Sequence record: LR756504.1
DNA length: 64,000 nt
Direction: 5' to 3' (one strand)
Shown here: piece after piece, positions 1 to 64,000 of the stretch
How positions within the stretch are numbered: the stretch's first letter is position 1
Layout: the number at the start of each line of letters is the position of its first letter
The notes under the pieces: generated by a model
What the model was told of the DNA's origin: nothing
Seen by the model: only the letters and a program-made list of their open reading frames with translations
Databases searched by the model: none
Made by a program: the position numbers and the translations under genes

Positions 1-481
1 TTTCAGTTGCAATAGGAATTGATGACGATGCAACAACCCATTTGATTGCCGTCTCATAGTCTACTTTAGTAATATCACAATATTCAATTCTAACTAAATT
101 AAGATTTACTGCACCTATTTTTACAATTTTACCAGAATTTTTCATTCTTTCGTGTTGCTCTGGTGTGTAATATTTTTTTAATAGTTTATCTAAAGAATAT
201 TTACCTAAAGATTGTTTTCCTGAAATAACTCTGAATACCGCTTTAAGTGATATTTTACCATTATCTTTTGTTGGTTTAACTTCAAAGAAGTCGTCCTCGG
301 TTGTATTCATAATAGCATTTTCTAAAATATCATAATCTTTAATTGCGATTAGTAATGCTATTATTGATCCTGCTGAAATACCAGTAATGACTTCGTAATC
401 ATTTCGTTTCATGAGCTCTGTAGCTACAGAGCTCAAAAAACTGATCTTAGTTGATCCTCCTGATATAGCTAAACCTTTCAT
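1..481 (-). CDS. Patatin-like phospholipase, N-terminal part (runs off window start; not in ORF track)
   Basis: Manual translation from ATG at 481: MKGLAISGGSTKISF...ITGISAGSII...VVASSSIP; Gly-rich oxyanion loop, G-x-S-x-G nucleophile motif and ASxxIP motif. Confidence 0.85.
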   Translation of the reverse strand, partial: MKGLAISGGSTKISFLSSVATELMKRNDYEVITGISAGSIIALLIAIKDYDILENAIMNTTEDDFFEVKPTKDNGKISLKAVFRVISGKQSLGKYSLDKLLKKYYTPEQHERMKNSGKIVKIGAVNLNLVRIEYCDITKVDYETAIKWVVASSSIPIATE

Positions 482-673
482 ATTTTATCGATAAATTAAT
501 TTATACTTTATATAATAAAAAATGAAAAAGTTTTAATATGGTAAAAAAAACAACAGAGGATTTTTTATTAGATGTTTTAAAAAATAAATATGACTAAATT
601 ATATGCCAAATATTTTTCTTTATATTAAAAACTTATTTGAGCTTTACTTTATAATAGAAAAGAAATACAAAAT

Positions 674-1222
674 ATGATAGTTATACAGCTTATTGCGGGT
701 CCAGGGACAGGAAAATCAACATTAGCACATTCTTTATTTTCAAAATTAAAGAAAAAAGGATTTAATGTAGAATTCGTCTTTGAAATAGCAAAAGAAATGC
801 TTTTCGAAGAAAATAGTGCTATAAAATATCAAATGCAAGTTTTTTCAGAACAGCTTTGGAAATTGAGATCAAAAGAAAGTAAAGTTGATATTATTGTAAC
901 TGATACATCTTTATTATTAGGATTAATATACTCAAGAGAAGAGAATCCACATTTTATACCTATGACAATATGGGAGTATAATCAATATCAAAATATGACA
1001 TATTTTTTAGAAAGAGAAGATTTAGTATATCAACCTCATGGTAGATTCCAAACAGAAGAACAAGCAAAAGAAATTGATACAACAGTATTAAATTTACTAA
1101 AAGAACATAATATAGAATATAAATCAATAAAAAGAAAAGGTGCTAAAAAAACAATTCTCGATGATATTGAAAAAATTTTACAACCTACTTTAGAAACTTT
1201 AAAAGATAATGTAACTGAATAA
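674..1222 (+). CDS. P-loop nucleotide/polynucleotide kinase-like ATPase (AAA_28/NadR-type)
   Basis: Walker A AGPGTGKST at N-terminus, IVTDT Walker B-like strand, R-x-Q lid segment (GRFQTEEQA). Confidence 0.7.
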   Translation: MIVIQLIAGPGTGKSTLAHSLFSKLKKKGFNVEFVFEIAKEMLFEENSAIKYQMQVFSEQLWKLRSKESKVDIIVTDTSLLLGLIYSREENPHFIPMTIWEYNQYQNMTYFLEREDLVYQPHGRFQTEEQAKEIDTTVLNLLKEHNIEYKSIKRKGAKKTILDDIEKILQPTLETLKDNVTE

Positions 1223-1225
1223 TAT

Positions 1226-1720
1226 ATGTTTCAATGTGTCCTTAAAACAGCGATAGATGATAACGACAAAATACAGTGGCAAGCATTGTATGTTGATGGT
1301 AAAAAAGTATTAGAAAACTTTGAAATCGATATAGAGAAAGCTCTACCTATATTCACACCAGGTAACATTGATTATGATGTAGTAGATATGCGAGAAAATG
1401 AATTTTCGGATATTGATAACTCGTTTCCATCAAATGAAGACTTTTATTATTTACTTGACTATAGAGACATTGAAGTTGGTTCTAAAGTATGGTTAGAAGA
1501 TGGTGAGTGGGAAGTATCGGAAGTCGTTGGTGGTTATAGAGAAACTGGTGAGTATGAATATGTTGATTGGAAAGGGTTAACACCATATAAAAAAATGATA
1601 CGCTATTCAGGACATATTATAACAAGATTTAAAGTAAAAGGTAAAAATATAACTTTTGTATGGGAAGATTACAACTATCAACAATCTTATTTATACGAAT
1701 ATTTGAATTGTTTAAAATAA
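1226..1720 (+). CDS. Hypothetical protein
   Basis: 164-aa ORF, coupled to upstream gene, followed by terminator. Confidence 0.6.
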   Translation: MFQCVLKTAIDDNDKIQWQALYVDGKKVLENFEIDIEKALPIFTPGNIDYDVVDMRENEFSDIDNSFPSNEDFYYLLDYRDIEVGSKVWLEDGEWEVSEVVGGYRETGEYEYVDWKGLTPYKKMIRYSGHIITRFKVKGKNITFVWEDYNYQQSYLYEYLNCLK

Positions 1721-1748
1721 AAAAGGGTGAATTAATTCACCCTTTTTT
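1721..1748 (+). terminator. Intrinsic terminator (likely bidirectional)
   Basis: aaaagggtgaat-taa-ttcaccctttttt hairpin with U-tract just after a stop codon. Confidence 0.85.
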
Positions 1749-1808
1749 ATTAGTATAATTTAGGAGAATAGAAAGTAAATATATACTAAAAAGTAAATAA
1801 AATTTTAA

Positions 1809-2810
1809 ATGAGTAAGTTAAAAAGATTGAAATCTTTTAGTGATTATAAACAGGATATGGGAAATACACCAAAATCTACTCCTGTACCATTGGTTTCGGA
1901 AAGAAATTTACATAAAAGTGTAGTTACTAAACAAAGAATGGTGAAAGAATCTGCTTTTAAAGTGGGTGATGATTATAAAGTAAAGGTTACTTTTGATATT
2001 CCTGTATCATTAATATCTGCTTATATTGAAAAAGTACAATCTGAAACAGGTAAAAATGCTTTAGAACATTTTAATGAAACTGAGTTGGCTGAACAAATGG
2101 CTCAATACATACTAAAACAACATTTAAATATTGATCAAATACCGTCAGCATTATCAGTTGGTGAAGATCCTAATAGTTCTGAATCTACAGAAGCGCAAGA
2201 AGAAAATGATGCTACTGATTTAGGTGCTGAATTTGGTGATACGCCATCGGGTGAAACAGCAGAACCAGGTATTGAAGAAACACCATCAACAGATACACCA
2301 TCTAATATTGATATTAATGATTCTGATTTAAATATTGATAAAGAAGAAGATGGAGAAGATATATCATTAGAAGATGATAATAAAGAAGAGGTTGGTGAAG
2401 ACATTCCATTAGAAGATGAAACTTCTGAAGAACCTGAATCCGAAACAAAAGAAGATCAAGATGAAAAAGAAATTAACTTAAAAAGTGATGAAGTAAATCT
2501 TGGTGAAGAAAGAGAGATTGAAGCAAATAAAATAGAAGAACAAGAAGAAGAATATGAAGAAATAAATCTTGATGTTGATACTATTGGTGATACAACAGGT
2601 GTATTGAATAGTGTTACTATGGCTACTAAAGATATGTTATTCTATCTTAAACATCATGGAATAGATTGTACTGATTGTACAGCCAAAGATGTTGTAGATA
2701 TTTATAATGAAATATCAAAAGAATATACAATTGGAATTGATGATGATGGTAATGAAATAAAGCCAAGTCATAAAGAAGATTCCGATTTTAATGATTCTGA
2801 TTTGTACTAA
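1809..2810 (+). CDS. Highly acidic (D/E-rich) protein, possible head-internal/scaffold protein
   Basis: Long low-complexity D/E tract; N-terminal LKSFSDY tag variant; AATATATA at 1778-1785 upstream. Confidence 0.6.
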   Translation: MSKLKRLKSFSDYKQDMGNTPKSTPVPLVSERNLHKSVVTKQRMVKESAFKVGDDYKVKVTFDIPVSLISAYIEKVQSETGKNALEHFNETELAEQMAQYILKQHLNIDQIPSALSVGEDPNSSESTEAQEENDATDLGAEFGDTPSGETAEPGIEETPSTDTPSNIDINDSDLNIDKEEDGEDISLEDDNKEEVGEDIPLEDETSEEPESETKEDQDEKEINLKSDEVNLGEEREIEANKIEEQEEEYEEINLDVDTIGDTTGVLNSVTMATKDMLFYLKHHGIDCTDCTAKDVVDIYNEISKEYTIGIDDDGNEIKPSHKEDSDFNDSDLY

Positions 2811-2829
2811 AAAATAAAAGATAAATGTT

Positions 2830-3099
2830 ATGAGTAAATATAAATATTTAACAAATTTTAAACAATTTGAATCACCTTATGGGAAAGATTCCAATGGTAC
2901 ACAGACATCACATATGTATAAAGTTGGTGATAATGTTATAGTAGATGACATTAACGAAAAACATGCTGGTAAAGAAGGTGTCATTGTAGTACCTACTGAT
3001 TTACATGAAGTAAAAGAAAAACAAGGTGAAATGGTAAAAGTGAAATTTACCGATGGTAAATCGGATTATGTAAGTATCTATGAATTAAACAAGATATAA
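2830..3099 (+). CDS. Small KOW/SH3-like protein with N-terminal tag variant
   Basis: YKVGDNVIV...HAGKEGVIV KOW-like pattern; starts MSKYKYLTNFKQFES. Confidence 0.45.
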   Translation: MSKYKYLTNFKQFESPYGKDSNGTQTSHMYKVGDNVIVDDINEKHAGKEGVIVVPTDLHEVKEKQGEMVKVKFTDGKSDYVSIYELNKI

Positions 3100-3101
3100 T
3101 G

Positions 3102-3128
3102 AAAAGGGAGATTAATTCTCCCTTTTTT
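3102..3128 (+). terminator. Intrinsic terminator
   Basis: aaaagggag-attaatt-ctcccttttt; near-copy of the 1721 terminator. Confidence 0.85.
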
Positions 3129-3400
3129 ATTTCCGAAATTTTTAAAACTTTTTTACACATTTTCCATATATTATAAAGTCTGTGGTAAATTGTGAATTTA
3201 ATATATACATTTATGGCAATAGGTTCAATACCATCAAGACTTTACTTAGATTATGATATGGCTATCCATATTTATAATAAAATGGGAGATATTCAATTTA
3301 TTGATTTCTTAGAAAACCACTATGTAATCTCTATGGATAAAGATTGTTATTATTTTCTTTTAAGTATTAAACAGGATTATGATAAATTAAAAAAGTTTTA

Positions 3401-4378
3401 ATGTCATTTATGAAACAAGATTATTACAACATTTTAGGTGTTGATAAAAACACTTCGCCAGAAGAATTAAAAGCAGCTTATAGAAAAAAAGCAAAAGAAC
3501 ATCATCCAGACAAAGGTGGTGATGCGGAACAATTTAAAATTATCAATTCTGCATATGAAACTCTCTCTGATCCACAAAAAAGGAGAGAATATGATAACCC
3601 GAATCAATTTTCAAATTTCCAAGGTTCTCCTTTCGGTCAAGAGTTTAATTTCGATTTCGATTCAATATTTAATCAATTTAATTTTGGTGGACATAGAAAA
3701 CAAGAATTTAGAGAAGATTTAGATATAAGATTAACTGTAGATATACCGTTTAAAACTATTTACCAAGATAAACCATTAGAAATAAAATACTATAAAAATA
3801 CACCATGTTCTAAATGTAATTATACAGGTGTTGAAGAAAGTGATGATTCTGCTGATTGTTTACATTGTGATGGTAAAGGACATAGTACAAAATTTGGAGG
3901 AAATAAAACAACTTGTAATTATTGTCATGGTTCAGGTAAAATTCATACAAAGGCATGTTCTCAATGTGATGGTAATAAAGTAGAATCTAAATTAGAAACT
4001 ATTACAATGGACAATGTATTTATATTAGGTGAAGAACCACAAAGGATGGCATATAGAGGTAGTGGACACTTTTCTAGATATTATCCTGGTAGAAGAGGTG
4101 ATTTAATAATTTTATTAAACCCTATAGTAGATGGAAAATATTTAAGACAAGGTGTTAATTTATTACACCAATTGGATATAGATTATAGAACAGCAATTGA
4201 AGGTGGTGAAATTGAGTATACGCATCTTGATGACAAAATTTATAAAATAAGAATTTCTGAAAAATCTAATAAAGGAACTAAACTAAAAATGACAGGAAAA
4301 GGATTATTACAAAGAGATAAAAAAACAAGAGGTGATTTAATAATTGAATTATCTATAATTATAAATTATGCAATTTAA
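3401..4378 (+). CDS. dnaJ: DnaJ (Hsp40) chaperone
   Basis: J-domain ([11 protein letters not shown] motif), G/F region, four CxxCxGxG-type zinc motifs, C-terminal GKG...RGDL substrate domain. Confidence 0.95.
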
Positions 4379-5028
4379 AGATTTGATTGATAATGGTGGT
4401 AGTGGTGTTTATTATAAAAATGTATCCATTATAAAAAAAGAAATAGAAAATATAAATGAAGATTTTATTTCTAAGAAAAGGATTATCCCAAATTCATTAA
4501 AGGATGTTTTACTTGATGAATCAATAACATATTGTTTTAATGAATATTATGTTGATGGTAATATGAAATCATATAGAGATTATAATAATAAATGTACAAG
4601 TGTATCTTTTTATTATGAATATAATGGAACAATATTTCTAAGTATTAAGAAAACGAATAGTGGTAAAATAACACGTAAGTGTATATTTGCGTGGGATGAT
4701 ATTTATATTGAAAGAATTTATAAAGCTATATGTAAAATAGATAGGAATAATATTATTTCAGAAATCGTTAATGAATAAAAATATATAGAAAAATACAACT
4801 ACAATGATGGATATTAAAGATAATTGTACAGAAATGTTAAGAGAAGAAAGAGAAATCTTAATAAAAACATTAATAGATAATTTAGATGAATTGAAAGAAG
4901 ATTTTTATAAAGGACATATTCATATAGACAAAGAATCAATGTTGAGAAAAATTAATGAAATTTGGGATAACTATCAATTTGAAATGAAATATCGTAAGCT
5001 TAAGGCTTTATCAGAAAAGAAATAAATT

Positions 5029-5391
5029 TTAATTATCCTTTAATATAATTAAATATTTTCTATTTGTAATAGGAGATATATTTTCTTTTATTGTCCAATT
5101 ATTATCCGATAATTTCATTTTAAATAATCTTAATCTTATATCACATAAAACATATAAACGAATTTCGGTATAGTTTACACTTTTAATTATATTTTTTATT
5201 TTTTTATAAAAATTTGGTTCAGGTTTTCCAATTTTATTAAATGAATAGGTGTCTGTATCAATATCATAATATGCAATATCTAAATCTACTGTTTTCTTAT
5301 CCCTTTCTTCTAAAATTATTTTATATTCTCCTATATAAAACACATTTTTATTGGAAGAATCGTAATTTTCAAATAATTTGATATATTTCAT
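5029..5391 (-). CDS. Hypothetical protein with N-terminal MKYIKLFEN tag
   Basis: ORF track; TTATATATA motif upstream. Confidence 0.65.
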   Translation of the reverse strand: MKYIKLFENYDSSNKNVFYIGEYKIILEERDKKTVDLDIAYYDIDTDTYSFNKIGKPEPNFYKKIKNIIKSVNYTEIRLYVLCDIRLRLFKMKLSDNNWTIKENISPITNRKYLIILKDN

Positions 5392-5457
5392 ATTTAAATA
5401 TTTAAACTATATATAAAACAAAAATTACTTTTTAAGTAGAATAGTAAATCTTGACAT

Positions 5458-6213
5458 ATGAAAAGCATTAATTTTAAAGCAAGTAAAGAAGAATTTCATA
5501 AATTCTTATATATTATAGAAGAATTAAATAAAATATCAGACACTCATAAAATAAAATGGGAAGGTGATAATGTTTTCATTTATTCTCTTATGGGTGATGA
5601 TGGTACAAATCAGAAAATAGATGTTCTAAAGATATTTATTTTAAAACGTGATGTAGTATTTGCAGAATTTCTTGACGATAACATTACCTGGATAATAATA
5701 AAAACTAAGAGTTGGTTGAAGCAAGTTAAATTTCTTCGTGATGATGATGAAGATGTTGACATTTGCATTAATGTCATAGATAATAAAGTATATTCAGTTC
5801 AATTGAAAACTTCTATTCTACAGATTAATACTATCGCTGGTGATGATGTAATCAAAGATGTTCCAATGTCATTTGTTAAGGAGAGAATGAATCCTAAGTA
5901 TGCCGATTGGACATTCAACGCATCCGAAGATTTAATTAAGAGAGTTAAAAAACTTAATAAGTTAGATCCTTATAATGATATTATATCATTAACATCAATT
6001 GATGGTGAAGTAGTGATTAGAGAAGAAGCATTATGGGATTTAAAGATTACACCAAATGGAACAGTACCATCAAATAATTGGCTATTTAAGAAAGAACATT
6101 TAGAAAGAATTACATTAAATGAAGATGGTGTAGTGTTCGGTGTATTCGAAAGTTATATTTCAGTTAAAGAGAAAGAAAGTACAATGTTATTTACTTTAGA
6201 TTTACTGTCATAA
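5458..6213 (+). CDS. Hypothetical protein, possibly sliding-clamp-like
   Basis: 251 aa, alternating beta-rich two-domain pattern and size similar to gp45/PCNA; no diagnostic motif recognised. Confidence 0.3.
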   Translation: MKSINFKASKEEFHKFLYIIEELNKISDTHKIKWEGDNVFIYSLMGDDGTNQKIDVLKIFILKRDVVFAEFLDDNITWIIIKTKSWLKQVKFLRDDDEDVDICINVIDNKVYSVQLKTSILQINTIAGDDVIKDVPMSFVKERMNPKYADWTFNASEDLIKRVKKLNKLDPYNDIISLTSIDGEVVIREEALWDLKITPNGTVPSNNWLFKKEHLERITLNEDGVVFGVFESYISVKEKESTMLFTLDLLS

Positions 6214-6228
6214 AAATAATAATGATAT

Positions 6229-7164
6229 ATGAAAGATAGTAAAAAACCTAATAAATATTGGACAAAAGAATTGTGTCATATAGAAGCCTTAAAATATGAC
6301 ACAAAAAGAGAATTTGAAAATAAATCTGGTTCAGCGTATGTTACGTCTATAAAAAATAAATGGATTAATGAAATATGTTCACACATGAAAAATTTGGTTA
6401 AACATGGATACTGGGTATTTGAAAAATGTAAAGAAGATGCTCTAAAATATAAAAACAGACAAGATTTTAAAAATAATTCTGGTGGTTATAAAGCATCACT
6501 TAGAAATGGTTGGTTAAATGAAGTTTGTTCACATATGGAAATTCAGGGTAGTAAATATTTGAGATTTATTTATGTGTTTGAGTTTGAAAATAATGCAGTA
6601 TATATAGGATTATCATATAATGTTAAAATAAGATTGAATGAACATTTAAGTAATAAAAAAAGTCAGGTATATAAACATATAGAAAAAACAAATTCTAAAT
6701 ATATTTTAAAAATAGTAAATGATAAACCTATTATTAAAGAAAAAGCACAAATATTAGAACATGAGACAAAATTAAATTACATTAAAGAAGGTTGGATAAT
6801 TCTTAATAAAGCTAAAACAGGTAAAGGATTTGGCTCTCTTGGTGGTAATACTATAAAATGGACATATGAAAAATGTAAAGAAGAATCTCTAAAATATAAA
6901 ACTAAAAGTGAATTTAAAAATAAATCAAATGGTGCTTATAGTTCTTCTGTTAAAAATAATTGGTATAAAAAAATAACCTCACATATGATAGAACTCAAGA
7001 AACCAAATGGTTATTGGACAAAAGAAAAATGTCATGAAGAAGCTTTGAAATATAAATCCAAAATAAATTTTTGTAATGGATCTAAATTTGCTTATTCCAA
7101 ATCTTATAAAGAAGGGTGGTTGCTTGATGTGTGTATTCATATGATAACTTGTTATGATAAATAA
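6229..7164 (+). CDS. GIY-YIG homing endonuclease flanked by repeated helical modules
   Basis: FIYVFEF...VYIGLSYNVKIRLNEH, later E and N catalytic positions; repeats of WTKExCxEEALKYxxxxxF at both ends. Confidence 0.8.
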   Translation: MKDSKKPNKYWTKELCHIEALKYDTKREFENKSGSAYVTSIKNKWINEICSHMKNLVKHGYWVFEKCKEDALKYKNRQDFKNNSGGYKASLRNGWLNEVCSHMEIQGSKYLRFIYVFEFENNAVYIGLSYNVKIRLNEHLSNKKSQVYKHIEKTNSKYILKIVNDKPIIKEKAQILEHETKLNYIKEGWIILNKAKTGKGFGSLGGNTIKWTYEKCKEESLKYKTKSEFKNKSNGAYSSSVKNNWYKKITSHMIELKKPNGYWTKEKCHEEALKYKSKINFCNGSKFAYSKSYKEGWLLDVCIHMITCYDK

Positions 7165-8105
7165 AATGAAACTTGGTGTTTTATACCATGATGGAAAGAT
7201 AGTAAATCACCGTCCTCTATTGAAAGTTTTATTAAATCCGATACTAAGAATGTTCGGAATCTGTATTGGTACTAACTTTAAAGATGGTGTTTTGGGTAGT
7301 ATTATGATTATTAAATGCGAAAAAGTAAATAAATTACAATGGGACTTCACCAATCATAATAAATACGATAAGATAGATAGAAAAAGATTATTTATCTAAA
7401 AAATAATATCACAATGTGTTTGCACTAAAAAAGAATATTTCACAAATTTTAATACCTGCTCTTAGAAAAAATGGTTGTGCATTTGATTTAGCAAAATATA
7501 TTAATAAAAGAAATTTAATAATAAATTCTTTATTGGATGAGGATTGTGAAATCGGAGAAGCCTATTCACCATATTTAAAAGGAAATAAGAAAATAAAAAT
7601 AGTTTTCTTTAATAGTCACCTTGTTTTAAATGATGATTTGAATAATACTTTAGTTAGAATTGATAACTACATGGATGATGTTGATAATACTGTTAATATT
7701 ATTAATGAATATTACCAAGCAAAGTTTTATGAAAAAGATGAAATAAAAGAAATCTTAAAAGATAGAGCAGATGTTGAAAAAATAGAAAAACTACTAGATA
7801 TTTTTTATCCTGATGTTAAAGTAAGAAATTATGGTATTGTTGAAAGTAATTTATATTTATATTTAGGTGCTGGAATTTTTAGTTTTGAAATAAAAACAAC
7901 AGATACTAATAAAAGAAGTTGCTTTACTAAAATACATTTTTATGGTAGATCTAGTGGTAAGTATCAAACAAATAATTACGGGCAAATTTGGAATTTAAAT
8001 TCTAAGTATAGATATTTAATATCATTCTCACAAGATCAATTAGAAATTAATGATTTCAATTTTCATAGATACGTAAAAGCCTATAATAAAAGCAAAACTA
8101 TATAA

Positions 8106-8738
8106 TTATTCAGCAGAATGATTTATGAATCTATTTCTAATAGTTGAGAAGTTTGGTACTGTTTCAATTATAGATGGATTAATTGCGTATGATTTTCCTC
8201 TTGTGTGAAAAATTTCTGATGTGATTACATCTATTGGTCTATCGACTTTTTGTAGTTCTTCTAAATATAAATCATATATAGAATTATTTATAGCATACAT
8301 TTGACAACTCCAAGAACCATTTAATTTTATCAATCTATTACCACTCCAATCGGGCTGTATATGGTGTGTTGATGCAAAATGAAATAGTTCCCAATCAGAA
8401 GGTAAACTAAGCATTGCTTCATCAACCTTTTTATTTGTATTAGGTTTAAATAATAAGTCATCTTCTAAAATAAGAATATTCTTATATCCTTTTGATTTAG
8501 CATCATTGATTATATTAATTGTTGTATAGACAAGCCCAGCAGCACCTTTTGTCCATCCAGGCATTGTAGCAGTATTAGTTTCATCCCAAGTAAAATCAGT
8601 TCTATAACCATCTACACCTGGAAACACTTCAAATTCTAAATTAATTTGAGAGCATTGATATGTTATTAAATTTAATCTGTCTTGACAAATCAACGGTATA
8701 TTTATAACATATGTGTGATCAAAGTATGTATTTATCAT
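8106..8738 (-). CDS. Glycosyltransferase family 25-like
   Basis: YVINIP...DRL, FPGVDG, ILILEDD, PIDV motifs. Confidence 0.8.
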   Translation of the reverse strand: MINTYFDHTYVINIPLICQDRLNLITYQCSQINLEFEVFPGVDGYRTDFTWDETNTATMPGWTKGAAGLVYTTINIINDAKSKGYKNILILEDDLLFKPNTNKKVDEAMLSLPSDWELFHFASTHHIQPDWSGNRLIKLNGSWSCQMYAINNSIYDLYLEELQKVDRPIDVITSEIFHTRGKSYAINPSIIETVPNFSTIRNRFINHSAE

Positions 8739-8753
8739 ATTAATATTTATTTT

Positions 8754-10457
8754 TTATGAAATAGAAATAGTAGTTATTGCCCCAGCATTGTCAATTGAAA
8801 TATACCATAACGTATTATCTGGACTTCTACCACTAATTACACTATCAGCTATTGGGTTATTATATGTTTGTGTAGCATCTGAATATACATTAAATGTGGA
8901 GTTAGAAATTGTACTATTAAAAGTTATATTTTTTACAGTATTATTAAATGCGATATTAGTACAAGTATTATTTATTATTAAATTTGTGCAATTTATTGCG
9001 AATTTACCAACCGTTACTGAACCTGATGTAGATACTGAAATATTATTACAACCTGTTGCAAATTCAGTAGATGAAATAATACCATCAATTATAATATCAT
9101 TACACCCTATATTAAATTCATTGTTAAATAATGTACCATAAGAAACAACACTTTTAGAATTCTTAATCTGTGAACAGTTATTAGATATTCTATTACTTAT
9201 TGCCCATAACATAAAGTTGTCGGTGCAATTATTACCAAGTGAATTATTAGATGAATTGTAAATAACATTATTGCTATTACTTGCGCCAAGTGTATTATTT
9301 TTTCCATATTGATTAATATGATTAGATGTAGAGAAATCGCCGATGGTGTTATAAGATGAAATCATATTTAAATAATTATTAGAGCAATTTGATTTTAATG
9401 TATTATATCTTGCCATATAACCAATGTAATTATTAATACCAGTTTTACCTATTGTATTACCGTGTGCCATACCACCAATAAAGAAATATGTGTTATTACT
9501 ATCTACGTATGTGTTGTTTGATGAGTTGATAATAAAATTATTACATCCATAATTTACTGTTGATAAATCTGGTGATATATTATCAACTTCATCAGATATT
9601 GTTCCATTAAAACAATTTTGTTCAATTTGTATATTAACACCCCTTTTAATTACAATATTATTATATGCTATTGATATATTCTTTTTAACATAACTATTTT
9701 TAACATTATTTTCAAATGTAAAATATTCAGTTGGAGTATTTGCAGCATAAACAGTACCCCCCAAAAAAGTAATTACTTGATCCCATGATAACATGTTTGC
9801 TAAATCGAGTTGTTCCCAATATTTAGAAAGTAAATCATCTGAAAATGTTCCACTTGTATGTGCTGTCCTACATCTATAAAGAACACTACTTTGGTTAACT
9901 ATTGTACCTATACCGTAAGGAGTTGATGTTACCCATGCAGTAAATAAACCTATAGTTATAGGGTATCTAACAAACTTAACAGTTCTAATATCATAATAAG
10001 CAAAGTTATTATTAACAGTATCGTGTCTAAATGTTATTTTACCATTTCTTGGTGTTGACGAATCTTCACAAAGAATATCCTGAAAATCATAATGAATTAA
10101 ATCAGTGGGGAATAATGTTGAATATGCTTGTTTATGAAAAGTATTTGTAGAAACAGATAGTACAAGTAAAGGCTCTGTAGTACCAGTTTTTATTGTGGTT
10201 GTGATAGGTTGTTGATATTTTGTTACATAATCACTTATTGAATAGAATTTACCCACTGATAGATTGCTGTTTGATACTAAAGTCGCTAAATTTGCATACG
10301 TTATAGCTTCAGTATTAATTAAATCATTTGAGTTAAGAATGGATGATATTTTACCATTTGTACCAAAAACTGGAATAGTACCCGAAGTACCATTAATGGT
10401 TTTTGAAATTAATTCTTCATTAACGTTATAATTACCAAAAGCTGATTTAAAAGACAT
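8754..10457 (-). CDS. Tail-fibre/structural protein with CBM-like insert and Asn-rich beta-helix repeats
   Basis: AWVTSTPYGIGTIV...YRCRTAHTS...YWEQL carbohydrate-binding-like module; repeated NxIGxxxxNN; TAATATATA motif upstream (10479-10486). Confidence 0.6.
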   Translation of the reverse strand: MSFKSAFGNYNVNEELISKTINGTSGTIPVFGTNGKISSILNSNDLINTEAITYANLATLVSNSNLSVGKFYSISDYVTKYQQPITTTIKTGTTEPLLVLSVSTNTFHKQAYSTLFPTDLIHYDFQDILCEDSSTPRNGKITFRHDTVNNNFAYYDIRTVKFVRYPITIGLFTAWVTSTPYGIGTIVNQSSVLYRCRTAHTSGTFSDDLLSKYWEQLDLANMLSWDQVITFLGGTVYAANTPTEYFTFENNVKNSYVKKNISIAYNNIVIKRGVNIQIEQNCFNGTISDEVDNISPDLSTVNYGCNNFIINSSNNTYVDSNNTYFFIGGMAHGNTIGKTGINNYIGYMARYNTLKSNCSNNYLNMISSYNTIGDFSTSNHINQYGKNNTLGASNSNNVIYNSSNNSLGNNCTDNFMLWAISNRISNNCSQIKNSKSVVSYGTLFNNEFNIGCNDIIIDGIISSTEFATGCNNISVSTSGSVTVGKFAINCTNLIINNTCTNIAFNNTVKNITFNSTISNSTFNVYSDATQTYNNPIADSVISGRSPDNTLWYISIDNAGAITTISIS

Positions 10458-10744
10458 TAATTATTAATCTATTTTAGGTATATATTATTTTTCTATACCT
10501 TTAAAAACGATTATAAATTTCGCCATTTTTTAATTTCGTTGACTTTTTGCATTTTGTCCCATGCTCTAGTATTAATACTTGTTAAGTGATATGAACCGCA
10601 TTTGGTGCAAAGATAAGAGCGTGATTCTTGCTTTTCCTTGGATTTATACACCTTATTATTTTTAATGTTTAAAAGGACTCTATCAGCTTCATGTTTAGTA
10701 AAGTATTTTCTTTTGAGGCATCCCATAGCTCACAGGGGTTTAGG

Positions 10745-11563
10745 TTATTTAATTACGTCTTTTCCTAATTCTATCATTCTTTTAAAAACTGCATCCTTAT
10801 CATTTGGTAAAGTACCATTTACAATTTCATCTTTCAACTTTTTCTTGATAATTCCGATTTCTCTACCTGGTTTTAGATTAAAATAGTCCATTATCTCTTG
10901 ACCAGAAACAGGTGGCTCAAATGTACGAACTTTATCGGCTTCTTCTAAAGCTATCATTTTAGATTTTAGTACATCAATACTTTTAATATTACTTTGTTTC
11001 CTCTCTTCATTCTTTGTTGTCATATCACATTTAGCGAAGAGTAGTAAATCATCCAAATCATCACCAATATCTAATTTAAATCTCCTAAGAGCAGAATCAG
11101 ATACATTAGGGATACATAATACTTTAACTTGACCATGTAAATTAATTAATTTCTTTACATAGTCTATCTTATCCATTGGTAAACTTAAACGTTTGAAAAT
11201 GTTATCAATCATTCTAGCACCAATTTCTTCGTGTAAATGGAATGTCCAACCTAAAGATTTATCATATCTTTTGGATTTAGCTTTTCCAATATCATGTAAT
11301 ATAGAAACACAGATTAACCAAGGGTTATCTGTCATATTTCTTGTATTTCTAACAACTTTTATAGTATGCCAAAAATTGTCTTTATGGCCATTATTACCCA
11401 CCCTTTCAACTCCCTTTAAAGCAGTTAATTCGGGTAATAGATAATCTAATACCCCCATTTCATTTAGTTTTTCTAAATCTTCCGCAGGAGTATTTGAATG
11501 TAAAATGTTCAAAAAAATCTTAGTTTCCTCTTTAAATGATTCAAATGTCATAAAATATTTCAT
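10745..11563 (-). CDS. HD-domain protein resembling the C-terminal half of CCA-adding enzyme/poly(A) polymerase (no nucleotidyltransferase head)
   Basis: YLLPELTALKGVE, HKDNFWHT, LHDIGK, TFHLHEEIGA, PPVSGQEIM...LKPGREIG; N-terminal MKYFMTFESF tag. Confidence 0.8.
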   Translation of the reverse strand: MKYFMTFESFKEETKIFLNILHSNTPAEDLEKLNEMGVLDYLLPELTALKGVERVGNNGHKDNFWHTIKVVRNTRNMTDNPWLICVSILHDIGKAKSKRYDKSLGWTFHLHEEIGARMIDNIFKRLSLPMDKIDYVKKLINLHGQVKVLCIPNVSDSALRRFKLDIGDDLDDLLLFAKCDMTTKNEERKQSNIKSIDVLKSKMIALEEADKVRTFEPPVSGQEIMDYFNLKPGREIGIIKKKLKDEIVNGTLPNDKDAVFKRMIELGKDVIK

Positions 11564-11591
11564 AAACTATATATACAAATTTACTAATTTT

Positions 11592-11623
11592 TTTGCATTT
11601 CTGCAAATTTTATGTTATTTTTG
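11592..11623 (+). promoter_or_regulatory. Bacteroidota sigma-A-type promoter
   Basis: TTTG(11592)-N20-TATTTTTG(11616). Confidence 0.75.
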
Positions 11624-11646
11624 TTGTTCATAGTTAAAATAATTAT

Positions 11647-12189
11647 ATGAAAGCACCAATGTTCCGTAGTAGTGGAGATTTTCAGCGAGGAAATCATAAT
11701 ACAACAAATCGTAAAAAAAGAATACATTCTTTAATGTCACCTTTACCTTCAAAGAAAACAATAATTAAGATAGGTAATTTTCTATTTAACACAATATTAT
11801 TAATTTCTTTTGCATGGCTTCATTATTGGTCAATAGGTAATTTATTTTTCAAAGATATAAAATCTACTGAACTTGTATATGGAACAATTCATAAAGTTTT
11901 TGAAAGACCTATGCATAATTCGAACACGGGTGATCAAAATGGTGTTGAAAAAATAATAGTGATGAAATATGCAGATGGATATGAAGAGAAAAATGTAAGC
12001 GATAAAACTTTTTATAAAGCTGTTGCTGGTGAAAGAATGTGTTTTGAAAAACATATTAATGATGGTAAATTATTTCTATCATTTCTTGGTATGATAGTAA
12101 TTGTTGTAGTTTATATAATAGTTATTGAAACACATTCAGATAAAATAAAAAAAGCATTTAAATATTTGTGGGACAAACTACCTGACTAA
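11647..12189 (+). CDS. Membrane protein
   Basis: Two hydrophobic segments. Confidence 0.55.
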   Translation: MKAPMFRSSGDFQRGNHNTTNRKKRIHSLMSPLPSKKTIIKIGNFLFNTILLISFAWLHYWSIGNLFFKDIKSTELVYGTIHKVFERPMHNSNTGDQNGVEKIIVMKYADGYEEKNVSDKTFYKAVAGERMCFEKHINDGKLFLSFLGMIVIVVVYIIVIETHSDKIKKAFKYLWDKLPD

Positions 12190-13010
12190 GTATGAAGATT
12201 AATAGAGAACATCCGCAAATAAAACTGTTTGTACAGGAAATGATTAATGAAAAAATTCCTTACTTACCCGATAAATTCGAACAAGAAGATTTTATGTTTC
12301 TTGTTATTGAACAAATGTGGAATAATAATAATTCACCACAATGTGTATCAGCGGATGGTAATGTCGTGGGTGCAAGACGAACTGAATTATTCAAAAAAAT
12401 ATTCGATTACAAAAGAATTTACTTAATTGATGAACTAACAAATGATAAACAAGATAAAAACGTTATTTAAAAGTTTTAGCTTTAGTTGTGAACATAGCTT
12501 TGTATCAGATATTCAACTCAGAATTGTTGAATGTACAAAATGTAATAAAAAATATTGGTACTCTTATGGTGATATTTATTCAAAACCTAATAAAATTCAA
12601 GAGAGAAAAAATAAAATAAAACTACTTAGTTAAGTCTTCTATTTTTATTTCTCTTAAAAGAGGTTTCAAGTCTTCATCAATATGTAGAAAAATATTTTCA
12701 AGAAGTATATGTATCTGTGATGGGACTTGTGCATGATCTCTTCTATCATAAATAAAGAAAATCATTATATCTTGATTTATACTATCAGTTAGATATGAAT
12801 ATTTAGTCTGTACTTTATATGGAATTTTTTCATATATGAAGTATTCGGAGAAAGTTTCTACATTGTTTATATACTTAAAAGTAATTGCCTTTCTTTTTAC
12901 AATATCATAAAATAATGATGGAACTCTTAATGGAGTTGTTAAGTTTTTTGTATTTTTAAGTTTAGGTTTATTAACATTTTTAATCATTTATATAATCCTC
13001 TTAAATCTCA

Positions 13011-13523
13011 TTATTCGAGATTTTCTAATTTTTTTAACAATTTGGTAATCTTACCGAGCATACCACACTGCTTTAAACCTTCGTCTATTTTACATCTAAT
13101 AAACCTTTCAGGATAACATTTTAAAGGCATATCATCTAAAATATAGAAGTTTTCTATATTATTATCATTAATGTATTTAGTAATTTCAGTGTCTCTCTTC
13201 TCAGCCATATCTTCAAATAATTCAAGTTTTCCTGAATCAAGCTTTTTATGAAATATGAAAGGAGTATATTCTGTTGGAATATGACTTACCTTATTCCATA
13301 AAAATATTTCTTGAATTTCGGGAAGAGAAAAGTGGCTTCTCCAATCAGAAGTTAATACAATATTGGTAGGAGTTAATTTTAACGCCTCATTTAATATATT
13401 AACACACTTAGGATCAAATGGATATGTAGTTCCATTGAACCAATTCTTTTTACTCCTGCTTTGTCTAAATGACCAGCTAGTTGTTATCACATCATCGATA
13501 TCTAAAAATAGAACTATCATCAC
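13011..13523 (-). CDS. HAD phosphatase (Swiss-Army-knife RNA-repair HAD type)
   Basis: FLDIDDVI motif I, VLTSDWR motif II, YILDD motif IV. Confidence 0.75.
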   Translation of the reverse strand: MMIVLFLDIDDVITTSWSFRQSRSKKNWFNGTTYPFDPKCVNILNEALKLTPTNIVLTSDWRSHFSLPEIQEIFLWNKVSHIPTEYTPFIFHKKLDSGKLELFEDMAEKRDTEITKYINDNNIENFYILDDMPLKCYPERFIRCKIDEGLKQCGMLGKITKLLKKLENLE

Positions 13524-13639
13524 TAATTATTAACGAAATATAAGTAGGAAAGTTTTGAAAATTAAAGTAGTTTAGCTATATTTAGCTTTAATTTTAATGT
13601 AAAATCAAAACTAATTGAAAATCTATTTATATAAGATAT

Positions 13640-14104
13640 ATGAAAGTATTCGGAAAAGAAAGAAATTGTATAATTCATGATGAAAACAAAGTATGTGGAT
13701 TCTTTGGTGAATATCGCTTCTTATCTAATTATGATTGGTGCGAAATACATTATGATGGATTAGTGTATTCATCTACTGAGGCTGCTTATCAGGCTGCTAA
13801 ATCATTAGATAGAGAAACTCAAATTGAATATACAAGAATGGGTCCATCGGAGTCAAAAAAAATAGCATACAAATTACCTATAAGAGAAGATTGGTATGAT
13901 ATAAGACTTGATGTGATGTATGCGGTTATTAAAGATAAATTTACACGACACGAAGAATTGAAAACTAAATTACTTCAGACGGGTGATAAATATTTAGAGG
14001 AAACTAATTATTGGAAAGATGTTTTTTGGGGTGTGTATGATAGAAAAGGTGAGAACAATTTAGGAAAAATATTAATGCGAGTTAGAGAAGAAATTAAAAA
14101 ATAG
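13640..14104 (+). CDS. NADAR family protein (YbiA/RibX-like)
   Basis: FLSNY, EAAYQAAK, LLQTG...LEETNYWKDVFWG, GENNLGKILMRVR. Confidence 0.9.
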   Translation: MKVFGKERNCIIHDENKVCGFFGEYRFLSNYDWCEIHYDGLVYSSTEAAYQAAKSLDRETQIEYTRMGPSESKKIAYKLPIREDWYDIRLDVMYAVIKDKFTRHEELKTKLLQTGDKYLEETNYWKDVFWGVYDRKGENNLGKILMRVREEIKK

Positions 14105-14674
14105 AATTATGGATATGTTGACAATCTGTATTGATGAATTAGCTCATTCTGATTATAATGACTACATAGAACAGAATTTATCTTTAGAACAATTAAAAAA
14201 TCTAACTAAATTCTTTTTTGGTTGGAAAGGAATTACTTCAGATGAATTGTGGCATATATATAATTCTGATAATAAAGAAATTATCACAAATATACCGCTC
14301 ATTAAAAGTTTTATTAAATATTGTAAAAACGAACAAGAAATTGAAAATTTAATTAGAAGTTTAGTGTGACGGTTTAATAAAAATATTAATGCTAATATGG
14401 AAACTATATTGAATTACATAGTCAATAATCGCATAGTCAATGTTGATGGTTGGTATTATTGCCAGAAAAATTGCATTGTTAGTGAACATTCGGTAGAACT
14501 TTATTTTGAAAATACAAATTCATCACTTGATTATTATATTATGATTAATTTAAGTAAACCATTTAAGTTTTCATTATATAGAGGTGAAAAAATACAGAAG
14601 AAAGCATTTCAAAAAGCTTTTTATAAAAAGTTACCAAGAAATTTAAAAATTCAAAAATTAGTAGGGGGTAGATT

Positions 14675-15037
14675 ATGATACAAATTGATTTTATCCGAGA
14701 AAATAAAGATATGATAATCGAAGAATTAAATAAAAAACATTTTCGTAATGCAAAAAAATATGTGGAAATAATTTTAGAAACCGATGCTAAGAGAATGTCA
14801 ATTCAAAAAGAATTGGACGAATCTATATTAAGAATTAACATGAAATCAAATGAAATTGAAGTTTATTTAAGTAATGGTGAAATAGAGGCAGCAGAGGACA
14901 TTAAAAATAAATCTAATATATTAGGAAAGAAGATTAAAGAATTAATTAAAGAATTGAAAGATGTTGAAGAAAAACTTAATGATAAATTAGTTAAGCTTCC
15001 TAATATACCGCACACCGATGTTCCTGACATACATTGA
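14675..15037 (+). CDS. Stand-alone seryl-tRNA synthetase N-terminal coiled-coil (tRNA-binding arm); catalytic domain absent
   Basis: MIQIDFIREN...DAKRMSIQKELD...LPNIPHTDVP matches SerRS residues ~1-115 and stops at the domain boundary. Confidence 0.85.
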   Translation: MIQIDFIRENKDMIIEELNKKHFRNAKKYVEIILETDAKRMSIQKELDESILRINMKSNEIEVYLSNGEIEAAEDIKNKSNILGKKIKELIKELKDVEEKLNDKLVKLPNIPHTDVPDIH

Positions 15038-15149
15038 ACGGGAGCGCATTAACACTTTCTATAATTATGCATCTCTTTTAGAAAATAATCAAACAGTTTA
15101 TGATGTTAAATTACCATATGCACAGGATTTTATTTAATAAATTAAAAAT

Positions 15150-15323
15150 ATGAAATTATTAAAAGTAGAATTATTATCATTATTAATTTACGTAATTTTA
15201 ACTCTACCCCATCTTAGTTATTTAATATTTGATGTTGGTATACAATATTCATTACCTGTTTGTTTATCGGTTGGTATAGTTTCAGTTATAATTGGTAATA
15301 TAATAATGTTTGATAGGAAATAA
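15150..15323 (+). CDS. Small two-TM membrane protein (not in ORF track)
   Basis: MKLLKVELLSLLIYVILTL...VSVIIGNIIMFDRK, 57 aa. Confidence 0.5.
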   Translation: MKLLKVELLSLLIYVILTLPHLSYLIFDVGIQYSLPVCLSVGIVSVIIGNIIMFDRK

Positions 15324-15334
15324 TTGATATAAAA

Positions 15335-15366
15335 TTTGGAAGTTTAATTATTTTTGTATATATTTG
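15335..15366 (+). promoter_or_regulatory. Bacteroidota sigma-A-type promoter
   Basis: TTTG(15335)-N20-TATATTTG(15359). Confidence 0.75.
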
Positions 15367-15382
15367 TGTTAAAATTAAATTT

Positions 15383-15901
15383 ATGGGATATTCAATTTCA
15401 CAAGGTAAAACATCTTTTAAAATTAAAGGTGAAAATATTCAAGGAGCATTAAAAGCTATTAAGGATTTTGCATCGAAGCGAACAAAATTAGGATATTTTG
15501 ATGCTAAAAAAATTGCAAATGCTAAAACATTAGACGAAGCGTTTAAAGAACTTTGTTGGAAATTTAAGTACACCGAAGTACAAGAAGATGTTTTAACGCT
15601 TGATAAAGCAAAAGTTATGTTAGAGTCTCTTTATGGAAAAATAAAAAATGAAGGTGCTAGTGAACAATATGCGTTGTCTTGCTTAGATGAAATTATTTCT
15701 AAATTTCCTAAAGATAAAGATGTTATAGGTATCACACAACAAGTCGAATATTTAGGCGAAGAAAGAATAATCTTTAATGTTATTGCACCATTTGTTGAAG
15801 AAGGTAGCTTTATTGAAATTGTGGGTGAGGATGGTGAAACATGGCGTTGGGTTTTTGAAGGTGGTAAGTGTGAAGAAAAGAAACCAAAAATAAAATGGTA
15901 A
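15383..15901 (+). CDS. Hypothetical phage protein
   Basis: 172-aa ORF downstream of promoter. Confidence 0.6.
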   Translation: MGYSISQGKTSFKIKGENIQGALKAIKDFASKRTKLGYFDAKKIANAKTLDEAFKELCWKFKYTEVQEDVLTLDKAKVMLESLYGKIKNEGASEQYALSCLDEIISKFPKDKDVIGITQQVEYLGEERIIFNVIAPFVEEGSFIEIVGEDGETWRWVFEGGKCEEKKPKIKW

Positions 15902-16038
15902 TATTTGTAATTGCGATTCAAGCTGGTAAATGTACAATAGAGAAAAATAAATTCAAAATAAGAAAACAATTTCAAAAAATAAACGTTTACTATAATATAA
16001 CCCATTAAGGGAACAAATAAGTTTAAATATATACTATT

Positions 16039-16128
16039 ATGAAAGCAATGATTTTAAGTTTATGTCTATCGTTATCGCTAAGTTTGCAAAAACTTGGGGT
16101 GGTAGGCGTATGTAAAGTCATTAGTTAA
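16039..16128 (+). CDS. Leu/Ser/Cys-rich attenuator leader peptide (29 aa; not in ORF track)
   Basis: MKAMILSLCLSLSLSLQKLGVVGVCKVIS*; codons 6-16 all Leu/Ser/Cys; AATATATA at 16026-16033 upstream. Confidence 0.85.
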   Translation: MKAMILSLCLSLSLSLQKLGVVGVCKVIS

Positions 16129-16187
16129 TATAAAAGACTTTAAATATCTTAAACCCTAAGTTCAAAAGACTTAGGGTTTTTTGTTTT
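16078..16187 (+). promoter_or_regulatory. Transcription attenuator: protector hairpin, antiterminator and terminator
   Basis: 1:2 CTAAGTTT-GCAA-AAACTTGG (16078-16097); 2:3 AACTTGGGGT (16091-16100) pairs with ACCCTAAGTT (16153-16162); 3:4 AAACCCTAAGT/ACTTAGGGTTT (16151-16179) plus U-tract. Confidence 0.85.
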
Positions 16188-16210
16188 ATATTAAAAAAAT
16201 TAATGAAATT

Positions 16211-16453
16211 ATGGAAAAGATAATGATTAAAGTTGTGGGTATGTTTAGTAATTGTTATATTCCTAAATATGATATGTATTTTGCTACAAAAACAGAACAT
16301 GGTAATGATGCTATAATTAAAAAAGCAAATGCAATGATAACAGTTTCAAATAATTTTAAAAACATTAATGAAGATTATAAAAGACAATTAGAAAATGAAG
16401 ATGAAAAAAATAATGAAACGAAGGCTATATTGGATGGATATAAAGTGATGTAG
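16211..16453 (+). CDS. Hypothetical protein, first gene after the attenuator
   Basis: ORF track 16181..16453; TTG 16181 lies in the terminator U-tract, so ATG 16211 is the likelier start. Confidence 0.6.
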   Translation: MEKIMIKVVGMFSNCYIPKYDMYFATKTEHGNDAIIKKANAMITVSNNFKNINEDYKRQLENEDEKNNETKAILDGYKVM

Positions 16454-16461
16454 TTTTTAAT

Positions 16462-16541
16462 GCTCCCATGGTGGAATGGCAGACACGCTCGGCTTAAAAT
16501 CGAGTGCCTTGTGCATACAGGTTCAAGTCCTGTTGGGAGTA
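16462..16541 (+). tRNA. tRNA-Leu(UAA), long variable arm, no encoded CCA
   Basis: GCTCCCA/TGGGAGT acceptor, CTCGG-CTTAAAA-TCGAG anticodon arm, GGTTCAAGTCC T-arm. Confidence 0.92.
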
Positions 16542-16554
16542 CTAATTATCACAT

Positions 16555-16640
16555 GCCCTTGTGATGTAATGCAGCCATGAACGCCTTAGAAGCGTTTGCG
16601 AAGTAATAGTAGCGTGTAGGTTCGAGTCCTACCAAGGGTA
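16555..16640 (+). tRNA. tRNA-Leu(UAG), long variable arm
   Basis: GCCCTTG/CAAGGGT, AACGC-CTTAGAA-GCGTT, GGTTCGAGTCC. Confidence 0.92.
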
Positions 16641-16649
16641 CACAATAAT

Positions 16650-16738
16650 GGAGGGAATCTGGCTGGATGAAGAGCCAATCTTGAAAATTGGTAAATCGGT
16701 GATGAACTGGTTTGTGGGTTCGAGTCCCACTTCCTCCT
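16650..16738 (+). tRNA. tRNA-Ser(UGA)
   Basis: GGAGGGA/TTCCTCC, CCAAT-CTTGAAA-ATTGG, long variable arm, GGGTTCGAGTCCC. Confidence 0.9.
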
Positions 16739-16744
16739 CAAAAT

Positions 16745-16817
16745 GGTACTATGGCCGAGTGGATATAGGCGCACGTCTGCAAAACGTGATACATCAGTTC
16801 GAACCTGATTAGTACCT
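16745..16817 (+). tRNA. tRNA-Cys(GCA)
   Basis: GGTACTA/TAGTACC, CACGT-CTGCAAA-ACGTG, U73. Confidence 0.93.
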
Positions 16818-16824
16818 CAAAAAT

Positions 16825-16911
16825 GGAGAGTAGGCAAATATTGGTTTGTTGCGGCATCCTGCTAAGATGTTCCGTATAAAAGCGGTGAGGGTTCAATTCC
16901 CTTGCTCTCCT
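16825..16911 (+). tRNA. tRNA-Ser(GCU)
   Basis: GGAGAGT/GCTCTCC, GCATC-CTGCTAA-GATGT, long variable arm. Confidence 0.92.
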
Positions 16912-16990
16912 CAAATAAAGTTCTATTGTGTAAATATTATCACACTTAAACGTAGCCGAACTTTTTGATATATAATATCAAAAAAAAGCT

Positions 16991-17695
16991 ATGAGTTTAA
17001 AAAGTGAGAAAATATTAAAGTATGCTAAAAAAATTAGAGCGATTGAATTATTAGGTGGTTGTTGCATTGAATGTGGTGTTGATAATATACATAAATTATG
17101 TTTTCACCATATAAATAGAAATGATAAAAAATTTGATATTTCGGATAAATTAGGATTAAAGTGGAACAAAATAAAAGATGAAGTTATAAAATGTGAGTTA
17201 TTATGTTTAAATTGTCATACAGAAAAACATTATAATGAAATTTCTGATAAAAAAGATATAAAAAGAAGGAGTGAAAAAAAACTATTTATTTCAATAAAGG
17301 GTGATTCATGTGAATATTGTAATTATAATAAGTGTGATGCAACATTAGAATTTCATCATCATAATGATAATAAAAATTTCTCTATAGGGAAAAAAAGATT
17401 AACTAAAAATAATTTATTATTATTTATAGAAGAAATAAACAAGTGTACTTTATTATGTAAAAATTGCCATATTCATTTACATAAAGATAGTTTCTATGAT
17501 GATAATAAAGATGAAATAATAAAAAAGAAAAATGATTATATTGATTTAAATAAAATTGATTTAGATAAATTTTTTGAATTATATAATGGTGGGTATAAAC
17601 AAGTTGAAATATCAAAACTGTTAAATTGTTCAAAAAGTAGAATCTCAGAATTAGTTTCAAAATATTTTAAAGGGAAGAATACTCAAGTGATTTAA
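16991..17695 (+). CDS. HNH homing endonuclease (two tandem CxxC-HH-CxxCH units plus C-terminal HTH) inside the tRNA cluster
   Basis: CCIECG..LCFHH..LCLNCH and CEYCN..LEFHH..LCKNCH; VEISKLLNCSKSRIS HTH; stop codon lies in the next tRNA. Confidence 0.85.
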   Translation: MSLKSEKILKYAKKIRAIELLGGCCIECGVDNIHKLCFHHINRNDKKFDISDKLGLKWNKIKDEVIKCELLCLNCHTEKHYNEISDKKDIKRRSEKKLFISIKGDSCEYCNYNKCDATLEFHHHNDNKNFSIGKKRLTKNNLLLFIEEINKCTLLCKNCHIHLHKDSFYDDNKDEIIKKKNDYIDLNKIDLDKFFELYNGGYKQVEISKLLNCSKSRISELVSKYFKGKNTQVI

Positions 17696-17763
17696 GAGGA
17701 TACATTGGAAATGTATTAGATCGGGATTAACCTGGTGCGTGAGTTTGAATCTCACTTCTTCCA
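17673..17763 (+). tRNA. tRNA-Ser(GGA)
   Basis: GGAAGAA/TTCTTCC, ATACA-TTGGAAA-TGTAT, long variable arm, T-loop TTTGAAT (non-canonical). Confidence 0.85.
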
Positions 17764-17768
17764 CAAAT

Positions 17769-17842
17769 GGCTTAGTGATGTAATTGGTAAACGTGTTCGG
17801 TTCAAACCCGAAATTTTATAGGTTCGAGTCCTATCTAAGCTA
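17769..17842 (+). tRNA. tRNA with CAA anticodon (Leu), short variable loop
   Basis: GGCTTAG/CTAAGCT, TTCGG-TTCAAAC-CCGAA, 5-nt variable loop, A73. Confidence 0.85.
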
Positions 17843-17853
17843 CAATAATAAAT

Positions 17854-17928
17854 GCCATTGTGGTGGAATTGGTTATACACACTAGTCTAAGAAACTAGGA
17901 ATTGCAGGTTCGACTCCTGTCAATGGTA
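17854..17928 (+). tRNA. tRNA with AAG anticodon (Leu, A34), short variable loop
   Basis: GCCATTG/CAATGGT, CTAGT-CTAAGAA-ACTAG, 5-nt variable loop, A73. Confidence 0.88.
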
Positions 17929-17947
17929 CTAAAAAATATATATTTAT

Positions 17948-18631
17948 GTGATAAAAAAACAAAATGTAAAGGTTAAAATAACAGATATAGCAAATAATAT
18001 TCTATTAAATGGTACTTTTAATATAAGAATTAAAAATTATAGAATTGAAATTTTAATTGATTATCCAACATTTAAAAAATTGGAATCTGAGGATAAAGGA
18101 TATATGTTATTTAATGATATGGTTATTACAATTAATGATATGAATGTAAAACCAATTATTTATTATTTTCTTTTAGAAGAACCTATATCAGATAATGATA
18201 ATAGAAGAGAATTTTTTAAATTTCTAAACGGTAGTGATAAATATATTGAAGAAGAAATGTATATAGTTCATAGAAGAAAGCGTGATTTTACAACAGAGCA
18301 TTTAACTATTGAATTTGATAATATTGAATATTCAATAATTGATTATATAATCTATTGTCAAAAAATTTACGATAAAGCAATTAGACAGAAAATTAATATA
18401 TTTAAACAAAATTTACCAGAAATAATAGAATTTAATTCTACTAAAGAAGTTCTACAACTAAATATTCGTGAAAAAGATGATGATGATGGATTTGTATTTG
18501 AATACTTAGATTGTAATAATAAATCAATTATTAATTTTGAATCGTATGATGATATTAATTCTTATGAGATTTCGGAAATATATGGTAACATGCTTAATAT
18601 AAATAAACAAGTTAAAATATTACAATTTTAG
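17948..18631 (+). CDS. Hypothetical protein
   Basis: 227-aa ORF following last tRNA. Confidence 0.55.
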   Translation: MIKKQNVKVKITDIANNILLNGTFNIRIKNYRIEILIDYPTFKKLESEDKGYMLFNDMVITINDMNVKPIIYYFLLEEPISDNDNRREFFKFLNGSDKYIEEEMYIVHRRKRDFTTEHLTIEFDNIEYSIIDYIIYCQKIYDKAIRQKINIFKQNLPEIIEFNSTKEVLQLNIREKDDDDGFVFEYLDCNNKSIINFESYDDINSYEISEIYGNMLNINKQVKILQF

Positions 18632-19068
18632 CTTGTTGGCTAAATAATTTGCAATTGTATTTTAAGTCCTCTATCATTCAAAGTATTCATGAATGTAATT
18701 ATATATTGTGCTAACATAGAGTCATCAGGATTCATATAAATGGATACTAATTCTTCTGTATTAGAACTATATTCATTATTGGTTATAAAATTTAATAGTT
18801 TATCAAAATCTGAGCGGTATTTTTTACGTCTATCGCTATCATTATACATAAAAGGAGTTCCAATAGGATTACGCAAACCAGGGTATGACATTACTTTCTT
18901 TTTTAAATAGCTAAGAAGTGATATTTTTCTATATGACATAGGAAATTTTGAAAAACCTTCTTCAAATAGATTTAAGTATTGTTCTCTTAGTTTTTCTATA
19001 TCGTTATTCATAATTTTGGGACATTTATTCCTATTTCTACTAAATGAGAATCAAAAAGTTTTAAAATG

Positions 19069-19100
19069 TTTGTATTTGTGTATATATTTTGCTATATTTG
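19069..19100 (+). promoter_or_regulatory. Bacteroidota sigma-A-type promoter
   Basis: TTTG(19069)-N20-TATATTTG(19093); explains the spurious N-terminal extension of ORF 19016. Confidence 0.75.
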
Positions 19101-19105
19101 TGTAT

Positions 19106-19687
19106 ATGAAAAAAATAAGCACATTATTTAAAAAGGATCCTAAAGATTTGGGTTTAGTAACTACTGAAGTTAGTCCTGAAAATGATTGGGTTATAAAAGG
19201 AGAAGGTATAGCAACTCGTAAATGGGATGGTATTGCTACTGCTATTATGGACGGTTGTTTATTTAAAAGGTATGATGTAAAAAAAGGAAGAACTGCTCCT
19301 ATTGGTGCTATTCCTTGTCAAGAACCTGATGAAATAACAGGACATCATCCACATTGGGTAAAATGTGAAAGAACAAATCCTGCCGATAAATATTTCTTTA
19401 TGGCATTTGATAGTTTAGAAGATAAATCTGAGGGAACATATGAATTAATTTCTGATAATTTTCAAGGTAGACATTCTAAAAAGAATCCTGAGAACATTAC
19501 AGGACATAAGCTTATTAAACATGGTGTTGAATCATTTGAATTGAATGATTTAAGCTTTGAAGCTATAAAAGCGTTTATATGCAATCCTGATAATGATGTT
19601 GAAGGTATTGTATTCCACCATAAGACTGATGGTAGAATGTGTAAAATTAAAAAATCTAATTTTGGAGTCCTTAGATATAAAATATAA
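19106..19687 (+). CDS. ATP-dependent RNA ligase-like protein (DUF5565/RLIG1-type)
   Basis: Motif I TRKWDG (KxDG), GHHPHWV, YELI, EGIVFH, KIKK at C-terminus; start moved to ATG 19106. Confidence 0.7.
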   Translation: MKKISTLFKKDPKDLGLVTTEVSPENDWVIKGEGIATRKWDGIATAIMDGCLFKRYDVKKGRTAPIGAIPCQEPDEITGHHPHWVKCERTNPADKYFFMAFDSLEDKSEGTYELISDNFQGRHSKKNPENITGHKLIKHGVESFELNDLSFEAIKAFICNPDNDVEGIVFHHKTDGRMCKIKKSNFGVLRYKI

Positions 19688-20044
19688 TGAAAAAGATTAA
19701 TCATTTATCTCTCATAGAATTAGAAGCAGAACTCGCCGAGTTAAAATCTGATACATTGTATATAAAAATACTTGAATTACAGAAACAAATTACTGTAATG
19801 AAAAATATTAACAATAAAGAAGTTATTGAAGATTTTCTTAAAGAAAATAAAAACAGACTTGTAAAAGTAAAAGGTATTGTAGATAAAGGCATTATTCAAG
19901 ATGCTTTTTTAAAAAGAAATGATATAGTTGTAAAAGTTCTTATATATGGTTATAACCGTAGTAAAAGATTTTTTAACTATAAATTAAATGAAATTGATAT
20001 TATTGGGAAATATATTCCACCTGTAGTAAAAAATATAAATTAGA

Positions 20045-20344
20045 ATGGATTTATCTTTCGAAATGTTATATGATGGTATGGAGTTCTCTGCTCGAATAAA
20101 TGAAATACCTTGTGTTGGTAAAATAGCATTGTTCGATGGTGGTGTATATTTGTGTCAAAATGTAAAATCGGGGGCATATTGTGTTCGTAATAAAAGACAT
20201 GGATATGATTTTAGTTGGGCAATATTAACAAAGAATTGTTATAAGAAAACAATAGAACGTGCATTAAAACAAAATCATGTATCTGAGTTTAAAATTTTAA
20301 ATAGAAGAAAGAATAGAATAACTGAATTTTATAATAAAAAATAG
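20045..20344 (+). CDS. Paralog family A, copy 1
   Basis: LSFExLxDGxEFSA.IxxxPCxGK...LCQ...RHGY..SW; C-terminal RKNRITEF. Confidence 0.75.
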   Translation: MDLSFEMLYDGMEFSARINEIPCVGKIALFDGGVYLCQNVKSGAYCVRNKRHGYDFSWAILTKNCYKKTIERALKQNHVSEFKILNRRKNRITEFYNKK

Positions 20345-20345
20345 A

Positions 20346-20645
20346 ATGAATTTAACATTTGAGTCATTGCAAGATGGTATGGAATTTTCCGCACATATAG
20401 ATGGGACACCATGTGAAGGTAAACTTTGTATGTATGATAACCATGTCTTTTTATGTCAAGACAAGAAAGATGGTATTGATTGTAGACGTGACAGAAGACA
20501 TGGTTATCAATTTAGTTGGATAATTAAAGATCCATATAAAAAAACTACAACACTTGATCAAGCATTGAAGATACATGGTGTAACTGGATTTAAAATTCTG
20601 AATAAAAGAAAAGATAGAATAACTGACTTTTATAATCAAAACTAA
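20346..20645 (+). CDS. Paralog family A, copy 2
   Basis: Same motif set; RKDRITDF. Confidence 0.75.
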   Translation: MNLTFESLQDGMEFSAHIDGTPCEGKLCMYDNHVFLCQDKKDGIDCRRDRRHGYQFSWIIKDPYKKTTTLDQALKIHGVTGFKILNKRKDRITDFYNQN

Positions 20646-20650
20646 TTGAA

Positions 20651-20950
20651 ATGGAATTATCTTTTGAATCATTAACAGATGGTATGGAATTTTCTGCTAA
20701 CATAGATGGAATACCATGTGTTGGTAAAATTGCTGTATTTAGTGGTTTTGTATATTTATGTCAAAATAAAAAATCTGGCGCACTTTGTGGATACGATAAA
20801 AGACATGGTTATAATAGTAGTTGGATAATTAGAAATCCTGCTAAACATGTTCCATCACTATCGGTATCGTTCGCTGAAAACAGAGTAACTGAATTTAAAA
20901 TTCTGAATAAAAGAAAAGATAGAATAACTGAATTTTATAATCAACATTAA
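20651..20950 (+). CDS. Paralog family A, copy 3
   Basis: Same motif set; RKDRITEF. Confidence 0.75.
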   Translation: MELSFESLTDGMEFSANIDGIPCVGKIAVFSGFVYLCQNKKSGALCGYDKRHGYNSSWIIRNPAKHVPSLSVSFAENRVTEFKILNKRKDRITEFYNQH

Positions 20951-20951
20951 A

Positions 20952-21257
20952 ATGGATTTATCTTTCGAATTGTTATATGATGGTATAGAATATTCTGCTA
21001 ACATTGTTGGAATACCTTGTGTAGGTAAAGTTTCTATGTTTGATAACAGTGTTTATTTATGTCAAGATAAAACAGAAGGTTCTGACTGTGGTGTTGATAG
21101 AAGACATGGTTATGATTACAGTTGGGTGATTGTAGAAAGTTTGGACGATACTCCATTAGAAGAAGCATTGGATTTAAATGATGTTAAAGATTTTAAAATA
21201 ATAAATAGAGTAGCTGATAAAAGAAAAGAAAGAATAAATAAATTAAATTTTGACTAA
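20952..21257 (+). CDS. Paralog family A, copy 4
   Basis: Same motif set; RKERINKL. Confidence 0.75.
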   Translation: MDLSFELLYDGIEYSANIVGIPCVGKVSMFDNSVYLCQDKTEGSDCGVDRRHGYDYSWVIVESLDDTPLEEALDLNDVKDFKIINRVADKRKERINKLNFD

Positions 21258-21266
21258 TATCTATTA

Positions 21267-22856
21267 TTATTTCAAATAGTCAATTAACGAAGAAAGTATT
21301 TCTTGTTTATTTTCTATACCATCAATTTGTTTTACAAAATTTATAAATCTTTTTTTATCATCATCACTTGTAAATTTAATATGTTGATTTCCAATAGAAC
21401 CATTATCATAAACTCTAAATGTTGTAGTATAATTATTATCAACAGTTTCAAAAAAATCATTTATTGAATTATATACCAATGTATTATAATCATCAAATAG
21501 TTTACTGTTTATAAAAATTATATTTAAGAATCCTGCTGATGCTACATAGGTACTAACACCAGAAGTATCAATTACGCATGTTATAGGATTCTCGTATTTA
21601 CCTACTAGTAAATTAAAAACTCCCCATTTTTCTTTACTTTTATTGAGATAATAAATAAAATTATTTGCTTCTGAATACACATCATCCTCTTCTTCGTCTT
21701 CATCATCAAAGTCAACATTTTCTCTAATATCTAATGGTTTATCAAAACGAAATGCATTTAGAGGGATATTATTTTCAGTTAAGAATGTTATAACATTTTT
21801 TATACTATTGGTATCGGTAAATTTTCTATAGATTACATCAGATGTTATATTAACGTATATTCTATATTTAGATTTTTTCCTTTGGTATTTACCCAATCTA
21901 ACATAATCATTATTCTTTGCAATATCTAAAAATTCTTCTCTAATCATAGTAAATTTAATGCTTGACGGAGTTCCCCAAGTACTCGTTTTATTATATTTTA
22001 GACTATGTGGTTCAATAATACATCTACAATTACCTGTTTTTTTATTCCATGTATGTATAATTCCATATTTTTCTTTACTTTTTTCTAAGTCTTCGAAAAA
22101 TATTTCGTCTTCTTCTTCCTCGCCATCATCATCGTAATCTAAATATTCATTTAATGTCATAATTTTTTTCAATTCATCATCAAGTTCAATAGTCTTAAAT
22201 GTCTTTTCGCATTCTTTTACTAACTCTTTAATATTATTGTATTTTTTAGATATAACCATAATACCTTCTAATTCTATAGATGGTCCATCAACAGATAAAG
22301 TTTCAATTTCTTTTATATCTTTATTAAGAACAATTGTGTAATAATCACTATCTTGAATTAAATGATACCATATCTTTCTACTATTATCATTAGTGGCATA
22401 AGAAGAACTTCTAGCATATCCAATTTCATTTATAAGAGCTTTGTACATCTTATACCCTAAACCAATTCCAAATAATTTATCGGATAATCCTATTGCATGT
22501 ATTCTATTTAATGGATGTTCAACTTGAAAAGCTAATTTTAATTTAAGTCTATTTTGTGTAATTTCTTTATATTCATTTACTAATTTAAGTAAATGTATGT
22601 TCTCTTTTACTGATACTGACCATTCATCAGTTTTGTAAACTTTTCTATCTAATACAGCATATAAATCATCTACAGAAATGTATTTTAAAATTGTTCTAAT
22701 TTCGGTTAATAATAATTCACCTTTATCATCAGTTTGGGATTCTGGTTTATTTTTTGTAAGTTCTTTATTTTGTATTAGATAAAAGTCCTTATTAGAGTCT
22801 ATCCATTGTTTAGACATCTCTTTTTCAAATAAATAGAATTTCTTTAAAAATTTCAT
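21267..22856 (-). CDS. Multidomain protein with GNAT-like segment and N-terminal tag
   Basis: RIHAIG...LFGIGLGYKMY...RKIWYHL; MKFLKKFYLFE; TAATATATA at 22861-22868. Confidence 0.55.
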   Translation of the reverse strand: MKFLKKFYLFEKEMSKQWIDSNKDFYLIQNKELTKNKPESQTDDKGELLLTEIRTILKYISVDDLYAVLDRKVYKTDEWSVSVKENIHLLKLVNEYKEITQNRLKLKLAFQVEHPLNRIHAIGLSDKLFGIGLGYKMYKALINEIGYARSSSYATNDNSRKIWYHLIQDSDYYTIVLNKDIKEIETLSVDGPSIELEGIMVISKKYNNIKELVKECEKTFKTIELDDELKKIMTLNEYLDYDDDGEEEEDEIFFEDLEKSKEKYGIIHTWNKKTGNCRCIIEPHSLKYNKTSTWGTPSSIKFTMIREEFLDIAKNNDYVRLGKYQRKKSKYRIYVNITSDVIYRKFTDTNSIKNVITFLTENNIPLNAFRFDKPLDIRENVDFDDEDEEEDDVYSEANNFIYYLNKSKEKWGVFNLLVGKYENPITCVIDTSGVSTYVASAGFLNIIFINSKLFDDYNTLVYNSINDFFETVDNNYTTTFRVYDNGSIGNQHIKFTSDDDKKRFINFVKQIDGIENKQEILSSLIDYLK

Positions 22857-22918
22857 AGTTTATATATTAATATTACAGCTTTGATTAATATATAGATTTA
22901 GAAAACTTTTAGTATAGG

Positions 22919-23344
22919 GTGAAGAAACTATTGAATAAAACGTTTAAGGAGATGGCTTTTGAGTTTTCCCTTATGGTTACTTTTAGTACAGGAGTTACTG
23001 CATTCTATCATGTTGTCTTAGGAATAATTAATGATTATAAACCACATTTTACTAACCACGCATTAATTTATTTAATACTTACATCTTGTTGTATCCTATT
23101 ACAGTCTATCTATGAAGTTATCCAAGAAAAGAACTCTATTGGGAAAGTAATACCATGTTTTATTGATAGAATAATTAACATCGTTGGATTTACCTTCATG
23201 TTAGTTCCAACTGTCTTAATTATCAATAAAGCATTTGGTTATACTGAAATTCTTGGAGATTTTAAGATTCAAGGCGTTGTTTTGAGCTATTTTTTATCAT
23301 TTATAACATTTTTAGTAAGAACTTACATATTTCATAGAGATTAA
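22919..23344 (+). CDS. Four-TM membrane protein
   Basis: Four hydrophobic segments. Confidence 0.55.
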   Translation: MKKLLNKTFKEMAFEFSLMVTFSTGVTAFYHVVLGIINDYKPHFTNHALIYLILTSCCILLQSIYEVIQEKNSIGKVIPCFIDRIINIVGFTFMLVPTVLIINKAFGYTEILGDFKIQGVVLSYFLSFITFLVRTYIFHRD

Positions 23345-23376
23345 TTTGTGAATTCAAGGTTTTTTGTGTAAATTTG
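23345..23376 (+). promoter_or_regulatory. Bacteroidota sigma-A-type promoter
   Basis: TTTG(23345)-N20-TAAATTTG(23369). Confidence 0.75.
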
Positions 23377-23765
23377 TATTATAATTCAAATTATGGAAAG
23401 TATAAGAACTACATTAATAGCTAAAACTCTTAAAAATTATCCTTCGCATAAAATAATTTTATATGCTATAGAATTGGGTAAGGGTATGATGTATTCTTTA
23501 CAGAAAGCTTTAAGAAATGAAAATATTAGACATTATATGTTGGATATGTGTGACTTACATGTGGATATTTATTTGAATCATATTAAAAGTAGCTCAGAAC
23601 ATTCGGTTTTTGTATTAGCTGATTTCCATAAATTATCAGAATCAAATAAAAATAAAATTCTAATGTATATGTTCGAAAATGATAAGAAGTTGAATTTTGT
23701 TATCTGTGGATTGGATAGTATAAGCATTGATAATGTGCTATTAAATAAAATGATTACAGTTTAAA

Positions 23766-23797
23766 TTTGTATTTGTTTACAAATTTTAGTACCTTTG
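23766..23797 (+). promoter_or_regulatory. Bacteroidota sigma-A-type promoter
   Basis: TTTG(23766)-N20-TACCTTTG(23790); true start of next ORF likely ATG 23818. Confidence 0.75.
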
Positions 23798-24639
23798 TAT
23801 TACTAAATAATAAAACTATGCTAAAAGTATTTATATCAGATGGTGGACTTGGATATGGGCAAGCAGCATTCTTAATAAAATTGGAAGGTGATGATTATTT
23901 GTGTATAGCAACACATGGTATTGATGAAGATGATACCTACGCAATGTATCGTGTGGGTGAAATTGTAAAAGATTTGGAAGATATTTATGTATCGCCAAGT
24001 GATTTTAAATTGGAGGACTCTCCTTTATTCAAAACATATCTATTCCAACATTTCTTAAAAACTAAAGTATAATGTCAAGTTTCAAATTTATAGAAATGAG
24101 AGATTGTGGTTCTACCAATTGTCCACATTGTGGTTCGGAAGGCAGGTATATCTATACTTGGGAACAGGATGGTAAGGTATATTCTGCTATGGCAGGATGC
24201 TACAAAGCATTAACTGGTAAATTAGAGAAAGGCGAAGCTTCTCGTTTCTATGAAATTTTAGCTGAAAAAGTAGTAAAAAATAAAACTCTTAATGGTTGGG
24301 ATAAAGCAGTGTTAAGAATGCAGGAATATATTAAAGCAAATATTACGGATGTAAAAAAAGTAATATGGGCAGAAAATAAAATAGGTGAAGCATTGAGTCA
24401 AAGAAAAAAATATTTAGCTAAAAAGAGATATTAGTATGTGTTTAACTGCATTTAGAAATGGTGACTTAGTGAGAATGCCAAACTGCAAAGATTTTAGATT
24501 GACATCTGATGTATATGAATATAAAATAGGGAGAATGGGATTTAATACTGATAGAGAAAATGATAAGCCAATTTCTTATTTAAAATTACTAGAATCTGCT
24601 TACTTAGTAGAAACTAAAAGTGGAAGAAAAAATAAATAA

Positions 24640-25545
24640 CTATTTTCTTATTATTGCATAGTTCTTGATAAACCAATCAATCGTATTGTTCAACCCTTCT
24701 TCTAAGGATGTAAATTCAAAATCCTTAAAATCACTCTTAGCTGTTTTTTTAAATTGACCATTTGGTTTTGATGTATCAAACTTCATCTTACTTAATACAT
24801 TAAATCTATCGGCTATTATAACGGCAATATCTTTTATTGAATACTCATTTTCATTGATTGCCATAAAAGGTTCTTCTCTTTTCCAATTATCAATACTCCA
24901 TAATATAAGTTTAGATAAATCATCCGAATAGATAAACTGTCTTAATGGTGTACCATCACTCCATACAATAAAATCATTCCCTGTAAGGCTAGCTTCATAT
25001 GCCTTTCTAATTAGTGCAGGAATCAAATGTGAATTTTCTAAATGATAGTAATCATTCTTACCGTAGACATTTGTAGGTATTACGCTTATCCAATTCTTAC
25101 CTGTGAAATTTCTATACATCTTAGTTTGATAATATAATAGTCTTTTAGCATATGAATATCCACTGTTGGATGAATGTGGACTTCCTAAATCTAATTGATT
25201 TGCAGTTAATGGATATGAAACATTGTCATTTGGAAATATACAAGTAGATAAAATAGAAATAAAGTTCTCTACATTATTATTCAAAGCGGATTCTAAAATG
25301 TTTGAATTGATTTTAACGTTCTCGCTAAAAAATCCATTGTTATCTTTCATATTTGAAAATACACCTCCGACTTTTGCAGCACAATGTATGATTGTATCAG
25401 GTGCTTCGGCTTCAATATAATTATTAGTTTGAGTTAAGTCTAATAAATTAGCCTTCTCTCTTGTATGTTCAATAGCATTACTAATATTATTTGCCAAAGA
25501 ACTACCTAATAGTCCTTTTGATCCAGTTATCATTATTCGTTGCAT
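24640..25545 (-). CDS. fcl: GDP-L-fucose synthase (extended SDR)
   Basis: ITGSKGLLG, HCAAKVGG, LSTCIFP, YSYAKR, PTNVYG, HLIPALI, GTPLRQF. Confidence 0.9.
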   Translation of the reverse strand: MQRIMITGSKGLLGSSLANNISNAIEHTREKANLLDLTQTNNYIEAEAPDTIIHCAAKVGGVFSNMKDNNGFFSENVKINSNILESALNNNVENFISILSTCIFPNDNVSYPLTANQLDLGSPHSSNSGYSYAKRLLYYQTKMYRNFTGKNWISVIPTNVYGKNDYYHLENSHLIPALIRKAYEASLTGNDFIVWSDGTPLRQFIYSDDLSKLILWSIDNWKREEPFMAINENEYSIKDIAVIIADRFNVLSKMKFDTSKPNGQFKKTAKSDFKDFEFTSLEEGLNNTIDWFIKNYAIIRK

Positions 25546-26108
25546 AACACATCATTTATCATTACTTTAAGTAAACCAGGTAATTTAGTTTCATATTTCC
25601 ATCTCATTTTAGTCCTTTATTTACAATTTTATTCATATAAAAATTATAATTTATTAATTATATTCAAACTTTCACTTTTGTTTATTATATAACAAAATAA
25701 AGTACATGAATTCTGAGTGGGTAGATAATATTGATGTAAATGAAATGATTTATCTTGCATCATTTGATGATGATTTAGGTGATAGACACACACTCGCATT
25801 TTATTATAAGGATTATTTATTAGTGATTCAAGAAAATGCTTCTGTGATAGTTGTGTGGAAAAATACAGGTTCGCGTTCGAGCGGTATTTATGATTTTGAA
25901 TGTGTCTATAGTTTTAATTATTTTAATAAAGAAGATAAATCAGAATTTTTAAATTTTAAAGAAAAATATGAAAAAATGGTTAAAAATATCACTTTTATAT
26001 TTAAAGACAAAGAAGAAATTGTAGAAAGATTTAAAATTCAAAAAAGAAAATCAACAATTGAAGAATTTTGTAAATAAGTTTAAAATACACATCTAAATTT
26101 AGAAAAAT

Positions 26109-26744
26109 ATGAAATATGCAATTATAATCTTACTTTTTATCGTATTAGGGTGTAGTAGTACTAAACCTATCATACAAGAACATGTTCACATTAAAAAAAA
26201 TGATGTTACTGATGTTATCACTTTAAAAAGAGGTAATCAACAAATTTTATTGGTTGGTGTAAAACATGTTGGAAGTATTAAATATTATAAACAAATACAA
26301 AGTATTTTAGATACATGTAGCACAGTGTTATATGAAGGAATTGATTTGGGTGATGAAAAGAGTGTTGAATATGAAGAAGCATCAAAAACATTAAAAGAAA
26401 GCTATGAAAAAATAGATGATTCTACTATTGTATATCAAGCAGATTATATAGAATATTCTGATGATTGGTATTTATCTGATTTAAATTCTGATGATATGGT
26501 AGCAATTTTTAATAGTAAGAGTTGGTATTTAGATGTTATGAAGAACAGCCTTTATGATCCTAAAATATATAATGCAGTAATAATTTTAAGAAATAATAAG
26601 ACTGTTTTATATAGTATAAGATTGCTTGGGAAACATCACAATAATATTACTATATTATATGGTAATTTACATTTGAAACATTTTATTGAAGAATTTTCTA
26701 AATTAGGATTTGTGGTAGCTAAAGAAGAGGAAATAACATTATAA
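26109..26744 (+). CDS. Lipoprotein, TraB/GumN-like
   Basis: Signal peptide with lipobox VLGC; LVGVKHVG and VLYEG motifs. Confidence 0.5.
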   Translation: MKYAIIILLFIVLGCSSTKPIIQEHVHIKKNDVTDVITLKRGNQQILLVGVKHVGSIKYYKQIQSILDTCSTVLYEGIDLGDEKSVEYEEASKTLKESYEKIDDSTIVYQADYIEYSDDWYLSDLNSDDMVAIFNSKSWYLDVMKNSLYDPKIYNAVIILRNNKTVLYSIRLLGKHHNNITILYGNLHLKHFIEEFSKLGFVVAKEEEITL

Positions 26745-27000
26745 TTTTTCCTCTTCTTTATTAATAATTTTGGCGGTGTTCATTAAAGAGTTATCTTCAA
26801 AAAATAATTCTATTTTTCTCTTTCTACTGTCCATCCAATCATAATAACAATCGTCATAATAACAATCATCACATTTACAATAAGAATTACACCAATGTTC
26901 ATATGATTCGTCGTAATAACCATAACTCCAATAATCCTCTTTTATCTCATTTTCTACAATTTTCTTAGATGTGTAATTTTTATTCATGTCTGTATATATC

Positions 27001-27027
27001 AAACTTTTAACGTATTTTAAATATAAT
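27001..27027 (+). promoter_or_regulatory. Phage promoter class AAACTW-N15/16-TATAAT
   Basis: AAACTT(27001)-N15-TATAAT(27022), 5 nt before ATG 27032. Confidence 0.65.
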
Positions 27028-27826
27028 TGTTATGAATAGAGAAGAAATAAATAGTATGAGCAATATTTACTATTTAGAAAACTATATAGACATTGATACA
27101 TCGGGACAAGCTTCTTTAAGAATAACTTACTTCAAAAATGATCACCCAGCATTAGAACAGGAAATATTAGACAGAGATATTGCTATTAGAGGTTGTAAAT
27201 TAACATCAATGTTATTTGATGCGGAATGGTACATTTATAAATTATGTAATGTTGTAAATATAGTTGAATTCACAACTCAATTAGATAGCTTTATTATTTA
27301 TACTCTAATAGGTAAATCTGTGATATCTGTTAGAGATAAAGGAGTAGTAAGAAAATTAAATATAGATGAATTATTTTTAGAATACGATTTTATAGAAGAC
27401 GATAAAAAATTAAGTGAAAATCAAATAGATAATTTTAATATTGACACTTTAAATATTAATAGTAAGAAATTGTGATAGAGCTTAATAAATTTTATATAAT
27501 GAATATGCATTTAATCTACATTATATGTGAGCGATCATCTGTTTGGACTAAAAATAATGCACATATGGGATACAATTTTATTGTTTTGGGTGAAATAATA
27601 GATGAAAATACTTTTGATGTGCGTAATGCATCAGGAAAAATTATATGGTTCAATACACATGATATGAATTTAGATAAACCAACTAAGAAAGAGTTTGATA
27701 ATTTTTTTAATTATATTCATACTAAAGAAAAAGAATTTACTGCGAATTTATATGAATTGATAGAACAGGATTATCCAAACATACTATATAAATTTCCAAC
27801 ATTAAAGCAAATAAGAGGTTCAAAAA

Positions 27827-29107
27827 TTAAATGTCTTTTATAGAATAGCCTTTGCCTATTTTTTCTAAACGAATTCCTCTATTTTCCAATTCCTTTTTAA
27901 CATCTTCCATATTTTGTGTTTTCAATGTAATTAAATAATTAAATTTGGCATCAGATAGAACACCACCATTTATTTCGAATTCTTTTAATAGCAGATCACA
28001 GAACGTTTTAACATCCATTTTACTAACACCAATAAATGTGAAGAAATCTTCTATAGTATTAAATTCTTTACCATTACATGATATTAACCCGTTGTAAATA
28101 GAAACTTCATATTCTTCATCTTCATGCCACTTAACGAAGTGATACTTCCTATTAACCTTAAATAGTTGTAAATAGTTATTATAGCTCCTTATTTCATGAC
28201 AGACGAAATATAAATCGTCAAACATAGTAAATATTTCTTGGAATAATAGTTGATCATTACTTAATTCACTACCTTCAACATATTTTCTACTGTCAATAGA
28301 ATAATTATTTTCGAGTTTTCTATCGGTTGATAACCCTTCCCAATTTATTTTAGATGCCGCTAAAGCAACATCTTTAATATAAGAAATATCTACATATTCA
28401 TTTACTGTATGCTCATTCCAAACACCAACAGAAATATTAACACATTCTGGAATTAAATCTACAAAAAATGCACTATCTGTATAATATCCCGTACTATCTT
28501 TATGGAATTTCATACCCACATTGTAAAATTCTTTAATTAGATTATCTACAAATATATTAGAACAACATACTCTTCCAAGTTGTCTATTCACAATAGAGCC
28601 TTTTTCTTTTCTATCAAAAGTAATTATCCTTTTAAATTTTTTAAAATATTCAGGTTTCTCTTCTATTGCGTGTATAGAACCATATGGATAATCTCCATGA
28701 ACTGTTGATTCCTCACCTAAGAAGAAATAATAAGTACCTGGTATTCCTTTAGATATTAAATAAAATAGTACAGTACAACCCGCTTTATTATCACCACCTA
28801 ATATTGTAGTTTTATCGGTTGATATAATATTACCATTAATTATATGATTTACCTTTTCGTAATTCTTTGAAGCAGTATCTAAATGTGATGTAAATAAAGT
28901 TTCACTATTATCAATTTCATAATAATAATTACCTATTGCATCCTTTTTCCAACCATTAGGTAATAAGTGTTCTAAAGTATCCTCTTTTCCGAAAGGGATT
29001 GTGTAATCGGTTAGATTTAAAAATGTTTTTTTAAAGTCGAATCCTCTATTTTCTTGATTTTCAATAGATTCTTTGAAGAAATTTTCATATTTATGGTAAT
29101 ATTTCAC
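27827..29107 (-). CDS. M28/M20-like metallopeptidase with N-terminal tag
   Basis: FTSHLDT, LGGDNKAG, FLGEE, TFDRK, YTDS, NEHT zinc-ligand pattern. Confidence 0.75.
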   Translation of the reverse strand: MKYYHKYENFFKESIENQENRGFDFKKTFLNLTDYTIPFGKEDTLEHLLPNGWKKDAIGNYYYEIDNSETLFTSHLDTASKNYEKVNHIINGNIISTDKTTILGGDNKAGCTVLFYLISKGIPGTYYFFLGEESTVHGDYPYGSIHAIEEKPEYFKKFKRIITFDRKEKGSIVNRQLGRVCCSNIFVDNLIKEFYNVGMKFHKDSTGYYTDSAFFVDLIPECVNISVGVWNEHTVNEYVDISYIKDVALAASKINWEGLSTDRKLENNYSIDSRKYVEGSELSNDQLLFQEIFTMFDDLYFVCHEIRSYNNYLQLFKVNRKYHFVKWHEDEEYEVSIYNGLISCNGKEFNTIEDFFTFIGVSKMDVKTFCDLLLKEFEINGGVLSDAKFNYLITLKTQNMEDVKKELENRGIRLEKIGKGYSIKDI

Positions 29108-29177
29108 AATTTATATATTAATATTCAAACTTTATAAAAAATAAAGCATATAAACATATATAAAAAGAATAATATCA

Positions 29178-29771
29178 ATGATTTACGAGCTTAATGAAAA
29201 TGAGTTAAGGGATTACGTTAAAACCTATAAAAGAAAAAGCATTATATCTTCTATAGAAGACGATAGTCCAAATAAAATATATTTAAAAAATGTACCGAGA
29301 AGAAAAAGAAAGCTATTACAATATCTTTCTAATTATGGTGTAATCGGTGGTAGCATGGCATTAAAACTTTATGGTGTATTACAAAGATGTGTATATGATA
29401 TTGATTTGTTATGTAATGACTCAGGATATACATATTTAAAAACCAATCATAGAAAACGTAGATATAATGTATATAGTTCATTCTCGCCATTATCCAAACA
29501 CCATGTAGATTGTTTGGCTGTTAGTAAACATAACTTATTATGTATGAAAACTGATATATTTATAAAAGAAAATATCAATTACATAGAAATTGATGGAATT
29601 AAATTACAATCTTTGAATGATATTATAAATGAAAAGACATTAGCAATGAGATATAAAGATGTGGGTGATTTAAAAGAAATTCTTTCAAGAGTAGATTCCG
29701 ATCAATATATTGTTAAAACAAACAGAACAATTTTTAGGAGTATTTTTGAATCATTATATACAACAGTATAA
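29178..29771 (+). CDS. Nucleotidyltransferase-superfamily protein
   Basis: IGGSMAL...VYDIDL (hG[GS]...DxD) and C-terminal KDxxDL. Confidence 0.65.
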   Translation: MIYELNENELRDYVKTYKRKSIISSIEDDSPNKIYLKNVPRRKRKLLQYLSNYGVIGGSMALKLYGVLQRCVYDIDLLCNDSGYTYLKTNHRKRRYNVYSSFSPLSKHHVDCLAVSKHNLLCMKTDIFIKENINYIEIDGIKLQSLNDIINEKTLAMRYKDVGDLKEILSRVDSDQYIVKTNRTIFRSIFESLYTTV

Positions 29772-30581
29772 AATATTTTTATGAAAATGAACATAAATGA
29801 ATTAGATTTATCACAATTTGAATATATAGGATCGGAAATTGAGCATAACATTTCAAATGTTGGATTTAAAGATTATTTTATATATGATAATTTATTAGTA
29901 TTAGTAGTTCCAAGTGTTATTATTAAATTTTATGACAAAAAACTAAGTATGACACATAGTGAAAATCTTTATATGTTGAATAAAATTTTACATTTAATTA
30001 CAAAGCACATTAATTTTACAGAAAATTATTCAAATATGATGAATAATATAAAACAAACCATAGGACGTAATTATATTACATATGATGCTATTAAATTAGC
30101 ATATCGTATATCATTGAGAAGAAGAAAAATTGATGAATTATTATGAACATTGCCAGAAAATTTATAATTTCAGAAGTTTTACAATTACCACCTACAAATT
30201 TTTCAGAGGAAGAGTTAAATACGTTGAATATATTTTATAATTTATTTCTAAAAATAAAAATGTTTACTGAAAATGATATTCAATATTATTTTATGCATAA
30301 TCATTGTATATTTATGTTCAATCCTAAAACAAATGATGTAAAATTTAATGTAATATTTTATTATATATTTATGCGAGATTATAAATTTACAGATAATAGT
30401 CTAAAATATTTTTTAAAACTATATTTAACTGCTATTTTTAAATTGGATGTAAAAAATGTTGATTGTTACGAGAAATCATTTTCACACATAGAAGATATGT
30501 ATTTCAAACACTCTTTATGGAATCCTATTAGAAAAATAAATGGTATTTTAGTTTCTATTTATTCTTTTGTTTTAAAAAAAT

Positions 30582-31205
30582 TTAATCATTAATATTTATT
30601 TCTATAGCAGTATTTTTAATTAACGCATTAATATTTTCTATTATATTAATGTATAATTTTTTATAAAAATCTATATCACCAAAATCGGTAAAGTTTAAAT
30701 TATTATTGTAAAAGTAATCAGGAAATTCACTATTTTTATAAGATTTTACAAATTCATTAATATTCGGTAATGATACAGAAACAATATATTGTTTTATATT
30801 ATCTATCTCATTGGTTAAAACTGCCTCTTCTTGTTCATCTGCTTTTTTCCCAGTTTTTTTCAATATTCTTTTCCCTATTTTATCATCAAAATAATCAACT
30901 GATATAACTTTATATTTTTGTGATATTTTATTTAAATCTAAATCCATTCTTACTAATAATTCTTGATCCTCAAGTCCCATATTTTTTATATTATTTGGTG
31001 TATTTAAAAATTTGTTTCTTGTTAATGATATGAATTTCATTCTTTTTGAAATGTGTTCTTTTTTATACAAATTAGGAAAGTCGTTATAAAAATATCTGTA
31101 TGCTTTTAATTTATTTTCTTCTAAAATGTAATATAAATTTATCATTTCTGTAAAATGATAAACAATATTACTATTAAAATTTTCAAATATTTTTATGTAT
31201 TTCAT
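30582..31205 (-). CDS. ADP-ribosyltransferase-like protein with MKYIKIFENF tag
   Basis: VYHFT, ISLTR, VRMDLD, DEQEE; paralog of 51057..51740. Confidence 0.5.
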   Translation of the reverse strand: MKYIKIFENFNSNIVYHFTEMINLYYILEENKLKAYRYFYNDFPNLYKKEHISKRMKFISLTRNKFLNTPNNIKNMGLEDQELLVRMDLDLNKISQKYKVISVDYFDDKIGKRILKKTGKKADEQEEAVLTNEIDNIKQYIVSVSLPNINEFVKSYKNSEFPDYFYNNNLNFTDFGDIDFYKKLYINIIENINALIKNTAIEININD

Positions 31206-31211
31206 GTTTTT

Positions 31212-31889
31212 TCAATTTATTATTTTTACTTTTGTATCTAAATCACAATCACCTGTATCTAATAATTTCCAAAGTTCGACATAATTAAGTTTCGATCTTC
31301 CATAAGCATTAGAATTTATATTTTGTACCGCGATATCATATTCATAACCTTGAGAATCATTTAATGTGATATTAACGTTATTAACTATATAAGTATTTTC
31401 ACTATTGTATTTATAGAATTGAATTTTCTTACCAATTAAAGACATAGCATATTCTTCTGGTATGGTATAACATTTTGGTAATTTTTTTATATTCTCGCTA
31501 TATAATGGGAATGCTTCTTTTAATTTAGATATAAAATCATACCATTCATCTTCTTTAAATTGAATATCATTTAAATTGAGCTTTGCTCCAAAATATGTAC
31601 TTATATTTAATTGTAAATCATATTTATTAACATTATCGTAAAATTCATCAATATTTTTGAAATGATTGTGTTCTAAATTTAAAACAGTAGATTCACATCC
31701 ATTAATTCTAGCTGTTATATTACCATCATTTTCTGAAAAAGAAATATACCTAATACGAAAAGTATTTCCTTGAATATAAACAACTGGTGATTTTCTAATT
31801 GAATTGAAAAAGTTATCAATTTCTATATAAAATTCATCATCTTCTTCATTTTCATCATCAAAGTCTTCAAATAGCTTTAAATATTTCAT
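31212..31889 (-). CDS. Hypothetical protein with MKYLKLFEDF tag
   Basis: TAATATATA at 31895-31902. Confidence 0.65.
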   Translation of the reverse strand: MKYLKLFEDFDDENEEDDEFYIEIDNFFNSIRKSPVVYIQGNTFRIRYISFSENDGNITARINGCESTVLNLEHNHFKNIDEFYDNVNKYDLQLNISTYFGAKLNLNDIQFKEDEWYDFISKLKEAFPLYSENIKKLPKCYTIPEEYAMSLIGKKIQFYKYNSENTYIVNNVNITLNDSQGYEYDIAVQNINSNAYGRSKLNYVELWKLLDTGDCDLDTKVKIIN

Positions 31890-32485
31890 ACGAGTATATA
31901 TTAAACTTTATTTTTAATGTTGGTATAATTACCATGAGCTTTAATTATATTACTAATCATAAAGAATTAAAATATAAAGTTGGGGATACCGTATTTATCG
32001 ATTTGCCTTATATGGATGAAGTTCCAAAGAATTATTCTGATATTGATTACTTAGTAATAGGAATTAAATCATATAAAGAAGGTTTAAGATATTCAATTAA
32101 AGCAGAATGTGAAAATTTCTATTTACATGGTGTAGAAGAACATAAGTTGGTTACTATGGATGAACTATGGAATAATAAAATAAAATGGTTAGGGAAGTAA
32201 AAATGAAAATTCTCAACAAATTTTACCTTTCGAATGAATTAAAAGGTTTGATATAATTGTAAGATTGAATAACTTCATCATCACTAATGTTAGTATTATT
32301 AGTGTTTTTTGGATATAAATTAGTATATGGATTACTATAGAAATTGTTAATTACTTTATTGTTATCTGATTTGGGATAATATTTCTTTCTATTCCTTTTT
32401 TTAGCTTTCTTAGCCTCATTGAGAAAATCATACCACGAAAAAATTTCAATCATAACAGTATTATAATTTGGTTTATATATTAAAA

Positions 32486-32510
32486 AAACACCTCTAATTT
32501 AGAGATGTTT
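32486..32510 (-). terminator. Intrinsic terminator for the SET-gene unit
   Basis: Minus strand aaacatctct-aaatt-agaggtgttt followed by U-tract. Confidence 0.7.
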
Positions 32511-32770
32511 AGTGATTAGTTAAACATAATCTTTTATAATATTTAAAATTTCTTTTGATAAACCTGATTCATCATATTCTAATTCCATTGACCAAAAAAC
32601 ACCATCACTAATAAAATAAAGTTCTGCACAATATCTACCACCCTTAGTTCCCATTTTCCATGCCTGTAATCCTTTTAAATCATTATTATTTAATGATATA
32701 TGTACAACATCATTAATAAGAATGTTAGTCCTTTTACCAATGGTTTCTGTAGTTATAATATTTATCCCCA

Positions 32771-33178
32771 TTATAATATCATTTTATTAAATTCGTAATC
32801 AGAATCAATAGAACCAAATTTATTATAATCATCGGTTAATTCATCACCAATATTTATATCTACTTTAGCTACAGTAACTCCCATTTCATCATCATTTAAG
32901 TTAACACTTTCACAATTAGGATCATCCGAATGATTAAAAAATCTTGCGTTATCCACACACATCACATATAAACCTTTATACATGAAGCAATATTTAATGA
33001 GAAATTCCTTATATAATGGATTGGAAACAGATTGATATTCTTCTTCTGTATATAATTTATCGATAAATGTATCGATACGCCATACAATAGTTCCTTTAGG
33101 TATAAATTCGGCGGCGAATAACCCTATACCAGCACTTTCTATTGGACTTTCACTGAGATATGTTTTTACTTTTAGCAT
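32771..33178 (-). CDS. SET-domain protein methyltransferase
   Basis: GIGLFAAEFIPKG, RFFNHSDDPN, ELTDDY. Confidence 0.9.
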   Translation of the reverse strand: MLKVKTYLSESPIESAGIGLFAAEFIPKGTIVWRIDTFIDKLYTEEEYQSVSNPLYKEFLIKYCFMYKGLYVMCVDNARFFNHSDDPNCESVNLNDDEMGVTVAKVDINIGDELTDDYNKFGSIDSDYEFNKMIL

Positions 33179-33331
33179 AATTCTATTATTTCATATTATA
33201 GATAATGCCTTTTAAATGTTTTAAACTTATTGTATATTTTTTGTATAATTACAAATTCTAATTATTGTGAAATATTTAATAAGAAAATTTGAAAATCGTG
33301 AGAAAGTATGTGCTCTTTTCCCAATTTTTTT

Positions 33332-33359
33332 AAACTTTTACTTTCTTATTTTCTATAAT
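33332..33359 (+). promoter_or_regulatory. Phage promoter class AAACTW-N15/16-TATAAT
   Basis: AAACTT(33332)-N16-TATAAT(33354), before ATG 33365. Confidence 0.7.
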
Positions 33360-33712
33360 AACAAATGAGAAAAATCTCAAAAGAAATAGTCTATAGTAGA
33401 GATGGTAGCACCTATACAGAATGTTGGATAGGTTTAAATGTTGGTGATAAACTACTATGTATAGATAATACCATTGCTTCAAAATATGTATGTCTTACTG
33501 TAGGAAGAGTGTATACAGTATTTAGATTAGCTCTCATTGATAATAAAAATGTAGCACATATAATAGATAATGGTTGTCTTTCTTGCTTAGTTACAACAGA
33601 TAGGTTTTCTATCATAAAGGATAAATTTGAAAAAAGAATTGATAAAATTGCAGGTTTAATTGAAGAATAATGCTACCACACTATCCAGTGTAATTACCAA
33701 AAGCGTAAACTA

Positions 33713-34570
33713 ATGAAATTGTCAAACAATGAATTAAAAGAATTAGGGATAAAATCAATAGGTGTTATCTCAGAAAAGAGTCTTGCTCCTTTATTTTATA
33801 TTAAATTCTTAGATGATGAGAAAGACATGGTTAGGTTTAATTCGGTGGAAGATTTTAATGAATATATTAGGGAGTTATATGCTTTAATAAGAAAAATTAA
33901 AATAGATGATATATTAGAATGATAGAATCAATTGGTATTTTCAAAGACAAGTATTTTAAAGAATTGCAAATAAAATCAATAGGAACAGTATTTAAAAATT
34001 CTAATCCTGTATATTACATTGAATTTTTAGATAAAGTAAAAAATGTAATTTATTGTAATTCTATAGAAGAATTTAATAGTAATATTATAAGCATGTGTAG
34101 AAAAATTAAGATAAATCAATTATTATAATGAATAAGTATAAATATAAGTATGAGTATATCACAAAGGAGAATATTAAAAAATTAGGAATATTATATTATA
34201 CCACGACTGATCAATATTTAAAACGAAATTTCTACATTGTATTTGAAGGTGAGAAGAAGAAATTAAAATCTATTGAACATGTGAATGAATTCATAAAAAC
34301 TATGTTAATAGTAGAGCTAAGAAAAAATAAAATAGATGAACTATTATGAAACAATGGTACATTTTAACTAAAGAAGAACTTTTATTATTAGGAATAAACG
34401 GTATAGAAACGAGTCACATAATTTATAGTAATAAACCATCTATATTTTTATATTATATTAAATTTGTAAATGGTACAGAAAATATTCTATATTCATTAAA
34501 AGAAATTGATGATTATATTACAAATTTGCAAATAGACATAAGAAAAAATAAAATACAAGAATTATTATGA
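33713..34570 (+). repeat. Tandem array of four ~70-aa paralogous ORFs (family B: 33713, 33919, 34128, 34346)
   Basis: Shared ELGI/KLGI...YIxF...SIEE/E...RKxKIxxxL; overlapping start/stop codons. Confidence 0.75.
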
Positions 34571-36829
34571 AACCATCATTTAAAAACAGATTGTTTATTA
34601 TCAATAAAAGAGTTTCTCGTATAAAAATTATATCTATTTTTCTAATAATAGAACTAATTAACTTGTCGAGTAATTATAATAATTTAGAACGTTTTTTAAT
34701 ATGTACAAGTGCTGTATTAGCATTGGTTATTTTTATAACACTGAAATTATTATTTCCTGAAGGAGGATTTGTTTATAGTGAAAAAGAAGAAGCAGTAATT
34801 GAAGAACAACAAATGGAAGAGAAAATAAAATTAAGAAAAAAGAAAATACAAAATTTAATATAGAATGATAAAATTACTATCATATAGCACTATTGTTTTT
34901 AATGTTGCTATGACAATAATATCAATAACAAACATATTTGTAGAAAATAATGTATTATCTTATATTATTACCATTGCATTACCAATTCAAATTGTATTAG
35001 CAGTATATTTTTTAATTATTACTATTAAAAATTATGTAAAAACTAAAAGGCAACACAAATTAATAAATTTTATAAATGAATATAAAATTAAAAAAGGTGA
35101 TACTGTATACATAAATCCAAATGTGTTGAAAGAAACAAACATTACTATATCATCTAATATTAATGGTGTAGAAATAGTATATGATAAATCAATACCAAGC
35201 TTTAAAGTAGAAACTTTATCAGAAAGAAGAAAGAAACGTATTAATAATTTAGTATAATGAAAAAAATTAAACAAATTACAATTGAAGTTTTAAAATGGAT
35301 ATTATTTATATTATTCATTTATAGTATATCTATATTAGCATCACCATTATTTCCATGGCTTCTACTAAGTAAAAAAGCCTGTGGTTATATGGAACGTATT
35401 TTAGATTGGTATGTTGGATTAGGATTTATGCCAAAAATGCCATAAAAATATGCTAAGAGATTTCTTAAAAGAACCCGTCGTAAACAATAATGGTAAAATT
35501 CAACTTGATAAAGTAGAGAAGTTTATACAATTTAACTTTGATACCAATGAGAAAATTGGGGGTGTATTCATAATTAATAATTTATTCATTGCATATTCTA
35601 AAAAAAATGGGTACAAATCAATTATAAATATTGTTAACTCTATTCAGAGGTTTAGTAATAGTAATTTCCACTTAATTAATAGATTATATACTGAAATAGA
35701 AAGTGGAAATAAAATAACAGTAGATAGATTATCTACTGACTATAGTGAGAAGTCTAAATTTATAGAAGATAGAAAAGATTTATGTAATGTTACTAAAATA
35801 GGTAGTTATAAAAAACATTTGATACATAGAAAGCAATACTTCTACAAGTGTGTATTACAAAGACTTAAATATGTAAAAGTTAGTAGTGTTAATGAACCAA
35901 TGCCACCAAAAGCGTATTTTATATCTGATAGCGAGGTATCAAATTATAAAAATATTGGGTTGGGTGGGTTTCTATATCAATCACCAACAAACAAACAAAT
36001 ATTTGTTGATGAAGAATTGAATATGGTATTTAAACGCGAAAGAAGACTTTCTATAATAAATGAATTATAATGGATACAAATAGAGAAAATGTGATTAGAC
36101 TCATTGAGTGCTTAGGGTTTATTAAAAGTCGATATTCTATGATAACCTCACCCGTTTCAAAAAAGAGTTTTTTATCTACATTTGCAGGTGATTCATGGGT
36201 TTTGAAATATGATGATGTTGAATATGAAATAAAAATATTTAATACTGGTATAAATTTAACTAATTATGAGACTGGTAAATTAGTTTTTTCTATTGTGAAC
36301 TTAATTGATGATGATTATAATGTATTTTATAAAGAATTAAGAAAGCATTTTAAAGTGTTGTTCAGAAAAAAAATTATTGAAGAAATTTAATATGGGAAAT
36401 TTAATATTTAAAAGAGTTGGTGAAATGGTAGGTGTTTGTAAAAATGCCGAAATAATAGAAGTACTACAATATAATGTTGATGGTAATGGTGGATTTTTGT
36501 ATATTGGTGATGGTGAGCATATAGGTATAGAATCAAAGGAAAATTTAAAAATTATGATAAATTATAAAAGACATTTCACTTGGGATAGTCGTAGTTATAA
36601 AATTGATAACTTATTAAAAGACTAATGTGTGTGGCTTTACAAGGTGGCTGTTGTTATTGTAGTTTAGCTTTTACTAAAGGCATAGACTTTAGTAAAAAGT
36701 ATAGAATATGGGAAGAGAAATCATTCTTTGGATTATTTACATCCACTTATAATGAAATGAACATGTGTTATCAATGTATAGATAAATTTAAAGAAAAGTA
36801 TTCCACTATAAATATTAGAAAGAGAAGAA

Positions 36830-37720
36830 TTAAAAAGTTGTTGTAATTTTATTTTTCTTTATAAACCTATTAACATCTCTCATAACAACATCATATATTG
36901 GTCCTTTTTTAAATATAAAATCATTTTTCCACGTTTTTAATTTTTTATTATAAACAGCAACAGTAGAATCATATAGGTTTAAATATATGTATCTCCCATC
37001 AGAAAAAGAATATTTATCATCATGATTCAAATATTCGGTTGAATATTTTAATTCATCAACAAATGATAAATCTTTTATAAGTTTACTATCTAAAGTAATA
37101 GCATTTCTACTATAATCATTTTCAATTAAATATGTTATAAATTCTTTTTTAACTTCATTTAGATATGGTTTGTAGATAATTCCAACTTTATAATCATCTG
37201 CTCTAAATTTAACATAAAATGAATAGAAATCCTTATCATGTATTAAATTATTCCATATACTTTTAACCTCATTTGAGGCATCACCTTCAGATGAAATATA
37301 ATGGAATTTCTTTGCTACATATTTGTAAATATAATTACCTAAATTAATACCCTTTAAAAAAGTAGGAATGCCTGCAAAATGAATTCTATTAAAGTTAATC
37401 CATTCTATTGTAATATAAAAATATGGGTCGTCTGAATTTTCATCACGATCATCACGAACGTAATACAATTTTTTATACATTTTTATTAATTCTTTATACT
37501 GTGTCATAATATCACCAGTAAAAAATAATATCTCCTTTCTATCATTATACTCAAATTCTAACTTATTACTTTGCATAAGCTTTTGAAGTTTTTCTTTAAA
37601 CTTATTCAAATTGCTATAAAAAGCATTTTTTTGTGTATTATAGTTATTAAATTTACCTAATGTTATATTATCAGATGATTTAAATTCTCTCTCTAAAATC
37701 AATTTTTTGATATATTTCAT
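36830..37720 (-). CDS. GNAT-like domain protein with MKYIKKL tag
   Basis: RIHFAG...LKGINLGNYIY...KSIWNNL, homologous to the segment in 21267..22856; start moved to ATG 37720. Confidence 0.55.
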   Translation of the reverse strand: MKYIKKLILEREFKSSDNITLGKFNNYNTQKNAFYSNLNKFKEKLQKLMQSNKLEFEYNDRKEILFFTGDIMTQYKELIKMYKKLYYVRDDRDENSDDPYFYITIEWINFNRIHFAGIPTFLKGINLGNYIYKYVAKKFHYISSEGDASNEVKSIWNNLIHDKDFYSFYVKFRADDYKVGIIYKPYLNEVKKEFITYLIENDYSRNAITLDSKLIKDLSFVDELKYSTEYLNHDDKYSFSDGRYIYLNLYDSTVAVYNKKLKTWKNDFIFKKGPIYDVVMRDVNRFIKKNKITTTF

Positions 37721-38965
37721 AAAAAGTGAATTAGTCAATTTTTATTATATATTAATTTGAAACTTATTGATTTTGAAACTATATAATAAATATGAAGGAT
37801 TTGGTAAAATTAGATATAGTATTTGAAAACTGTGATTTTATTACAATAGAGAAAGATAATATACACAATTTCTTTATTACAGACATTACAGAGAGAATAT
37901 CATTGGTATCAAATGCTTTACTGGTATATAAAAAAGCAGGTACATGTCATCTAACATTGAAATGGGATAATGTTAAAAACTTTTTTATGCAGTTTGTCGA
38001 TGATTCTAAAACATTAGAAAATAGAATAAAAATTAAGGATATAACTAATTACCATTTACATCTTACTGATGGCTCTGAATTAGTAATATATGTTCCATGG
38101 GAGGGTGGTGATTATACAAATTCTAAGGAAATCCACGAAGAAGTATTACAAAATGATAGAGAATTTTTTACAATAAACCATTAACTTATTGTAAATCAGA
38201 CAGTTATGTAATGTAATAATTACCTTAGAATATTTCTTATTTTAATTTTTTTTAATTATATTTATGCCTAATTAAAAAATATGGTAGCTAAATTTAGAAA
38301 TTATAAAACATTAACACAGGCTGAATTATCTTTATTTTTATTTAACATATATTATAGATGTATGTTTAAAATACAAAACATAAAGATTGTATCAAATGAA
38401 TCACATGTTCGCAGAGAATTTCGTGGTGATAGATATGTAGTTTATTCTAAATTTACAACACAAGAAGAATTTGACAATTTGAAGAAAAAAATTAAAGAAT
38501 TAAGAGCGAAGAAAAAATGACACAGACACTTACGTTTGCTCAATGGTTTGCTAAAGCAAAATTAATATTAGTATCTAAATATGAATGGGATGCTGAAGAT
38601 ATTATGGCATCCATTGATTCGTTGGAAGACTATTATAATGCTGGTTATACCGTTGTGGATGCAATAACAGATGACAGAACATATTGGAATTAAGACTTAG
38701 ATTTCCTTTTATTCATTAAGCCCTTAATGAACTCTTTAACATCATCCTGACAATCTGTGGTGGGTAAAAAGGCATAACCTCTTACACGACTTGACCATTT
38801 AACTAAACCAATAACAGAGCCATCTTTGATTACATTATAAGTATCTGTCTTAGCAGATTCCTTTTTAGGTTGTTTCTCAAACTTAATACCATCCTTAGCA
38901 GATTCCAATAAACTAAATAATGCAAAATGTAATATCATAATCTATATATTAGATTGGTAGATACT

Positions 38966-38993
38966 AAACTTTTTACTTTTTAGATTCTATAAT
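38966..38993 (+). promoter_or_regulatory. Phage promoter class AAACTW-N15/16-TATAAT, back-to-back with a TAATATATA motif on the minus strand (38943-38950)
   Basis: AAACTT(38966)-N16-TATAAT(38988). Confidence 0.7.
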
Positions 38994-39011
38994 ACAAAAG
39001 TCTTAAAATAA

Positions 39012-39548
39012 ATGATTGAGATTAAATCTTACCAAATAGATGGAATAATTCGCAACTGGACTTCTGTTGCAGTTCAATTAGGAGCAATAGATATTCCTAA
39101 CTGGTGTCTATGTTTAGAACAATCGTGTATATATTATACAAATTATATTCAAGCCAATGTTACGAGAACTAATAACATTCCATTAGTTGCTTCTATATTA
39201 AGCAAACTAATTAAGAATGATATTCAGATTAGACATAATTATGATACAATCGTAAAGAGAAATTTTACTATCAATAATATTAATACTAATATTACATATG
39301 AGGAATATTTATTATCCATTAAAGAAACGCATTATTATAGCTATAAAATAGAAAAAGATATTGAAGTAGAACAAATATATAAAATTGAAAATGCATATTC
39401 ACACTTAGCTAATGAATTTATAAATGATATTAAAGTTAAAGCTAATGGTAGAAATATGTTAACATTTAATCTAATTGATTCTATAGAAATTTCTGAAATA
39501 GATGGATTTAACACAGTTGAAATGAAATGTACTTATGGATTTGTTTAA
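39012..39548 (+). CDS. Hypothetical protein, paralog of 51762..52316
   Basis: Shared LSKLIKxxIQIRHNYD and C-terminal KCxYGFV. Confidence 0.65.
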   Translation: MIEIKSYQIDGIIRNWTSVAVQLGAIDIPNWCLCLEQSCIYYTNYIQANVTRTNNIPLVASILSKLIKNDIQIRHNYDTIVKRNFTINNINTNITYEEYLLSIKETHYYSYKIEKDIEVEQIYKIENAYSHLANEFINDIKVKANGRNMLTFNLIDSIEISEIDGFNTVEMKCTYGFV

Positions 39549-39795
39549 ATATTTAAATATGGAAAATTCAAAATCTCAAAAGAAATTAAATAGAATCAAA
39601 AGTAAATGTACTAATATGTATAGAGTAAATCTATTACGTAAGTATCAGATAACTCAATTTAATCTTTTGATTAGAAAATTATTAAGTGAAGGTAGAATAA
39701 CTAAAGAAGAAGTTAATTTCTACATTAAAAATAAAAATGATATTATAATATGAAAAAGTTAATTAACTGTGCTATTAAAGATTTTATTTAAAAAT

Positions 39796-39823
39796 AAACT
39801 TTTTGCTTTTTAGATCATATAAT
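39796..39823 (+). promoter_or_regulatory. Phage promoter class AAACTW-N15/16-TATAAT
   Basis: AAACTT(39796)-N16-TATAAT(39818). Confidence 0.7.
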
Positions 39824-40720
39824 AGTATATGATTACAAAAACATTCTATAAATAATAAAAAATGGCTATATACAGATTAGGATTTACACAGATTAAATCA
39901 ATACAAGGAAATACATTCATATATAAAATTCTTATTAAGAATGAATTCGAAAAAAATTATGAAATTGAGTATTTATCATTAATACGTATTTATGGTGAAC
40001 AAGATGCGGTTTTAGAAATACACAAAAATCAAACAACATTAATTTCCAAAGATAGAGTATTTGACATCCACAATAAAGAGGTGACATGGTTCAAAAAAAT
40101 ATGGTCAGGATTATAAATTGAACATTATGGATTCTAATTTACATAATATTTTAAATAGAATTGGATTCGAAAAAGTTTATACATATTCAGAAAATTTTGT
40201 AAATACTGTTTATAAATACAAACTCTATTGTCTTAGTGTATATGTTTATAGCAACAGTGAAATTTATTATAACTTTTATATTGATGAACATCTTTATTTT
40301 ATTGATGATAATAATACTATATTATTTGGAGATAATAGAAATAGTCTATTAAAAATATTATTAAGCGAATTTAAAGTAGAATTAAGAAAAAGTAGAATAG
40401 AAGAACTACTTTAATATGTATTCTATTCTATAGTACACATAATTCTTTAATTAAGGTGTCTAATTTTTTAATTCTAATAAATGTTCTAATTTCTTTAAAA
40501 TTAGCATTTTTTGTAATAAAAGTTCTAACGTTAGTAATTTTGTATTCACCATCATAAGTTTTTGTTATAATAAACTCGTGGAAAGAATGGTATGTATATT
40601 CTCTATCACTACCATAAAATTTAGCAGTTTGTTTATCAATACCTAGAGAATCTAATTCGCTCACATTAATTATATTCTCTATTTTTACTAAGTTTGAAAA
40701 TAATTCTAAATATATACAAC

Positions 40721-42580
40721 ATGGAATTAAAGAAGATAACAATTACAAAAGATATGATCATATCATTGGTAAATAGTGATGGTGATGCTATGAAAATGTT
40801 TGATAATAATATTAGTACCAATTGGTTTCCTGGTTGGAATGATATATATTATCCAGCATCAATAATTATTGATTTAAAAGGTAGTTTTTCTATAAAAAAA
40901 ATAAGATTATTTGATGGTGAAGCTACACCACAATTAAAAATATTAGCTGGTATAGATGATGTTTTTAATACAAAAGAGCTTCTAAATATAAATTTAGATA
41001 AATATAATCAATGGAGAGAATTTAATGTAGATGTTATTGTAAAATATTTAATAATTCAGCTTCCAAAAACTAAAACATTTTCGGCAAATGAGATAGAGTT
41101 CTATAGTGATAGTGGTGTTTTAAATGATATAATAGAGTCAAAATTTAAATTACAAGATAATGTTAATGGTATTTTTGGTGTTAATTCATTTCACTGGGTT
41201 GATAGTAGTTTATTAGAACCCTTTAAGTATATAAGAGAATATCAGTATTGGGAATGGATGGAAAATACTAAAGGTAAATATACTTTTGAGCCTACTAGGT
41301 CGGGTGCTGGTAATTTTGATACGCATTATCAAAAAATGAAAGATGATGGTTTTGTAGTTGTACCGTGTATTAATCAATCTCCAAAGTGGTTTAATGTTAA
41401 TAATGATGCTTCTTTTAATAAAGATTGGAAACCCATTTTACCTGGTTCGGATTCATTAAGCCCATCATCATATATTGACTTTGCTAAATTTTTATTTCAA
41501 TTAAGTGCTAGATATGGTACTGAAATTGTTAGTGATAGTTTACTTGATATTGATAGTATTCCTTTTTGGACTGGATCACCTAAAAATACCAAAAAAACTG
41601 GTCTAAATTTATTACAATATATAGAAGTTTGGAATGAACCCGATAAAACATGGAAGGGTGCTCAAGCATACTTCTCACCATTTGAATTTGCTGCTATGAT
41701 GTCTGCTTGCTATGATGGACACTGTGGTACATTAGGTCCCAATGTGGGGATTAAAACGGCCAATCCTAATATGAAAGTAGTGATGGGTGGTTTAGCTAGA
41801 TTATCTATTGATTATATTAAAGCAATGGACTTATGGTTTAAAACATATAGAACAGATAAGATATTCGCATCAGATGTAATTAACTTTCATCACTATTCTA
41901 ATTCTATTGATATACAACAATATAATAATACAAATTCTTTTGGTATATCACCAGAAGAAGATGATATTTGTGGAAAAATGATAGAATTAAAAACTTATAT
42001 TAATACTAATTATACAGACAAAGAAATGTGGCTTTCTGAATATGGATATGATACAAATAATTCATCTCAAAGAGTGCCAGATAACACAAATACAATGAAT
42101 AATAAAGAAGTTATTCAAGCATCATGGTTAACAAGAACTATGTTATCATTAATGAAATCTAATATTGATAAATCTTTTTTATACATGATTTATGATGAAA
42201 GTATTAATGATAAAGGATTATATTCTATGTCAGGTGTTGTAAAAGATAAGTCACTAAATTTTGATAAAAAAATAGCTTGGGATTATATCAATAATTTATT
42301 TAAAGCACTTTATAATAGTAAATTAGATACTTATAATGATGATTTAAATGGTAATATAAATTATGTTTTTAAAAATAACGATTCATATAATAGTATCTAC
42401 TTTAATAGAAATAATAATTCTGATATAAAGTATTATATTTCTAATAGTTCTGATATTACAATTGTAAAAGGTAATGAACAACCAGTTAAAATAATTAGTA
42501 ATGATTTAAACAAATATATAAAAATGATAAATTTTAATATAGATGAAATACCATTAATTATAACATCTTATAAAAAATAA
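40721..42580 (+). CDS. Discoidin (F5/8 type C) domain fused to a clan GH-A glycoside hydrolase
   Basis: MFDNNISTNW..IIIDL..IRL..EIEFY discoidin; VWNEPD acid/base and WLSEYG nucleophile motifs; AATATATA at 40709-40716, start ATG 40721. Confidence 0.75.
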   Translation: MELKKITITKDMIISLVNSDGDAMKMFDNNISTNWFPGWNDIYYPASIIIDLKGSFSIKKIRLFDGEATPQLKILAGIDDVFNTKELLNINLDKYNQWREFNVDVIVKYLIIQLPKTKTFSANEIEFYSDSGVLNDIIESKFKLQDNVNGIFGVNSFHWVDSSLLEPFKYIREYQYWEWMENTKGKYTFEPTRSGAGNFDTHYQKMKDDGFVVVPCINQSPKWFNVNNDASFNKDWKPILPGSDSLSPSSYIDFAKFLFQLSARYGTEIVSDSLLDIDSIPFWTGSPKNTKKTGLNLLQYIEVWNEPDKTWKGAQAYFSPFEFAAMMSACYDGHCGTLGPNVGIKTANPNMKVVMGGLARLSIDYIKAMDLWFKTYRTDKIFASDVINFHHYSNSIDIQQYNNTNSFGISPEEDDICGKMIELKTYINTNYTDKEMWLSEYGYDTNNSSQRVPDNTNTMNNKEVIQASWLTRTMLSLMKSNIDKSFLYMIYDESINDKGLYSMSGVVKDKSLNFDKKIAWDYINNLFKALYNSKLDTYNDDLNGNINYVFKNNDSYNSIYFNRNNNSDIKYYISNSSDITIVKGNEQPVKIISNDLNKYIKMINFNIDEIPLIITSYKK

Positions 42581-42587
42581 AAACAAA

Positions 42588-42974
42588 ATGAAGTATTTAA
42601 AATTATACGAAGATTTTTCAGATGAATGGGATGATGAACCAGAAGAAGATGATACTGATGTAGAAACATGTTTTAACTATAATGATGATGAAAAGACTCT
42701 TGGTGTAGATATAAAAAGTCTAAAAGCTTATTTCGAAGAAAAGGGTATTAATATCGTATATTCTATTTTTGATATGACAGATTATGATTATGGTATTCAT
42801 TGTGAGTATGAACTTAAAATATCCATAGAATTTAATAATATAGTAAACTATCTCCCACAAAAACAATCATTAATAGATGACTTTCGAAGATTGCCTTTTG
42901 TAGAAATCACTGATGGGAATAAGTACTTCTTTATTGTTAAATTTAAAGAAGGTATATTCGTTGAGGAAAATTAA
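42588..42974 (+). CDS. Hypothetical protein with MKYLKLYEDF tag
   Basis: ORF track; co-directional behind the hydrolase. Confidence 0.6.
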   Translation: MKYLKLYEDFSDEWDDEPEEDDTDVETCFNYNDDEKTLGVDIKSLKAYFEEKGINIVYSIFDMTDYDYGIHCEYELKISIEFNNIVNYLPQKQSLIDDFRRLPFVEITDGNKYFFIVKFKEGIFVEEN

Positions 42975-44118
42975 AATATAAAATATGAAACATTTAGTAA
43001 AAATCATATATTATATGATATGGATTTTGAAACTAAAAGTAATTCCAATTCTGATAGACTCGAAAAGGAGAGAAAAATAAAAGAAGAATTTAATACATTA
43101 TTAAAAGAAAATAAGTTAACTTATATTGATGAATTTATTTATGGTTTTGATAATGAACAATATTCTACTACAACTTACTATTTTAAAAATAATGATGTAG
43201 ATACTATATTCAAACACATATTATATCACAAAAAAAATAAAGTGATAATTAATTATACAACACTATATGTAATATGGTATTATAATGAAGATTTAGCCTT
43301 ACGTTTAAAGACTTTAATGTATAAAATCATAAATCGTAGAAAAATTTGTGATGAATTATCTGTATAATTTAGTCTATTGAAATAAATCTAACCTCTGTTC
43401 AAAAAACGATTTCTGTTCTAATTCTAAATATTCCAACTTACTCATTCTATTATACCTTTAATTTTATGTTGTCTAATTATATCCTTAAACTCTTCATTTA
43501 AGAATTCATATACTTTTGAAGAAGTTTTATTCCATAGTAAACATCTATCATCTTTAAATATCTGAAATCTGGTATTTACTTTTATTTCTGAATCCTCTCT
43601 AAACAATGGTGAACTTATTATTAAAATAAGATAATCTTTATATCTATACGATATAGCATCCGTATTTTCGGTTCTATAATAAACGAAACCAATAATATTC
43701 ATAAGCTTCTTAACATTACTCATATAAAAGATTCTAATTTTTTACTTCTAATAAAAACTTTTAGTTCATCAAGTGTTAAATATTCTAATTTACTAATATC
43801 TTTTATTTCATATTTAGTAGTATCTTTAACATAATACTCTTTAAGATGGAATAATTTTTTATGAGCTTCGTGAACTTTAGCTATTACAAATTCACGAAAA
43901 ATATATTCAACAGTATATCTTTCTATAGCTGCATGTTGTTTAGTTTTTACTTTACTTACTACTAATCCTAAAGATTCTAATCTCATGTTTAATTATACAC
44001 TAATATAAAAAAAAGTTTGATTTTAAAACATTTAACCATAGTTTCCCATAAATGTATGGGAAAATTTAAAGAGGTATATCATATACATGAAAATAGAATG
44101 TTGGTGTTTCATCAATAA

Positions 44119-44661
44119 TCATGACTTTTTACCTGTACCATGAATAGTAAATTTTTCTTCATGTTCTGTACCAGGTGCAACTATAACATCAAAAGTAATG
44201 TCTTTATTGACTAAGCTTTCTACAGAAGAATTCATCTTTCCAACTTCGGATTCCATGTTTACCATTACTGAACCACCTTCGTTAATTGTTTTAGACTCAT
44301 TTAGATGGTTTAAATCTTCTAATGATAATTTACCTTTAAATATGATTTCTTTAGCACCTTTCTTCTTATCAAATGAGTGTTTTTCTAAACCAATACTTTC
44401 TAAAAAATCTATTATAGGTTCTACTTTCTCTAAAGTAAATCTTGCTGTACCGCTACCATGAAATTCAATACCAAACTTATTGGAAATAATGCTTTTTAAT
44501 TTAAAATTAGGCTTATTGTCAAATGATTGTTCCATAAAAACATCATTACCAAAAATATTAATATGTATCCATATAGGCTCTTGTAAAGTACCCGTTATAT
44601 CTCTTTTCCATTGATTTTTTAAGTTATCAATGAAACCTTCGAATGTTTTCATATTTTTCAT
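44119..44661 (-). CDS. Hypothetical protein with MKNMKTFEGF tag
   Basis: TAATATATA at 44679-44686; start moved to ATG 44661. Confidence 0.6.
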   Translation of the reverse strand: MKNMKTFEGFIDNLKNQWKRDITGTLQEPIWIHINIFGNDVFMEQSFDNKPNFKLKSIISNKFGIEFHGSGTARFTLEKVEPIIDFLESIGLEKHSFDKKKGAKEIIFKGKLSLEDLNHLNESKTINEGGSVMVNMESEVGKMNSSVESLVNKDITFDVIVAPGTEHEEKFTIHGTGKKS

Positions 44662-45143
44662 AGTTATTATCATTTTTCTATATATTAGATATTTTATTGG
44701 CATTTTTAAAACTATTTATTTTCAAAAACATATAAGCATTATTAACCATAATAATTTAAACTATGATAATTACTTTATCTTTCTTTGTCGTTATAACATC
44801 ATTAATAGCAATTGCTATTTATATTACTAAACATCAACAAAAAGCTTTTATATTGAAAATATCCAAATATAAAATTGGAGATACCATTAAATTTGGTGAT
44901 TATAAATATGATGGACATATAGTAAATATAGTCAATATTAAAGAAGGTACATTAAAAAAGTGGTCAGAAACTCATTTTATTGCTATTAGCTCAGATAAAG
45001 AATATTACAGAACATGGGATAATTTTAAAACAAATGTAAGTTATGAACAGAGAATAACCGAACGCGAAGAAATTAAAATAAAATCAAAATGTTCTGAATA
45101 TATGTCTAAAAACAATAAATATATTAATTAAATTTAGAAATAT

Positions 45144-45413
45144 ATGATTATAGATAATTGGAAAACTGGTGATAAATTTATTGCAAAAATACGTGATGTG
45201 GAAGTAGAAGGTAAAATTTATATTACTGGTGCTCATATATTTCTATGTCAAAATACTTTTCGTGGTATGCCTTCTCCCGATAAATTAGGATATGATGGAT
45301 CGTGGATTATTCATATATCAGATGTTAAATATGATAAAGTACCATATTTAACTAACTTAAAAGTATTCAATACTTTGAATAGAAAAGAAAGAATACAAAA
45401 TTTATCTTTATAA
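45144..45413 (+). CDS. Paralog family A, dispersed copy 5
   Basis: VEGKI...FLCQN...LGYDGSWI...RKERIQNL. Confidence 0.65.
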   Translation: MIIDNWKTGDKFIAKIRDVEVEGKIYITGAHIFLCQNTFRGMPSPDKLGYDGSWIIHISDVKYDKVPYLTNLKVFNTLNRKERIQNLSL

Positions 45414-45482
45414 TTTAAAACATTTTGAAAGTCTTGGGTATAATACACGAGATAACTTCAAAAAAACTAAAGATAACTTCAA

Positions 45483-46358
45483 ATGAATAAACTACCTAAC
45501 GACACGTTAGCTATTATAGCTGATGTTTTTTCCCTGTACAATGTTACAGATGAATCATTCCGATATAAATTGAATGATAAAAATCCAAATAGATTTAGCC
45601 TTAATGATTGGAATTATTTAACAGATATTCTACTATCAAAATTGTCAACAAATTATCCCGAAGAAAACCCTGCCTATATAGAAAGTATATCTAAAACTAT
45701 CATTATACCAGTAGGGAATCTATCAGTTAAAGAAGCTAGAAAGAAAATAAATGAAGCTAGAAAGAAAATAAACGAAGAACACTTAGAAAGACAACACACA
45801 GGATTCTTCGTGGATATTAATCCTGATTATACTAATACATGGTTTGATAATATTATTAAAATAGAATTAAATCAAGTTATACAAACTATATTGATAGATT
45901 ACATAGATAGAAACACAATATATTTTAATCATATAGACTATGGAGTAATATTTAAAACCATAGTAGAGAATAGAAGTATACTATCTCAAATGAGACCAGA
46001 AATTGCAATTACTATTAAAGCTTATATCAATTTCTTATATGGTGCATTATCTAATAGAGAATCTATTATTCGCTGTGATGTCTATACAGGAGACATTATT
46101 GCTAAATTTAATAAGTTCACTCAAACAATATTCGATGATTTTAGACATTATGTTATATACATAGATATCGATACAATATACATGAGAAATTATCATAATG
46201 TTGTAAATGATATAATAAGAGTATTAACTTCTAAATATGATTTTACATATAATGTTGAAGATGGATATAGTGGTATGTTCTTAGCTAAAAAGAAATTTGT
46301 ATTATCTAAAGATGGTGTGGGAGTAAAGGTTAAAGGTATGAAACATTATGAAGGATAA
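45483..46358 (+). CDS. Divergent, truncated family-B DNA polymerase-like protein
   Basis: HIDYGVIF (motif A-like), IKAYINFLYGAL (motif B), VIYIDIDTIY (motif C), FLAKKKF, VKVKG; no exonuclease domain. Confidence 0.55.
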   Translation: MNKLPNDTLAIIADVFSLYNVTDESFRYKLNDKNPNRFSLNDWNYLTDILLSKLSTNYPEENPAYIESISKTIIIPVGNLSVKEARKKINEARKKINEEHLERQHTGFFVDINPDYTNTWFDNIIKIELNQVIQTILIDYIDRNTIYFNHIDYGVIFKTIVENRSILSQMRPEIAITIKAYINFLYGALSNRESIIRCDVYTGDIIAKFNKFTQTIFDDFRHYVIYIDIDTIYMRNYHNVVNDIIRVLTSKYDFTYNVEDGYSGMFLAKKKFVLSKDGVGVKVKGMKHYEG

Positions 46359-46365
46359 TAATTTA

Positions 46366-46393
46366 AAACTTTTTGTAATCGTTTTCATATAAT
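46366..46393 (+). promoter_or_regulatory. Phage promoter class AAACTW-N15/16-TATAAT
   Basis: AAACTT(46366)-N16-TATAAT(46388). Confidence 0.7.
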
Positions 46394-47312
46394 AGTATGA
46401 TAGAATATAAATTTATTATAGTTGGCGGTACGACTGATTGTTTTACAATAGATGTAGAAGATAGTGAAAAATATAATAATAGTATTATATGGAATAAAGC
46501 CATTGAACATGCGAAAAGAAAGAACCTTCGTATTGGTTCTAGGGGAATGGGAATATATTGTTATGGTTGGGAAAAAGATGGTGAATATGAAGATTCTGGA
46601 TTTGAAAAAACAGTTGCCCATTCCTATCAACGAGGAGTAGCATTTAAAATGTTAAAGAATTTAAAAGATCCTATACCATATCTAAAAATGATAGCTGAAG
46701 CAGAAGGTGAGCCTAATAAATTTAATTACTTAATTTTTAATATAATTGGAATGCCTGAATATAAAAAAGTTAAAAGAATTTCCATAATAAATGATATAAT
46801 ATAATGTTGACAAATAAAGAAAAAGAAAAATTCGAACTAATAATTAAAGATAAAACATATCTTAAAAAAATGAATCTTATAAGAAGAATAAAATTCTTTT
46901 TTATTTCTATGTGTTATCGAATATTTAAGAAAAGCTTATAAATAATATGAAACCTAAACCATTTAATAAATCAGATAGCATAAGTAATGAAGAACTTACA
47001 AAATATGCTACTAATTTAGTAATGATGCAACTTAAAGATAGTATATCAGAAGATACTTACAATAAATTCTTTGATAAATTTACTATCGAAGTAAATCTAT
47101 TTTCAGCTACTACAATAACTATTGTAAATAGAAATACAAATGAAGTATCATTTTGTTTTAATAACATAGGATTATTAATAATAGAAATTAAAAAGCTATT
47201 AAGAATAGATATTATAGAAGATTTATTGTAAAAAGTTATGCTAACACACTTTCACACCATGCCTATTACACATAATATAAACAGAATTTAAACAATGTAA
47301 AATGAAATCTAT

Positions 47313-47921
47313 ATGAAGTACATAGCAGCTATTTTAATATTAATTTCAATTAAAGGATTTATCCCTGTGGAAGTATCATGTAGTAAACAGATTCAAACAG
47401 ATACATCTCTTTATAAAATATCCTATGTAAAAAAATGTACTTACATATCTATAACTGATGATATGGTTCTAAATGATAGTGTAAGATTTAATAAATTAAA
47501 ACAAGAATATAATAATATAATAATTCAAAAATTTACACCAAACCAAATTAGAAGTATTAAAGAAATATGTATATCCAACTCGGAATCATTTGATTACGAA
47601 GGTTCTAATTTTGTTGGTTTATGTATAGCAATGAATTATAATAATTCATATATTCTAATAGCTTCTAACGATGATGATCATTTATCTAATTTATTACACG
47701 AATGTTGTCATGCGTTATATTTTGACAATATAGAGTTATTTAATAGTAAATATAAAGATAGATGGGAAAAATTAAATAATCAATTCGTATCCAATTATGC
47801 AAAGTGTTCTATAAAAGAAGATTTTGCCGAAACTGGTGAAACATATCTATGCAAATATAAAATAGTTGGATGCAAAGAGAAGTTAAAATTATTTGAGGAA
47901 TTCTATAATGAAACTAAATGA
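47313..47921 (+). CDS. Secreted/anchored zincin-like metallopeptidase, paralog of 56206..56844
   Basis: Hydrophobic N-terminus; LLHECCHALY (HExxH) and downstream EDFAE third ligand. Confidence 0.7.
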   Translation: MKYIAAILILISIKGFIPVEVSCSKQIQTDTSLYKISYVKKCTYISITDDMVLNDSVRFNKLKQEYNNIIIQKFTPNQIRSIKEICISNSESFDYEGSNFVGLCIAMNYNNSYILIASNDDDHLSNLLHECCHALYFDNIELFNSKYKDRWEKLNNQFVSNYAKCSIKEDFAETGETYLCKYKIVGCKEKLKLFEEFYNETK

Positions 47922-48432
47922 TATGAATAAATTTAAATATTGTATAGAATATCTACAGTCTATATCATATGATGATTTAGTTAATATATCATTTGATTTC
48001 TATGAAGATGATTCTAATTTTAATAACAAAGGCATTCATTTTGCGGTTGATGTAAAAGATATTAGTAGAATCTATACCGATGAAAATAACATATCTATTT
48101 ATATGACTAATAAAGTATTCCCGTTTTTTGATATAACATCTGTTAAAACAGGAAGATTTGTGTATAACACAAATACTAAAAAAGGTATAGAAGCTAAAAT
48201 AGATAATCTATATGCATATATTAATAAGTATAGAAGAGATAAAATTATAAATGATTTGATATGATGATATTTATTTACATATTAGCAGGGATAGGTTTTC
48301 TATCTTTAATATACTTATTCCTATTTATTGTAATGAGTATAGGTGGAGGTGGAGGTGGTGGAAATAGTAGAAGTAATAGAAGATTTGAATATATTAAAGA
48401 TAAGTTCTCAAACTATAACGAAATAGATTAAT

Positions 48433-49223
48433 ATGATAGTATTTTTTGGTTGGTTCGGTTTAATTGCTGTTATGGTTGCTTTATTATATATTGTAATATC
48501 TAAGTGGTGTGAATTATTAGATATAAGTATGAACAATAGAAGAACAAGTTTACCTAGTTATAGAATGTCACCTAAAGAAAAAAAAGAGTGGGAACAGAGA
48601 ATGGAGCAAATTATTAATAATAATTTAATGAACGAAATTAAAGATAAGTTGTCTTCAAAAGATTATAATAAGTTCTTTAGTAGGTTTACTATAAAAACAG
48701 ATGATGTTTTTATTAATATCTATATTGAAGATAATATTACAAAAGAAACATATAATACCATGGATGATTTAGATGTTATATTAAATAAGATTAAAATTAA
48801 ACTAAGAAAAGAAACTATTGAAGAATTATTATGATAGAAGTTTTAGGTTGGCTAGCTTTAATAGCAGTTATGGTTTTTTTATTATATTTTACAATAACTA
48901 AGGGTTGTGAAATATTAGATATAGATATGAATAATGGAAGAACAAGTTTACCATTATCTTCTAAAGAAATGGCGGAATGGGAAAAGGGGTATATATCAAA
49001 CCGTATTAATATAGCGACAGAACAAATTAAAAATAAGATGTCTGTAGAGAATTATAATAAGTTCTCTAATAGATTTACAATAAAAGCAAATATAGCATAT
49101 ACATTCATTGAAGATAATATTACAAAAGATGCTTATTCCCCTACAACTTCTATAGGCTTAGATGAAACATTAAACATCATTAAAATTAAACTAAGGAAAG
49201 AAACTATTGAAGAATTATTATGA
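48433..49223 (+). repeat. Tandem pair of membrane-anchored paralogs (48433..48834, 48831..49223)
   Basis: Near-identical N-terminal TM (GWxxLIAVMV.LLY) and identical C-terminus IKIKLRKETIEELL. Confidence 0.75.
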
Positions 49224-49633
49224 AAAAGAATTACAAAGATATTCTCAATAATCATAAGATTATGAGGGAAAAACAAAATGATACATTTACTGAGTTTTGT
49301 TTAAAACTTAATAAGAATGTAGTAGATTGTAAATCGAGAAGTAATAAAATATCCGATATACTATCAGAGGATGAACATAATACAGAAACAATAAAAGTGT
49401 GTTTAGATATTTTTATTGGGGGTTATTTATTCGAAGATTTTATTCCAAATTATACAAAATGTGGCATAGATAACGAAGTTGGTAAAAGTACCTATAAAAT
49501 AGGTTATTATATATTAGACGATTATATAAATGTTGAATTATATATTGACATATTTAAACGAACAGATATTCATAATTATGATATTATTAATGAAAATGGA
49601 ATAACATCAACATTTGATATAATTAATGAAGAA

Positions 49634-49966
49634 TTAAGATCTATGTGATAAATCGAATATTGCATGTTTAATTCCTCCTTCTACCGCTTCTGTGTAAGAA
49701 GGATATCCACCTTTATGATCATTTTTTGTAATGATACCATTACTCATTGTATCTTTAAAAACATAAAAATAATTTATTTTACCATCGCTATAAGTGGAAA
49801 CTACACTAATAGTTAATCTATATTGATCTGAAATATACGTTAATTGTTCTATTAAAGACATAGTCGATAATTTCTCTTTTAATTGTTCAATTTTAAATTC
49901 GTGAGATTTATCATTATCAAAGAGATTATCAAATGCTTTATTTTCAAATTTTTTAATATGTTTCAT
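49634..49966 (-). CDS. Hypothetical protein with MKHIKKFEN tag
   Basis: ORF track; TATATA motif upstream. Confidence 0.6.
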   Translation of the reverse strand: MKHIKKFENKAFDNLFDNDKSHEFKIEQLKEKLSTMSLIEQLTYISDQYRLTISVVSTYSDGKINYFYVFKDTMSNGIITKNDHKGGYPSYTEAVEGGIKHAIFDLSHRS

Positions 49967-49992
49967 AAAATATATAAATTTTATTATATATA

Positions 49993-50196
49993 TTAACTAT
50001 CTTTTACAGAATTTTCACACCACGTTTTAAAATCATCTACAGCATTAGCAGAACCAATTCCTATCTCTTTATAATAAAGTAGATTGCTCATATTATCAGC
50101 CTTCTTAAATTTGTTAGGTATAGGATTCCATGAATATGGTGAGTTTAATGCTAAAACCTCTTCGTGTGAATCGTTAAATTTTTTCAAATGCTTCAT
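49993..50196 (-). CDS. Hypothetical protein with MKHLKKF tag
   Basis: ORF track; ATTATATATA upstream. Confidence 0.55.
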   Translation of the reverse strand: MKHLKKFNDSHEEVLALNSPYSWNPIPNKFKKADNMSNLLYYKEIGIGSANAVDDFKTWCENSVKDS

Positions 50197-50270
50197 AACT
50201 TATATATAATTTTTTAACTATAAAAATTATATTCATAAAATAACACCTAAATTGTATGTAAAGTTTTTTG

Positions 50271-50342
50271 AGCAGGAGAAATGGACTTGAACCAATATAT
50301 TAATACAGGATTGTATTACATTTTACTTTAAACTATCTCCGC
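50271..50342 (-). pseudogene. Degenerate tRNA / tRNA-like element
   Basis: Minus strand GCGAGA-TAGTTTAAAAGTAAAAT...GGTTCAAGTCC...TCTCCTGC-TCA; imperfect acceptor stem, 6-nt anticodon loop; AAACTA-N15-TACAAT promoter at 50351-50377. Confidence 0.6.
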
Positions 50343-50853
50343 TTGTTTATATTGTATTTAAAAAATAAAATTAGTTTTAATTTAGTTGATTGTTATATTC
50401 TTAAAATATTTTTACTTATCGTTCTAAGGTAGAGCCTCTTTTTTATCTGAAGAATAGATAATCTACTATATAATGAATGGAAACAGTAATACTACCCGTA
50501 AAAGTTGTAGCTAATAACACAATAGTTAATGAGTTTAAAATCTTATATACATCTAATCTATTAATAGCGCACGACTTATACATTCATTTTAATTTCAATG
50601 ATTATCACCAAGTAAAAAAGGATATTTTAAATATTCTAAATTATAACCCAGTTGGCGCATATTTCGGTGATTGTAGTGTGAGCTATCTAATTAAACAAAC
50701 CACCACAAAAGACATACACGAATATAACACATTATCAATTTTAATATTAGAATCAGTAGATGTAAGATTCTATACTGATGAATCATATGAAAAATGGTCA
50801 AGTAAGTATAAAACTTTTAAAAGAAAGAATTTTATAGATAACTTTTAAATTTA

Positions 50854-50885
50854 TTTGTATATTTCATTTTTTATTGCTATATTTG
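50854..50885 (+). promoter_or_regulatory. Bacteroidota sigma-A-type promoter
   Basis: TTTG(50854)-N20-TATATTTG(50878); next ORF likely starts ATG 50891. Confidence 0.75.
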
Positions 50886-51056
50886 TAGGTATGAAAAAAT
50901 TCAATGATTGGATAGAATATCTAAAGGAAAATGTGGAAAATAACGCATTTTTGATACAACCATTGGAATTATACAATTTAGGCATTTATAATGAATCTGA
51001 CTTAGATGATGTAATTACTAAAGAAGATAGCAATATTTTAACTTCATATACGTTTC

Positions 51057-51740
51057 TTAAAAAGAAGCAGATTGATAGCTTTTTAGACTAATAAGAGTAC
51101 CAGGCTTCCATAAATTTTCTTCATCAATTAATCTAACTTCTATCTGTGGATAGATTTTTAAAAATTTTAAAAATTCTTCTTTCCCCAAATATGTATTTAA
51201 AGTTGTTTCATAGCAAAATTCTATAGCTATTAAATATTTACCAACATTTTTTATAGGTTTGTATATTCTCTCTTCGTATTCAATTTCAAGTCCATTCGGA
51301 TCTCTTTCTAAACCAACATTATTTATTGCCAATCTTTTACTATTAGTAATATCTGCTTTATGATAACTATTTTTCTTTGGATTTAAAACATCTCCAATTG
51401 TCTTGGATATAATATTTTTGTTTTTACTTTCTTGATTTTTAGCATAGGCAACTTCATCAAATGGTTTATTTGTATATCCATCATTTTTTAGTTTATCGCT
51501 ATCAAAAACAAGACGAACAGAACGCATACCATCCATAGAATAATACCTGGACCTAGTGAATGATATAGATTTAATTGTTTCACCATTATCATCAAGATAT
51601 CCATATGCAGGAGTATTAAGCTTTAATAAATTAGAAGTAATAACACCTTCCAATTTAGATGTCCAATGATACAATGGTTGTTTACTACCTTTTAAATAAG
51701 ATTCATTTAAATGCTCAGTAAAACTCTTAATGTGCTTCAT
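51057..51740 (-). CDS. ADP-ribosyltransferase-like protein with MKHIKSFTEHLNE tag
   Basis: LYHWT, ISFTR, VRLVFD, EYEE; TAATATATA at 51745-51752. Confidence 0.5.
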   Translation of the reverse strand: MKHIKSFTEHLNESYLKGSKQPLYHWTSKLEGVITSNLLKLNTPAYGYLDDNGETIKSISFTRSRYYSMDGMRSVRLVFDSDKLKNDGYTNKPFDEVAYAKNQESKNKNIISKTIGDVLNPKKNSYHKADITNSKRLAINNVGLERDPNGLEIEYEERIYKPIKNVGKYLIAIEFCYETTLNTYLGKEEFLKFLKIYPQIEVRLIDEENLWKPGTLISLKSYQSASF

Positions 51741-51761
51741 GAACTATATATTAGAATTATT

Positions 51762-52316
51762 CTATACAAAACCATACTTACACTTAACTAATATCGTACC
51801 ATCATAATCCATCACAGCTTTAATAAAACTAAAAGGCATAAAAATCCTACCATTAGCATTTTCTACAATATCATTGAAAATATTATTACATAATCTATCG
51901 TAAAATTTACCATTCTCTTCTAAAGTATTTTTATTTATAGTTTCTCTATATGTATTATTCACCTGAATAGATTCTAAAAAATCTTCATAGTCCAAATCAT
52001 TATCTAAGTTCTCTATCGTAAACTTTCTAACAATTCCTCTATCGTAGTTATGTCTAATTTGAATACCATGCTTAATTAGCTTACTCAATACTAACCATGT
52101 TAAATGTGTACCATCAAAAGTTTTGTATGTTAAAGAAGAATCTTTGTATATAGTCGTTGAATTATCTAAAGAACTTATATACATAGATGCTTGCTCCATA
52201 CATATAGAGAAATTGGTAATATCTTCTATACTTGTAGTATTTGCTAAAGGTGTCCATTTATTAATTATATTACCAATAATATTTTTATCAGCTAATATAT
52301 GTCTCATTGCGCTCAT
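51762..52316 (-). CDS. Hypothetical protein, paralog of 39012..39548
   Basis: LSKLIKHGIQIRHNYD, KCKYGFV. Confidence 0.65.
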   Translation of the reverse strand: MSAMRHILADKNIIGNIINKWTPLANTTSIEDITNFSICMEQASMYISSLDNSTTIYKDSSLTYKTFDGTHLTWLVLSKLIKHGIQIRHNYDRGIVRKFTIENLDNDLDYEDFLESIQVNNTYRETINKNTLEENGKFYDRLCNNIFNDIVENANGRIFMPFSFIKAVMDYDGTILVKCKYGFV

Positions 52317-52738
52317 AATAGTCTTTCAATTTTCTCTGCCCTAATATCAGTAGCTATATCAATAAGTATATTATAAAATTTGGGTACATTTAATGTAGAG
52401 TATATTTCATTGCATTTGTCATAATATAATGAATATAAATTGTATTCATTTTTATCACTCTCAGATATTAATCTATATGTACCACATATATTATATTTTC
52501 TATTATAATCAATAGGAATATTATATCTAACAATTGTTATAACTAATTGATGCCTAACTTCATTATTCCATATATATAATTGTGGGTATAAAATAATATC
52601 AACTTTATCATTAATTTTAATTGTAATCCCATCATTATACATTATTGTATAATCACCATTATCTAATTTATTATCAATAACTGTGCTATAAGTATCAAAA
52701 AAACTTTTTAATATTACAGTTTTATCTTTAATTTCCAT
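52313..52738 (-). CDS. Paralog family C, copy 1
   Basis: FFxxYxxxIxxKLxNGDY...IVRY...RKY...YSTLN...DIRxxKIxxLL. Confidence 0.8.
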   Translation of the reverse strand: MEIKDKTVILKSFFDTYSTVIDNKLDNGDYTIMYNDGITIKINDKVDIILYPQLYIWNNEVRHQLVITIVRYNIPIDYNRKYNICGTYRLISESDKNEYNLYSLYYDKCNEIYSTLNVPKFYNILIDIATDIRAEKIERLL

Positions 52739-53163
52739 TATAATAATTCGTTTATTTTCTCTATCCTAATATCAGTAGTAATATTATTGAATAAAGTAGC
52801 TGCGAGAAATGTATTCTTTTCGGGGATATTAATAGTAGTGTATATATCATTAGATTTATTATAGTATAATGAATATAAATTCCACATGTTATTATTTTCT
52901 GAACATGATAAAACATAACTGCTATAAATTTCATATTTTCTAGCATATCCTGTAACATCAGTATATCTATTAATAGATATTCCTATTGTCCCAGTATCTC
53001 CAATATATGAATATGGAATTAATCTAACATCATACCTATCATTTATTCTAATATAAATTCCAACTAAATTTAATTTATAATCACCATTATTTAACTTAGC
53101 ATTTATGATACTATTATAAGCATTAAAGAAGTTCCTTATAACTTTTTTATCTTTTTCGTTCAT
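52738..53163 (-). CDS. Paralog family C, copy 2
   Basis: As above; RYTDVTGYARKY. Confidence 0.8.
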   Translation of the reverse strand: MNEKDKKVIRNFFNAYNSIINAKLNNGDYKLNLVGIYIRINDRYDVRLIPYSYIGDTGTIGISINRYTDVTGYARKYEIYSSYVLSCSENNNMWNLYSLYYNKSNDIYTTINIPEKNTFLAATLFNNITTDIRIEKINELL

Positions 53164-53573
53164 TATATTAAATTCTCAATTTTACTTTTTCTTAAATCTG
53201 TATTAACATCATCAAAATTAATAGATATTGAAACATGTCCATTAAATGTAGAATATATTTTATTTAATATCCCATAATATAAAGTAAATAATTTAAACTT
53301 ACTATTGATTTCATTGCTATAAAATCCATAAGTATCGTAAATATCATATTTCCTAGCATGACCTGTAATATCTGTATATCTAATAATAGAAACACTTAAT
53401 GTCTTAGTAGAAGATGAATTAAATGGATATAATAAAACATCATATCTATCATTTATTATAATAGTAACATATCTATTTTTTAATTTATAATCACCATTAT
53501 TCAATTTGTCCTGTATAATATTATTATACTCACTAAAAAATGATGCTATAATTTTTTCCTCTTTTTCACTCAT
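53163..53573 (-). CDS. Paralog family C, copy 3
   Basis: As above; RYTDITGHARKY. Confidence 0.8.
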   Translation of the reverse strand: MSEKEEKIIASFFSEYNNIIQDKLNNGDYKLKNRYVTIIINDRYDVLLYPFNSSSTKTLSVSIIRYTDITGHARKYDIYDTYGFYSNEINSKFKLFTLYYGILNKIYSTFNGHVSISINFDDVNTDLRKSKIENLI

Positions 53574-53814
53574 TACATTAAATTCTCAATTTTAGTTACT
53601 CTATACTCAGCAGGTGTTTGAAAGTTATTTAGTATCTGCATATCAGTTTTAAATACACTATAAAAATACATATCATTTAAAGTTAATATCATTTCATCAT
53701 TAGATAATAAACATGTATATCTTTCTCCCTTATTAAATAATTTATAATAAGGATAGTTAATAGTGTTAACACATATTAAGTAATCAATACCTCTATATTT
53801 AGAAAAAACTCCCA

Positions 53815-54252
53815 TTACTCTAATAAGTTATCTATTTTTTGTAATCTAATATCATTCTTAATGTCATCGAATAACATAAACTTAAATTGGTCATTAAAAA
53901 TATTATTAGATGGTATATTAAGTGTGGAATATATCTCGTTAGATTTACTATAATATAATTTATATTCATCATCACCATCATTGATCGAAAATGAATAACT
54001 ATTGTGAATATCATGTAATCTAGCATATCCTGTAATATCAGTATACCTAACAATAGTTGTTTCTAACATAGATGCCATACCCTTATTTGCTTTATATGAG
54101 AATGGAAAGAACATAACATCAAATCGCTCATTAATTTTAATAATGATATGTCTCAATTTTAACTCATAATCACCACTATCTAATTTAGTATCTATTATAA
54201 CATTATAAGTATCGAAGAAGTCTGCTATAGTCTTTCTATCCTTTTTTATCAT
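53815..54252 (-). CDS. Paralog family C, copy 4
   Basis: As above; RYTDITGYARLH. Confidence 0.8.
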   Translation of the reverse strand: MIKKDRKTIADFFDTYNVIIDTKLDSGDYELKLRHIIIKINERFDVMFFPFSYKANKGMASMLETTIVRYTDITGYARLHDIHNSYSFSINDGDDEYKLYYSKSNEIYSTLNIPSNNIFNDQFKFMLFDDIKNDIRLQKIDNLLE

Positions 54253-54266
54253 ATTCCCAATTCCTA

Positions 54267-54695
54267 TTATAATAGTCTATCTATTTTCTCTACCCTAATA
54301 TCACTATAAATTTCTTTGAATAAACTAAACCCATCACTTTTAGGTATATTAAGTGTAGAATATATCTCATTAGATTTATTATAGTATAAGGAATATAAAT
54401 TATATTCATCATCATTTTCTCTACAATTAAATCCATAACTTCTAATAATATTATGTTTCCTAGCATACCCAGTAATATCAGCATATCTAATAATAGTTAT
54501 TTCTATCAATGGTGTATCACCATTACCATACCAAATTGTTGTATGTGGATACATCTTAATATCAAATCTATCACTTACTCTAATAGTAATATCCATCTGC
54601 TTTAATTCATAATCACCATTATCCAATTTAGCATTTATTATACTATTATAAGTATTGAAGAAGCTTGCTACAATCTTTTTATCTCCCGTTAACAT
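54267..54695 (-). CDS. Paralog family C, copy 5
   Basis: As above; own promoter AAACTT-N16-TATAAT at 54715-54742. Confidence 0.8.
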   Translation of the reverse strand: MLTGDKKIVASFFNTYNSIINAKLDNGDYELKQMDITIRVSDRFDIKMYPHTTIWYGNGDTPLIEITIIRYADITGYARKHNIIRSYGFNCRENDDEYNLYSLYYNKSNEIYSTLNIPKSDGFSLFKEIYSDIRVEKIDRLL

Positions 54696-54791
54696 ATTAA
54701 TAATTCATATTATCATTATAGCGGAATTATATGGGAAAGTTTTATTTAAACTATTAAGAATATTTATGTATAATAAGTAAACTATAAATAC

Positions 54792-54971
54792 ATGGATATA
54801 AAGAATATTGTATGTAGTAATTGCAATTCTACAAATATAACAATTACAAAAAAAAGAAAAAGAACAAGTGGTAAATTAGTTCATGGTAGAAAAATGAGCT
54901 ATGGATATTGTTACAATGAACATGTTTGTAATAACTGTCAGAATACATGGAAAAAAGAAACAAGCTTATAA
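54792..54971 (+). CDS. Zinc-ribbon protein (59 aa; not in ORF track)
   Basis: MDIKNIVCSNC...HVCNNCQNTWKK; CxxC..CxxCxxxW; AAACTA-N15-TATAAT at 54748-54774. Confidence 0.65.
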   Translation: MDIKNIVCSNCNSTNITITKKRKRTSGKLVHGRKMSYGYCYNEHVCNNCQNTWKKETSL

Positions 54972-55270
54972 TGACAAAATTCGAACAATATCAAAAGTAC
55001 TCAAAATCTATAGTAGATGAATTTATAGACAAATGCTCTATGAAACATGATTACCTGGATTATTGTAATGCTCTTAGAATAGATAGTAATACATATTATA
55101 CTTTCTATACAGCTAATACTAAAAGCCTTTTGGAATTATCATTTGATACAAATCCACACACTTTATCCAAAGCAAATGTATATACTTCTAAAAGACGTAA
55201 GGAAGCTACTAAATGGCTAATAACAAATCATCTTAGTTATGAACAATGGTTATTGAAAAATAAAATATCA

Positions 55271-55702
55271 CTATAATAGATTTTCTATTTTATCTATTCT
55301 AATATCATTGTTAATATCCTTAAATATCTCTTCCGATCTAAATGGAATAATGTAAGGGATATTAAGTGTAGAATATATCTCATTAAATTTTTCATAATAT
55401 GAATATAAATTAAATTTATCATTATTTTCATTACAAGTAAATGCATGAATATTATGAATATTATATTTTCTAGCATATCCCGTAACATCCTTATATCTAA
55501 CAATAGTTACTTCCAACAATGGTATATCGCCATTACCATTCCAATTAGCTATATACGGATAAAATTTAACATCGAATCTATCATTTATTTTAATGGTAAT
55601 ATACCTCTGCTTTAATTCATAATCACCATTATCTAACTTATTATCTATTATACCCTTATAGGTATCGAAGAAGTTTGCTATAACATCACCATTCGTTTTC
55701 AT
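55271..55702 (-). CDS. Paralog family C, copy 6
   Basis: As above; own promoter AAACTT-N16-TATAAT at 55708-55735. Confidence 0.8.
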   Translation of the reverse strand: MKTNGDVIANFFDTYKGIIDNKLDNGDYELKQRYITIKINDRFDVKFYPYIANWNGNGDIPLLEVTIVRYKDVTGYARKYNIHNIHAFTCNENNDKFNLYSYYEKFNEIYSTLNIPYIIPFRSEEIFKDINNDIRIDKIENLL

Positions 55703-55745
55703 ATACTATTATAGGGAAATTATAAGGGAAAGTTTTATATAAAAC

Positions 55746-55770
55746 AAAAAAGAGGCTATTACACCTCTTT
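55746..55770 (-). terminator. Intrinsic terminator
   Basis: aaagagg/cctcttt stem with minus-strand U-tract, after stop of 55804..56112. Confidence 0.65.
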
Positions 55771-56146
55771 ATTCTTCTTAATTGATTGACTCTTAGTTTT
55801 AAGCTACCATTTTTTTAGTAAAAGATATTGAAGTAATAAATCAGTTTCTTTATAACCTGTATTATTCCCACCAGGAACACCTATCCCTGTTATATATCCA
55901 TGTCCTTCGACACTATTAAAAACGAAGTTGATTTTAGATTTAACTAAAATTTCTTCTGTTTCTTTTAACAAATTTTCTTTTTCTGTTTTACCGAGATTTA
56001 TTATATCATTTATATTCATAATATATATATCATGAGAATTATTCTTCCTTTTTATTTCATGAAAAAATGAGCTATGGTTATCACTATTGAACATATCTGT
56101 AATAATTGCCATAATAAATGGAAATAAAAAACAAATTTATAAATAA

Positions 56147-56178
56147 TTTGTATTTCTCATTATTTTTTAATATATTTG
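56147..56178 (+). promoter_or_regulatory. Bacteroidota sigma-A-type promoter
   Basis: TTTG(56147)-N20-TATATTTG(56171). Confidence 0.75.
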
Positions 56179-56205
56179 TATGAATAGTAAAAACCATCAA
56201 ATAAC

Positions 56206-56844
56206 ATGAAATTTTATTTTATTGTACTAATATCACTGCTTATTTTTTCTATAGTAAACATTGACACCGTAGATATTGGTATAGAAGAAAATATACAACA
56301 ATCTGAAAATATAGATATTTCCTCGTATAAGATATTCTATGTAAAAAATACTAAAATAGTAAATATTGAGGAATCTATGATTCTACATGATAATGATGAA
56401 TTCTCAGAATATGAACATTTATATAAAGTATTGATAGCACAGAAATTCACCCCCAAACAAATTAAAACAATTAAAGAAATAGTTATAACTAATACAGAAT
56501 CATTTAGTATAGATGGCGTTAGTGATATATTAGGTGTATGTCTAAATAAAAGAAGAGATGAATATAGTTCTACTATTCTAATAGCATCTAAACACGATGA
56601 TCATTTATACACGCTATTACATGAATGTTGTCATGCTCTATATTTTAATAATTCTGAACTATTCGATAGTAAATATAAAAATAGATGGATTGAATTAAAT
56701 CAATATGTATCTAATTATGCTCACACAAGTATAAAAGAAGATTTCGCCGAAACTGGCGCAAGTTATCTATCAAAAAGAACAGTGAGTGATGATTGTAAAG
56801 AAAAATTGAAATTATTCGAAGAATTCTATAATGAGACTAAATAA
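56206..56844 (+). CDS. Secreted/anchored zincin-like metallopeptidase, paralog of 47313..47921
   Basis: LLHECCHALY, IKEDFAETG, identical C-terminus KEKLKLFEEFYNETK. Confidence 0.7.
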   Translation: MKFYFIVLISLLIFSIVNIDTVDIGIEENIQQSENIDISSYKIFYVKNTKIVNIEESMILHDNDEFSEYEHLYKVLIAQKFTPKQIKTIKEIVITNTESFSIDGVSDILGVCLNKRRDEYSSTILIASKHDDHLYTLLHECCHALYFNNSELFDSKYKNRWIELNQYVSNYAHTSIKEDFAETGASYLSKRTVSDDCKEKLKLFEEFYNETK

Positions 56845-56902
56845 ATTTGTATTATTTTGAATTTCTCTATTATTTATATTACATTAACAAAAAGACGTAA
56901 AG

Positions 56903-57123
56903 ATGCTTAAATTCAAAATTAAAAGTGTTATAGAAGTTAGTGATTGGGATAAATTAGTTAGTGAAACCTATGGTAGACCATATAACTTTCAACAACAAGA
57001 TGGCACTCAAGATAGATGAAGAGTTAATATATCTGTACCTCAACCATATACTAATGATGATCAAATGTACGATTTTATTCCTGAATTAGTTAATGGTTAT
57101 TGAAAAATGAAATATCACTATAA
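56903..57123 (+). pseudogene. Disrupted, chimeric gene remnant
   Basis: MLKFKIK...GRPYNFQQQDGTQDR*RVNISVP...ELVNGY*; in-frame TGA at 57017 and 57101; 3' end replaced by a copy of the 3' end of gene 54947..55276. Confidence 0.65.
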
Positions 57124-57546
57124 TAGATTTTCTATTTTCTCTATTCTAATATCATTAGAGATATTATCGAATATACTGAATAGGGTATTATTCATATTCT
57201 TAGGTATATTAAGTGTGGAATATATCTCTTTAGATTTGCTATAATACAGTGAATATAAATTAAATTCGTCATTATCTTTTTGAGATAAAAATCTATAATT
57301 ATTATAAATATCATATTTTCTAGCATATCCAGTAATATCAGCATATCTAATAATAGTTATTTCTAGCATAGGTATTTCATCACTATTAAAATAAGCAAAA
57401 AATGGATACAACTTAATATCGAATTTATCATTTATTTTAATAGTGATATATTTATACTTTATTGTATAATCACCATTATTTAACTTAGCATCTATGATAC
57501 TATTATAAGTATTGAAGAAGTTTGTTATTTTATAATTTATATTCAT
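57118..57546 (-). CDS. Paralog family C, copy 7
   Basis: RYADITGYARKY, DIRIEKIENLL. Confidence 0.8.
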   Translation of the reverse strand: MNINYKITNFFNTYNSIIDAKLNNGDYTIKYKYITIKINDKFDIKLYPFFAYFNSDEIPMLEITIIRYADITGYARKYDIYNNYRFLSQKDNDEFNLYSLYYSKSKEIYSTLNIPKNMNNTLFSIFDNISNDIRIEKIENLL

Positions 57547-57566
57547 ACTACATCAAAATATTGACT

Positions 57567-57815
57567 TTATTTAGTTTCGTCTTTATGATCAAATCCTAAG
57601 CTCGCTAATTTAGCGTAAAAATTTATCATCATATTTAAATAGTTTGTTTTTAATGGACCTTTTTTAACATTTTTAAGTAAATCTCTAACTCGGCTTATTT
57701 CAAGTATTAAATTATCTAGTGTTTCTATATTTTCTTTCATATCATCTCTATGAGACATTACTTCTTGTTTTTCATTAAGTGTCTCATTTATTTTAAATTT
57801 TTTTAAATGCTTCAT
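57567..57815 (-). CDS. Hypothetical protein with MKHLKKF...LNE tag
   Basis: AATATATA at 57836-57843 (minus strand). Confidence 0.6.
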   Translation of the reverse strand: MKHLKKFKINETLNEKQEVMSHRDDMKENIETLDNLILEISRVRDLLKNVKKGPLKTNYLNMMINFYAKLASLGFDHKDETK

Positions 57816-57937
57816 ACTAATTTAATATTTACATATATATATTAATATAAAAAGAACACTTATATACACATATAGAAATAAAATATATGCTTCAAAAAGA
57901 TAATTTGGTATATGTTGTCAAAAAAAATTAAGATTTA

Positions 57938-57969
57938 TTTGGATAGTTTAAATATTCTTTGTATCTTTG
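57938..57969 (+). promoter_or_regulatory. Bacteroidota sigma-A-type promoter
   Basis: TTTG(57938)-N20-TATCTTTG(57962); true start likely ATG 57985. Confidence 0.75.
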
Positions 57970-57984
57970 TACAAATTATTCTAT

Positions 57985-58895
57985 ATGAGGCTAACAGATT
58001 CAGTAAAAGAAAGCTTTTTTAAATATCCATCCTTATTCTATAATAAGGATTATGATAGAATTAAGCATTCTGTGTGCCATCATATGTTTATTGTATTGGG
58101 TAATGAATATGATTGGGCTGAAACTAAAGATACAAAAAAAGCAGGTTATCTAATTGAACCAAAATCAAGAAAAGTTAACGGTGATTGGGTAAGAATCATA
58201 GATAAACCCTATGGTAAGAAAACTATAGATTTGGATATTGATATGTACCTGAAAGCTGATAAAATGTATCAACTTCAAATTGTTGACCATCAACGTACAA
58301 ATGAACATATTCAAAACAATATCAATATGTTTAAAGAGATGGGTAAAGAAATTGACTCTAATCTTATAGAAATACTATCAAAAAGAATCCTATCAAAAAG
58401 TTATCGTGAAGGTAGTCGCCCCTAAATACCTTATTACCTGGAGAAAAACTTACAGATAAACATGAATACTTTTTGGAAGAAATTGGTAGTAGAGTATTAG
58501 AAGGAGGTGATTCTCCATATCCTAATTTTTCTAAACAGTATAGTAAATTTTGGCAAAAAGGCTCAGAATACATTCAAGATGATTGGAGAGAAGAAGGGAT
58601 AAATCATTTAAACTATTGGAGAGAATACTTCAATGATGAAGAAAGAATCAAAACTTATTCTCACTACCCATTTAGTAACGATGGTAAAAGTTTTAATAAT
58701 GTATTGGATGCTATTAGAAAACAAGTTAAAGCAGGTAATAATAAAGAATCAGTATTGAAGAATTATTGGCTACCAGATTTTGACATAAATGATGATAACG
58801 CATATAAAGATGCTGTTAAACAAAGATGGGATAATAACCTCAATAAAACAAAATCATTCATTGAAGAAACTACTAATAGATTAATTACATTATAA
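57985..58895 (+). CDS. Probable single gene split by a frameshift near 58414-58425
   Basis: First frame ends YREGSRP*; second frame is open from 58416 (SPLNTLLPGEKLTDKHEY...), well before its annotated TTG. Confidence 0.5.
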
Positions 58896-61050
58896 ATATA
58901 AATTTATGAAATTAAGATACATCGTAATCGGATTCTTCGCTATTGTTATTCTACACTATACAGTAGTATTAACCTTTGGTTCATATGTAAAGTCTTCTAA
59001 AGGTATAAAAGACACAGGACATACTTATATCATTACTGTAGATGATAGAAACAATTCTGCTACTCATATATCAGATTCTATATTATCACAGACAGAAAGA
59101 TGTGTAGAATTTAGAAATGAGTTTGGTATGATACAAACCGAATGCGGAGATAGAATATCTAAAATTCAGATTAAATAGGCTATGAATAAAGATTTTAAAT
59201 TACTTGCACCTAACGGTAGAATATGTTATTTGAGAGATATGATACCATCCGATACAAAATACATTAAAGGAATGGTGGCTATTTTTGATTTAGAAACAGA
59301 TGAAATGATAATGAGACATTTCGATAATGTGTATTACAATGCTATTAAAAAAGGATATAAAGATTTAAGAAATTAAAGGTGTAGTTAATAACCTTAAAAG
59401 ATAGTAGGAACAACTTCTATGGATACCAATTGTAAATAGTCATGCTAATTTTATTAAGCGAAATTGAACGATCTAAATATATCTATGATTTAGATGATAA
59501 TTGGGACGATGAAGGTTCTATTGGATATACTTTTGAAACTTGGGAGAAAGCTATTAATTTTATAACCAAATTATATAACCATATAAAATCTAAGCATTCT
59601 ATAATAATGGATACTCCAACAGTCTCACATGGCCCTATGGGTTCAATTGATATTCTATGGGAAAATTCTAATTATAGACTACTTATAAATGTTCCAAAAG
59701 ATTCAAATACCATTAAATACTATGGTGATAATTATAAGAATAAATCGTATAAAGGAACACATAGCTTAAAAAAATTAAATTTTATATCTAATATATTGTT
59801 TAATTTGATAACTACATAACCATGAAAAAAATCCTAATTAGAGTATACTGCGGAATTATTATAGAAGATAAGTGCGGTAAACAATTACATCCATTAAATG
59901 ATGTTAAAGAAGCACAGAAAATCATTATGGCTAAGAAGTCAGTAGATTGCTATAGTAATAGCCCAGACTTCGTAAGTACTATAAAATACTTAGGTGAAAA
60001 GGAAAATGTTCAAACTGAGTTCTTCCTAAATGGATTATCCTTTGGTAATAACATTGATCCAATTTTTGGAGACTTTAATAAAGCTATGGATTATATGGCT
60101 GATATGAATCTATTGTAATATGAAAAATAAGAATACTTTAACAATTGAGGAAATTATAGATGGTATTAAATCTAAGTTTTCTGACTACTACTCTAATGTA
60201 TATATAGATGATAAAGATACCATAGTCTACTTTTTATTCTTTTTAAAAGAGAATACTATTGAGATTAGATCTGAGTTTTATGACTACGAAGAATACGTTA
60301 ATGAGAGAACATCCAAAGAAATTTCTTTTAAGTTCATGAGTTCAAAACTTAAAGAAAGTGATTTATTAACTGCTATAAAAATAGATTAACTATGACACCA
60401 AACACAGAAAAAGAACTAAAAGAATTAGCCGAAGAAAATGGCTATGACTCTATAAGAATATTCATTGCACCCGATAAAGAAGTATCTACAGAATCAGTAA
60501 TGGAAGATATGAAGGAAGCAATCAAAGAAGCTAGGACTGCTACACCTAAATATACTTTAGAATAACTTTAACGTAGAGATTCTAAGTTAAACAGGTTCTT
60601 TTTTACCTGATAGAATCTCTATTAATTTACTAATAACTTCTTCTAAGTCTTCTATATTAGAAATTTCTACATCGTAAATCTCAGCATATTCTGTAGTTTT
60701 TTCATCAGTTTTTCTATTAGTAATAAACTCACCGATAGTATTAAATATTGATAAATCTTCGGGTGCATCACCTACAGTAAATACTTTCTCAAATATCGTA
60801 ATGAAATGATTATCTTCCGATATATTTATATAACCTTTACCATATCCTATAGAACCAACATAGTTTATTTTATCTGATATTAGTTTAGATATATTAGGCA
60901 TTCTATGATTCTGATTATCAATAAAGCTAATATACATAACACGATTCTTATATTCAAAGTAATCCATCGTACATAATTGAGCATTCAATTTTAATGGAAA
61001 CGGGGATAGCATTTTTTCTATTTCTTCTTTCATAAGAGATTACATTTTTT

Positions 61051-61108
61051 ATTATACGATAATTGTACAGAAAGTTTATTTAAACTTATTAGAAAGTTAT
61101 TCTATAAT
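61051..61108. promoter_or_regulatory. Divergent pair of AAACTT-N15-TATAAT promoters
   Basis: Minus: 61072-61077 / 61051-61056; plus: 61082-61087 / 61103-61108. Confidence 0.65.
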
Positions 61109-61115
61109 TAGAAGT

Positions 61116-61691
61116 ATGATTTACGTAATAGGATATAGAGATAAAGTTCCTGAAGGAAGCTTAGTAATTAATACAACTTCAAGGTGTACTAATTGGAGTA
61201 GAGGGTTATCTCCTTTCTTCTTAAATCCAGGTAAACTATATGGTAATCACTCTGCTAAGAACGTAGAAAATGCGTGGCAGTATTCTAAAGTCTATAAAGA
61301 ACATTTAGATGATAAAGGTAATATCACTGATGAATACTTCTATTGGGCTAAAGAAGGTTGGAACTTAGATTCAGCAGTAAGGTATCCTATGGGGAAAGAT
61401 AGAAAACCTGAATTCTCTTATTGGGATGGAAATAGGTATGACTATATTACAGCAAGAAAGAAAATCTATGCTCCTCTATATTCAAATGCTGTTAAACTAT
61501 ACCCTGCTTATAATACCCTAAAAGATATATGTAGGAAAGCTAAAGAACAAAATGAAGATGTTTATCTATTAGACTTCGATGGCTATAATCATATCAAAGA
61601 AGGTACAGACTTTAAAGATGTAGTTAATAACCCTGATAGAAAGATGGGACACGCTTTCGTATTGTGGTATATGTTGAGTAAGGAGATTTAA
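61116..61691 (+). CDS. Phage protein, possibly a distant NADAR-like fold
   Basis: LSPF, VENAWQYSKVY, ARKKIYAPLY, GHA motifs. Confidence 0.45.
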   Translation: MIYVIGYRDKVPEGSLVINTTSRCTNWSRGLSPFFLNPGKLYGNHSAKNVENAWQYSKVYKEHLDDKGNITDEYFYWAKEGWNLDSAVRYPMGKDRKPEFSYWDGNRYDYITARKKIYAPLYSNAVKLYPAYNTLKDICRKAKEQNEDVYLLDFDGYNHIKEGTDFKDVVNNPDRKMGHAFVLWYMLSKEI

Positions 61692-61724
61692 AACTATTTA
61701 AAAAAAATCTCTATAATACTTAGA

Positions 61725-62492
61725 ATGAAAGAATATTTAGAAAATATAGGGAAAAAGTTTTTTGATGCTGAGTATTTAAAAACATCAGTAAAATCTGTTG
61801 TAATTATTTTTTGTGATGGTGAGCCAATGGGAAGTGGTGTTTTTATTAACAGTAATACAATATTAACTGCTAAACATGTAGTAGAAAACTATAAAATAAT
61901 TACAGCTATTCAAGAATTAAATGAAGTTAGTGAAGATGATATACTTACTATCGGAAATGAATATACTGTTCATACCTGCAATATTTCGGAAAATTCGGAT
62001 TTAGCTCTTTTGTTAACAGTAGAGCCTTATAAAAATATTGTACCAAGAATAAATTTTAATTATCCTAATGTGAATGATTATTGCATGACTTATTCATATC
62101 AAAAATTTAAAAATGAGGATGATATTTTATTTAGAAATTTTGTCGGCTCAAATGGTAAAATTTTAGAATTATATCCATACAGTAGAGATTCTAAATGGAT
62201 TAATTATCCTAGTTTCTGTATAAATACTAAGTTCACACCTGGTATGAGTGGTGGTCCTATTTTTGATATTGATGGATGTTTATGTGGTATTGTATGTACT
62301 GGTAGTGATGGTGATGATGAAAATGAATATGCAGTAGGTTCTTTATTACATCCATTACTTGGAATAAAATTACAGTTATCAGATGATAGAGCTTTTACTT
62401 TAATTGAAATGTTAAAAACTAGAAATCTAATTAATACTTTAAATCTTGATATAGGTATAGAATTATATAATGAATATTTAAAAATAAAATAA
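61725..62492 (+). CDS. Trypsin-like serine protease
   Basis: GSGVFI, TAKHV (His), DLALL (Asp), GMSGGP (Ser). Confidence 0.9.
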   Translation: MKEYLENIGKKFFDAEYLKTSVKSVVIIFCDGEPMGSGVFINSNTILTAKHVVENYKIITAIQELNEVSEDDILTIGNEYTVHTCNISENSDLALLLTVEPYKNIVPRINFNYPNVNDYCMTYSYQKFKNEDDILFRNFVGSNGKILELYPYSRDSKWINYPSFCINTKFTPGMSGGPIFDIDGCLCGIVCTGSDGDDENEYAVGSLLHPLLGIKLQLSDDRAFTLIEMLKTRNLINTLNLDIGIELYNEYLKIK

Positions 62493-62767
62493 TATAATAT
62501 GATAATAATTAAAGTGAATGGTAATGAATATAAATATAATGATAATAGTAATTATACATTATTAGAAAATGGCAATAAAATACAGTTACAGTCGTCTACT
62601 AATGATATTATGAGTATATTGAGAAATGCTAATAATTATTCTAATTTTTCTATAGAATGTGAGGAAGATGCTTCATATAATGGTGTGTATAATCTTGATA
62701 CACCAACATCAGAAAGTTCAAGAGATTATATTAAACAAATGATAACTTTTACAAAATGATTGATTGA

Positions 62768-63310
62768 ATGTGTAAATGTTTTCTATGTGATAAACCTTTT
62801 AAAAAGAAAGCTGGTAAGAAGTTTTGTTCAAGTTTATGTAATGGTAGATATAACTCTAAAAAGAATAGAGAAACTATTAAAGAAGTACAATATTTTGATT
62901 GTCCTGAATGTTCTATAAAATTTATTAAGAATAAACATAATCAAAAGTTTTGTAGTAAAGAATGTAATAATATTCATCATAAGAAGTATTATATAGAGAA
63001 TAAAAAAGCTACACATTTTTTAATATTTAAAAGAGATGATTTTAAGTGCATTTATTGTGGAAAGTCTTCTATAGAGGATAGTATTAAATTACATATAGAT
63101 CATGTATATCCAGTTGATAAAGGCGGTAGTAATGATTTGATGAATTTGGTAACATCTTGTGAAGAATGTAATACGAGAAAATCTCATAAGTATTTATCAA
63201 AAGAAGTTCTATTTAGGATATGGAATAGAAATAAAGAACTGAATAAAATTTTATTCGATGAAAGTACCTATACTAAATTAGTTGATGAATTTAATAAAAT
63301 AGTAAGATAG
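62768..63310 (+). CDS. HNH endonuclease with N-terminal zinc-finger repeats
   Basis: RDDFKCIYCG, HIDHVYP..KGG.N...NLVTSCEECN; two KFCS..C repeats. Confidence 0.9.
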   Translation: MCKCFLCDKPFKKKAGKKFCSSLCNGRYNSKKNRETIKEVQYFDCPECSIKFIKNKHNQKFCSKECNNIHHKKYYIENKKATHFLIFKRDDFKCIYCGKSSIEDSIKLHIDHVYPVDKGGSNDLMNLVTSCEECNTRKSHKYLSKEVLFRIWNRNKELNKILFDESTYTKLVDEFNKIVR

Positions 63311-63333
63311 TATGTATGTATTTTATACACATA

Positions 63334-64000
63334 TCATTTTTTCTTGGTTGAAAAGGATAGGTTATATTTTCTTTCAAACTCAGCTTCACCTATAGTATTA
63401 ATAGTATCACTAATCCATTTAGTATCTCTCTTAGCTGGGTCATACCAATAGTAAAGTCTTAATGGATTAAAGATGTTCTTCTTTAACTCAGCTTGTCTGA
63501 ATACATCATAGAATAAATTATGACCATTAGGGGCAGAGTTAATAAAAAATCTTGCATCAGATTTAGAACTTTGAACAACTGTACATAATTTAAAAAAGGT
63601 TTCAATATTATGAGGTGAACCGAAACCCATGTCCATAAATATTACGACATCTATATCATCATTGATATAAGAATACCTATGAGTCTTATACATATTTACT
63701 TCAGAACCGTTAGATAGTTGAATACCTTTTACCTTACTTTGGTTATTAGTTATTTCTATCTCAGGGAAGAATCTAAGGATTCTTTTAAAACGATAGTTCA
63801 ATTCTATAAGAAGCTCTTCACAGTTTTCCCATATAGGAGAAGACACTACAATTTTTTTATTAGGATTGGTAAGTAGGTAATGAAGGATAAAGTACGTATA
63901 AGCCTTTATCATATCTGTCCCTTCCGAGTTCATTACTATGTTAAAACGATTGCTCCACGTGTCTATAATGGGGCTTAAATAGGCACTATTCTCCTCTTTA
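63334..64000 (-). CDS. Degenerate T4 gp17-like terminase ATPase domain (no Walker A/B, no nuclease); 5' end beyond window
   Basis: Frame open to the window edge (...WSNRFNIVMNSEGTD); LSNGS, VIFMDMGF, INSAPNGHNLFYD, RDTKW..TI..IG..EF..KY.LSF align with gp17. Confidence 0.7.
   Translation of the reverse strand, partial: KEENSAYLSPIIDTWSNRFNIVMNSEGTDMIKAYTYFILHYLLTNPNKKIVVSSPIWENCEELLIELNYRFKRILRFFPEIEITNNQSKVKGIQLSNGSEVNMYKTHRYSYINDDIDVVIFMDMGFGSPHNIETFFKLCTVVQSSKSDARFFINSAPNGHNLFYDVFRQAELKKNIFNPLRLYYWYDPAKRDTKWISDTINTIGEAEFERKYNLSFSTKKK

What the first reader, a model, noticed from the sequence alone, without database searches (positions are those of the whole stretch)
1778..61717. Three promoter classes that partition gene types
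Seen: (1) eight TTTG-N20-TAnnTTTG sites with invariant spacing (11592, 15335, 19069, 23345, 23766, 50854, 56147, 57938). (2) At least 18 AAAC(T/A)W-N15/16-TATAAT-like sites (e.g. 27001, 31903, 33332, 37760, 38966, 39796, 45418, 46366, 54748, 61082, 61691; minus strand 33195, 40669, 43992, 54715, 55708, 61051), mostly heading C-tag gene arrays. (3) WATATATA before N-tag and structural genes. Classes 2 and 3 often sit back-to-back within ~30 bp (31895/31903, 37746/37760, 38943/38966, 40690/40709). Established: class 1 is the Bacteroidota primary-sigma consensus. Inference: early host-RNAP, middle (phage sigma or activator reading AAACTT) and late (gp55-like sigma) programmes. The class 2 consensus is not one I recognise from described phages. 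The motifs also correct several ORF starts (19106, 23818, 40664, 40721, 50891, 57985).
Basis: partly seen in the sequence, partly recalled or inferred. Interest (0 to 1): 0.68.

Follow-up and report, generated by a model that had tools for sequence, protein, structure and literature searches.

The report
Three promoter classes in a megaphage
This stretch of a 636-kb uncultivated phage of Bacteroidota carries three distinct, statistically solid promoter types that fit a host-sigma, then phage ECF-sigma, then phage gp55-like-sigma cascade; it is a useful regulatory map of a known kind, and the timing is not yet shown by experiment.

Summary
The three motif classes are real. The window belongs to LR756504.1, a 636,363-bp circular "Mahaphage" predicted to infect Bacteroidetes.

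- **Class 1** (TTTG-N20-TAnnTTTG): 10 hits in the window against 0.73 expected, and 74 genome-wide at N20 only. It is the Bacteroidota primary-sigma consensus.
- **Class 2** (AAACWW-N15/16-TATAAT): 24 hits in the window against 2.2 expected. The spacing peak is sharp, and the sites are almost all intergenic and point at genes. Its -35 box is the AAC-plus-T-tract typical of ECF (group IV) sigmas. The genome encodes three ECF-type sigmas.
- **Class 3** (T-W-A-TATATA, no -35 box): it is not over-represented in the window as a whole, but it is concentrated in intergenic DNA at fixed distances from ATG. It resembles T4 late promoters. The genome, outside the window, encodes a 134-aa gp55-like sigma.

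The wiring fits a cascade. An ECF sigma gene carries a conserved class 1 promoter. The gp55-like gene carries a conserved class 2 promoter. Class 3 precedes sheath-like, prohead-protease and giant genes and the "N-tag" genes.

In all three classes the ATG lies either 5-6 nt or about 17-28 nt after the -10-type element, so about a third of promoter-proximal genes look leaderless.

Timing and transcription start sites remain untested. I rate it a new member of a known kind.

The parts
11576..11607 (-). Class 1 promoter, TTTG-N20-TAAATTTG, 25 nt before the 268-aa HD-domain gene that starts at 11551
11592..11623 (+). Class 1 promoter, divergent partner of 11576-11607, sharing the palindromic -33 box TTTGCATTTCTGCAAA; ATG at 11647
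15335..15366 (+). Class 1 promoter; ATG at 15383, 17 nt after the motif
19069..19100 (+). Class 1 promoter; ATG at 19106, 6 nt after the motif (leaderless type); supports the corrected start
23345..23376 (+). Class 1 promoter; ATG at 23393
23766..23797 (+). Class 1 promoter with a palindromic -33 region; ATG at 23818
50854..50885 (+). Class 1 promoter; ATG at 50891, 6 nt after the motif (leaderless type)
56147..56178 (+). Class 1 promoter; ATG at 56206
57938..57969 (+). Class 1 promoter; in-frame ATG at 57985, 16 nt after the motif
629..655 (+). Class 2 promoter, AAACTT-N15-TATAAT; ATG at 674
3145..3172 (+). Class 2-like promoter, AAACTT-N16-TATATT; ATG at 3213
27001..27027 (+). Class 2 promoter; ATG at 27032, 5 nt after the -10 box (leaderless type); TATATA of the divergent gene 26987 lies 2 nt upstream
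31903..31929 (+). Class 2 promoter; ATG at 31934 (5 nt)
33195..33221 (-). Class 2 promoter, AAACAT-N15-TATAAT; ATG at 33178
33332..33359 (+). Class 2 promoter heading the co-directional run of small genes at 33365-36846; ATG at 33365 (6 nt)
37760..37787 (+). Class 2 promoter; ATG at 37792 (5 nt)
38966..38993 (+). Class 2 promoter; ATG at 39012
39796..39823 (+). Class 2 promoter; ATG at 39862
40669..40695 (-). Class 2 promoter; the only in-frame start downstream is GTG at 40664 (5 nt)
43992..44018 (-). Class 2 promoter; ATG at 43986 (6 nt)
45418..45444 (+). Class 2 promoter, AAACAT-N15-TATAAT; ATG at 45483
46366..46393 (+). Class 2 promoter; ATG at 46397 (4 nt)
54715..54742 (-). Class 2 promoter heading the minus-strand array of 136-145-aa C-tag paralogues at 52313-54695
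54748..54774 (+). Class 2 promoter, divergent from 54715-54742; ATG at 54792
55708..55735 (-). Class 2 promoter; ATG at 55702 (6 nt); the gene is a C-tag paralogue
61051..61077 (-). Class 2 promoter; ATG at 61033
61082..61108 (+). Class 2 promoter, divergent from 61051-61077; ATG at 61116 (8 nt)
61691..61717 (+). Class 2 promoter, AAACTA-N15-TATAAT; ATG at 61725 (8 nt)
1778..1785 (+). Class 3 element AATATATA, 24 nt before the 333-aa gene at 1809
10479..10486 (-). Class 3 element, 22 nt before the 567-aa gene that starts at 10457 and has a weak CBM_5_12 match below Pfam's cut-off
22861..22868 (-). Class 3 element, 5 nt before the 529-aa N-tag gene (MKFLKKF...) that starts at 22856
29112..29119 (-). 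Class 3 element, 5 nt before the 426-aa N-tag gene that starts at 29107
31895..31902 (-). Class 3 element, 6 nt before the 225-aa N-tag gene that starts at 31889; it abuts the -35 box of the class 2 promoter at 31903
37746..37753 (-). Class 3 element, 26 nt before the 296-aa N-tag gene that starts at 37720; back-to-back with class 2 at 37760
38943..38950 (-). Class 3 element, 5 nt before the gene that starts at 38938; back-to-back with class 2 at 38966
40709..40716 (+). Class 3 element, 5 nt before the 619-aa gene at 40721; back-to-back with class 2 at 40669-40695
49985..49994 (-). Class 3 element, 19-21 nt before the N-tag gene (MKHIKKFEN...) that starts at 49966
50201..50208 (-). Class 3 element, 5 nt before the N-tag gene that starts at 50196
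51745..51752 (-). Class 3 element, 5 nt before the 227-aa N-tag gene that starts at 51740
57834..57843 (-). Class 3 element, 19-21 nt before the N-tag gene that starts at 57815

Best explanation
The window is part of a 636-kb megaphage of a Bacteroidota host. The phage has no recognisable RNA polymerase of its own and appears to redirect the host core enzyme through a sigma cascade.

- **Class 1** (TTTG-N20-TAHHTTTG) is read by the host primary sigma. It drives early genes, among them a phage ECF-type sigma.
- **Class 2** (w-AAAC-T/A-T/A, then N15/16, then TATAAT) is read by host core plus one or more of the three phage ECF-type sigmas. It drives middle genes: arrays of small C-tag proteins, metabolic and replication genes, and the gene for a gp55-like sigma that has region 2 only.
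- **Class 3** (T-W-A-TATATA, a -10-only element with no -35 box) is read by host core plus the gp55-like sigma, in the manner of T4 late promoters. It drives late genes: sheath-like, prohead protease, giant virion-type proteins and the N-tag proteins.

In all three classes transcription is inferred to start about 5-6 nt after the -10-type element. About one third of promoter-proximal genes would then be translated from leaderless mRNAs.

**Shown:** the motifs, their spacing, placement and orientation; the coupling of -35 and -10 boxes; the sigma genes; conservation in relatives; and the statistical association with gene types.

**Inferred:** which sigma reads which class, the start sites, and the temporal order.
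For: **The classes are real**
- Spacing peaks are sharp.
- PWM hits are 40-340 times denser in intergenic than in coding DNA.
- At a fixed 5-6 nt before the ATG, the most enriched hexamers are xxTTTG, TATATA and TATAAT, and no fourth type appears.

**Classes 2 and 3 are distinct**
- Of well-placed TATAAT boxes, 55 of 125 have AAACWW at N15/16. For TATATA the figure is 10 of 262 (odds ratio 20, p = 7e-22).
- No position upstream of TATATA beyond -6 carries information.

**Start-site geometry**
- The distance from the -10-type element to the ATG is bimodal in all three classes: 5-6 nt and 17-28 nt. The short type makes up 33%, 32% and 36% of classes 1, 2 and 3.
- Short-distance genes start with ATG in 114 of 118 cases.
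- In leadered class 3 sites, the base 5 nt after TATATA is A in 88%.
- In Flavobacterium johnsoniae the G of TANNTTTG is at -5 (PMC6847099).

**Sigma genes**
- Three genes pass the NCBIfam ECF model cut-off. The best PDB relatives of sigma 1 are SigH, SigW and SigE.
- The class 2 -35 box has the AAC motif plus T-tract of group IV promoters (PMC1540707).
- The P0008 family profile matches T4 gp55 (7d7c_F, E = 0.0018, collinear from residue 5). It has at least 198 close homologues, many on contigs of 0.5-0.77 Mb.
- Its tblastn hits in Xoo-sp13, XacN1 and DSL-LC02 are annotated as late sigma factors.
- Iyer et al. place Lak-type phages in a group that lacks an RNAP but has minimal sigma factors and gp33 (PMC7824862).

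**Wiring**
- gTTG-N20-TAnnTTTG is conserved upstream of ECF sigma 1 in four phages whose sigma proteins are 51-79% identical.
- AAACTT-N15/16-TAnAAn lies upstream of the gp55-like gene here and in LR745206, LR756502, LR756501 and Lak-A1.
- TATATA is conserved upstream of three orthologous genes.

**Gene content**
- Class 1: CCA-adding or poly(A) polymerase-like, T4-type RNA ligase, TelA, HD domain.
- Class 2: DUF7487 three times, aldehyde dehydrogenase, N-terminal part of PolB, S1 domain.
- Class 3: prohead protease S77/S80-like, a 1248-aa protein with a weak sheath match, giants of 4864, 2911 and 2458 aa, a Laminin_G_3 protein.
- N-tag and C-tag associations.
Against: - There is no transcript evidence of any kind.
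- ECF promoters usually have G upstream of AAC and a CGT- or TCxxA-type -10 box. Class 2 has A or T there and a canonical TATAAT.
- There are three ECF sigmas and only one obvious ECF-type class. None of the three can be assigned to it.
- Promoters of ECF sigmas 2 and 3 are unclear.
- The strict class 2 pattern is only 2-4 times enriched in four relatives and not enriched in LR745206.
- The match of P0008 to gp55 is remote: 21 bits.
- No gp45-type clamp was found by Pfam, and gp33 was not searched for.
- The partition leaks.
  - ClpB-like and PolB C-terminal genes have class 3.
  - The terminase operon has class 2 and class 3.
  - 588 of 926 genes have no promoter call of their own.
- About half of intergenic TATATA hexamers are expected by chance, so single class 3 calls are uncertain.
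Confidence: 0.62

Rival explanations
1. Class 2 is read by host RNA polymerase carrying a host ECF sigma, or by the host primary sigma remodelled by a phage activator in the manner of T4 MotA/AsiA. The AAACTT box would then be an activator box, and the phage ECF sigmas would not be involved.
For: - No direct link between any phage ECF sigma and class 2 was obtained.
- The -10 box is a canonical TATAAT, which is not typical of ECF promoters.
- Bacteroidota genomes carry many ECF sigmas. The nearest cellular homologue of sigma 1 (38% identity) sits on bacterial-looking contigs.
- Al-Shayeb et al. mention AsiA-like proteins in some huge phages (PMC7162821).
Against: - The host primary sigma of Bacteroidetes does not use TATAAT (PMC6847099).
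- The box has the AAC-plus-T-tract form and the 15-16 nt spacer of group IV promoters (PMC1540707). It does not have the T4 MotA-box sequence or position (my knowledge of T4, not checked here).
- The phage carries three ECF sigmas. One of them has a conserved early-type promoter.
Confidence: 0.15
2. Class 3 is a promoter, but the gp55-like protein does not read it. It is read by one of the ECF sigmas, or by an unrecognised phage RNA polymerase such as one hidden in the 4864-, 2911- or 1575-aa ORFan proteins, in the way crAss-like phages carry giant divergent polymerases.
For: - There are more phage sigmas (four) than phage promoter classes (two).
- The giant proteins have no Pfam or PHROG match.
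- Divergent phage polymerases escape Pfam models.
Against: - ECF sigmas depend on a -35 box, and class 3 has none.
- A -10-only A/T element is what gp55-type sigmas read in T4: TATAAATA (PMC1524935).
- The gp55-like gene is one of the best conserved genes of the clade.
- The giant genes are themselves behind class 3 promoters. That fits virion proteins better than the enzyme that reads class 3.
Confidence: 0.12
3. The TATATA elements are not promoters. They would be a by-product of A/T-rich intergenic composition, or act as DNA-bending or UP-like elements, translation enhancers or RNA-processing sites.
For: - The motif has low information content.
- WATATATA is under-represented in the window overall: 56 against 88 expected.
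- About half of intergenic TATATA hexamers are expected by chance.
- TATATA is its own reverse complement, so strand cannot be read from the core.
Against: - It is 2-fold above dinucleotide shuffles of the intergenic DNA, z = 9.3.
- Distances to the ATG are sharp and identical to those of classes 1 and 2.
- The flanks are asymmetric: T at -3 and A at -1 upstream, and no T directly downstream.
- The base 5 nt downstream is A in 88% of leadered sites.
- The hexamer is conserved while its distance to the ATG drifts in orthologues.
- It is strongly associated with N-tag genes.
Confidence: 0.07
4. The three classes are promoters for three sigmas but do not define early, middle and late times. They could instead set expression level, or respond to host state.
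For: - No temporal data exist.
- Classes are interspersed along the genome rather than in large blocks.
- Some replication genes carry class 3, and a packaging operon carries class 2 plus class 3.
Against: - The wiring is directional. A sigma gene lies behind class 1, and the gp55-like gene lies behind class 2. Both arrangements are conserved.
- Virion-type genes lie behind class 3.
- Interspersed early, middle and late promoters are normal in T4-like genomes (general knowledge).
Confidence: 0.1

Closest known systems
Bacteroidetes primary-sigma (sigma-ABfr) promoters, -33 TTTG / -7 TANNTTTG
   Same: - Class 1 has both boxes.
- The two N positions never hold G in the intergenic window sites.
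- The G of the -7 box sits 5 nt before the inferred start, as in Flavobacterium johnsoniae (PMC6847099).
   Different: - The -33 box is far better conserved here, and its spacing is fixed at N20. In F. johnsoniae it is barely visible.
- 40% of sites carry a palindrome, TTTGTA-N6-TACAAA, over the -33 box.
- A third of the sites are of the leaderless type. In F. johnsoniae 87% of predicted transcripts have a leader longer than 10 nt.
Group IV (ECF) sigma promoters, e.g. E. coli sigma-E, GGAACTT followed by a spacer and a short -10 element
   Same: - AAC core followed by a T-tract.
- A 15-16 nt spacer.
- Strict dependence of the -10 box on the -35 box (PMC1540707).
- ECF-type sigma genes are present in the same genome.
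   Different: - A or T stands in place of the upstream G region.
- The -10 box is a canonical TATAAT, not the usual ECF type.
- The sigmas are phage-encoded, and no anti-sigma was identified.
Phage T4 late transcription: gp55, gp33 and the gp45 clamp on TATAAATA promoters
   Same: - An A/T-rich -10-only element with no -35 box.
- A small sigma with region 2 only that is homologous to gp55.
- It is placed before virion genes.
- Iyer et al. group Lak-type phages with T4-like transcription factors (PMC7824862).
   Different: - The consensus is T-W-A-TATATA, not TATAAATA.
- The protein has 134 aa, against 185 in gp55.
- gp33 was not examined, and no gp45-type clamp was found.
- The host RNA polymerase is of the Bacteroidota type.
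Sigma cascades of large lytic phages, such as SPO1 (host sigma-A, then gp28, then gp33/34), and the T4 early/middle/late programme
   Same: - Sequential replacement of the specificity factor on host core RNA polymerase.
- Each stage encodes the factor for the next.
- SPO1 as described in PMC13401047.
   Different: - The middle stage seems to use ECF-type sigmas. SPO1 uses gp28 and T4 uses MotA/AsiA appropriation.
- The genome is about four times larger.
- Nothing has been tested biochemically.

Membership tests
Bacteroidetes primary-sigma promoter | -7 element TANNTTTG with no G at the N positions | tested here: met
   All nine intergenic window sites have AA, TT, TA, CC or TC at the N positions. 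The rule is from PMC6847099.
Bacteroidetes primary-sigma promoter | -33 element TTTG at a fixed distance upstream | tested here: met
   54 sites at N20 against 2-9 at other spacings in the 348-kb record. 74 at N20 in the full genome.
Bacteroidetes primary-sigma promoter | Transcription starts 4-5 nt after the G of the -7 element and is carried out by the host holoenzyme | not testable with these tools
   Only indirect evidence: the ATG lies exactly 5 nt after the G in 18 of 72 class 1 genes. No reads were available.
ECF (group IV) sigma promoter | AAC motif in the -35 box followed by a T-rich stretch | tested here: met
   The consensus is w-AAAC-T/A-T/A-t. The motif definition is from PMC1540707.
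ECF (group IV) sigma promoter | G-rich region just upstream of AAC | tested here: not met
   The positions before AAC are A or T in nearly all sites.
ECF (group IV) sigma promoter | Narrow spacer, with the -10 box dependent on the -35 box | tested here: met
   Spacing is 15 or 16 only. TATAAT is coupled to AAACWW, odds ratio 20.
ECF (group IV) sigma promoter | A cognate ECF sigma is present and reads the promoter | tested here: inconclusive
   Three ECF-type sigma genes are present: 63-76 bits against a cut-off of 42.9. No sigma-to-promoter assignment was possible.
T4-type late promoter system (gp55) | -10-only A/T element with no -35 box | tested here: met
   No information upstream of -6. 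Only 10 of 262 TATATA sites have an AAACWW box.
T4-type late promoter system (gp55) | A gp55 homologue is encoded | tested here: met
   The P0008 family profile has T4 gp55 (7d7c_F) as its best PDB hit, E = 0.0018, collinear over residues 5-91. Homologues are annotated as late sigma in three cultured jumbo phages. The match is remote, and a fold check could not be run.
T4-type late promoter system (gp55) | gp33 co-activator and a sliding-clamp activator | tested here: inconclusive
   PF09116 (gp45 C-terminal domain) gives no match in the 636-kb record. gp33 was not searched for. Iyer et al. report gp33 orthologues in this phage group.
T4-type late promoter system (gp55) | Drives virion and packaging genes late in infection | tested here: inconclusive
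   Class 3 precedes a prohead protease-like gene, a protein with a weak sheath match and the giant proteins. It also precedes ClpB-like and PolB genes. Timing was not testable.
T4 middle promoter (MotA/AsiA sigma appropriation) | MotA box centred near -30, combined with a primary-sigma -10 box | tested here: not met
   The class 2 upstream box is AAACTT at 15-16 nt from the -10 box. That is a different sequence and position from the T4 MotA box as I recall it. The host primary sigma does not use TATAAT. MotA and AsiA homologues were not searched for.

The most novel reading that the evidence does not exclude
The megaphage runs a four-sigma programme: three ECF-type sigmas plus a gp55-like sigma. 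Under this reading:
- Leaderless mRNAs are a deliberate, genome-wide strategy. About a third of promoter-proximal genes in every class have the leaderless geometry, against a small minority of transcripts in a Bacteroidetes host.
- Divergent class 2 and class 3 promoters are packed so tightly that the -35 box of one abuts the -10 element of the other. They would then act as mutually exclusive middle/late switches.
- A palindromic operator over the -33 box of 40% of class 1 promoters would serve a phage repressor that shuts early transcription off.

This would be a regulatory architecture not described for any phage.
Probability: 0.25. Interest if true: 0.65.

Novelty: new member of a known kind. 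Interest (0 to 1): 0.5.

Why it matters
Huge phages of the Lak/Mahaphage clade are uncultivated, and most of their genes have no known function. A promoter map gives about 330 genes a predicted expression class from sequence alone.

The map has several practical uses:
- It names four candidate specificity factors that can be tested in Bacteroides reporter systems.
- It corrects gene starts.
- It ties the two large tagged protein families to separate stages: C-tag to the middle stage and N-tag to the late stage. This narrows what those tags could do.
- It offers compact, orthogonal sigma-promoter pairs for Bacteroidota synthetic biology, if the pairings hold.

It does not change how phage temporal control is understood.

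Tried and rejected
- **PHROGs scan** of ten large class 3 proteins gave only three hits: a peptidase, a ClpB-like ATPase and one family of unknown function. Pfam on the largest proteins gave one Laminin_G_3 domain. Functional labels therefore stay thin.
- **RNA polymerase genes.** Pfam models for beta' and beta (PF00623, PF00562) found nothing in the 348-kb record. This does not exclude a very divergent polymerase. They were not run on the other 288 kb of the genome.
- **Relatives in IMG/VR.** A search with the two ECF sigmas found only a near-identical contig, or nothing.
- **Sequencing runs.** I did not seek reads by any other route.
- **A fourth promoter class** was looked for among 189 unlabelled upstream regions and among hexamers at the leaderless position. 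None was seen.
- **TAG or TGA recoding,** known in Lak phages, was checked and rejected for this genome.
- **My first guess for the N-tag** was an N-terminal copy of the C-tag motif. It was wrong: only 2 genes matched. The real N-tag is MK-[YHF]-[IL]-K-x-F.
- **The strict class 2 pattern in five relatives** is only modestly enriched, and in one it is not enriched. I do not claim the exact consensus is clade-wide.
- **Three calls failed on coordinates or frame** and were corrected or dropped.

Full report
**What the sequence is**

The window is positions 193,965-257,964 of a 347,857-bp IMG/VR virus record with 26% G+C. That record is identical, as a circular permutation, to part of LR756504.1. 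LR756504.1 is an uncultured phage genome of 636,363 bp.
- Its length matches the 636-kb genome among the four largest curated genomes of Al-Shayeb et al. [quoted passage not shown]
- The standard code fits. Reading TAG or TGA as sense barely changes ORF coverage.
- A simple codon-usage gene caller gave 594 genes in the 348-kb record and 926 in the rebuilt 636-kb genome, with 90-92% coding.

**Class 1**

TTTG-N20-TAnnTTTG occurs 10 times in the window against 0.73 expected.
- There is also a divergent partner at 11576-11607 and one probable chance match inside an ORF at 27585.
- In the 348-kb record there are 54 sites at N20 against 2-9 at any other spacing. 47 of the 54 are intergenic and 45 lie within 150 nt of a same-strand start. 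In the full genome there are 74 sites at N20.
- The motif equals the published Bacteroidetes -33/-7 consensus, down to the absence of G at the two free positions (PMC6847099).

**Class 2**

AAACWW-N15/16-TATAAT occurs 24 times in the window against 2.2 expected.
- The spacing profile is sharp. For AAACTT...TATAAT the counts are 16 at N15, 16 at N16 and 0-4 elsewhere. 29 of those 32 sites are intergenic.
- With a position matrix, hits are 40-100 times denser in intergenic DNA than in coding DNA.

**Class 3**

WATATATA is rarer in the window than in shuffles, 56 against 88, because it is avoided in coding sequence. The signal lies in placement.
- TATATA is 5.9-fold, and TATATATA 25-fold, denser between genes.
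- It is 2-fold above dinucleotide shuffles of the intergenic DNA itself, z = 9.3.
- It starts at sharply preferred positions, 10 nt and 24-26 nt before the ATG.
- Its flanks are asymmetric: T at -3, A at -1 and no T just downstream. There is no -35 signal at all.

**Three classes, not a continuum**
- Of well-placed TATAAT boxes, 55 of 125 have AAACWW at N15/16. Of well-placed TATATA, only 10 of 262 do (p = 7e-22).
- Among hexamers ending 5-6 nt before an ATG, the enriched ones are xxTTTG, TATATA and TATAAT. I saw no fourth type.

**Start-site geometry**

The distance from the last base of the -10-type element to the ATG has the same two modes in each class: 5-6 nt and about 17-28 nt.
- The short mode holds 33%, 32% and 36% of class 1, 2 and 3 genes. 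Those genes start with ATG in 114 of 118 cases.
- In leadered class 3 sites the base 5 nt after TATATA is A in 88%.
- In Flavobacterium johnsoniae the G of the -7 box is at -5. The class 1 short mode therefore puts the start at the A of the ATG.
It is inference. No reads could be examined.

**Who reads them**

No RNA polymerase beta or beta' gene was detected in the 348-kb record. The full genome has three ECF-type sigma genes, all above the NCBIfam cut-off. In record coordinates they lie at 529236-529778, 456068-456634 and 339722-340315.
- The best PDB relatives of sigma 1 are SigH, SigW and SigE.
- Group IV promoters have an AAC motif followed by a T-tract, as in GGAACTT (PMC1540707). Class 2 has exactly that core and a 15-16 nt spacer. 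It lacks the upstream G region, and its -10 box is TATAAT.

A fourth gene, at record 192391-192795 and outside both the window and the 348-kb record, encodes a 134-aa protein with only sigma region 2.
- It has at least 198 close homologues, many on contigs of 0.5-0.77 Mb.
- A profile of 21 of them has T4 gp55 as its best PDB hit, E = 0.0018, aligned from the N-terminus.
- tblastn finds relatives annotated as late-transcription sigma factors in Xoo-sp13, XacN1 and DSL-LC02.
- T4 late promoters are a -10-only TATAAATA read by gp55 (PMC1524935).
- Iyer et al. had already grouped Lak-type phages with phages that lack an RNA polymerase but have minimal sigma factors and gp33 (PMC7824862).

**Wiring and conservation**
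- ECF sigma 1 has gTTG-N20-TAnnTTTG upstream in this phage and in three relatives whose sigma proteins are 79%, 56% and 51% identical.
- The gp55-like gene has AAACTT-N15-TACAAT here. LR745206, LR756502, LR756501 and Lak-A1 have AAACTT-N15/16-TAnAAn upstream of their orthologues.
- TATATA is kept upstream of three orthologous genes while its distance to the ATG changes.
- A class 2 site before a 372-aa gene is also conserved.
- The strict class 2 pattern is only 2-4 times enriched in four related genomes, and not enriched in one.

**Gene types**
- Class 1 genes with a Pfam match: a CCA-adding or poly(A) polymerase-like enzyme, a T4-type RNA ligase, TelA and an HD-domain protein.
- Class 2 genes: three DUF7487 proteins, an aldehyde dehydrogenase, saccharopine dehydrogenase, a PolB N-terminal part, an S1-domain protein and the gp55-like gene.
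- Class 3 genes: a prohead-protease-like protein (matches at or just below the Pfam cut-offs), a 1248-aa protein with a weak sheath match, the 4864-, 2911- and 2458-aa giants, and a Laminin_G_3 protein. A ClpB-like ATPase and a PolB part also carry class 3.
- The terminase operon has a class 2 promoter and then a class 3 promoter.
It is present in 129 of 594 genes, against 1.6% of internal windows. It marks 41% of genes in class 2 units, against 11% in class 1 units and 16% in class 3 units.
- The N-tag is an N-terminal MK-[YHF]-[IL]-K-x-F motif in 28 genes. 21 of them lie directly behind class 3, odds ratio 14.
- The partition is real but statistical.

**Verdict**

The sigma-to-class assignments and the temporal order remain inference. 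The scheme is a sigma cascade of the kind known from T4 and SPO1, with a Bacteroidota early promoter, an ECF-like middle promoter and a gp55-type late promoter. I rate it a new member of a known kind, with moderate interest.

- No stretch of N occurs in the genome.
- No alternative genetic code was applied.
- The full-genome rebuild concerns a bacteriophage only.

Noticed in passing
whole genome; in the window e.g. 20045-21257, 33365-36846, 52313-54695: About a fifth of all genes end in a shared C-terminal motif, R-x3-I-x2-[LFIM], e.g. ...RKxRIxNL. It occurs in 129 of 594 genes in the 348-kb record and 154 of 926 in the full genome, against 1.6% of internal windows. The genes are mostly small paralogue arrays. 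It looks like a sorting, degradation or assembly tag.
   Followed up: partly
window gene starts 5391(-), 22856(-), 29107(-), 31889(-), 37720(-), 49966(-), 50196(-), 51740(-), 57815(-); 28 genes genome-wide: N-terminal motif MK-[YHF]-[IL]-K-x-F, often followed by a very acidic tract. From memory it resembles the short capsid-targeting sequence of T4 internal proteins. A prohead protease-like gene is present. These may be proteins packaged in the head.
   Followed up: partly
class 1 sites, e.g. window 11592-11607, 23766-23783; many in record 1-90 kb: 29 of 73 class 1 promoters carry an inverted repeat over the -33 box, TTTGTA-N6-TACAAA, with a 6-nt loop in 20 of the 29. A composition control gives 7%. 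It is a possible operator for a dimeric regulator of early promoters.
   Followed up: partly
window 16462-16912 and 17673-17929: Two clusters with eight tRNA genes: Leu x4, Ser x3 and Cys. Some ORFs called by my gene caller in tRNA regions of the genome are probably false.
   Followed up: no
whole 348-kb record: The IMG/VR record is listed as 100% complete with inverted terminal repeats. In fact it is an exact 348-kb arc of the 636-kb circular genome LR756504.1. The terminal inverted repeat is only 123 bp.
   Followed up: yes
record 163-176 kb (outside the window): The terminase large subunit (768 aa, Terminase_6N) lies in an operon that begins with a class 2 promoter and has a class 3-type TATATAAT just upstream. 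Packaging genes may therefore be served by two stages.
   Followed up: partly
window 27827-29107(-) and nine paralogues elsewhere: A 10-member family of 355-723-aa proteins; one member scanned against PHROGs matches a peptidase family (phrog_4191). The family is scattered over the genome.
   Followed up: no
intergenic regions genome-wide: G/C-rich hairpins followed by T-runs, such as ...CCCTTTTT, are strongly enriched between genes: AAAAAGGG is 19-fold enriched. They often sit just upstream of the next promoter, as before the 871-aa gene. They are probably intrinsic terminators that bound the transcription units.
   Followed up: no
record 456639-457034, just after ECF sigma 2: ECF sigma 2 sits between a 114-aa gene and a 131-aa gene in one operon. 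The 131-aa neighbour could be an anti-sigma factor. Its promoter has a -7 box (TATATTTG) but no good -33 box.
   Followed up: no

Follow-up and report, generated by a model that had tools for sequence, protein, structure and literature searches.

Here, we report that a short, T4-like N-terminal tag is carried by about 70 to 80 unrelated, predicted late proteins of an uncultivated "Mahaphage"-clade phage of Bacteroidota. The analysis followed up a 64-kb window, i.e., the last 64 kb of the 636-kb record LR756504.1, and the whole record was scanned; its 960 genes and their start codons came from a crude ORF caller. An earlier note on the window had described the tag; this observation is real, but its scale was understated. 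We consider it reasonably probable that the N-terminal 8 to 20 residues of these proteins serve as a T4-type capsid-targeting propeptide, hugely expanded, an interpretation that builds on sequence patterns and on the analogy with T4.

A profile built on the 12 N-terminal residues, with a cut-off of at least 8 bits, was positive for 82 to 83 of the 960 N-termini genome-wide, compared with 1 of 2,426 internal Met-started segments and 19 of 4,800 composition-shuffled N-termini. The tag has the consensus M-K-[YH]-[LI]-K-x-[FY]-E-x-[FY] and a sister form, K-K-F-N-x-F-[LIV]-N-E. Position 10, which was outside the regular expression defining strict tags, is F or Y in 31 of 41 strict tags compared with a background of 10%. 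Synonymous codon usage within the tags is the same as genome-wide usage, arguing that selection acts on the peptide and not on the DNA. With the first 20 residues removed, the 83 tagged proteins fell into 76 BLAST clusters, in agreement with their earlier description as unrelated ORFs. None of 76 tagged proteins has a hydrophobic stretch, which excludes Sec, Tat, and lipoprotein signals. The tagged proteins lean acidic (pI below 5 in 38%), and acidic tails stand behind many tags. The GluRS-like protein has its complete Pfam catalytic domain from residue 46 onward, with the tag in the extension; among the 301 representatives of the ART-fold family, tag length ranges from 9 to 25 residues while the body behind it stays fixed. 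Judged from these sequences and from the AF2 model of the ART-fold protein, in which the tag has pLDDT below 50, the tag is a modular add-on to protein bodies.

All 13 ORFs listed in the earlier note exist, each beginning MK[YHFN][ILFMY][KMH]x[FYL], and, as had been proposed, [TA]ATATATA lies upstream of most of them (11/13, within 35 nt). The description as minus-strand islands also held: the minus strand carries 11 of the 13 profile-tagged window genes (p = 2e-5) and, genome-wide, 38 of 63 tagged genes run against the local majority orientation compared with 181 of 762 untagged genes (p = 5e-9). In the following, a slash marks the candidate junction, and negative numbers give the distance of the motif from the start codon. 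On the minus strand, the motif is close to the start of MKYFMTFESF (272 aa; 10745..11563; motif at 11568-11575, exactly 12 nt before the ATG), MKFLKKFYLFE/K (529 aa; 21267..22856; junction L-F-E; motif at 22861-22868, −12), the GTG-started (M)KYYHKYENFF (426 aa; 27827..29107; junction (M)KYYHKYENFFKE/S; motif at 29112-29119, −12), MKYLKLFEDFDDENEEDDE (225 aa; 31212..31889; starting MKYLKLFEDF; 25 bits; acidic linker behind the tag; motif at 31895-31902, −13), MKHLKKFNDSHEE (67 aa; 49993..50196; starting MKHLKKFND; motif at 50201-50208, −12), and MKHIKSFTEHLNE/SYLKGSKQPLYHWT (227 aa; 51057..51740; starting MKHIKSFTE; motif at 51745-51752, −12). On the same strand, it is farther upstream of MKYIKLFENY (120 aa; 5029..5391; 20.6 bits; no Pfam or PHROG matches; motif TTATATATA at 5408-5415, 24 nt before the ATG), MKYIKKLILE/R (296 aa; 36830..37720; the ATG at 37720 is the second in-frame start; motif at 37746-37753, −33), MKNMKTFEGF (180 aa; 44119..44661; internal ATG at 44661; 25.5 bits; motif at 44679-44686, −25), MKHIKKFEN (110 aa; 49634..49966; motif at 49987-49994, −28), and MKHLKKFKINE/T (82 aa; 57567..57815; junction I-N-E; motif at 57836-57843, −28).

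Two listed genes have no motif of their own. MKYIKIFENF (207 aa; 30582..31205, minus strand) is separated by 6 nt from the upstream gene 31212..31889 and, based on this gap and the lack of its own motif, is probably co-transcribed with it, while MKYLKLYEDFSDEWDDEPEEDD (128 aa; 42588..42974, plus strand; 27.9 bits; starting MKYLKLYEDF), which belongs to the acidic-linker group, starts 7 nt after 40694..42580. Two variants had also been proposed, of which MSKLKRLKSFSDY (333 aa; 1809..2810, plus strand; motif at 1778-1785, −31), with no Pfam or PHROG matches, scored 11.9 bits, while the one at 2830 (MSKYKYLTNFKQFES) is doubtful at 2.6 bits. An extra candidate absent from the earlier list, MIEIFSWYDFLNE/AKKAKKRNRKK (76 aa; 32223..32453, minus strand; motif at 32474-32481, −28), scored 4.2 bits, which is under the profile cut-off; it has an F-L-N-E junction, and this basic protein (pI 9.5) is similar to a T4 internal protein in size and charge.

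The product of 10745..11563 resembles the C-terminal half of tRNA nucleotidyltransferase (Pfam tRNA_NucTran2_2, 2.6e-6; PHROG tRNA nucleotidyltransferase, 2.4e-10), and its Pfam HD match (1e-8) bears out the proposal of an HD phosphoesterase among the cargo. The proposed peptidase is likewise supported: 27827..29107, which matches phrog_4191 ("peptidase") at 6.3e-49, encodes a putative peptidase. Two ART-like proteins had been suggested. The AF2 model of the 51057..51740 product has pLDDT below 50 at residues 1-18 and a confident core, and a Foldseek search against the PDB retrieved DarT (7omx; E = 1.2e-4, probability 1.0), supporting a predicted DarT/Tpt1-like ADP-ribosyltransferase fold; the tag is kept in most of the 301 cluster representatives of this family. 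The other, 30582..31205, is linked to the same family weakly (hhalign probability 73%, E = 3e-5, in the YH.T...ISLTR region). Two GNAT-like proteins had been listed as well, but no GNAT signal was found among the tagged window proteins. 21267..22856 and 36830..37720 are members of one four-member tagged paralog family. Elsewhere in the genome, tagged proteins include an SLT-domain protein (PHROG baseplate hub, 1.4e-25) and the GluRS-like protein. For some of the cargo, such as the GluRS-like enzyme, it is not obvious why injection would be needed, which counts against packaging.

Across the window, TAATATATA is not over-represented (18 copies compared with 16.7 expected), but it is placed in a highly non-random way, with 15 copies on the minus strand. 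Genome-wide, [TA]ATATATA is placed either exactly 12-13 nt (46 genes) or 24-34 nt before the ATG and is almost absent elsewhere in the −100 to −8 region. It occurs at most 40 nt upstream of 58 of the 83 tagged genes, compared with 92 of the 877 genes that have no tag (Fisher p = 2e-32); 25 tagged genes have no motif. By class, 26 tagged genes have the motif at −12 and 31 at −24 to −34, and a further 25 genes of the −12 class are untagged. A conserved A-run lies 3 nt downstream of the motif in the −24 to −34 class, and in the −12 class the ATG takes its position. With only 4 nt between the end of the motif and the ATG, leaderless mRNAs are the probable transcripts of many tagged genes. In all, the motif precedes about 150 genes, including those for the Gp23-type capsid protein (Pfam 8e-26), Portal_T4 (2e-65), and a sheath-like protein; in relatives, 50 of 62 capsid genes have it upstream. 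The phage also encodes a gp55-like "late sigma transcription factor" (PHROG 8e-10). [TA]ATATATA thus reads as a general late/structural promoter, supporting the prediction that the tagged proteins are made late. By the same token, the proposal that the motif defines the tagged set fails: it marks the whole late regulon, of which the tag marks a subset. Within the window, it also precedes an untagged late gene (567 aa; 8754..10457, minus strand; weak CBM_5_12 match; motif at 10479-10486, −29), showing that its use extends beyond the tagged genes.

The head module of this phage is of the T4 type, with a portal resembling gp20, a protease resembling gp21, and a capsid protein resembling gp23. Located between the genes for portal and capsid, the protease gene is fused to a scaffold-like region; PHROG identifies it as a head maturation protease (1.7e-33), and a profile of its orthologs matches the T4 gp21 structure 5JBL (E = 2e-7). 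T4 gp21 and its phiKZ/SPN3US relatives all cut after Glu in a short motif (PMC5694885), and homology predicts a gp21-type, Glu-specific prohead protease for this phage. Candidate Glu sites are conserved across the clade: at the capsid propeptide boundary (P-[VI]-L-E-N and [IL]-N-E-N), Glu is present in 62 of 62 proteins; the protease N-terminus reads LI[VI]E in 53 of 54 proteins, similar to LIE-9 in T4 gp21 (PMC9026906); and [LIV]NES directly follows the protease domain in 54 of 54. The same context, which is the one expected for a gp21-type protease, recurs at the tags: [LI]xE was found in 66% of them, whereas the values were 20% for N-termini lacking a tag and 19% for the internal controls, and [LIV]NE[SN] at 15 N-termini compared with 2.3 expected. 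The predicted cut after the tag Glu fits only part of the set; the first tag Glu lies anywhere from residue 6 to 21, its P3 residue is L or I in 43 of 73 tags and a different one in about 40%, and in three tags residues 6-22 contain no Glu.

In T4 IPIII, residues 4 and 7 (Y and F) are important for targeting and residues 8 and 10 (I and E) for processing (PMC9026906). The KKFNEFLNE subclass of the phage tags parallels MKTYQEFIAE, with which T4 targets proteins to its capsid, and one subclass matches all four of these experimentally important residues (PMC9026906). The T4-derived pattern [FY]xx[FY][LIV]xE occurs at 23 N-termini compared with 3.5 expected, and 18 of the 23 have the late motif. 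The analogy with T4 capsid targeting was upheld in all sequence-level tests run. T4 internal proteins score only 3-4 bits with the tag profile, which is not significant; the likeness is one of pattern and context and not demonstrable homology with the T4 CTS. Moreover, T4 internal proteins are basic, whereas the tagged proteins lean acidic. T4 Alt, an ADP-ribosyltransferase that is packaged via an N-terminal propeptide and then injected, is a precedent for the ADP-ribosyltransferase type of cargo. We also note that about 8% of the genes would encode head cargo compared with a handful of CTS proteins in T4, which weighs against packaging.

The tag recurs in the related huge phages LR745206.1, LR756501.1, and LR756500.1, and tags of relatives include MIKTFDEFINES. 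Orthologs sharing 33-45% identity still carry it, and it persists where capsid proteins have diverged to as low as 32%. The promoter-plus-tag DNA pattern matched 43 IMG/VR loci, whereas a control with the same composition but permuted codons matched 0; four of these contigs also carry the clade's capsid gene, and adjacent tagged genes form arrays in IMG/VR contigs. In the cultured, distantly related Tenacibaculum phage PTm1, the tag is absent from the 45 kb examined. Every tag-bearing relative is uncultivated.

Several other explanations have to be weighed. It is unlikely that the tag is a virion-assembly propeptide on scaffold, inner-body, or other structural or assembly factors, which would be degraded or remain within the capsid, instead of on injected effectors, or that it targets proteins to another part of the virion such as the tail or baseplate. 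The late promoter and the gp21-type sites fit this idea, several tagged genes lie within structural clusters (528-546 kb of the record), the SLT-domain protein is like the lysozyme domains of baseplate hubs, and the acidic tails are nearer to scaffold/core components than to the basic T4 internal proteins. However, purely structural roles would be odd for these 76 unrelated families, since many resemble enzymes (ART fold, HD, peptidase, GluRS), and most tagged genes are single opposite-strand islands in accessory regions outside the structural modules. We regard as quite improbable a function of the N-terminus unrelated to the capsid, whether in the initiation or early elongation of translation on late, partly leaderless mRNAs, in marking proteins for degradation or regulation, or in directing them to another place in the cell. 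The first codons can matter for leaderless mRNAs, and the −12 class promoter would start transcripts at or beside the AUG; also, MK is the commonest start in the genome, with K at position 2 in 255 of 960 genes. Against this, the tag occurs equally with both motif classes and in genes lacking their own promoter, and 25 genes of the −12 class lack it; codon choice is no more constrained in the tag than elsewhere in the genome; the conservative F/Y and L/I swaps and the variation in tag length argue for a peptide function; the lack of hydrophobic stretches rules out the known export signals named above; and the match to Glu-protease sites would be left unexplained.

The fixed 4-nt spacing between promoter and tag in many genes and the arrays of adjacent tagged genes could also reflect a mobile DNA cassette of promoter and first codons, or recent paralogy, with no common peptide function. 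This is very improbable because the bodies are unrelated (76 clusters), synonymous sites vary as in the genome at large, 25 tagged genes lack the motif, and the tag persists at the ortholog identities and capsid divergence given above; between unrelated genes, no near-identical DNA blocks over 30 nt across promoter and tag were seen. Finally, in a genome with 25% G+C and proteins rich in K, I, N, F, Y, and E, the tag residues all come from A/T-rich codons, and TAATATATA is not enriched overall. Nevertheless, an origin by chance or composition has a negligible probability, being refuted by the matched controls (1/2,426 and 19/4,800 compared with 82-83/960) and the codon-permuted control (0 compared with 43 IMG/VR matches); it also conflicts with the sharp positional distribution of the motif.

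The sequences show the tag with its statistics, its peptide-level conservation, its link with the late promoter, the head module of T4 type, and the conserved Glu sites; for the capsid-targeting propeptide that we favor, we infer docking, cleavage, head retention, and ejection. The gp55-like late sigma factor would read T-W-ATATATA promoters, giving late transcription of the tagged genes from the same promoters that would drive the capsid, portal, and sheath genes. The aromatic/hydrophobic face of the tag may dock each protein on the scaffolding core that is fused to the gp21-like protease, and the gp23-like shell would close around the docked proteins. The Glu-specific protease would then cut off the tag at the [LIV]-x-E junction, and the matured proteins would be kept in the head and exit with the DNA at the next infection, a set that may include the DarT-like ADP-ribosyltransferase, the HD phosphohydrolase, the peptidase, the SLT transglycosylase, and the GluRS-like enzyme. 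If this model is correct, the tagged proteins would be loaded in the virus head and enter the next host together with the DNA.

Nearly all that is known of huge phages comes from metagenomes, and the majority of their genes lack an assigned role. Here, we present an analysis of a short peptide (the tag; main form MK[YH][LI]Kx[FY]Ex[FY]) shared by the N-termini of proteins of one such phage. The window, with a G+C content of ~25%, matches positions 572,364-636,363 of LR756504.1 exactly; this 636,363-bp record, an unannotated "uncultured phage," is assigned to the Mahaphage clade, ranks among the four largest genomes circularised by Al-Shayeb et al. 2020, and has Bacteroidetes as its predicted host (PMC7162821). 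The remainder of the record was fetched, and the motif was judged against the whole gene set, i.e., 960 genes obtained with a crude ORF caller; positions are those of the window unless marked as record positions. Altogether, we consider it probable that the tag belongs to a greatly expanded capsid-targeting propeptide system of the T4 type, which would be coupled to a T4-late-like promoter and would rely on a protease of the type of gp21, the T4 prohead protease.

All 13 ORFs listed in the earlier note as tagged begin with MK[YHFN][ILFMY][KMH]x[FYL], one of them with GTG and two at a start codon inside the longest ORF; of its two variants, the one at 1809 passes our tag profile (11.9 bits), while that at 2830 fails (2.6 bits). 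The profile was iterated on the first 12 residues with a cut-off of 8 bits and was built mostly on the MKYLKxFExF form. At this cut-off, 82-83 of the 960 N-termini scored, compared with 1 of 2,426 segments that begin at an internal Met and, after shuffling, 19 of 4,800 N-termini; a strict regular expression identified 42 carriers, and position 10 is F or Y in 31/41 strict tags, although it lies outside the defining expression. Some profile matches are false, e.g., the N-terminus of an SMC-like ATPase, and because of these few cases we lower our estimate to about 70-80 true carriers per genome. Similarly, scanning IMG/VR with TATATATA-N4-ATG-AAR-YAY-HTN-AAR-NNN-TTY-GA returned 43 loci, and a codon-permuted control of identical composition returned none. 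An origin of the tag in chance or composition is ruled out by the internal-Met, shuffled, and codon-permuted controls, and we give it next to no weight. In the 960 genes, the tag is confined to true N-termini and is a short peptide common to otherwise unrelated proteins. Consistently, the 83 tagged proteins minus their first 20 residues fall into 76 BLAST clusters. Synonymous codon usage within the tags equals genome-wide usage or is slightly more varied; therefore, conservation lies in the peptide and not in the DNA. These two observations rule out paralogy and leave a mobile DNA cassette as a very improbable explanation. Export signals are likewise ruled out because residues 1-45 contain no hydrophobic stretch in any of 76 tagged proteins, i.e., the core (≥10-12 residues) that follows the charged N-region in Sec, Tat, and lipoprotein signal peptides is lacking; the genuine lipoprotein-like N-termini in the window (26109 and 47313) look quite unlike the tags. 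The earlier description of tagged genes as islands also held, in that 60% of them run against the local majority orientation vs 24% of untagged genes (p = 5e-9).

The octamer [TA]ATATATA was proposed in the earlier note to define the tagged set together with the tag. We found instead that it precedes about 150 genes, including those for the Gp23-type major capsid protein, the T4-type portal, and sheath-like and giant structural proteins; moreover, it precedes 50/62 distinct capsid genes of related IMG/VR contigs. Tagged genes are nonetheless strongly overrepresented among its carriers (58/83 tagged vs 92/877 untagged genes; p = 2e-32). Thus, the octamer is, as far as its placement tells, a late promoter and not a private mark of tagged genes. 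In the window, TAATATATA is not enriched overall (18 copies vs 16.7 expected); it stands out only by position and by strand, with 15 of the 18 on the minus strand. Genome-wide, [TA]ATATATA has two preferred start positions, one exactly 12-13 nt ahead of the start codon (46 genes; the −12 class) and the other 24-34 nt ahead of it (most often 28); it hardly occurs anywhere else from −100 to −8. In the 46 genes of the −12 class, the octamer ends exactly 4 nt before the ATG; examples in the window are at 11568-11575, 22861-22868, 29112-29119, 50201-50208, and 51745-51752. In the sequence logo, the −24 to −34 class has an extra A-run 3 nt beyond the octamer, while the −12 class has the A of the ATG at that position. 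We suggest that the A-run represents the transcription start region and that the −12 class would give rise to leaderless mRNAs. A 62-aa ORF that resembles ribosomal protein bS21 by eye (record 473810..473998, minus strand) adjoins a late-promoter gene.

T4 late promoters have the sequence TATAAATA and are read by gp55/gp33/gp45. The features of a T4-type late regulon appear to be present here: an A/T-only octamer at ~−10, i.e., ~10 bp before the putative start site, no −35 element, structural genes downstream, and a gp55-like late sigma factor (PHROG "late sigma transcription factor," 8e-10), the gene for which adjoins the head genes. The promoters differ from those of T4 in sequence, reading T-W-ATATATA followed by N3 and the A-run, and in that one class is fixed at 4 nt from the ATG, a spacing that hints at leaderless late mRNAs in this megaphage of Bacteroidota.

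The head module is T4-like, and its protease is predicted to be of the Glu-specific kind. The major capsid protein matches Pfam Gp23 (8e-26) and the portal Portal_T4 (2e-65). Between the two genes lies a protease-scaffold ORF of 764 codons (record 185342..187636; likely start MKPVLIIEN) with a protease domain at ~residues 53-230 and a scaffold-like C-terminal two thirds. On its own, this ORF only grazed Pfam S80 (3e-5) and S77, and phmmer against the PDB gave no match; a profile of six orthologs matches the T4 gp21 structure 5JBL (E = 2e-7), and the ORF is assigned to the PHROG head maturation protease (1.7e-33). In Tenacibaculum phage PTm1, the portal-protease/scaffold-capsid order is the same, and the ortholog is annotated as "prohead core scaffolding protein and protease." A search for a tagged paralog resembling the gp24 vertex protein yielded only an untagged 178-aa fragmentary match to the capsid protein (record 472629..473165).

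T4 gp21 and its relatives in phiKZ and SPN3US all cleave after Glu within a short motif (PMC5694885). The first Glu of the tags is at residue 8 in 22 cases and also at 11, 13, and other positions, and residue P3 relative to this Glu is L or I in 43/73. The context [LI]xE is present in 66% of tags; among untagged N-termini the share is 20%, and among internal windows 19%. [LIV]NE[SN] occurs in 15 N-termini vs 2.3 expected. At the sequence level, the tags end at a gp21-type site context ([LI]-x-E, with putative cleavage after Glu); for the protein encoded at 51057..51740, the predicted N-terminus after Glu is SYLKGSKQPLYH. The head proteins of the clade have sites of this kind themselves, at positions at which processing would be expected. 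The capsid protein contains P-[VI]-L-E-N at ~residue 18 and [IL]-N-E-N at ~residue 42, immediately before the conserved mature part, and the Glu at these sites is invariant in 62/62 distinct sequences. The protease N-terminus reads LI[VI]E at residue 8 in 53/54 sequences (LIE-9 in T4 gp21; PMC9026906), and [LIV]NES follows the protease domain immediately in 54/54. Of the alternatives, the most probable is that the tag is an assembly propeptide and that its carriers are not injected; we judge it to be unlikely. That the peptide, or the mRNA encoding it, has a function unrelated to the capsid we regard as quite unlikely. The T4 internal proteins score only 3-4 bits with the tag profile, which was built mostly from the majority form, and this is not significant. 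We therefore claim a likeness to T4 in pattern and context and not homology.

The capsid-targeting sequence (CTS) found on T4's internal proteins was reportedly described by Mullaney and Black in 1996. In IPII and IPIII it reads MKTYQEFIAE, and IPI also bears a CTS (reviewed in PMC9026906 and PMC9958956); we read the same start of IPII and IPIII from the T4 record. Suppressor studies of IPIII assign targeting to residues 4 and 7 and processing to residues 8 and 10 (PMC9026906). The T4-derived pattern [FY]xx[FY][LIV]xE is present in 23 N-termini of LR756504.1 vs 3.5 expected, e.g., MSIKKFNEFLQE, MSFIKKFNDFLNES, and MKHLKRFKTFINES, and 18 of the 23 genes have the late motif; a 735-kb relative carries the T4-like form MIKTFDEFINES. 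The subclass represented by KKFNEFLNE and MIKTFDEFINE agrees with T4 at all four experimentally important positions, while the majority form MKYLKxFExF keeps the aromatic pair and the Glu in a different register. As in T4, a peptide of 10-20 residues with MK, two aromatic residues three apart, and then [LI]-x-E is found on unrelated proteins, together with gp20/gp21/gp23-type head assembly, a putatively Glu-specific prohead protease, and polymorphic accessory carriers. Unlike in T4, there are ~70-80 carriers per genome rather than 3-5, the dominant consensus MK[YH][LI]Kx[FY]Ex[FY] is not the T4 sequence, small basic proteins are not typical of the carriers, most of which are acidic or enzyme-like, and their genes are under the TATATATA late promoter, which often abuts the ATG. 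In phiKZ, 201phi2-1, and SPN3US, tens of different propeptide-bearing proteins are loaded into the head, and conserved N-termini on diverged paralogs have been read as CTS-like (PMC5694885, PMC7411985). The proteases that trim after Glu in that group are related to gp21 (Pfam S80), the family that the protease described here touches. However, the propeptides there are mostly >100 residues long with A/S/G-x-E sites, while those proposed here have a length of 8-20 residues and, like T4, [LIV]-x-E, and the evidence in that group comes from virion proteomics and here from sequence.

The tag behaves as an add-on to protein bodies. In a GluRS-like protein, the full-length Pfam match to the catalytic domain begins at residue 46, and the tag KKDYSDFLKE lies in the 45-residue extension; this GluRS/GlnRS-type aminoacyl-tRNA synthetase (record 263081..264682; Pfam 3.6e-92) with its CTS-like peptide is an odd candidate for capsid cargo. 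In the protein encoded at 51057..51740, orthologs (33-45% identity) keep F7 and E13 before the invariant body SYLxGxxQPLYHxT, and AlphaFold2 models residues 1-18 with pLDDT <50 ahead of a confident core (mean pLDDT of the whole model 68.6). Among the listed representatives of its 301-cluster family, tag lengths range from 9 to 25 residues, with the tag almost missing in a few members.

Several of the cargo assignments in the earlier note were recovered. The protein encoded at 10745..11563 has an HD domain and a tRNA-nucleotidyltransferase C-terminal region, and that encoded at 27827..29107 matches the PHROG "peptidase" (6e-49). The earlier note proposed two ADP-ribosyltransferase-like proteins; here, the protein encoded at 51057..51740 has a putative DarT/Tpt1-like fold by Foldseek, and that encoded at 30582..31205 is a weak relative of it. 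No GNAT signal was detected in the window cargo with Pfam at any threshold, contrary to the proposal of GNAT-like proteins; within this cargo, Pfam recognised the HD domain alone. The Foldseek matches for 51057..51740 are to DarT structures 7omx/7omw/7omv (E = 1e-4 to 4e-4, probability 1.0), with TM-scores of only 0.41-0.49. The fold is characterised by a conserved His in a Y-H-x-T strand and a catalytic Glu; PLYHxT, TR, and EYEER are invariant in the family of this protein, which has no Pfam or PHROG match. T4 Alt, an ADP-ribosyltransferase with an N-terminal propeptide, is packaged in the head in ~40 copies, is processed by gp21, and acts on injection. By analogy, the tagged protein encoded at 51057..51740, with its putative ADP-ribosyltransferase fold in a phage with a gp21-type protease, is a candidate for a similar role; unlike Alt, its fold match is to the DarT/Tpt1 group (H-Y-E class, acting on DNA or RNA). 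Beyond the window, the tag is also found on an SLT transglycosylase, a PG_binding_1 protein, a Zn-protease-like protein, an FMN reductase, a UPF0227 protein, and an AAA_25 protein; most of the tagged proteins there have no match. Tagged proteins lean acidic, and in at least six of them (window 31212-31889 and 42588-42974; record 47163, 62693, 312206, and 330120) an acidic stretch of the SEDWDDEEEE type directly follows the tag and precedes unrelated bodies; this stretch might be part of a longer propeptide, or it might be DNA-mimic-like.

The closest relatives of the capsid protein are in other giant Mahaphages (48-52% identity), followed by LR756500.1 (32%), the Lak phages (30%), which use an alternative genetic code, and cultured jumbo phages of Tenacibaculum, Chryseobacterium, and Flavobacterium (22-27%). 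Tags with the −12 motif are present in sampled pieces of LR745206.1, LR756501.1, and LR756500.1. At the 43 IMG/VR loci, 103/697 genes are tagged, sometimes seven in a row; a related capsid protein is encoded on 444 IMG/VR contigs, four of which are also among these promoter-plus-tag loci. We found no cultured relative carrying the tag, and 45 kb of PTm1 contained no tag of this form. Two PTm1 genes (208828..209517, minus strand, and 224211..224432, plus strand) share a different N-terminus, M[KR]KLYxxISEN[FL][IV]xE, and one of them has TATATATATA directly upstream; this peptide may be PTm1's own version of the tag.

Several other features of the window were noted. The plus strand has a full-length gene for a DnaJ co-chaperone (3401-4378; J domain 9e-23, CxxCxGxG zinc domain, and C-terminal domain) and a cluster of eight tRNA genes (16462-17929; four Leu, three Ser, and one Cys). 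A minus-strand island contains the gene for a SET-domain protein (32771-33178; Pfam 4e-16) that may be a lysine methyltransferase; next to this gene is a small basic FLNE-tagged ORF (32223..32453). Between tagged genes, a tandem array of ~8 paralogous genes of ~140 aa (51762-57546, minus strand) shares the N-terminal region xxFFNTYNSIIDAKLN and has no Pfam match. Further tandem paralogs on the plus strand comprise four 99-101-aa genes (20045-21257; MDLSFExLxDGMEFSA), four 69-74-aa genes (33713-34570), and two membrane-protein genes (48433-49223). Untagged genes encode an NAD-dependent epimerase/dehydratase (24640-25545, minus strand; Pfam 1.5e-41), a family-25 glycosyltransferase (8106-8738, minus strand; 1.2e-7), a GIY-YIG nuclease (6229-7164, plus strand; 3.6e-6), and a trypsin-like peptidase (61725-62492, plus strand; 2e-13).

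The principle of capsid targeting is already known from T4, while the tag in huge phages appears to be unreported: we found no earlier report of it, it is absent from Al-Shayeb 2020, and our literature search found no paper joining capsid targeting with megaphages. In T4, the class of proteins that are packaged and act first in the next cell holds anti-restriction and host-takeover proteins (IPI, IPIII, and Alt). More tentatively, we speculate that the tag is a portable address label with which Mahaphage-clade megaphages of Bacteroidota might load at least ~70 enzymes into one capsid, and that many of their late mRNAs might be leaderless, starting at the A of the ATG. The proposed load would include a DarT-like ADP-ribosyltransferase, an HD phosphohydrolase, peptidases, a lytic transglycosylase, and an aminoacyl-tRNA synthetase. 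If true, no injected "ejectome" proposed so far for any phage would come close to it in size, and its members could be identified by sequence alone in hundreds of uncultivated genomes. As a by-product, the T4-late-like TATATATA element with its fixed spacing to the ATG suggests leaderless late mRNAs in these phages. If the tag is a CTS, a 10-residue motif and a promoter would sort ~1/12 of the genes of a 636-kb genome as late-made, head-carried, and first-acting in the next cell, and candidate injected counter-defence proteins could be listed from sequence across hundreds of related contigs. Moreover, the T4 CTS principle would then apply across a branch that lies very deep in the T4-like head lineage, and the peptide would provide a compact packaging tag for protein delivery by Bacteroidota phages.

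What the first reader, a model, noticed from the sequence alone, without database searches (positions are those of the whole stretch)
10745..19687. tRNA heal-and-seal neighbourhood around the attenuated tRNA operon
Seen within ~9 kb: HD phosphoesterase, HAD phosphatase, NADAR, SerRS arm, attenuator, 8 tRNAs and a KxDG RNA ligase; a P-loop kinase lies at 674 and a nucleotidyltransferase at 29178. Established: T4 Pnkp plus Rnl1 repair PrrC-cleaved tRNA using kinase, phosphatase and ligase activities. Inference: the same chemistry split over separate genes, combining repair with inducible replacement as a translation-protection system.
Basis: inference. Interest (0 to 1): 0.7.

Follow-up and report, generated by a model that had tools for sequence, protein, structure and literature searches.

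The report
Self-sensing tRNA operon with repair genes
A giant phage keeps its leucine, serine and cysteine tRNA genes behind a tiny leader gene made of exactly those codons, apparently a switch that makes more tRNA when decoding slows, and surrounds them with tRNA-mending enzymes that do not add up to a complete T4-style repair kit.

Summary
Window 10745-19687 holds a headless CCA-enzyme HD protein, a HAD_SAK_2 phosphatase, a NADAR protein, a SerRS N-terminal arm, a leader-plus-terminator element, eight tRNAs (Leu x4, Ser x3, Cys) and an RLIG1-family RNA ligase. All RNA-related genes I could annotate in the 64 kb sit in these 9 kb.

The heal-and-seal reading is only partly supported. The ligase family is proven to seal tRNA anticodon-loop nicks. 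However, no polynucleotide 5'-kinase exists in the window or the 636 kb genome. The 674 kinase looks like a nicotinamide-riboside kinase. The ligase is not linked to HAD or HD beyond a sister phage.

The inducible-replacement part is strongly supported and is the real novelty:
- The 29-codon leader (16039-16128) has a run of 11 Leu/Ser/Cys codons. Its six codon types are read by six of the operon's tRNAs.
- Modelling gives antitermination only when a ribosome stalls in that run.
- The element is nearly identical in two diverged phages.
- Four other tRNA clusters of this genome clearly have their own cognate leader and terminator; a Lys one is weaker.
- Similar cassettes precede tRNAs in about 25 other viral contigs but not in bacteria.

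The SerRS arm is a recent deletion remnant.

The parts
10745..11563 (-). Headless CCA-enzyme paralogue: body/tail plus HD phosphohydrolase domain, 272 aa, with no nucleotidyltransferase head
   Evidence: Pfam HD and tRNA_NucTran2_2. NCBIfam TIGR02692 positions 216-452 of 466, E 8.6e-39. PDB 3wfo residues 313-496. Also headless in L025 (268 aa, 90% id) and L030 (268 aa, 75% id). dN/dS 0.11.
12622..12987 (-). Unknown 121-aa protein, encoded immediately downstream of HAD on the same strand
   Evidence: No family hit. Sits next to HAD in L025 (88% id) and L030 (79% id). dN/dS 0.09.
13011..13523 (-). Stand-alone 'Swiss-army-knife' HAD phosphatase (HAD_SAK_2), predicted RNA 3'-phosphate remover
   Evidence: Pfam PF18143, E 1.6e-20. 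DxDxV, S, R and DD motifs are invariant in 10 homologues. AF2 model pLDDT 90. Foldseek gives only weak hits to cap-less HADs GmhB and Scp1.
13640..14104 (+). NADAR protein (ADP-ribose derivative N-glycosidase family), divergent from HAD
   Evidence: Pfam NADAR, E 3.5e-23. PHROG 1017, E 1.6e-36. In L030 a PARG-like macro-fold gene occupies the same position.
14109..14678 (+). Two small conserved ORFs (14109-14369 and 14397-14678). The second overlaps the start of the SerRS arm.
   Evidence: ORFs listed. Homologues at 90% and 82% identity in L025, and 52% for the second ORF in L030.
14675..15037 (+). SerRS N-terminal coiled-coil arm only (120 aa), the remnant of an internal deletion
   Evidence: Pfam Seryl_tRNA_N, E 4.7e-16. 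L025 has the full 423-aa SerRS here, 76% id over the first 117 aa. An out-of-frame relic of the SerRS C-terminus lies at 15075-15137. A 112-aa arm-only gene also exists in L030.
16039..16128 (+). Leader ORF MKAMILSLCLSLSLSLQKLGVVGVCKVIS. Codons 6-16 (16054-16086) are the regulatory Leu/Ser/Cys run.
   Evidence: Sequence. It is the longest L/S/C run in all six frames of the window; 1 of 200 shuffles reaches it. The six codon types of the run are each read by one of the operon's tRNAs, and CTT at codon 19 by a seventh. The leader-terminator stretch is nearly identical in L025 and L030: the 3-way alignment averages 91% column identity, and from the ATG to codon 27 only 3 columns differ.
16091..16122 (+). 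Region 2 of the attenuator. AACUUGGGGU pairs either with the leader run (GCUAAGUUU) or with the terminator 5' arm (ACCCUAAGUU).
   Evidence: Minimum-free-energy and constrained folds.
16151..16190 (+). Intrinsic terminator: 12-bp hairpin plus TTTTTTGTTTTAT
   Evidence: In L025 and L030 the first tRNA starts within a few bases of the T tract, leaving no room for a separate promoter.
16211..16453 (+). 80-aa ORF on a ~270-bp insertion between terminator and first tRNA. It is specific to this phage.
   Evidence: Absent from L025 and L030. No family hit.
16462..16912 (+). tRNA block 1: Leu-taa, Leu-tag, Ser-tga, Cys-gca, Ser-gct
   Evidence: ARAGORN and Rfam tRNA. The same anticodon set occurs in L025 and L030. 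No 3' CCA is encoded.
16991..17695 (+). HNH homing-type endonuclease inserted between the two tRNA blocks
   Evidence: PHROG HNH endonuclease, E 2.3e-31. The sister phage carries an unrelated 219-aa ORF at the same site.
17673..17929 (+). tRNA block 2: Ser-gga, Leu-caa, Leu-aag. The two Leu tRNAs have short variable loops.
17948..19011 (.). Two unknown genes between the tRNAs and the ligase: 17948-18631 (+) and 18640-19011 (-)
   Evidence: No family hits. 18640-19011 is conserved in L025 (78% id). 17948-18631 has a partial homologue downstream of the tRNAs in L030.
19106..19687 (+). RLIG1-family ATP-dependent 5'-3' RNA ligase (193 aa; the true start is the ATG at 19106)
   Evidence: PHROG 14301, E 1e-61; Pfam RLIG1. 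2358 homologues, mostly PF17720. Motifs I (KxDG), III, IV (EG) and V (K) align to PDB 9c6l. 56% identical to the 'RNA ligase' of Cellulophaga phage phi10:1.

Best explanation
The stretch is a Leu/Ser/Cys decoding island of a 636 kb phage that probably infects Bacteroidota.

Core: a tRNA operon whose transcription is most likely gated by a ribosome-mediated attenuator that senses the operon's own products.
1. A promoter upstream of 16039 drives a 29-codon leader. Codons 6-16 are TTA AGT TTA TGT CTA TCG TTA TCG CTA AGT TTG.
2. If tRNAs reading these codons are scarce, uncharged or cut, the ribosome stalls in the run. The segment AACUUGGGGU is then freed and pairs with the 5' arm of the terminator.
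3. RNA polymerase reads through into the eight tRNA genes.
4. If decoding is fast, the ribosome runs on to the stop codon, the 12-bp terminator forms, and transcription ends just before the tRNAs.
5. This gives a demand-driven negative feedback on tRNA supply.

Surroundings: tRNA-maintenance genes under purifying selection.
- An RLIG1-type ligase that can reseal 5'-P/3'-OH nicks in anticodon loops.
- A cap-less HAD_SAK_2 phosphatase.
- A headless CCA-enzyme HD protein that could clean 2',3'-cyclic or 3'-phosphate ends.
- A NADAR enzyme for ADP-ribose by-products or adducts.
- The remnant of a SerRS.

These genes form a loose island, not a self-sufficient Pnkp/Rnl1-type pathway, because there is no 5'-kinase.

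Shown: gene identities, synteny, codon-anticodon correspondence, in-silico switching, paralogous cassettes.
Inferred: actual attenuation, enzyme substrates, and any coordination between repair and supply.
For: Attenuator:
- The fold z-score is -6.6.
- With a ribosome footprint placed at codons 6-14 the antiterminator replaces the terminator. At codon 16 or later, or with no ribosome, the terminator forms.
- The probability that the terminator 5' arm is sequestered before the 3' arm is made is 0.34 (no ribosome), 0.88 (stalled) and 0.29 (ribosome at stop).
- The run of 11 L/S/C codons is the longest in the window.
- Its six codon types match Leu-UAA, Ser-GCU, Cys-GCA, Leu-UAG, Ser-UGA and Leu-CAA. 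These are exactly the six anticodon species of the L030 cluster.
- The leader and terminator are almost invariant, including synonymous positions, in L025 and L030. Neighbouring proteins there are only 34-90% identical, and dS against L025 is 0.24-0.98.
- In L025 and L030 the first tRNA follows the T tract directly.

Same design elsewhere in this genome:
- IAIVEIAVIGGAEEGV precedes Glu/Ala/Ile/Val/Gly tRNAs.
- TTIIRNMNNNINRTRTT precedes Thr/Asn/Arg/Ile/Met tRNAs.
- KQDKQYQPQYD precedes Asp/Tyr/Gln(/Lys) tRNAs.
- FWHFHF precedes His/Phe tRNAs.
- The true leader-to-cluster pairing is the single best of 720 permutations.

Other phages:
- The shared 18-mer at the terminator end is followed by a tRNA within 60 nt in 26 of about 121 viral matches, against 1 of 121 bacterial matches.
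- One example is MKTIFVQQQQQQ... followed by two tRNA-Gln genes.
- 0 of 20000 permutations reach the observed cognate fraction.

Enzymes: and PMC11494293, PMC7824862, PMC9503650.

Island conservation.
Against: - There is no experimental evidence; the phage is uncultured.
- Thermodynamic modelling of the paralogous and foreign cassettes is mixed. It is clean for LSC, supportive for DYQ, HF, L080, L114 and L087, flat for EGVIA, TNRIM and L077, and reversed for the Lys leader.
- Leader ORFs at other sites were chosen among 1-3 candidate ORFs, which inflates the permutation statistics somewhat.
- In the window a 270-bp insert with an ORF separates the terminator from the tRNAs and could carry its own promoter.
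- The HAD fold search did not retrieve T4 Pnkp; the best hit had E 5.7e-3 and TM 0.41.
- HAD_SAK_2, NADAR and the HD protein have no biochemically proven RNA substrate.
- The ligase occurs alone, without any partner, in many small phages.
Confidence: 0.62

Rival explanations
1. A complete T4-like heal-and-seal pathway is split over separate genes: the 674 kinase phosphorylates 5'-OH ends, HAD and HD remove 2',3'-cyclic or 3'-phosphates, the 29178 nucleotidyltransferase restores lost bases, and the ligase seals. All act as one coordinated translation-protection system.
For: - All the needed fold classes exist within 30 kb.
- Jumbo phages are described as combining ATP-grasp ligases with kinases, SAK-type HADs, HD enzymes and Pol-beta nucleotidyltransferases (PMC7824862).
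- A paralogue of the 29178 protein lies 5 kb from the genome's second, Rnl1-type ligase.
- A homologue of the 674 kinase (67% id) is recorded on a sister-phage contig of the same length as L025's contig.
Against: - The kinase is AAA_28/NadR-like and hits no PNK family such as AAA_33 or Clp1.
- Its named homologues are called 'nicotinamide riboside kinase'.
- It matches T4 Pnkp only across the P-loop (22 aa).
- No T4 Pnkp homologue exists in the 636 kb genome.
- The kinase and the nucleotidyltransferase lie 10 kb away, on either side of unrelated genes.
- Ligase homologues in 14 other loci have no HAD_SAK_2 or kinase partner.
Confidence: 0.15
2. An accessory-gene island with no common pathway. 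Each gene acts alone: NADAR or PARG against ADP-ribosylating or NAD-derived defence signals, HAD and HD on nucleotides or alarmones, and the ligase on any nicked RNA. They sit near the tRNAs only because auxiliary early genes accumulate in the same variable region.
For: - The region is highly plastic between close relatives. SerRS is deleted, LeuRS-like, HATPase and terminase-like genes are present or absent, different mobile ORFs split the tRNAs, and NADAR is replaced by PARG.
- Phage NADAR and Macro proteins are mainly proposed to target soluble ADP-ribose signals (PMC9503650).
- HD_4-type HD genes, not HAD, accompany the ligase in L020 and L023.
Against: - HD, orf12622, HAD, an ADP-ribose enzyme, orf14397, the SerRS arm and the Leu/Ser/Cys tRNAs remain within about 7 kb in three lineages. 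This holds despite rearrangement and 34-79% protein identity.
- The HD protein is specifically a CCA-enzyme body, i.e. tRNA-binding.
- The HAD belongs to the RNA-repair-associated family.
- All RNA-related genes of the window are confined to this stretch.
Confidence: 0.2
3. The 'leader' is a real small hydrophobic peptide or a chance ORF, and the hairpin is an ordinary terminator of the upstream unit. The tRNAs are transcribed constitutively from their own promoter or by leaky read-through.
For: - The peptide is hydrophobic.
- sigma-70-like matches are uninformative in 25% GC DNA: 73 found against 72 expected.
- In the window an extra 270 bp lies before the tRNAs.
- Some foreign cassettes show no modelled antiterminator.
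Against: - Synonymous codon choice in the run is conserved across three phages.
- In L025 and L030 there is no space for a promoter.
- Independent leaders elsewhere in the genome carry the amino acids of their own tRNA clusters.
- The terminator-then-tRNA juxtaposition is phage-specific.
Confidence: 0.08

Closest known systems
Leader-peptide (ribosome-mediated) transcription attenuators of amino-acid operons (trp, his, leu, thr, ilv, pheA) and of pheST
   Same: - A short leader ORF with a run of regulatory codons.
- A 1:2 / 2:3 / 3:4 alternative-helix layout.
- An intrinsic terminator directly before the regulated genes.
- Stalling at hungry codons gives read-through.
   Different: - The regulated genes are tRNAs themselves, cognate to the regulatory codons. 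The loop therefore senses decoding capacity rather than amino-acid synthesis.
- Up to six different codon types, for three amino acids, are mixed in one run.
- A phage genome carries a family of such cassettes, one per tRNA cluster.
- There is no Rfam family for it, and no paper was found in the held library.
T4 Pnkp + Rnl1 repair of PrrC-cut tRNA-Lys
   Same: An ATP-dependent KxDG RNA ligase that seals anticodon-loop nicks, together with a DxDxT-type HAD phosphatase, in a phage that also carries tRNAs.
   Different: - The ligase is RLIG1-type and lacks the Rnl1 C-terminal tRNA-binding domain.
- The phosphatase is a stand-alone SAK-type HAD, not fused to a kinase.
- No polynucleotide kinase was detectable in the genome.
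- The genes are not a conserved pair.
- The genome has a separate Rnl1-type ligase 330 kb away.
Jumbo-phage RNA-repair gene sets described by Iyer, Anantharaman, Krishnan, Burroughs and Aravind (PMC7824862) and Iyer, Burroughs, Anantharaman and Aravind (PMC9503650)
   Same: The same combination of phage tRNAs with ATP-grasp ligases, stand-alone 'Swiss-army-knife' HAD, occasional HD phosphatases, NADAR/Macro enzymes and CCA-type enzymes.
   Different: - Here the ligase is the RLIG1 family.
- The CCA-type protein has lost its catalytic head.
- HAD is paired divergently with NADAR (or PARG in a relative), rather than with a sirtuin or KptA.
- The set surrounds an attenuator-controlled tRNA operon.
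RLIG1 / C12orf29 RNA ligases (human RLIG1, Yasminevirus RLIG1, PDB 9c6l)
   Same: Minimal nucleotidyltransferase-only ligase. Motifs I, III, IV and V are conserved, and the protein matches Pfam PF17720.
   Different: It is much shorter (193 aa against 277-325 aa) and belongs to a phage clade of about 185-195 aa proteins with 2358 detected members. The activity of this protein is untested.
Phage tRNAs as replacements for host tRNAs depleted or cleaved during infection
   Same: A phage-encoded tRNA cluster that could substitute for host isoacceptors. This idea is summarised in PMC9503650.
   Different: Supply appears to be regulated by demand through a cis-acting sensor rather than being constitutive.

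Membership tests
Ribosome-mediated leader-peptide attenuator | Short translated leader ORF containing a run of regulatory codons | tested here: met
   A 29-codon ORF at 16039-16128 with 11 consecutive Leu/Ser/Cys codons. This is the longest such run in the window; 1 of 200 shuffles reaches it. Translation itself is not testable here.
Ribosome-mediated leader-peptide attenuator | Intrinsic terminator between the leader and the regulated genes | tested here: met
   A 12-bp hairpin plus T tract at 16151-16190. In L025 and L030 it abuts the first tRNA.
Ribosome-mediated leader-peptide attenuator | Mutually exclusive antiterminator whose formation depends on ribosome position in the run | tested here: met
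   Constrained folding gives the antiterminator with the A site at codons 6-14 and the terminator otherwise. 5'-arm sequestration is 0.88 when stalled, against 0.29-0.34 otherwise. Results for paralogues are mixed.
Ribosome-mediated leader-peptide attenuator | Regulatory codons correspond to the function of the regulated genes | tested here: met
   The six codon types of the run are each read by one of the operon's tRNAs, and CTT at codon 19 by a seventh. Four clear cognate cassettes, plus a weaker Lys one, occur elsewhere in the same genome, and others in viral contigs.
Ribosome-mediated leader-peptide attenuator | Read-through increases when cognate charged tRNA is limiting | not testable with these tools
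   This needs reporter or in-vitro transcription-translation assays.
T4-type heal-and-seal tRNA repair system (Pnkp + Rnl1) | ATP-dependent RNA ligase with KxDG adenylylation motif | tested here: met
   RKWDG aligns to the catalytic Lys of 9c6l. Motifs III, IV and V also align.
T4-type heal-and-seal tRNA repair system (Pnkp + Rnl1) | HAD (DxDxT) 3'-phosphatase / cyclic phosphodiesterase acting on RNA ends | tested here: inconclusive
   The HAD_SAK_2 family is matched and its four motifs are present. The fold search found only weak cap-less HAD matches, and T4 Pnkp was not in the top 50. The substrate is untested.
T4-type heal-and-seal tRNA repair system (Pnkp + Rnl1) | P-loop polynucleotide 5'-hydroxyl kinase | tested here: not met
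   The only Walker-A ORF in the window (674-1222) is AAA_28/NadR-like, and its named homologues are 'nicotinamide riboside kinase'. No T4 Pnkp homologue was found in the 636 kb record at tblastn E<=0.01.
T4-type heal-and-seal tRNA repair system (Pnkp + Rnl1) | Healing and sealing genes co-occur across relatives | tested here: inconclusive
   They are together in the window phage and its sister L025. In the third lineage the ligase is on a different contig (L023) from HAD and HD (L030). HAD is absent near the ligase in 14 other loci.
RLIG1 (PF17720) 5'-3' RNA ligase | Profile match above the curated cut-off and conserved nucleotidyltransferase motifs I, III, IV and V | tested here: met
   26.2 bits against a cut-off of 25. 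PF17720 is precomputed on most of the listed homologues. phmmer to 9c6l gives E 1e-4 with the motifs aligned.
RLIG1 (PF17720) 5'-3' RNA ligase | Joins 5'-phosphate and 3'-hydroxyl RNA ends after auto-adenylylation | not testable with these tools
   Shown for human, Yasminevirus, bacterial and 'C. phage' members only (PMC11494293).
Class II CCA-adding enzyme | N-terminal Pol-beta nucleotidyltransferase head (PolyA_pol, PF01743) | tested here: not met
   The protein starts within the RNA-binding neck/body, and only model positions 216-452 of 466 are matched. A complete 388-aa CCA enzyme without HD is encoded elsewhere, at record 107701-108867.
Seryl-tRNA synthetase | Class II catalytic core (tRNA-synt_2b) | tested here: not met
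   Only Seryl_tRNA_N is present. The core is deleted relative to the L025 SerRS, and an out-of-frame C-terminal relic remains.
HAD_SAK_2 (PF18143) | Profile match and the four HAD catalytic motifs | tested here: met
   E 1.6e-20 (74 bits against a cut-off of 27.5). D7, D9, S58, R109 and D129-D130 are invariant.
NADAR (PF08719) | Profile match above cut-off | tested here: met
   83 bits against a cut-off of 35. NCBIfam riboflavin-intermediate N-glycosidase domain, 64.6 bits (below its 73.7-bit cut-off), and NADAR anti-phage protein, 49 bits (cut-off 240).

The most novel reading that the evidence does not exclude
Large phages of Bacteroidota-like hosts control their tRNA genes with a previously undescribed class of cis-regulators. 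These are leader peptides built from the codons read by the tRNAs that follow, so each tRNA cluster is switched on when, and only when, the cell's capacity to decode those codons drops. The drop could come from codon-usage mismatch, host shut-off or anticodon nucleases. In this island the sensor is physically combined with tRNA end-repair enzymes, giving a supply-plus-repair module for class II (Leu/Ser) and Cys tRNAs.
Probability: 0.55. Interest if true: 0.88.

Novelty: new variant of a known kind. Interest (0 to 1): 0.68.

Why it matters
If the leader works as modelled, this is a direct feedback sensor of decoding capacity wired to tRNA genes. It is a regulatory logic not described for tRNA operons in the held literature.

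What it would explain:
- Why tRNAs in huge phages are grouped by amino acid.
- Why aaRS genes sit beside the clusters.
- How a phage avoids over- or under-producing tRNAs while host tRNA pools are collapsing or under nuclease attack.

Practical consequences:
- The cassettes are short, modular and easy to test with reporters.
- They could serve as codon-specific translation-stress sensors.
- They are a simple sequence signature for mining phage genomes.

For the repair genes, the result is sobering. The neighbourhood fits the already published picture of jumbo-phage RNA-repair sets and lacks a kinase, so it should not be annotated as a complete Pnkp/Rnl1 equivalent.

Tried and rejected
1. Single-protein scans of IMG/VR with HAD, the SerRS arm and HD found only the same phage.
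2. A gapped DNA pattern for the RNA switch found only the same genome, in both the viral and the metagenome collections.
3. Single-sequence AlphaFold of the 674 kinase failed (pLDDT 42), so there is no fold-level test of the kinase.
4. The high-confidence HAD model (pLDDT 90) gave only weak PDB matches, so no structural link to T4 Pnkp could be shown.
5. Split CCA enzyme idea: that the 29178 nucleotidyltransferase is the missing head of the HD protein. Rejected as unsupported. It hits no PolyA_pol or RlaP family, and a full CCA enzyme exists elsewhere.
6. Stop-codon recoding was considered because of the genome type. Genes are contiguous under code 11, so it was not pursued.
7. The SerRS arm as a purpose-built tRNA-Ser chaperone was downgraded. 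The sister phage has the full enzyme and the window keeps a frame-shifted relic. However, an arm-only gene in L030 keeps the idea alive.
8. The sigma-70 promoter scan is uninformative in 25% GC DNA.
9. The Lys 'leader' (MRTILIIKKKK...) is weak. It has only four Lys codons in an AT-rich genome, and the modelled logic is reversed.

Full report
WHAT THE WINDOW IS

Window 10745-19687 is 100% identical to LR756504.1, an unannotated 636,363-bp 'uncultured phage' assembly. The window is the last 64 kb of that record. It has 25% GC and contains no N. Genes abut one another under the standard code.

CHECK OF THE OBSERVATION

All the listed features are real.

- 10745-11563 (-) carries HD and tRNA_NucTran2_2. 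It matches the C-terminal half (positions 216-452 of 466) of the CCA tRNA nucleotidyltransferase model at E 8.6e-39. It also matches residues 313-496 of the Aquifex A-adding enzyme. It lacks the catalytic head.
- 13011-13523 (-) is HAD_SAK_2, E 1.6e-20. The DxDxV, S, R and DD motifs are invariant among 10 homologues.
- 13640-14104 (+) is NADAR.
- 14675-15037 (+) is only the Seryl_tRNA_N arm.
- Eight tRNAs follow: Leu-taa, Leu-tag, Ser-tga, Cys-gca and Ser-gct, then an HNH endonuclease, then Ser-gga, Leu-caa and Leu-aag.
- 19106-19687 (+) is an RNA ligase.
  - PHROG 'RNA ligase' matches at 1e-61, and Pfam RLIG1 is just above its cut-off.
  - It has 2358 homologues of about 190 aa, mostly PF17720.
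  - Motifs I (RKWDG), III, IV and V align to Yasminevirus RLIG1, PDB 9c6l.
- 674-1222 is the only Walker-A ORF in 64 kb and belongs to AAA_28.
- 29178-29771 has no family, but it has an invariant GS...DxD...D signature in 15 remote homologues.
- A scan of 71 further ORFs of the window found no RNA-related family, so the clustering is not random.
- dN/dS against a sister phage is 0.07-0.27 for every gene compared.

RELATIVES

The ligase led to a sister phage, L018/L025/L026 (Logan runs SRR26541666 and SRR26541667), whose ligase is 96% identical.

Its gene order is: DnaJ ... HD ... HAD_SAK_2, NADAR, two small ORFs, a full-length 423-aa SerRS, a HATPase_c_3 protein, a 429-aa protein, the leader and terminator, five tRNAs, a 219-aa ORF, three tRNAs, a 515-aa LeuRS-like protein, a terminase-like ORF, two small ORFs, and RLIG1.

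The window's 'SerRS arm' is therefore an internal deletion. The first 117 codons align at 76% identity. A 3' relic of the SerRS gene survives out of frame at 15075-15137.

A third, more distant lineage is L030, with HD 75%, HAD 63%, orf12622 79%, orf14397 52% and arm 34% identical. It keeps these features together:
- HD.
- An arm-only SerRS gene (112 aa).
- A PARG-like macro-fold gene in place of NADAR.
- HAD_SAK_2 with its downstream partner ORF.
- A Leu/Ser/Cys tRNA cluster.

Its ligase (83% identical, same sample) is on another contig, without tRNAs.

In 14 further ligase loci I found no HAD_SAK_2. These are nine IMG/VR loci, L020, L027, L028, L029 and Cellulophaga phage phi10:1.
- tRNAs occur in only one of them.
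- One locus has a full CCA enzyme 3 kb away.
- One has RNase R and an exoribonuclease.
- One has PTH2 and a tmRNA.

So the HD - HAD - ADP-ribose enzyme - SerRS(arm) - tRNA(Leu/Ser/Cys) core is conserved, while the ligase is a looser associate.

THE ATTENUATOR

Upstream of the tRNAs lies ATG AAA GCA ATG ATT TTA AGT TTA TGT CTA TCG TTA TCG CTA AGT TTG CAA AAA CTT GGG ... TAA (16039-16128). It is followed by a 12-bp hairpin and TTTTTTGTTTTAT (16151-16190).

Structure and modelling:
- The 181-nt region folds with z = -6.6. The codon run pairs with a downstream segment (1:2), and this is followed by the terminator (3:4).
- The segment AACUUGGGGU can instead pair with the terminator's 5' arm, ACCCUAAGUU.
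- A ribosome footprint on codons 6-14 makes this antiterminator the minimum-energy fold.
- With the ribosome at codon 16 or beyond, at the stop codon, or absent, the terminator forms.
- Before the 3' arm is transcribed, the 5' arm is sequestered with probability 0.88 when stalled, against 0.29-0.34 otherwise.

Codon content and conservation:
- The run of 11 Leu/Ser/Cys codons is the longest in any frame of the window.
- Its six codon types are read by Leu-UAA, Ser-GCU, Cys-GCA, Leu-UAG, Ser-UGA and Leu-CAA. CTT (Leu-AAG) follows at codon 19.
- The leader and terminator are almost invariant in L025 and L030, including synonymous positions. The one change in the run, CTA to CTG, keeps both the tRNA and the base pair. 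Flanking proteins have diverged to 34-90% identity.
- In both relatives the first tRNA starts within a few bases of the T tract, so the tRNAs must be reached by read-through.
- The window alone has a 270-bp insertion with an 80-aa ORF at that point.

THE SAME DESIGN ELSEWHERE

I fetched the rest of the record in pieces and found 38 tRNAs in clusters sorted by amino acid. A short ORF precedes four other clusters, and a hairpin plus T run ends about 10-15 nt (about 80 nt for His/Phe) before the first tRNA:
- MKTVNTNIAIVEIAVIGGAEEGV... precedes Glu, Ala, Ile, Val, Gly, Glu.
- MTTIIRNMNNNINRTRTT... precedes Thr, Asn, Thr, Arg, Arg, Ile, Met.
- ...AKQDKQYQPQYD... precedes Asp, Tyr, Tyr, Gln (then Lys).
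- ...IFWHFHF... precedes His, Phe.

A weaker Lys case also exists. At codon level, the true pairing of six leaders with six tRNA sets is the single best of 720 permutations.

The terminator-end 18-mer GGGTTTTTTGTTTTATAT is shared by three of these cassettes.
- In IMG/VR, 26 of about 121 matches are followed by a tRNA, mostly 1-3 nt downstream, and have plausible cognate leaders. One of these 26 (L057) comes from the window's own phage.
  - MKTIFVQQQQQQ... precedes two tRNA-Gln genes.
  - A 35-codon leader samples T, R, H, V, I, N, K, P and Q before an 11-tRNA cluster of those amino acids.
- In bacterial genomes the same 18-mer, mostly found in Bacteroidota, is followed by a tRNA in 1 of 121 matches.
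- Over 12 cassettes, no permutation out of 20000 reaches the observed cognate fraction. The caveat is that leaders were chosen among 1-3 ORFs per site.
- Modelling of the RNA switch in these other cassettes is mixed.
- Rfam has no family here. Three literature searches found no description of leader-peptide control of tRNA genes.

THE REPAIR HYPOTHESIS

What is established in the literature:
- RLIG1 enzymes join 5'-P/3'-OH RNA and prefer anticodon-loop nicks.
- Viral, bacterial and a 'C. phage' homologue are active.
- The authors already predict that viral RLIG1 counters host tRNA nucleases (PMC11494293).
- Jumbo phages are already described as combining tRNAs with ATP-grasp ligases, polynucleotide kinases, stand-alone 'Swiss-army-knife' HADs, occasional HD phosphatases, NADAR/Macro enzymes and CCA or RlaP nucleotidyltransferases (PMC7824862; PMC9503650).

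The neighbourhood is therefore a new example of a published theme. What it lacks is the kinase.
- The 674 protein is NadR/AAA_28-like.
- The only names given to its homologues are 'nicotinamide riboside kinase'.
- It resembles T4 Pnkp only over the P-loop.
- T4 Pnkp has no match in the whole record.

The genome also encodes, far away:
- An Rnl1-type ligase, at record 260965-262116, next to GluRS and GrpE.
- A paralogue of the 29178 nucleotidyltransferase, 5 kb from that ligase.
- A complete CCA-adding enzyme without HD, at record 107701-108867.

None of the tRNAs here encodes CCA, so CCA metabolism is relevant to them. The HAD model is confident (pLDDT 90) but matches only cap-less HADs weakly, and not T4 Pnkp.

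The ligase can act alone on 5'-P/3'-OH nicks, such as those left by metal-dependent nucleases (my inference from the enzyme class). This fits its solitary occurrence in small phages.

MECHANISM I COMMIT TO

- The island is a Leu/Ser/Cys decoding module.
- Its centre is a demand-sensing attenuator that raises transcription of the phage's own tRNAs when the cognate codons are read slowly. I put the probability of this at about 0.65-0.8.
- Around it are tRNA-maintenance enzymes: a sealing ligase, 3'-end phosphoesterases, an ADP-ribose-processing enzyme, and synthetases in relatives.
- These plausibly act on the same tRNAs but do not form a complete, conserved heal-and-seal pathway.
- The recurrent pairing of HAD_SAK_2 with an ADP-ribose enzyme (NADAR here, PARG in L030, sirtuin in SP15-like phages per PMC9503650) suggests NAD-linked end chemistry. 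No transferase was identified.

VERDICT

Sealing and 3'-healing candidates and inducible supply are present. The kinase, the nucleotidyltransferase and a coordinated system are not.
- The repair set is a new member of a known kind.
- The self-cognate leader control of tRNA operons is a new variant of attenuation with, as far as I could find, no precedent, and it is directly testable.

Noticed in passing
LR756504.1 record coordinates ~222424-222600 (-), ~135447-135610 (-), ~401821-401995 (-), ~309669-309892 (+), ~400146-400275 (-); loci L041, L039, L045, L043: Four other tRNA clusters of the same genome are each preceded by a short ORF rich in exactly the amino acids of the tRNAs that follow, plus a terminator ending about 10-15 nt (about 80 nt for His/Phe) before the first tRNA. 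A fifth, Lys, case is weaker. The window's attenuator is one of a family of paralogous cassettes.
   Followed up: yes
L080 10553-10694 (+), L077 1565-1744 (+), L115 8896-9057 (+), L114, L087 and about 20 more IMG/VR loci: The same leader - terminator (GGGTTTTTTGTTTTATAT) - tRNA cassette occurs in unrelated viral contigs. One example is MKTIFVQQQQQQ... before two tRNA-Gln genes. In bacterial genomes the 18-mer is common, mostly in Bacteroidota, but almost never abuts a tRNA (1 of 121).
   Followed up: partly
window 14675-15137: The SerRS arm is an internal-deletion derivative of a full SerRS kept by the sister phage. A frame-shifted relic of the C-terminus remains at 15075-15137. An independent arm-only gene (112 aa) exists in L030, so stand-alone arms may be retained for a reason.
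   Followed up: yes
window 17769-17929 and 16462-16641: tRNA-Leu(caa) and tRNA-Leu(aag) have 5-nt variable loops, a class I shape that is unusual for bacterial-type tRNA-Leu. All four Leu tRNAs have a G1-U72 wobble pair and A73. None of the eight tRNAs encodes the 3' CCA.
   Followed up: partly
L030 8621-9370 (-) versus window 13640-14104: At the position divergent from HAD_SAK_2, NADAR in the window is replaced by a PARG-like macro-fold gene in a relative. This is an apparent non-orthologous displacement that links the HAD to ADP-ribose chemistry.
   Followed up: partly
window 16991-17695; L025 15310-15969: The tRNA cluster is split at the same point by an HNH endonuclease in the window and by an unrelated 219-aa ORF in the sister phage, so this is an insertion hot spot. 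Both ORFs overlap the start of tRNA-Ser(gga).
   Followed up: partly
window 16192-16452: A 270-bp insertion carrying an 80-aa ORF of unknown function separates the terminator from the first tRNA only in this phage. It might uncouple or modify the attenuation.
   Followed up: partly
LR756504.1 record 255226-262116 (L042 10226-17116) and 263081-265348: A second, Rnl1-type RNA ligase (Pfam RNA_lig_T4_1) lies beside a GluRS and a GrpE gene. A paralogue of the 29178 nucleotidyltransferase lies 5 kb upstream, so ligase and this nucleotidyltransferase family occur near each other twice in the genome.
   Followed up: partly
LR756504.1 record 107701-108867 (L039 9701-10867): A complete 388-aa CCA-adding enzyme (head, neck, body) without an HD domain. 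The window's headless HD protein is therefore an extra paralogue, as if the two halves of a multifunctional CCA/repair enzyme were kept as separate genes.
   Followed up: partly
LR756504.1 record 134959-135351 (-) and 223465-224457 (-); L025 16211-17758: aaRS-like genes sit inside or beside other tRNA clusters. A class II-like gene lies in the Thr/Asn cluster and a class I-like gene next to the Glu/Ala/Ile/Val/Gly cluster. A 515-aa LeuRS-like gene follows the Leu tRNAs in the sister phage.
   Followed up: no
window 20045-21257: Four tandem paralogous genes of 99-101 aa, 51-61% identical to one another and of unknown function, lie one gene downstream of the ligase (after orf19687). The sister phage has two.
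   Followed up: no
window 674-1222 and 3401-4378: A NadR-type (nicotinamide-riboside-kinase-like) P-loop protein and a full DnaJ. Together with GrpE elsewhere in the genome and NADAR here, they hint at phage-encoded NAD salvage and chaperone functions.
   Followed up: partly
LR756504.1 record 136122, 281045, 402360, 461088: ARAGORN reports four tRNA-like genes with abnormal anticodon loops ('???'). ORF translations just upstream of two of them look like translated tRNA sequence, suggesting further degenerate or unusual tRNAs.
   Followed up: no
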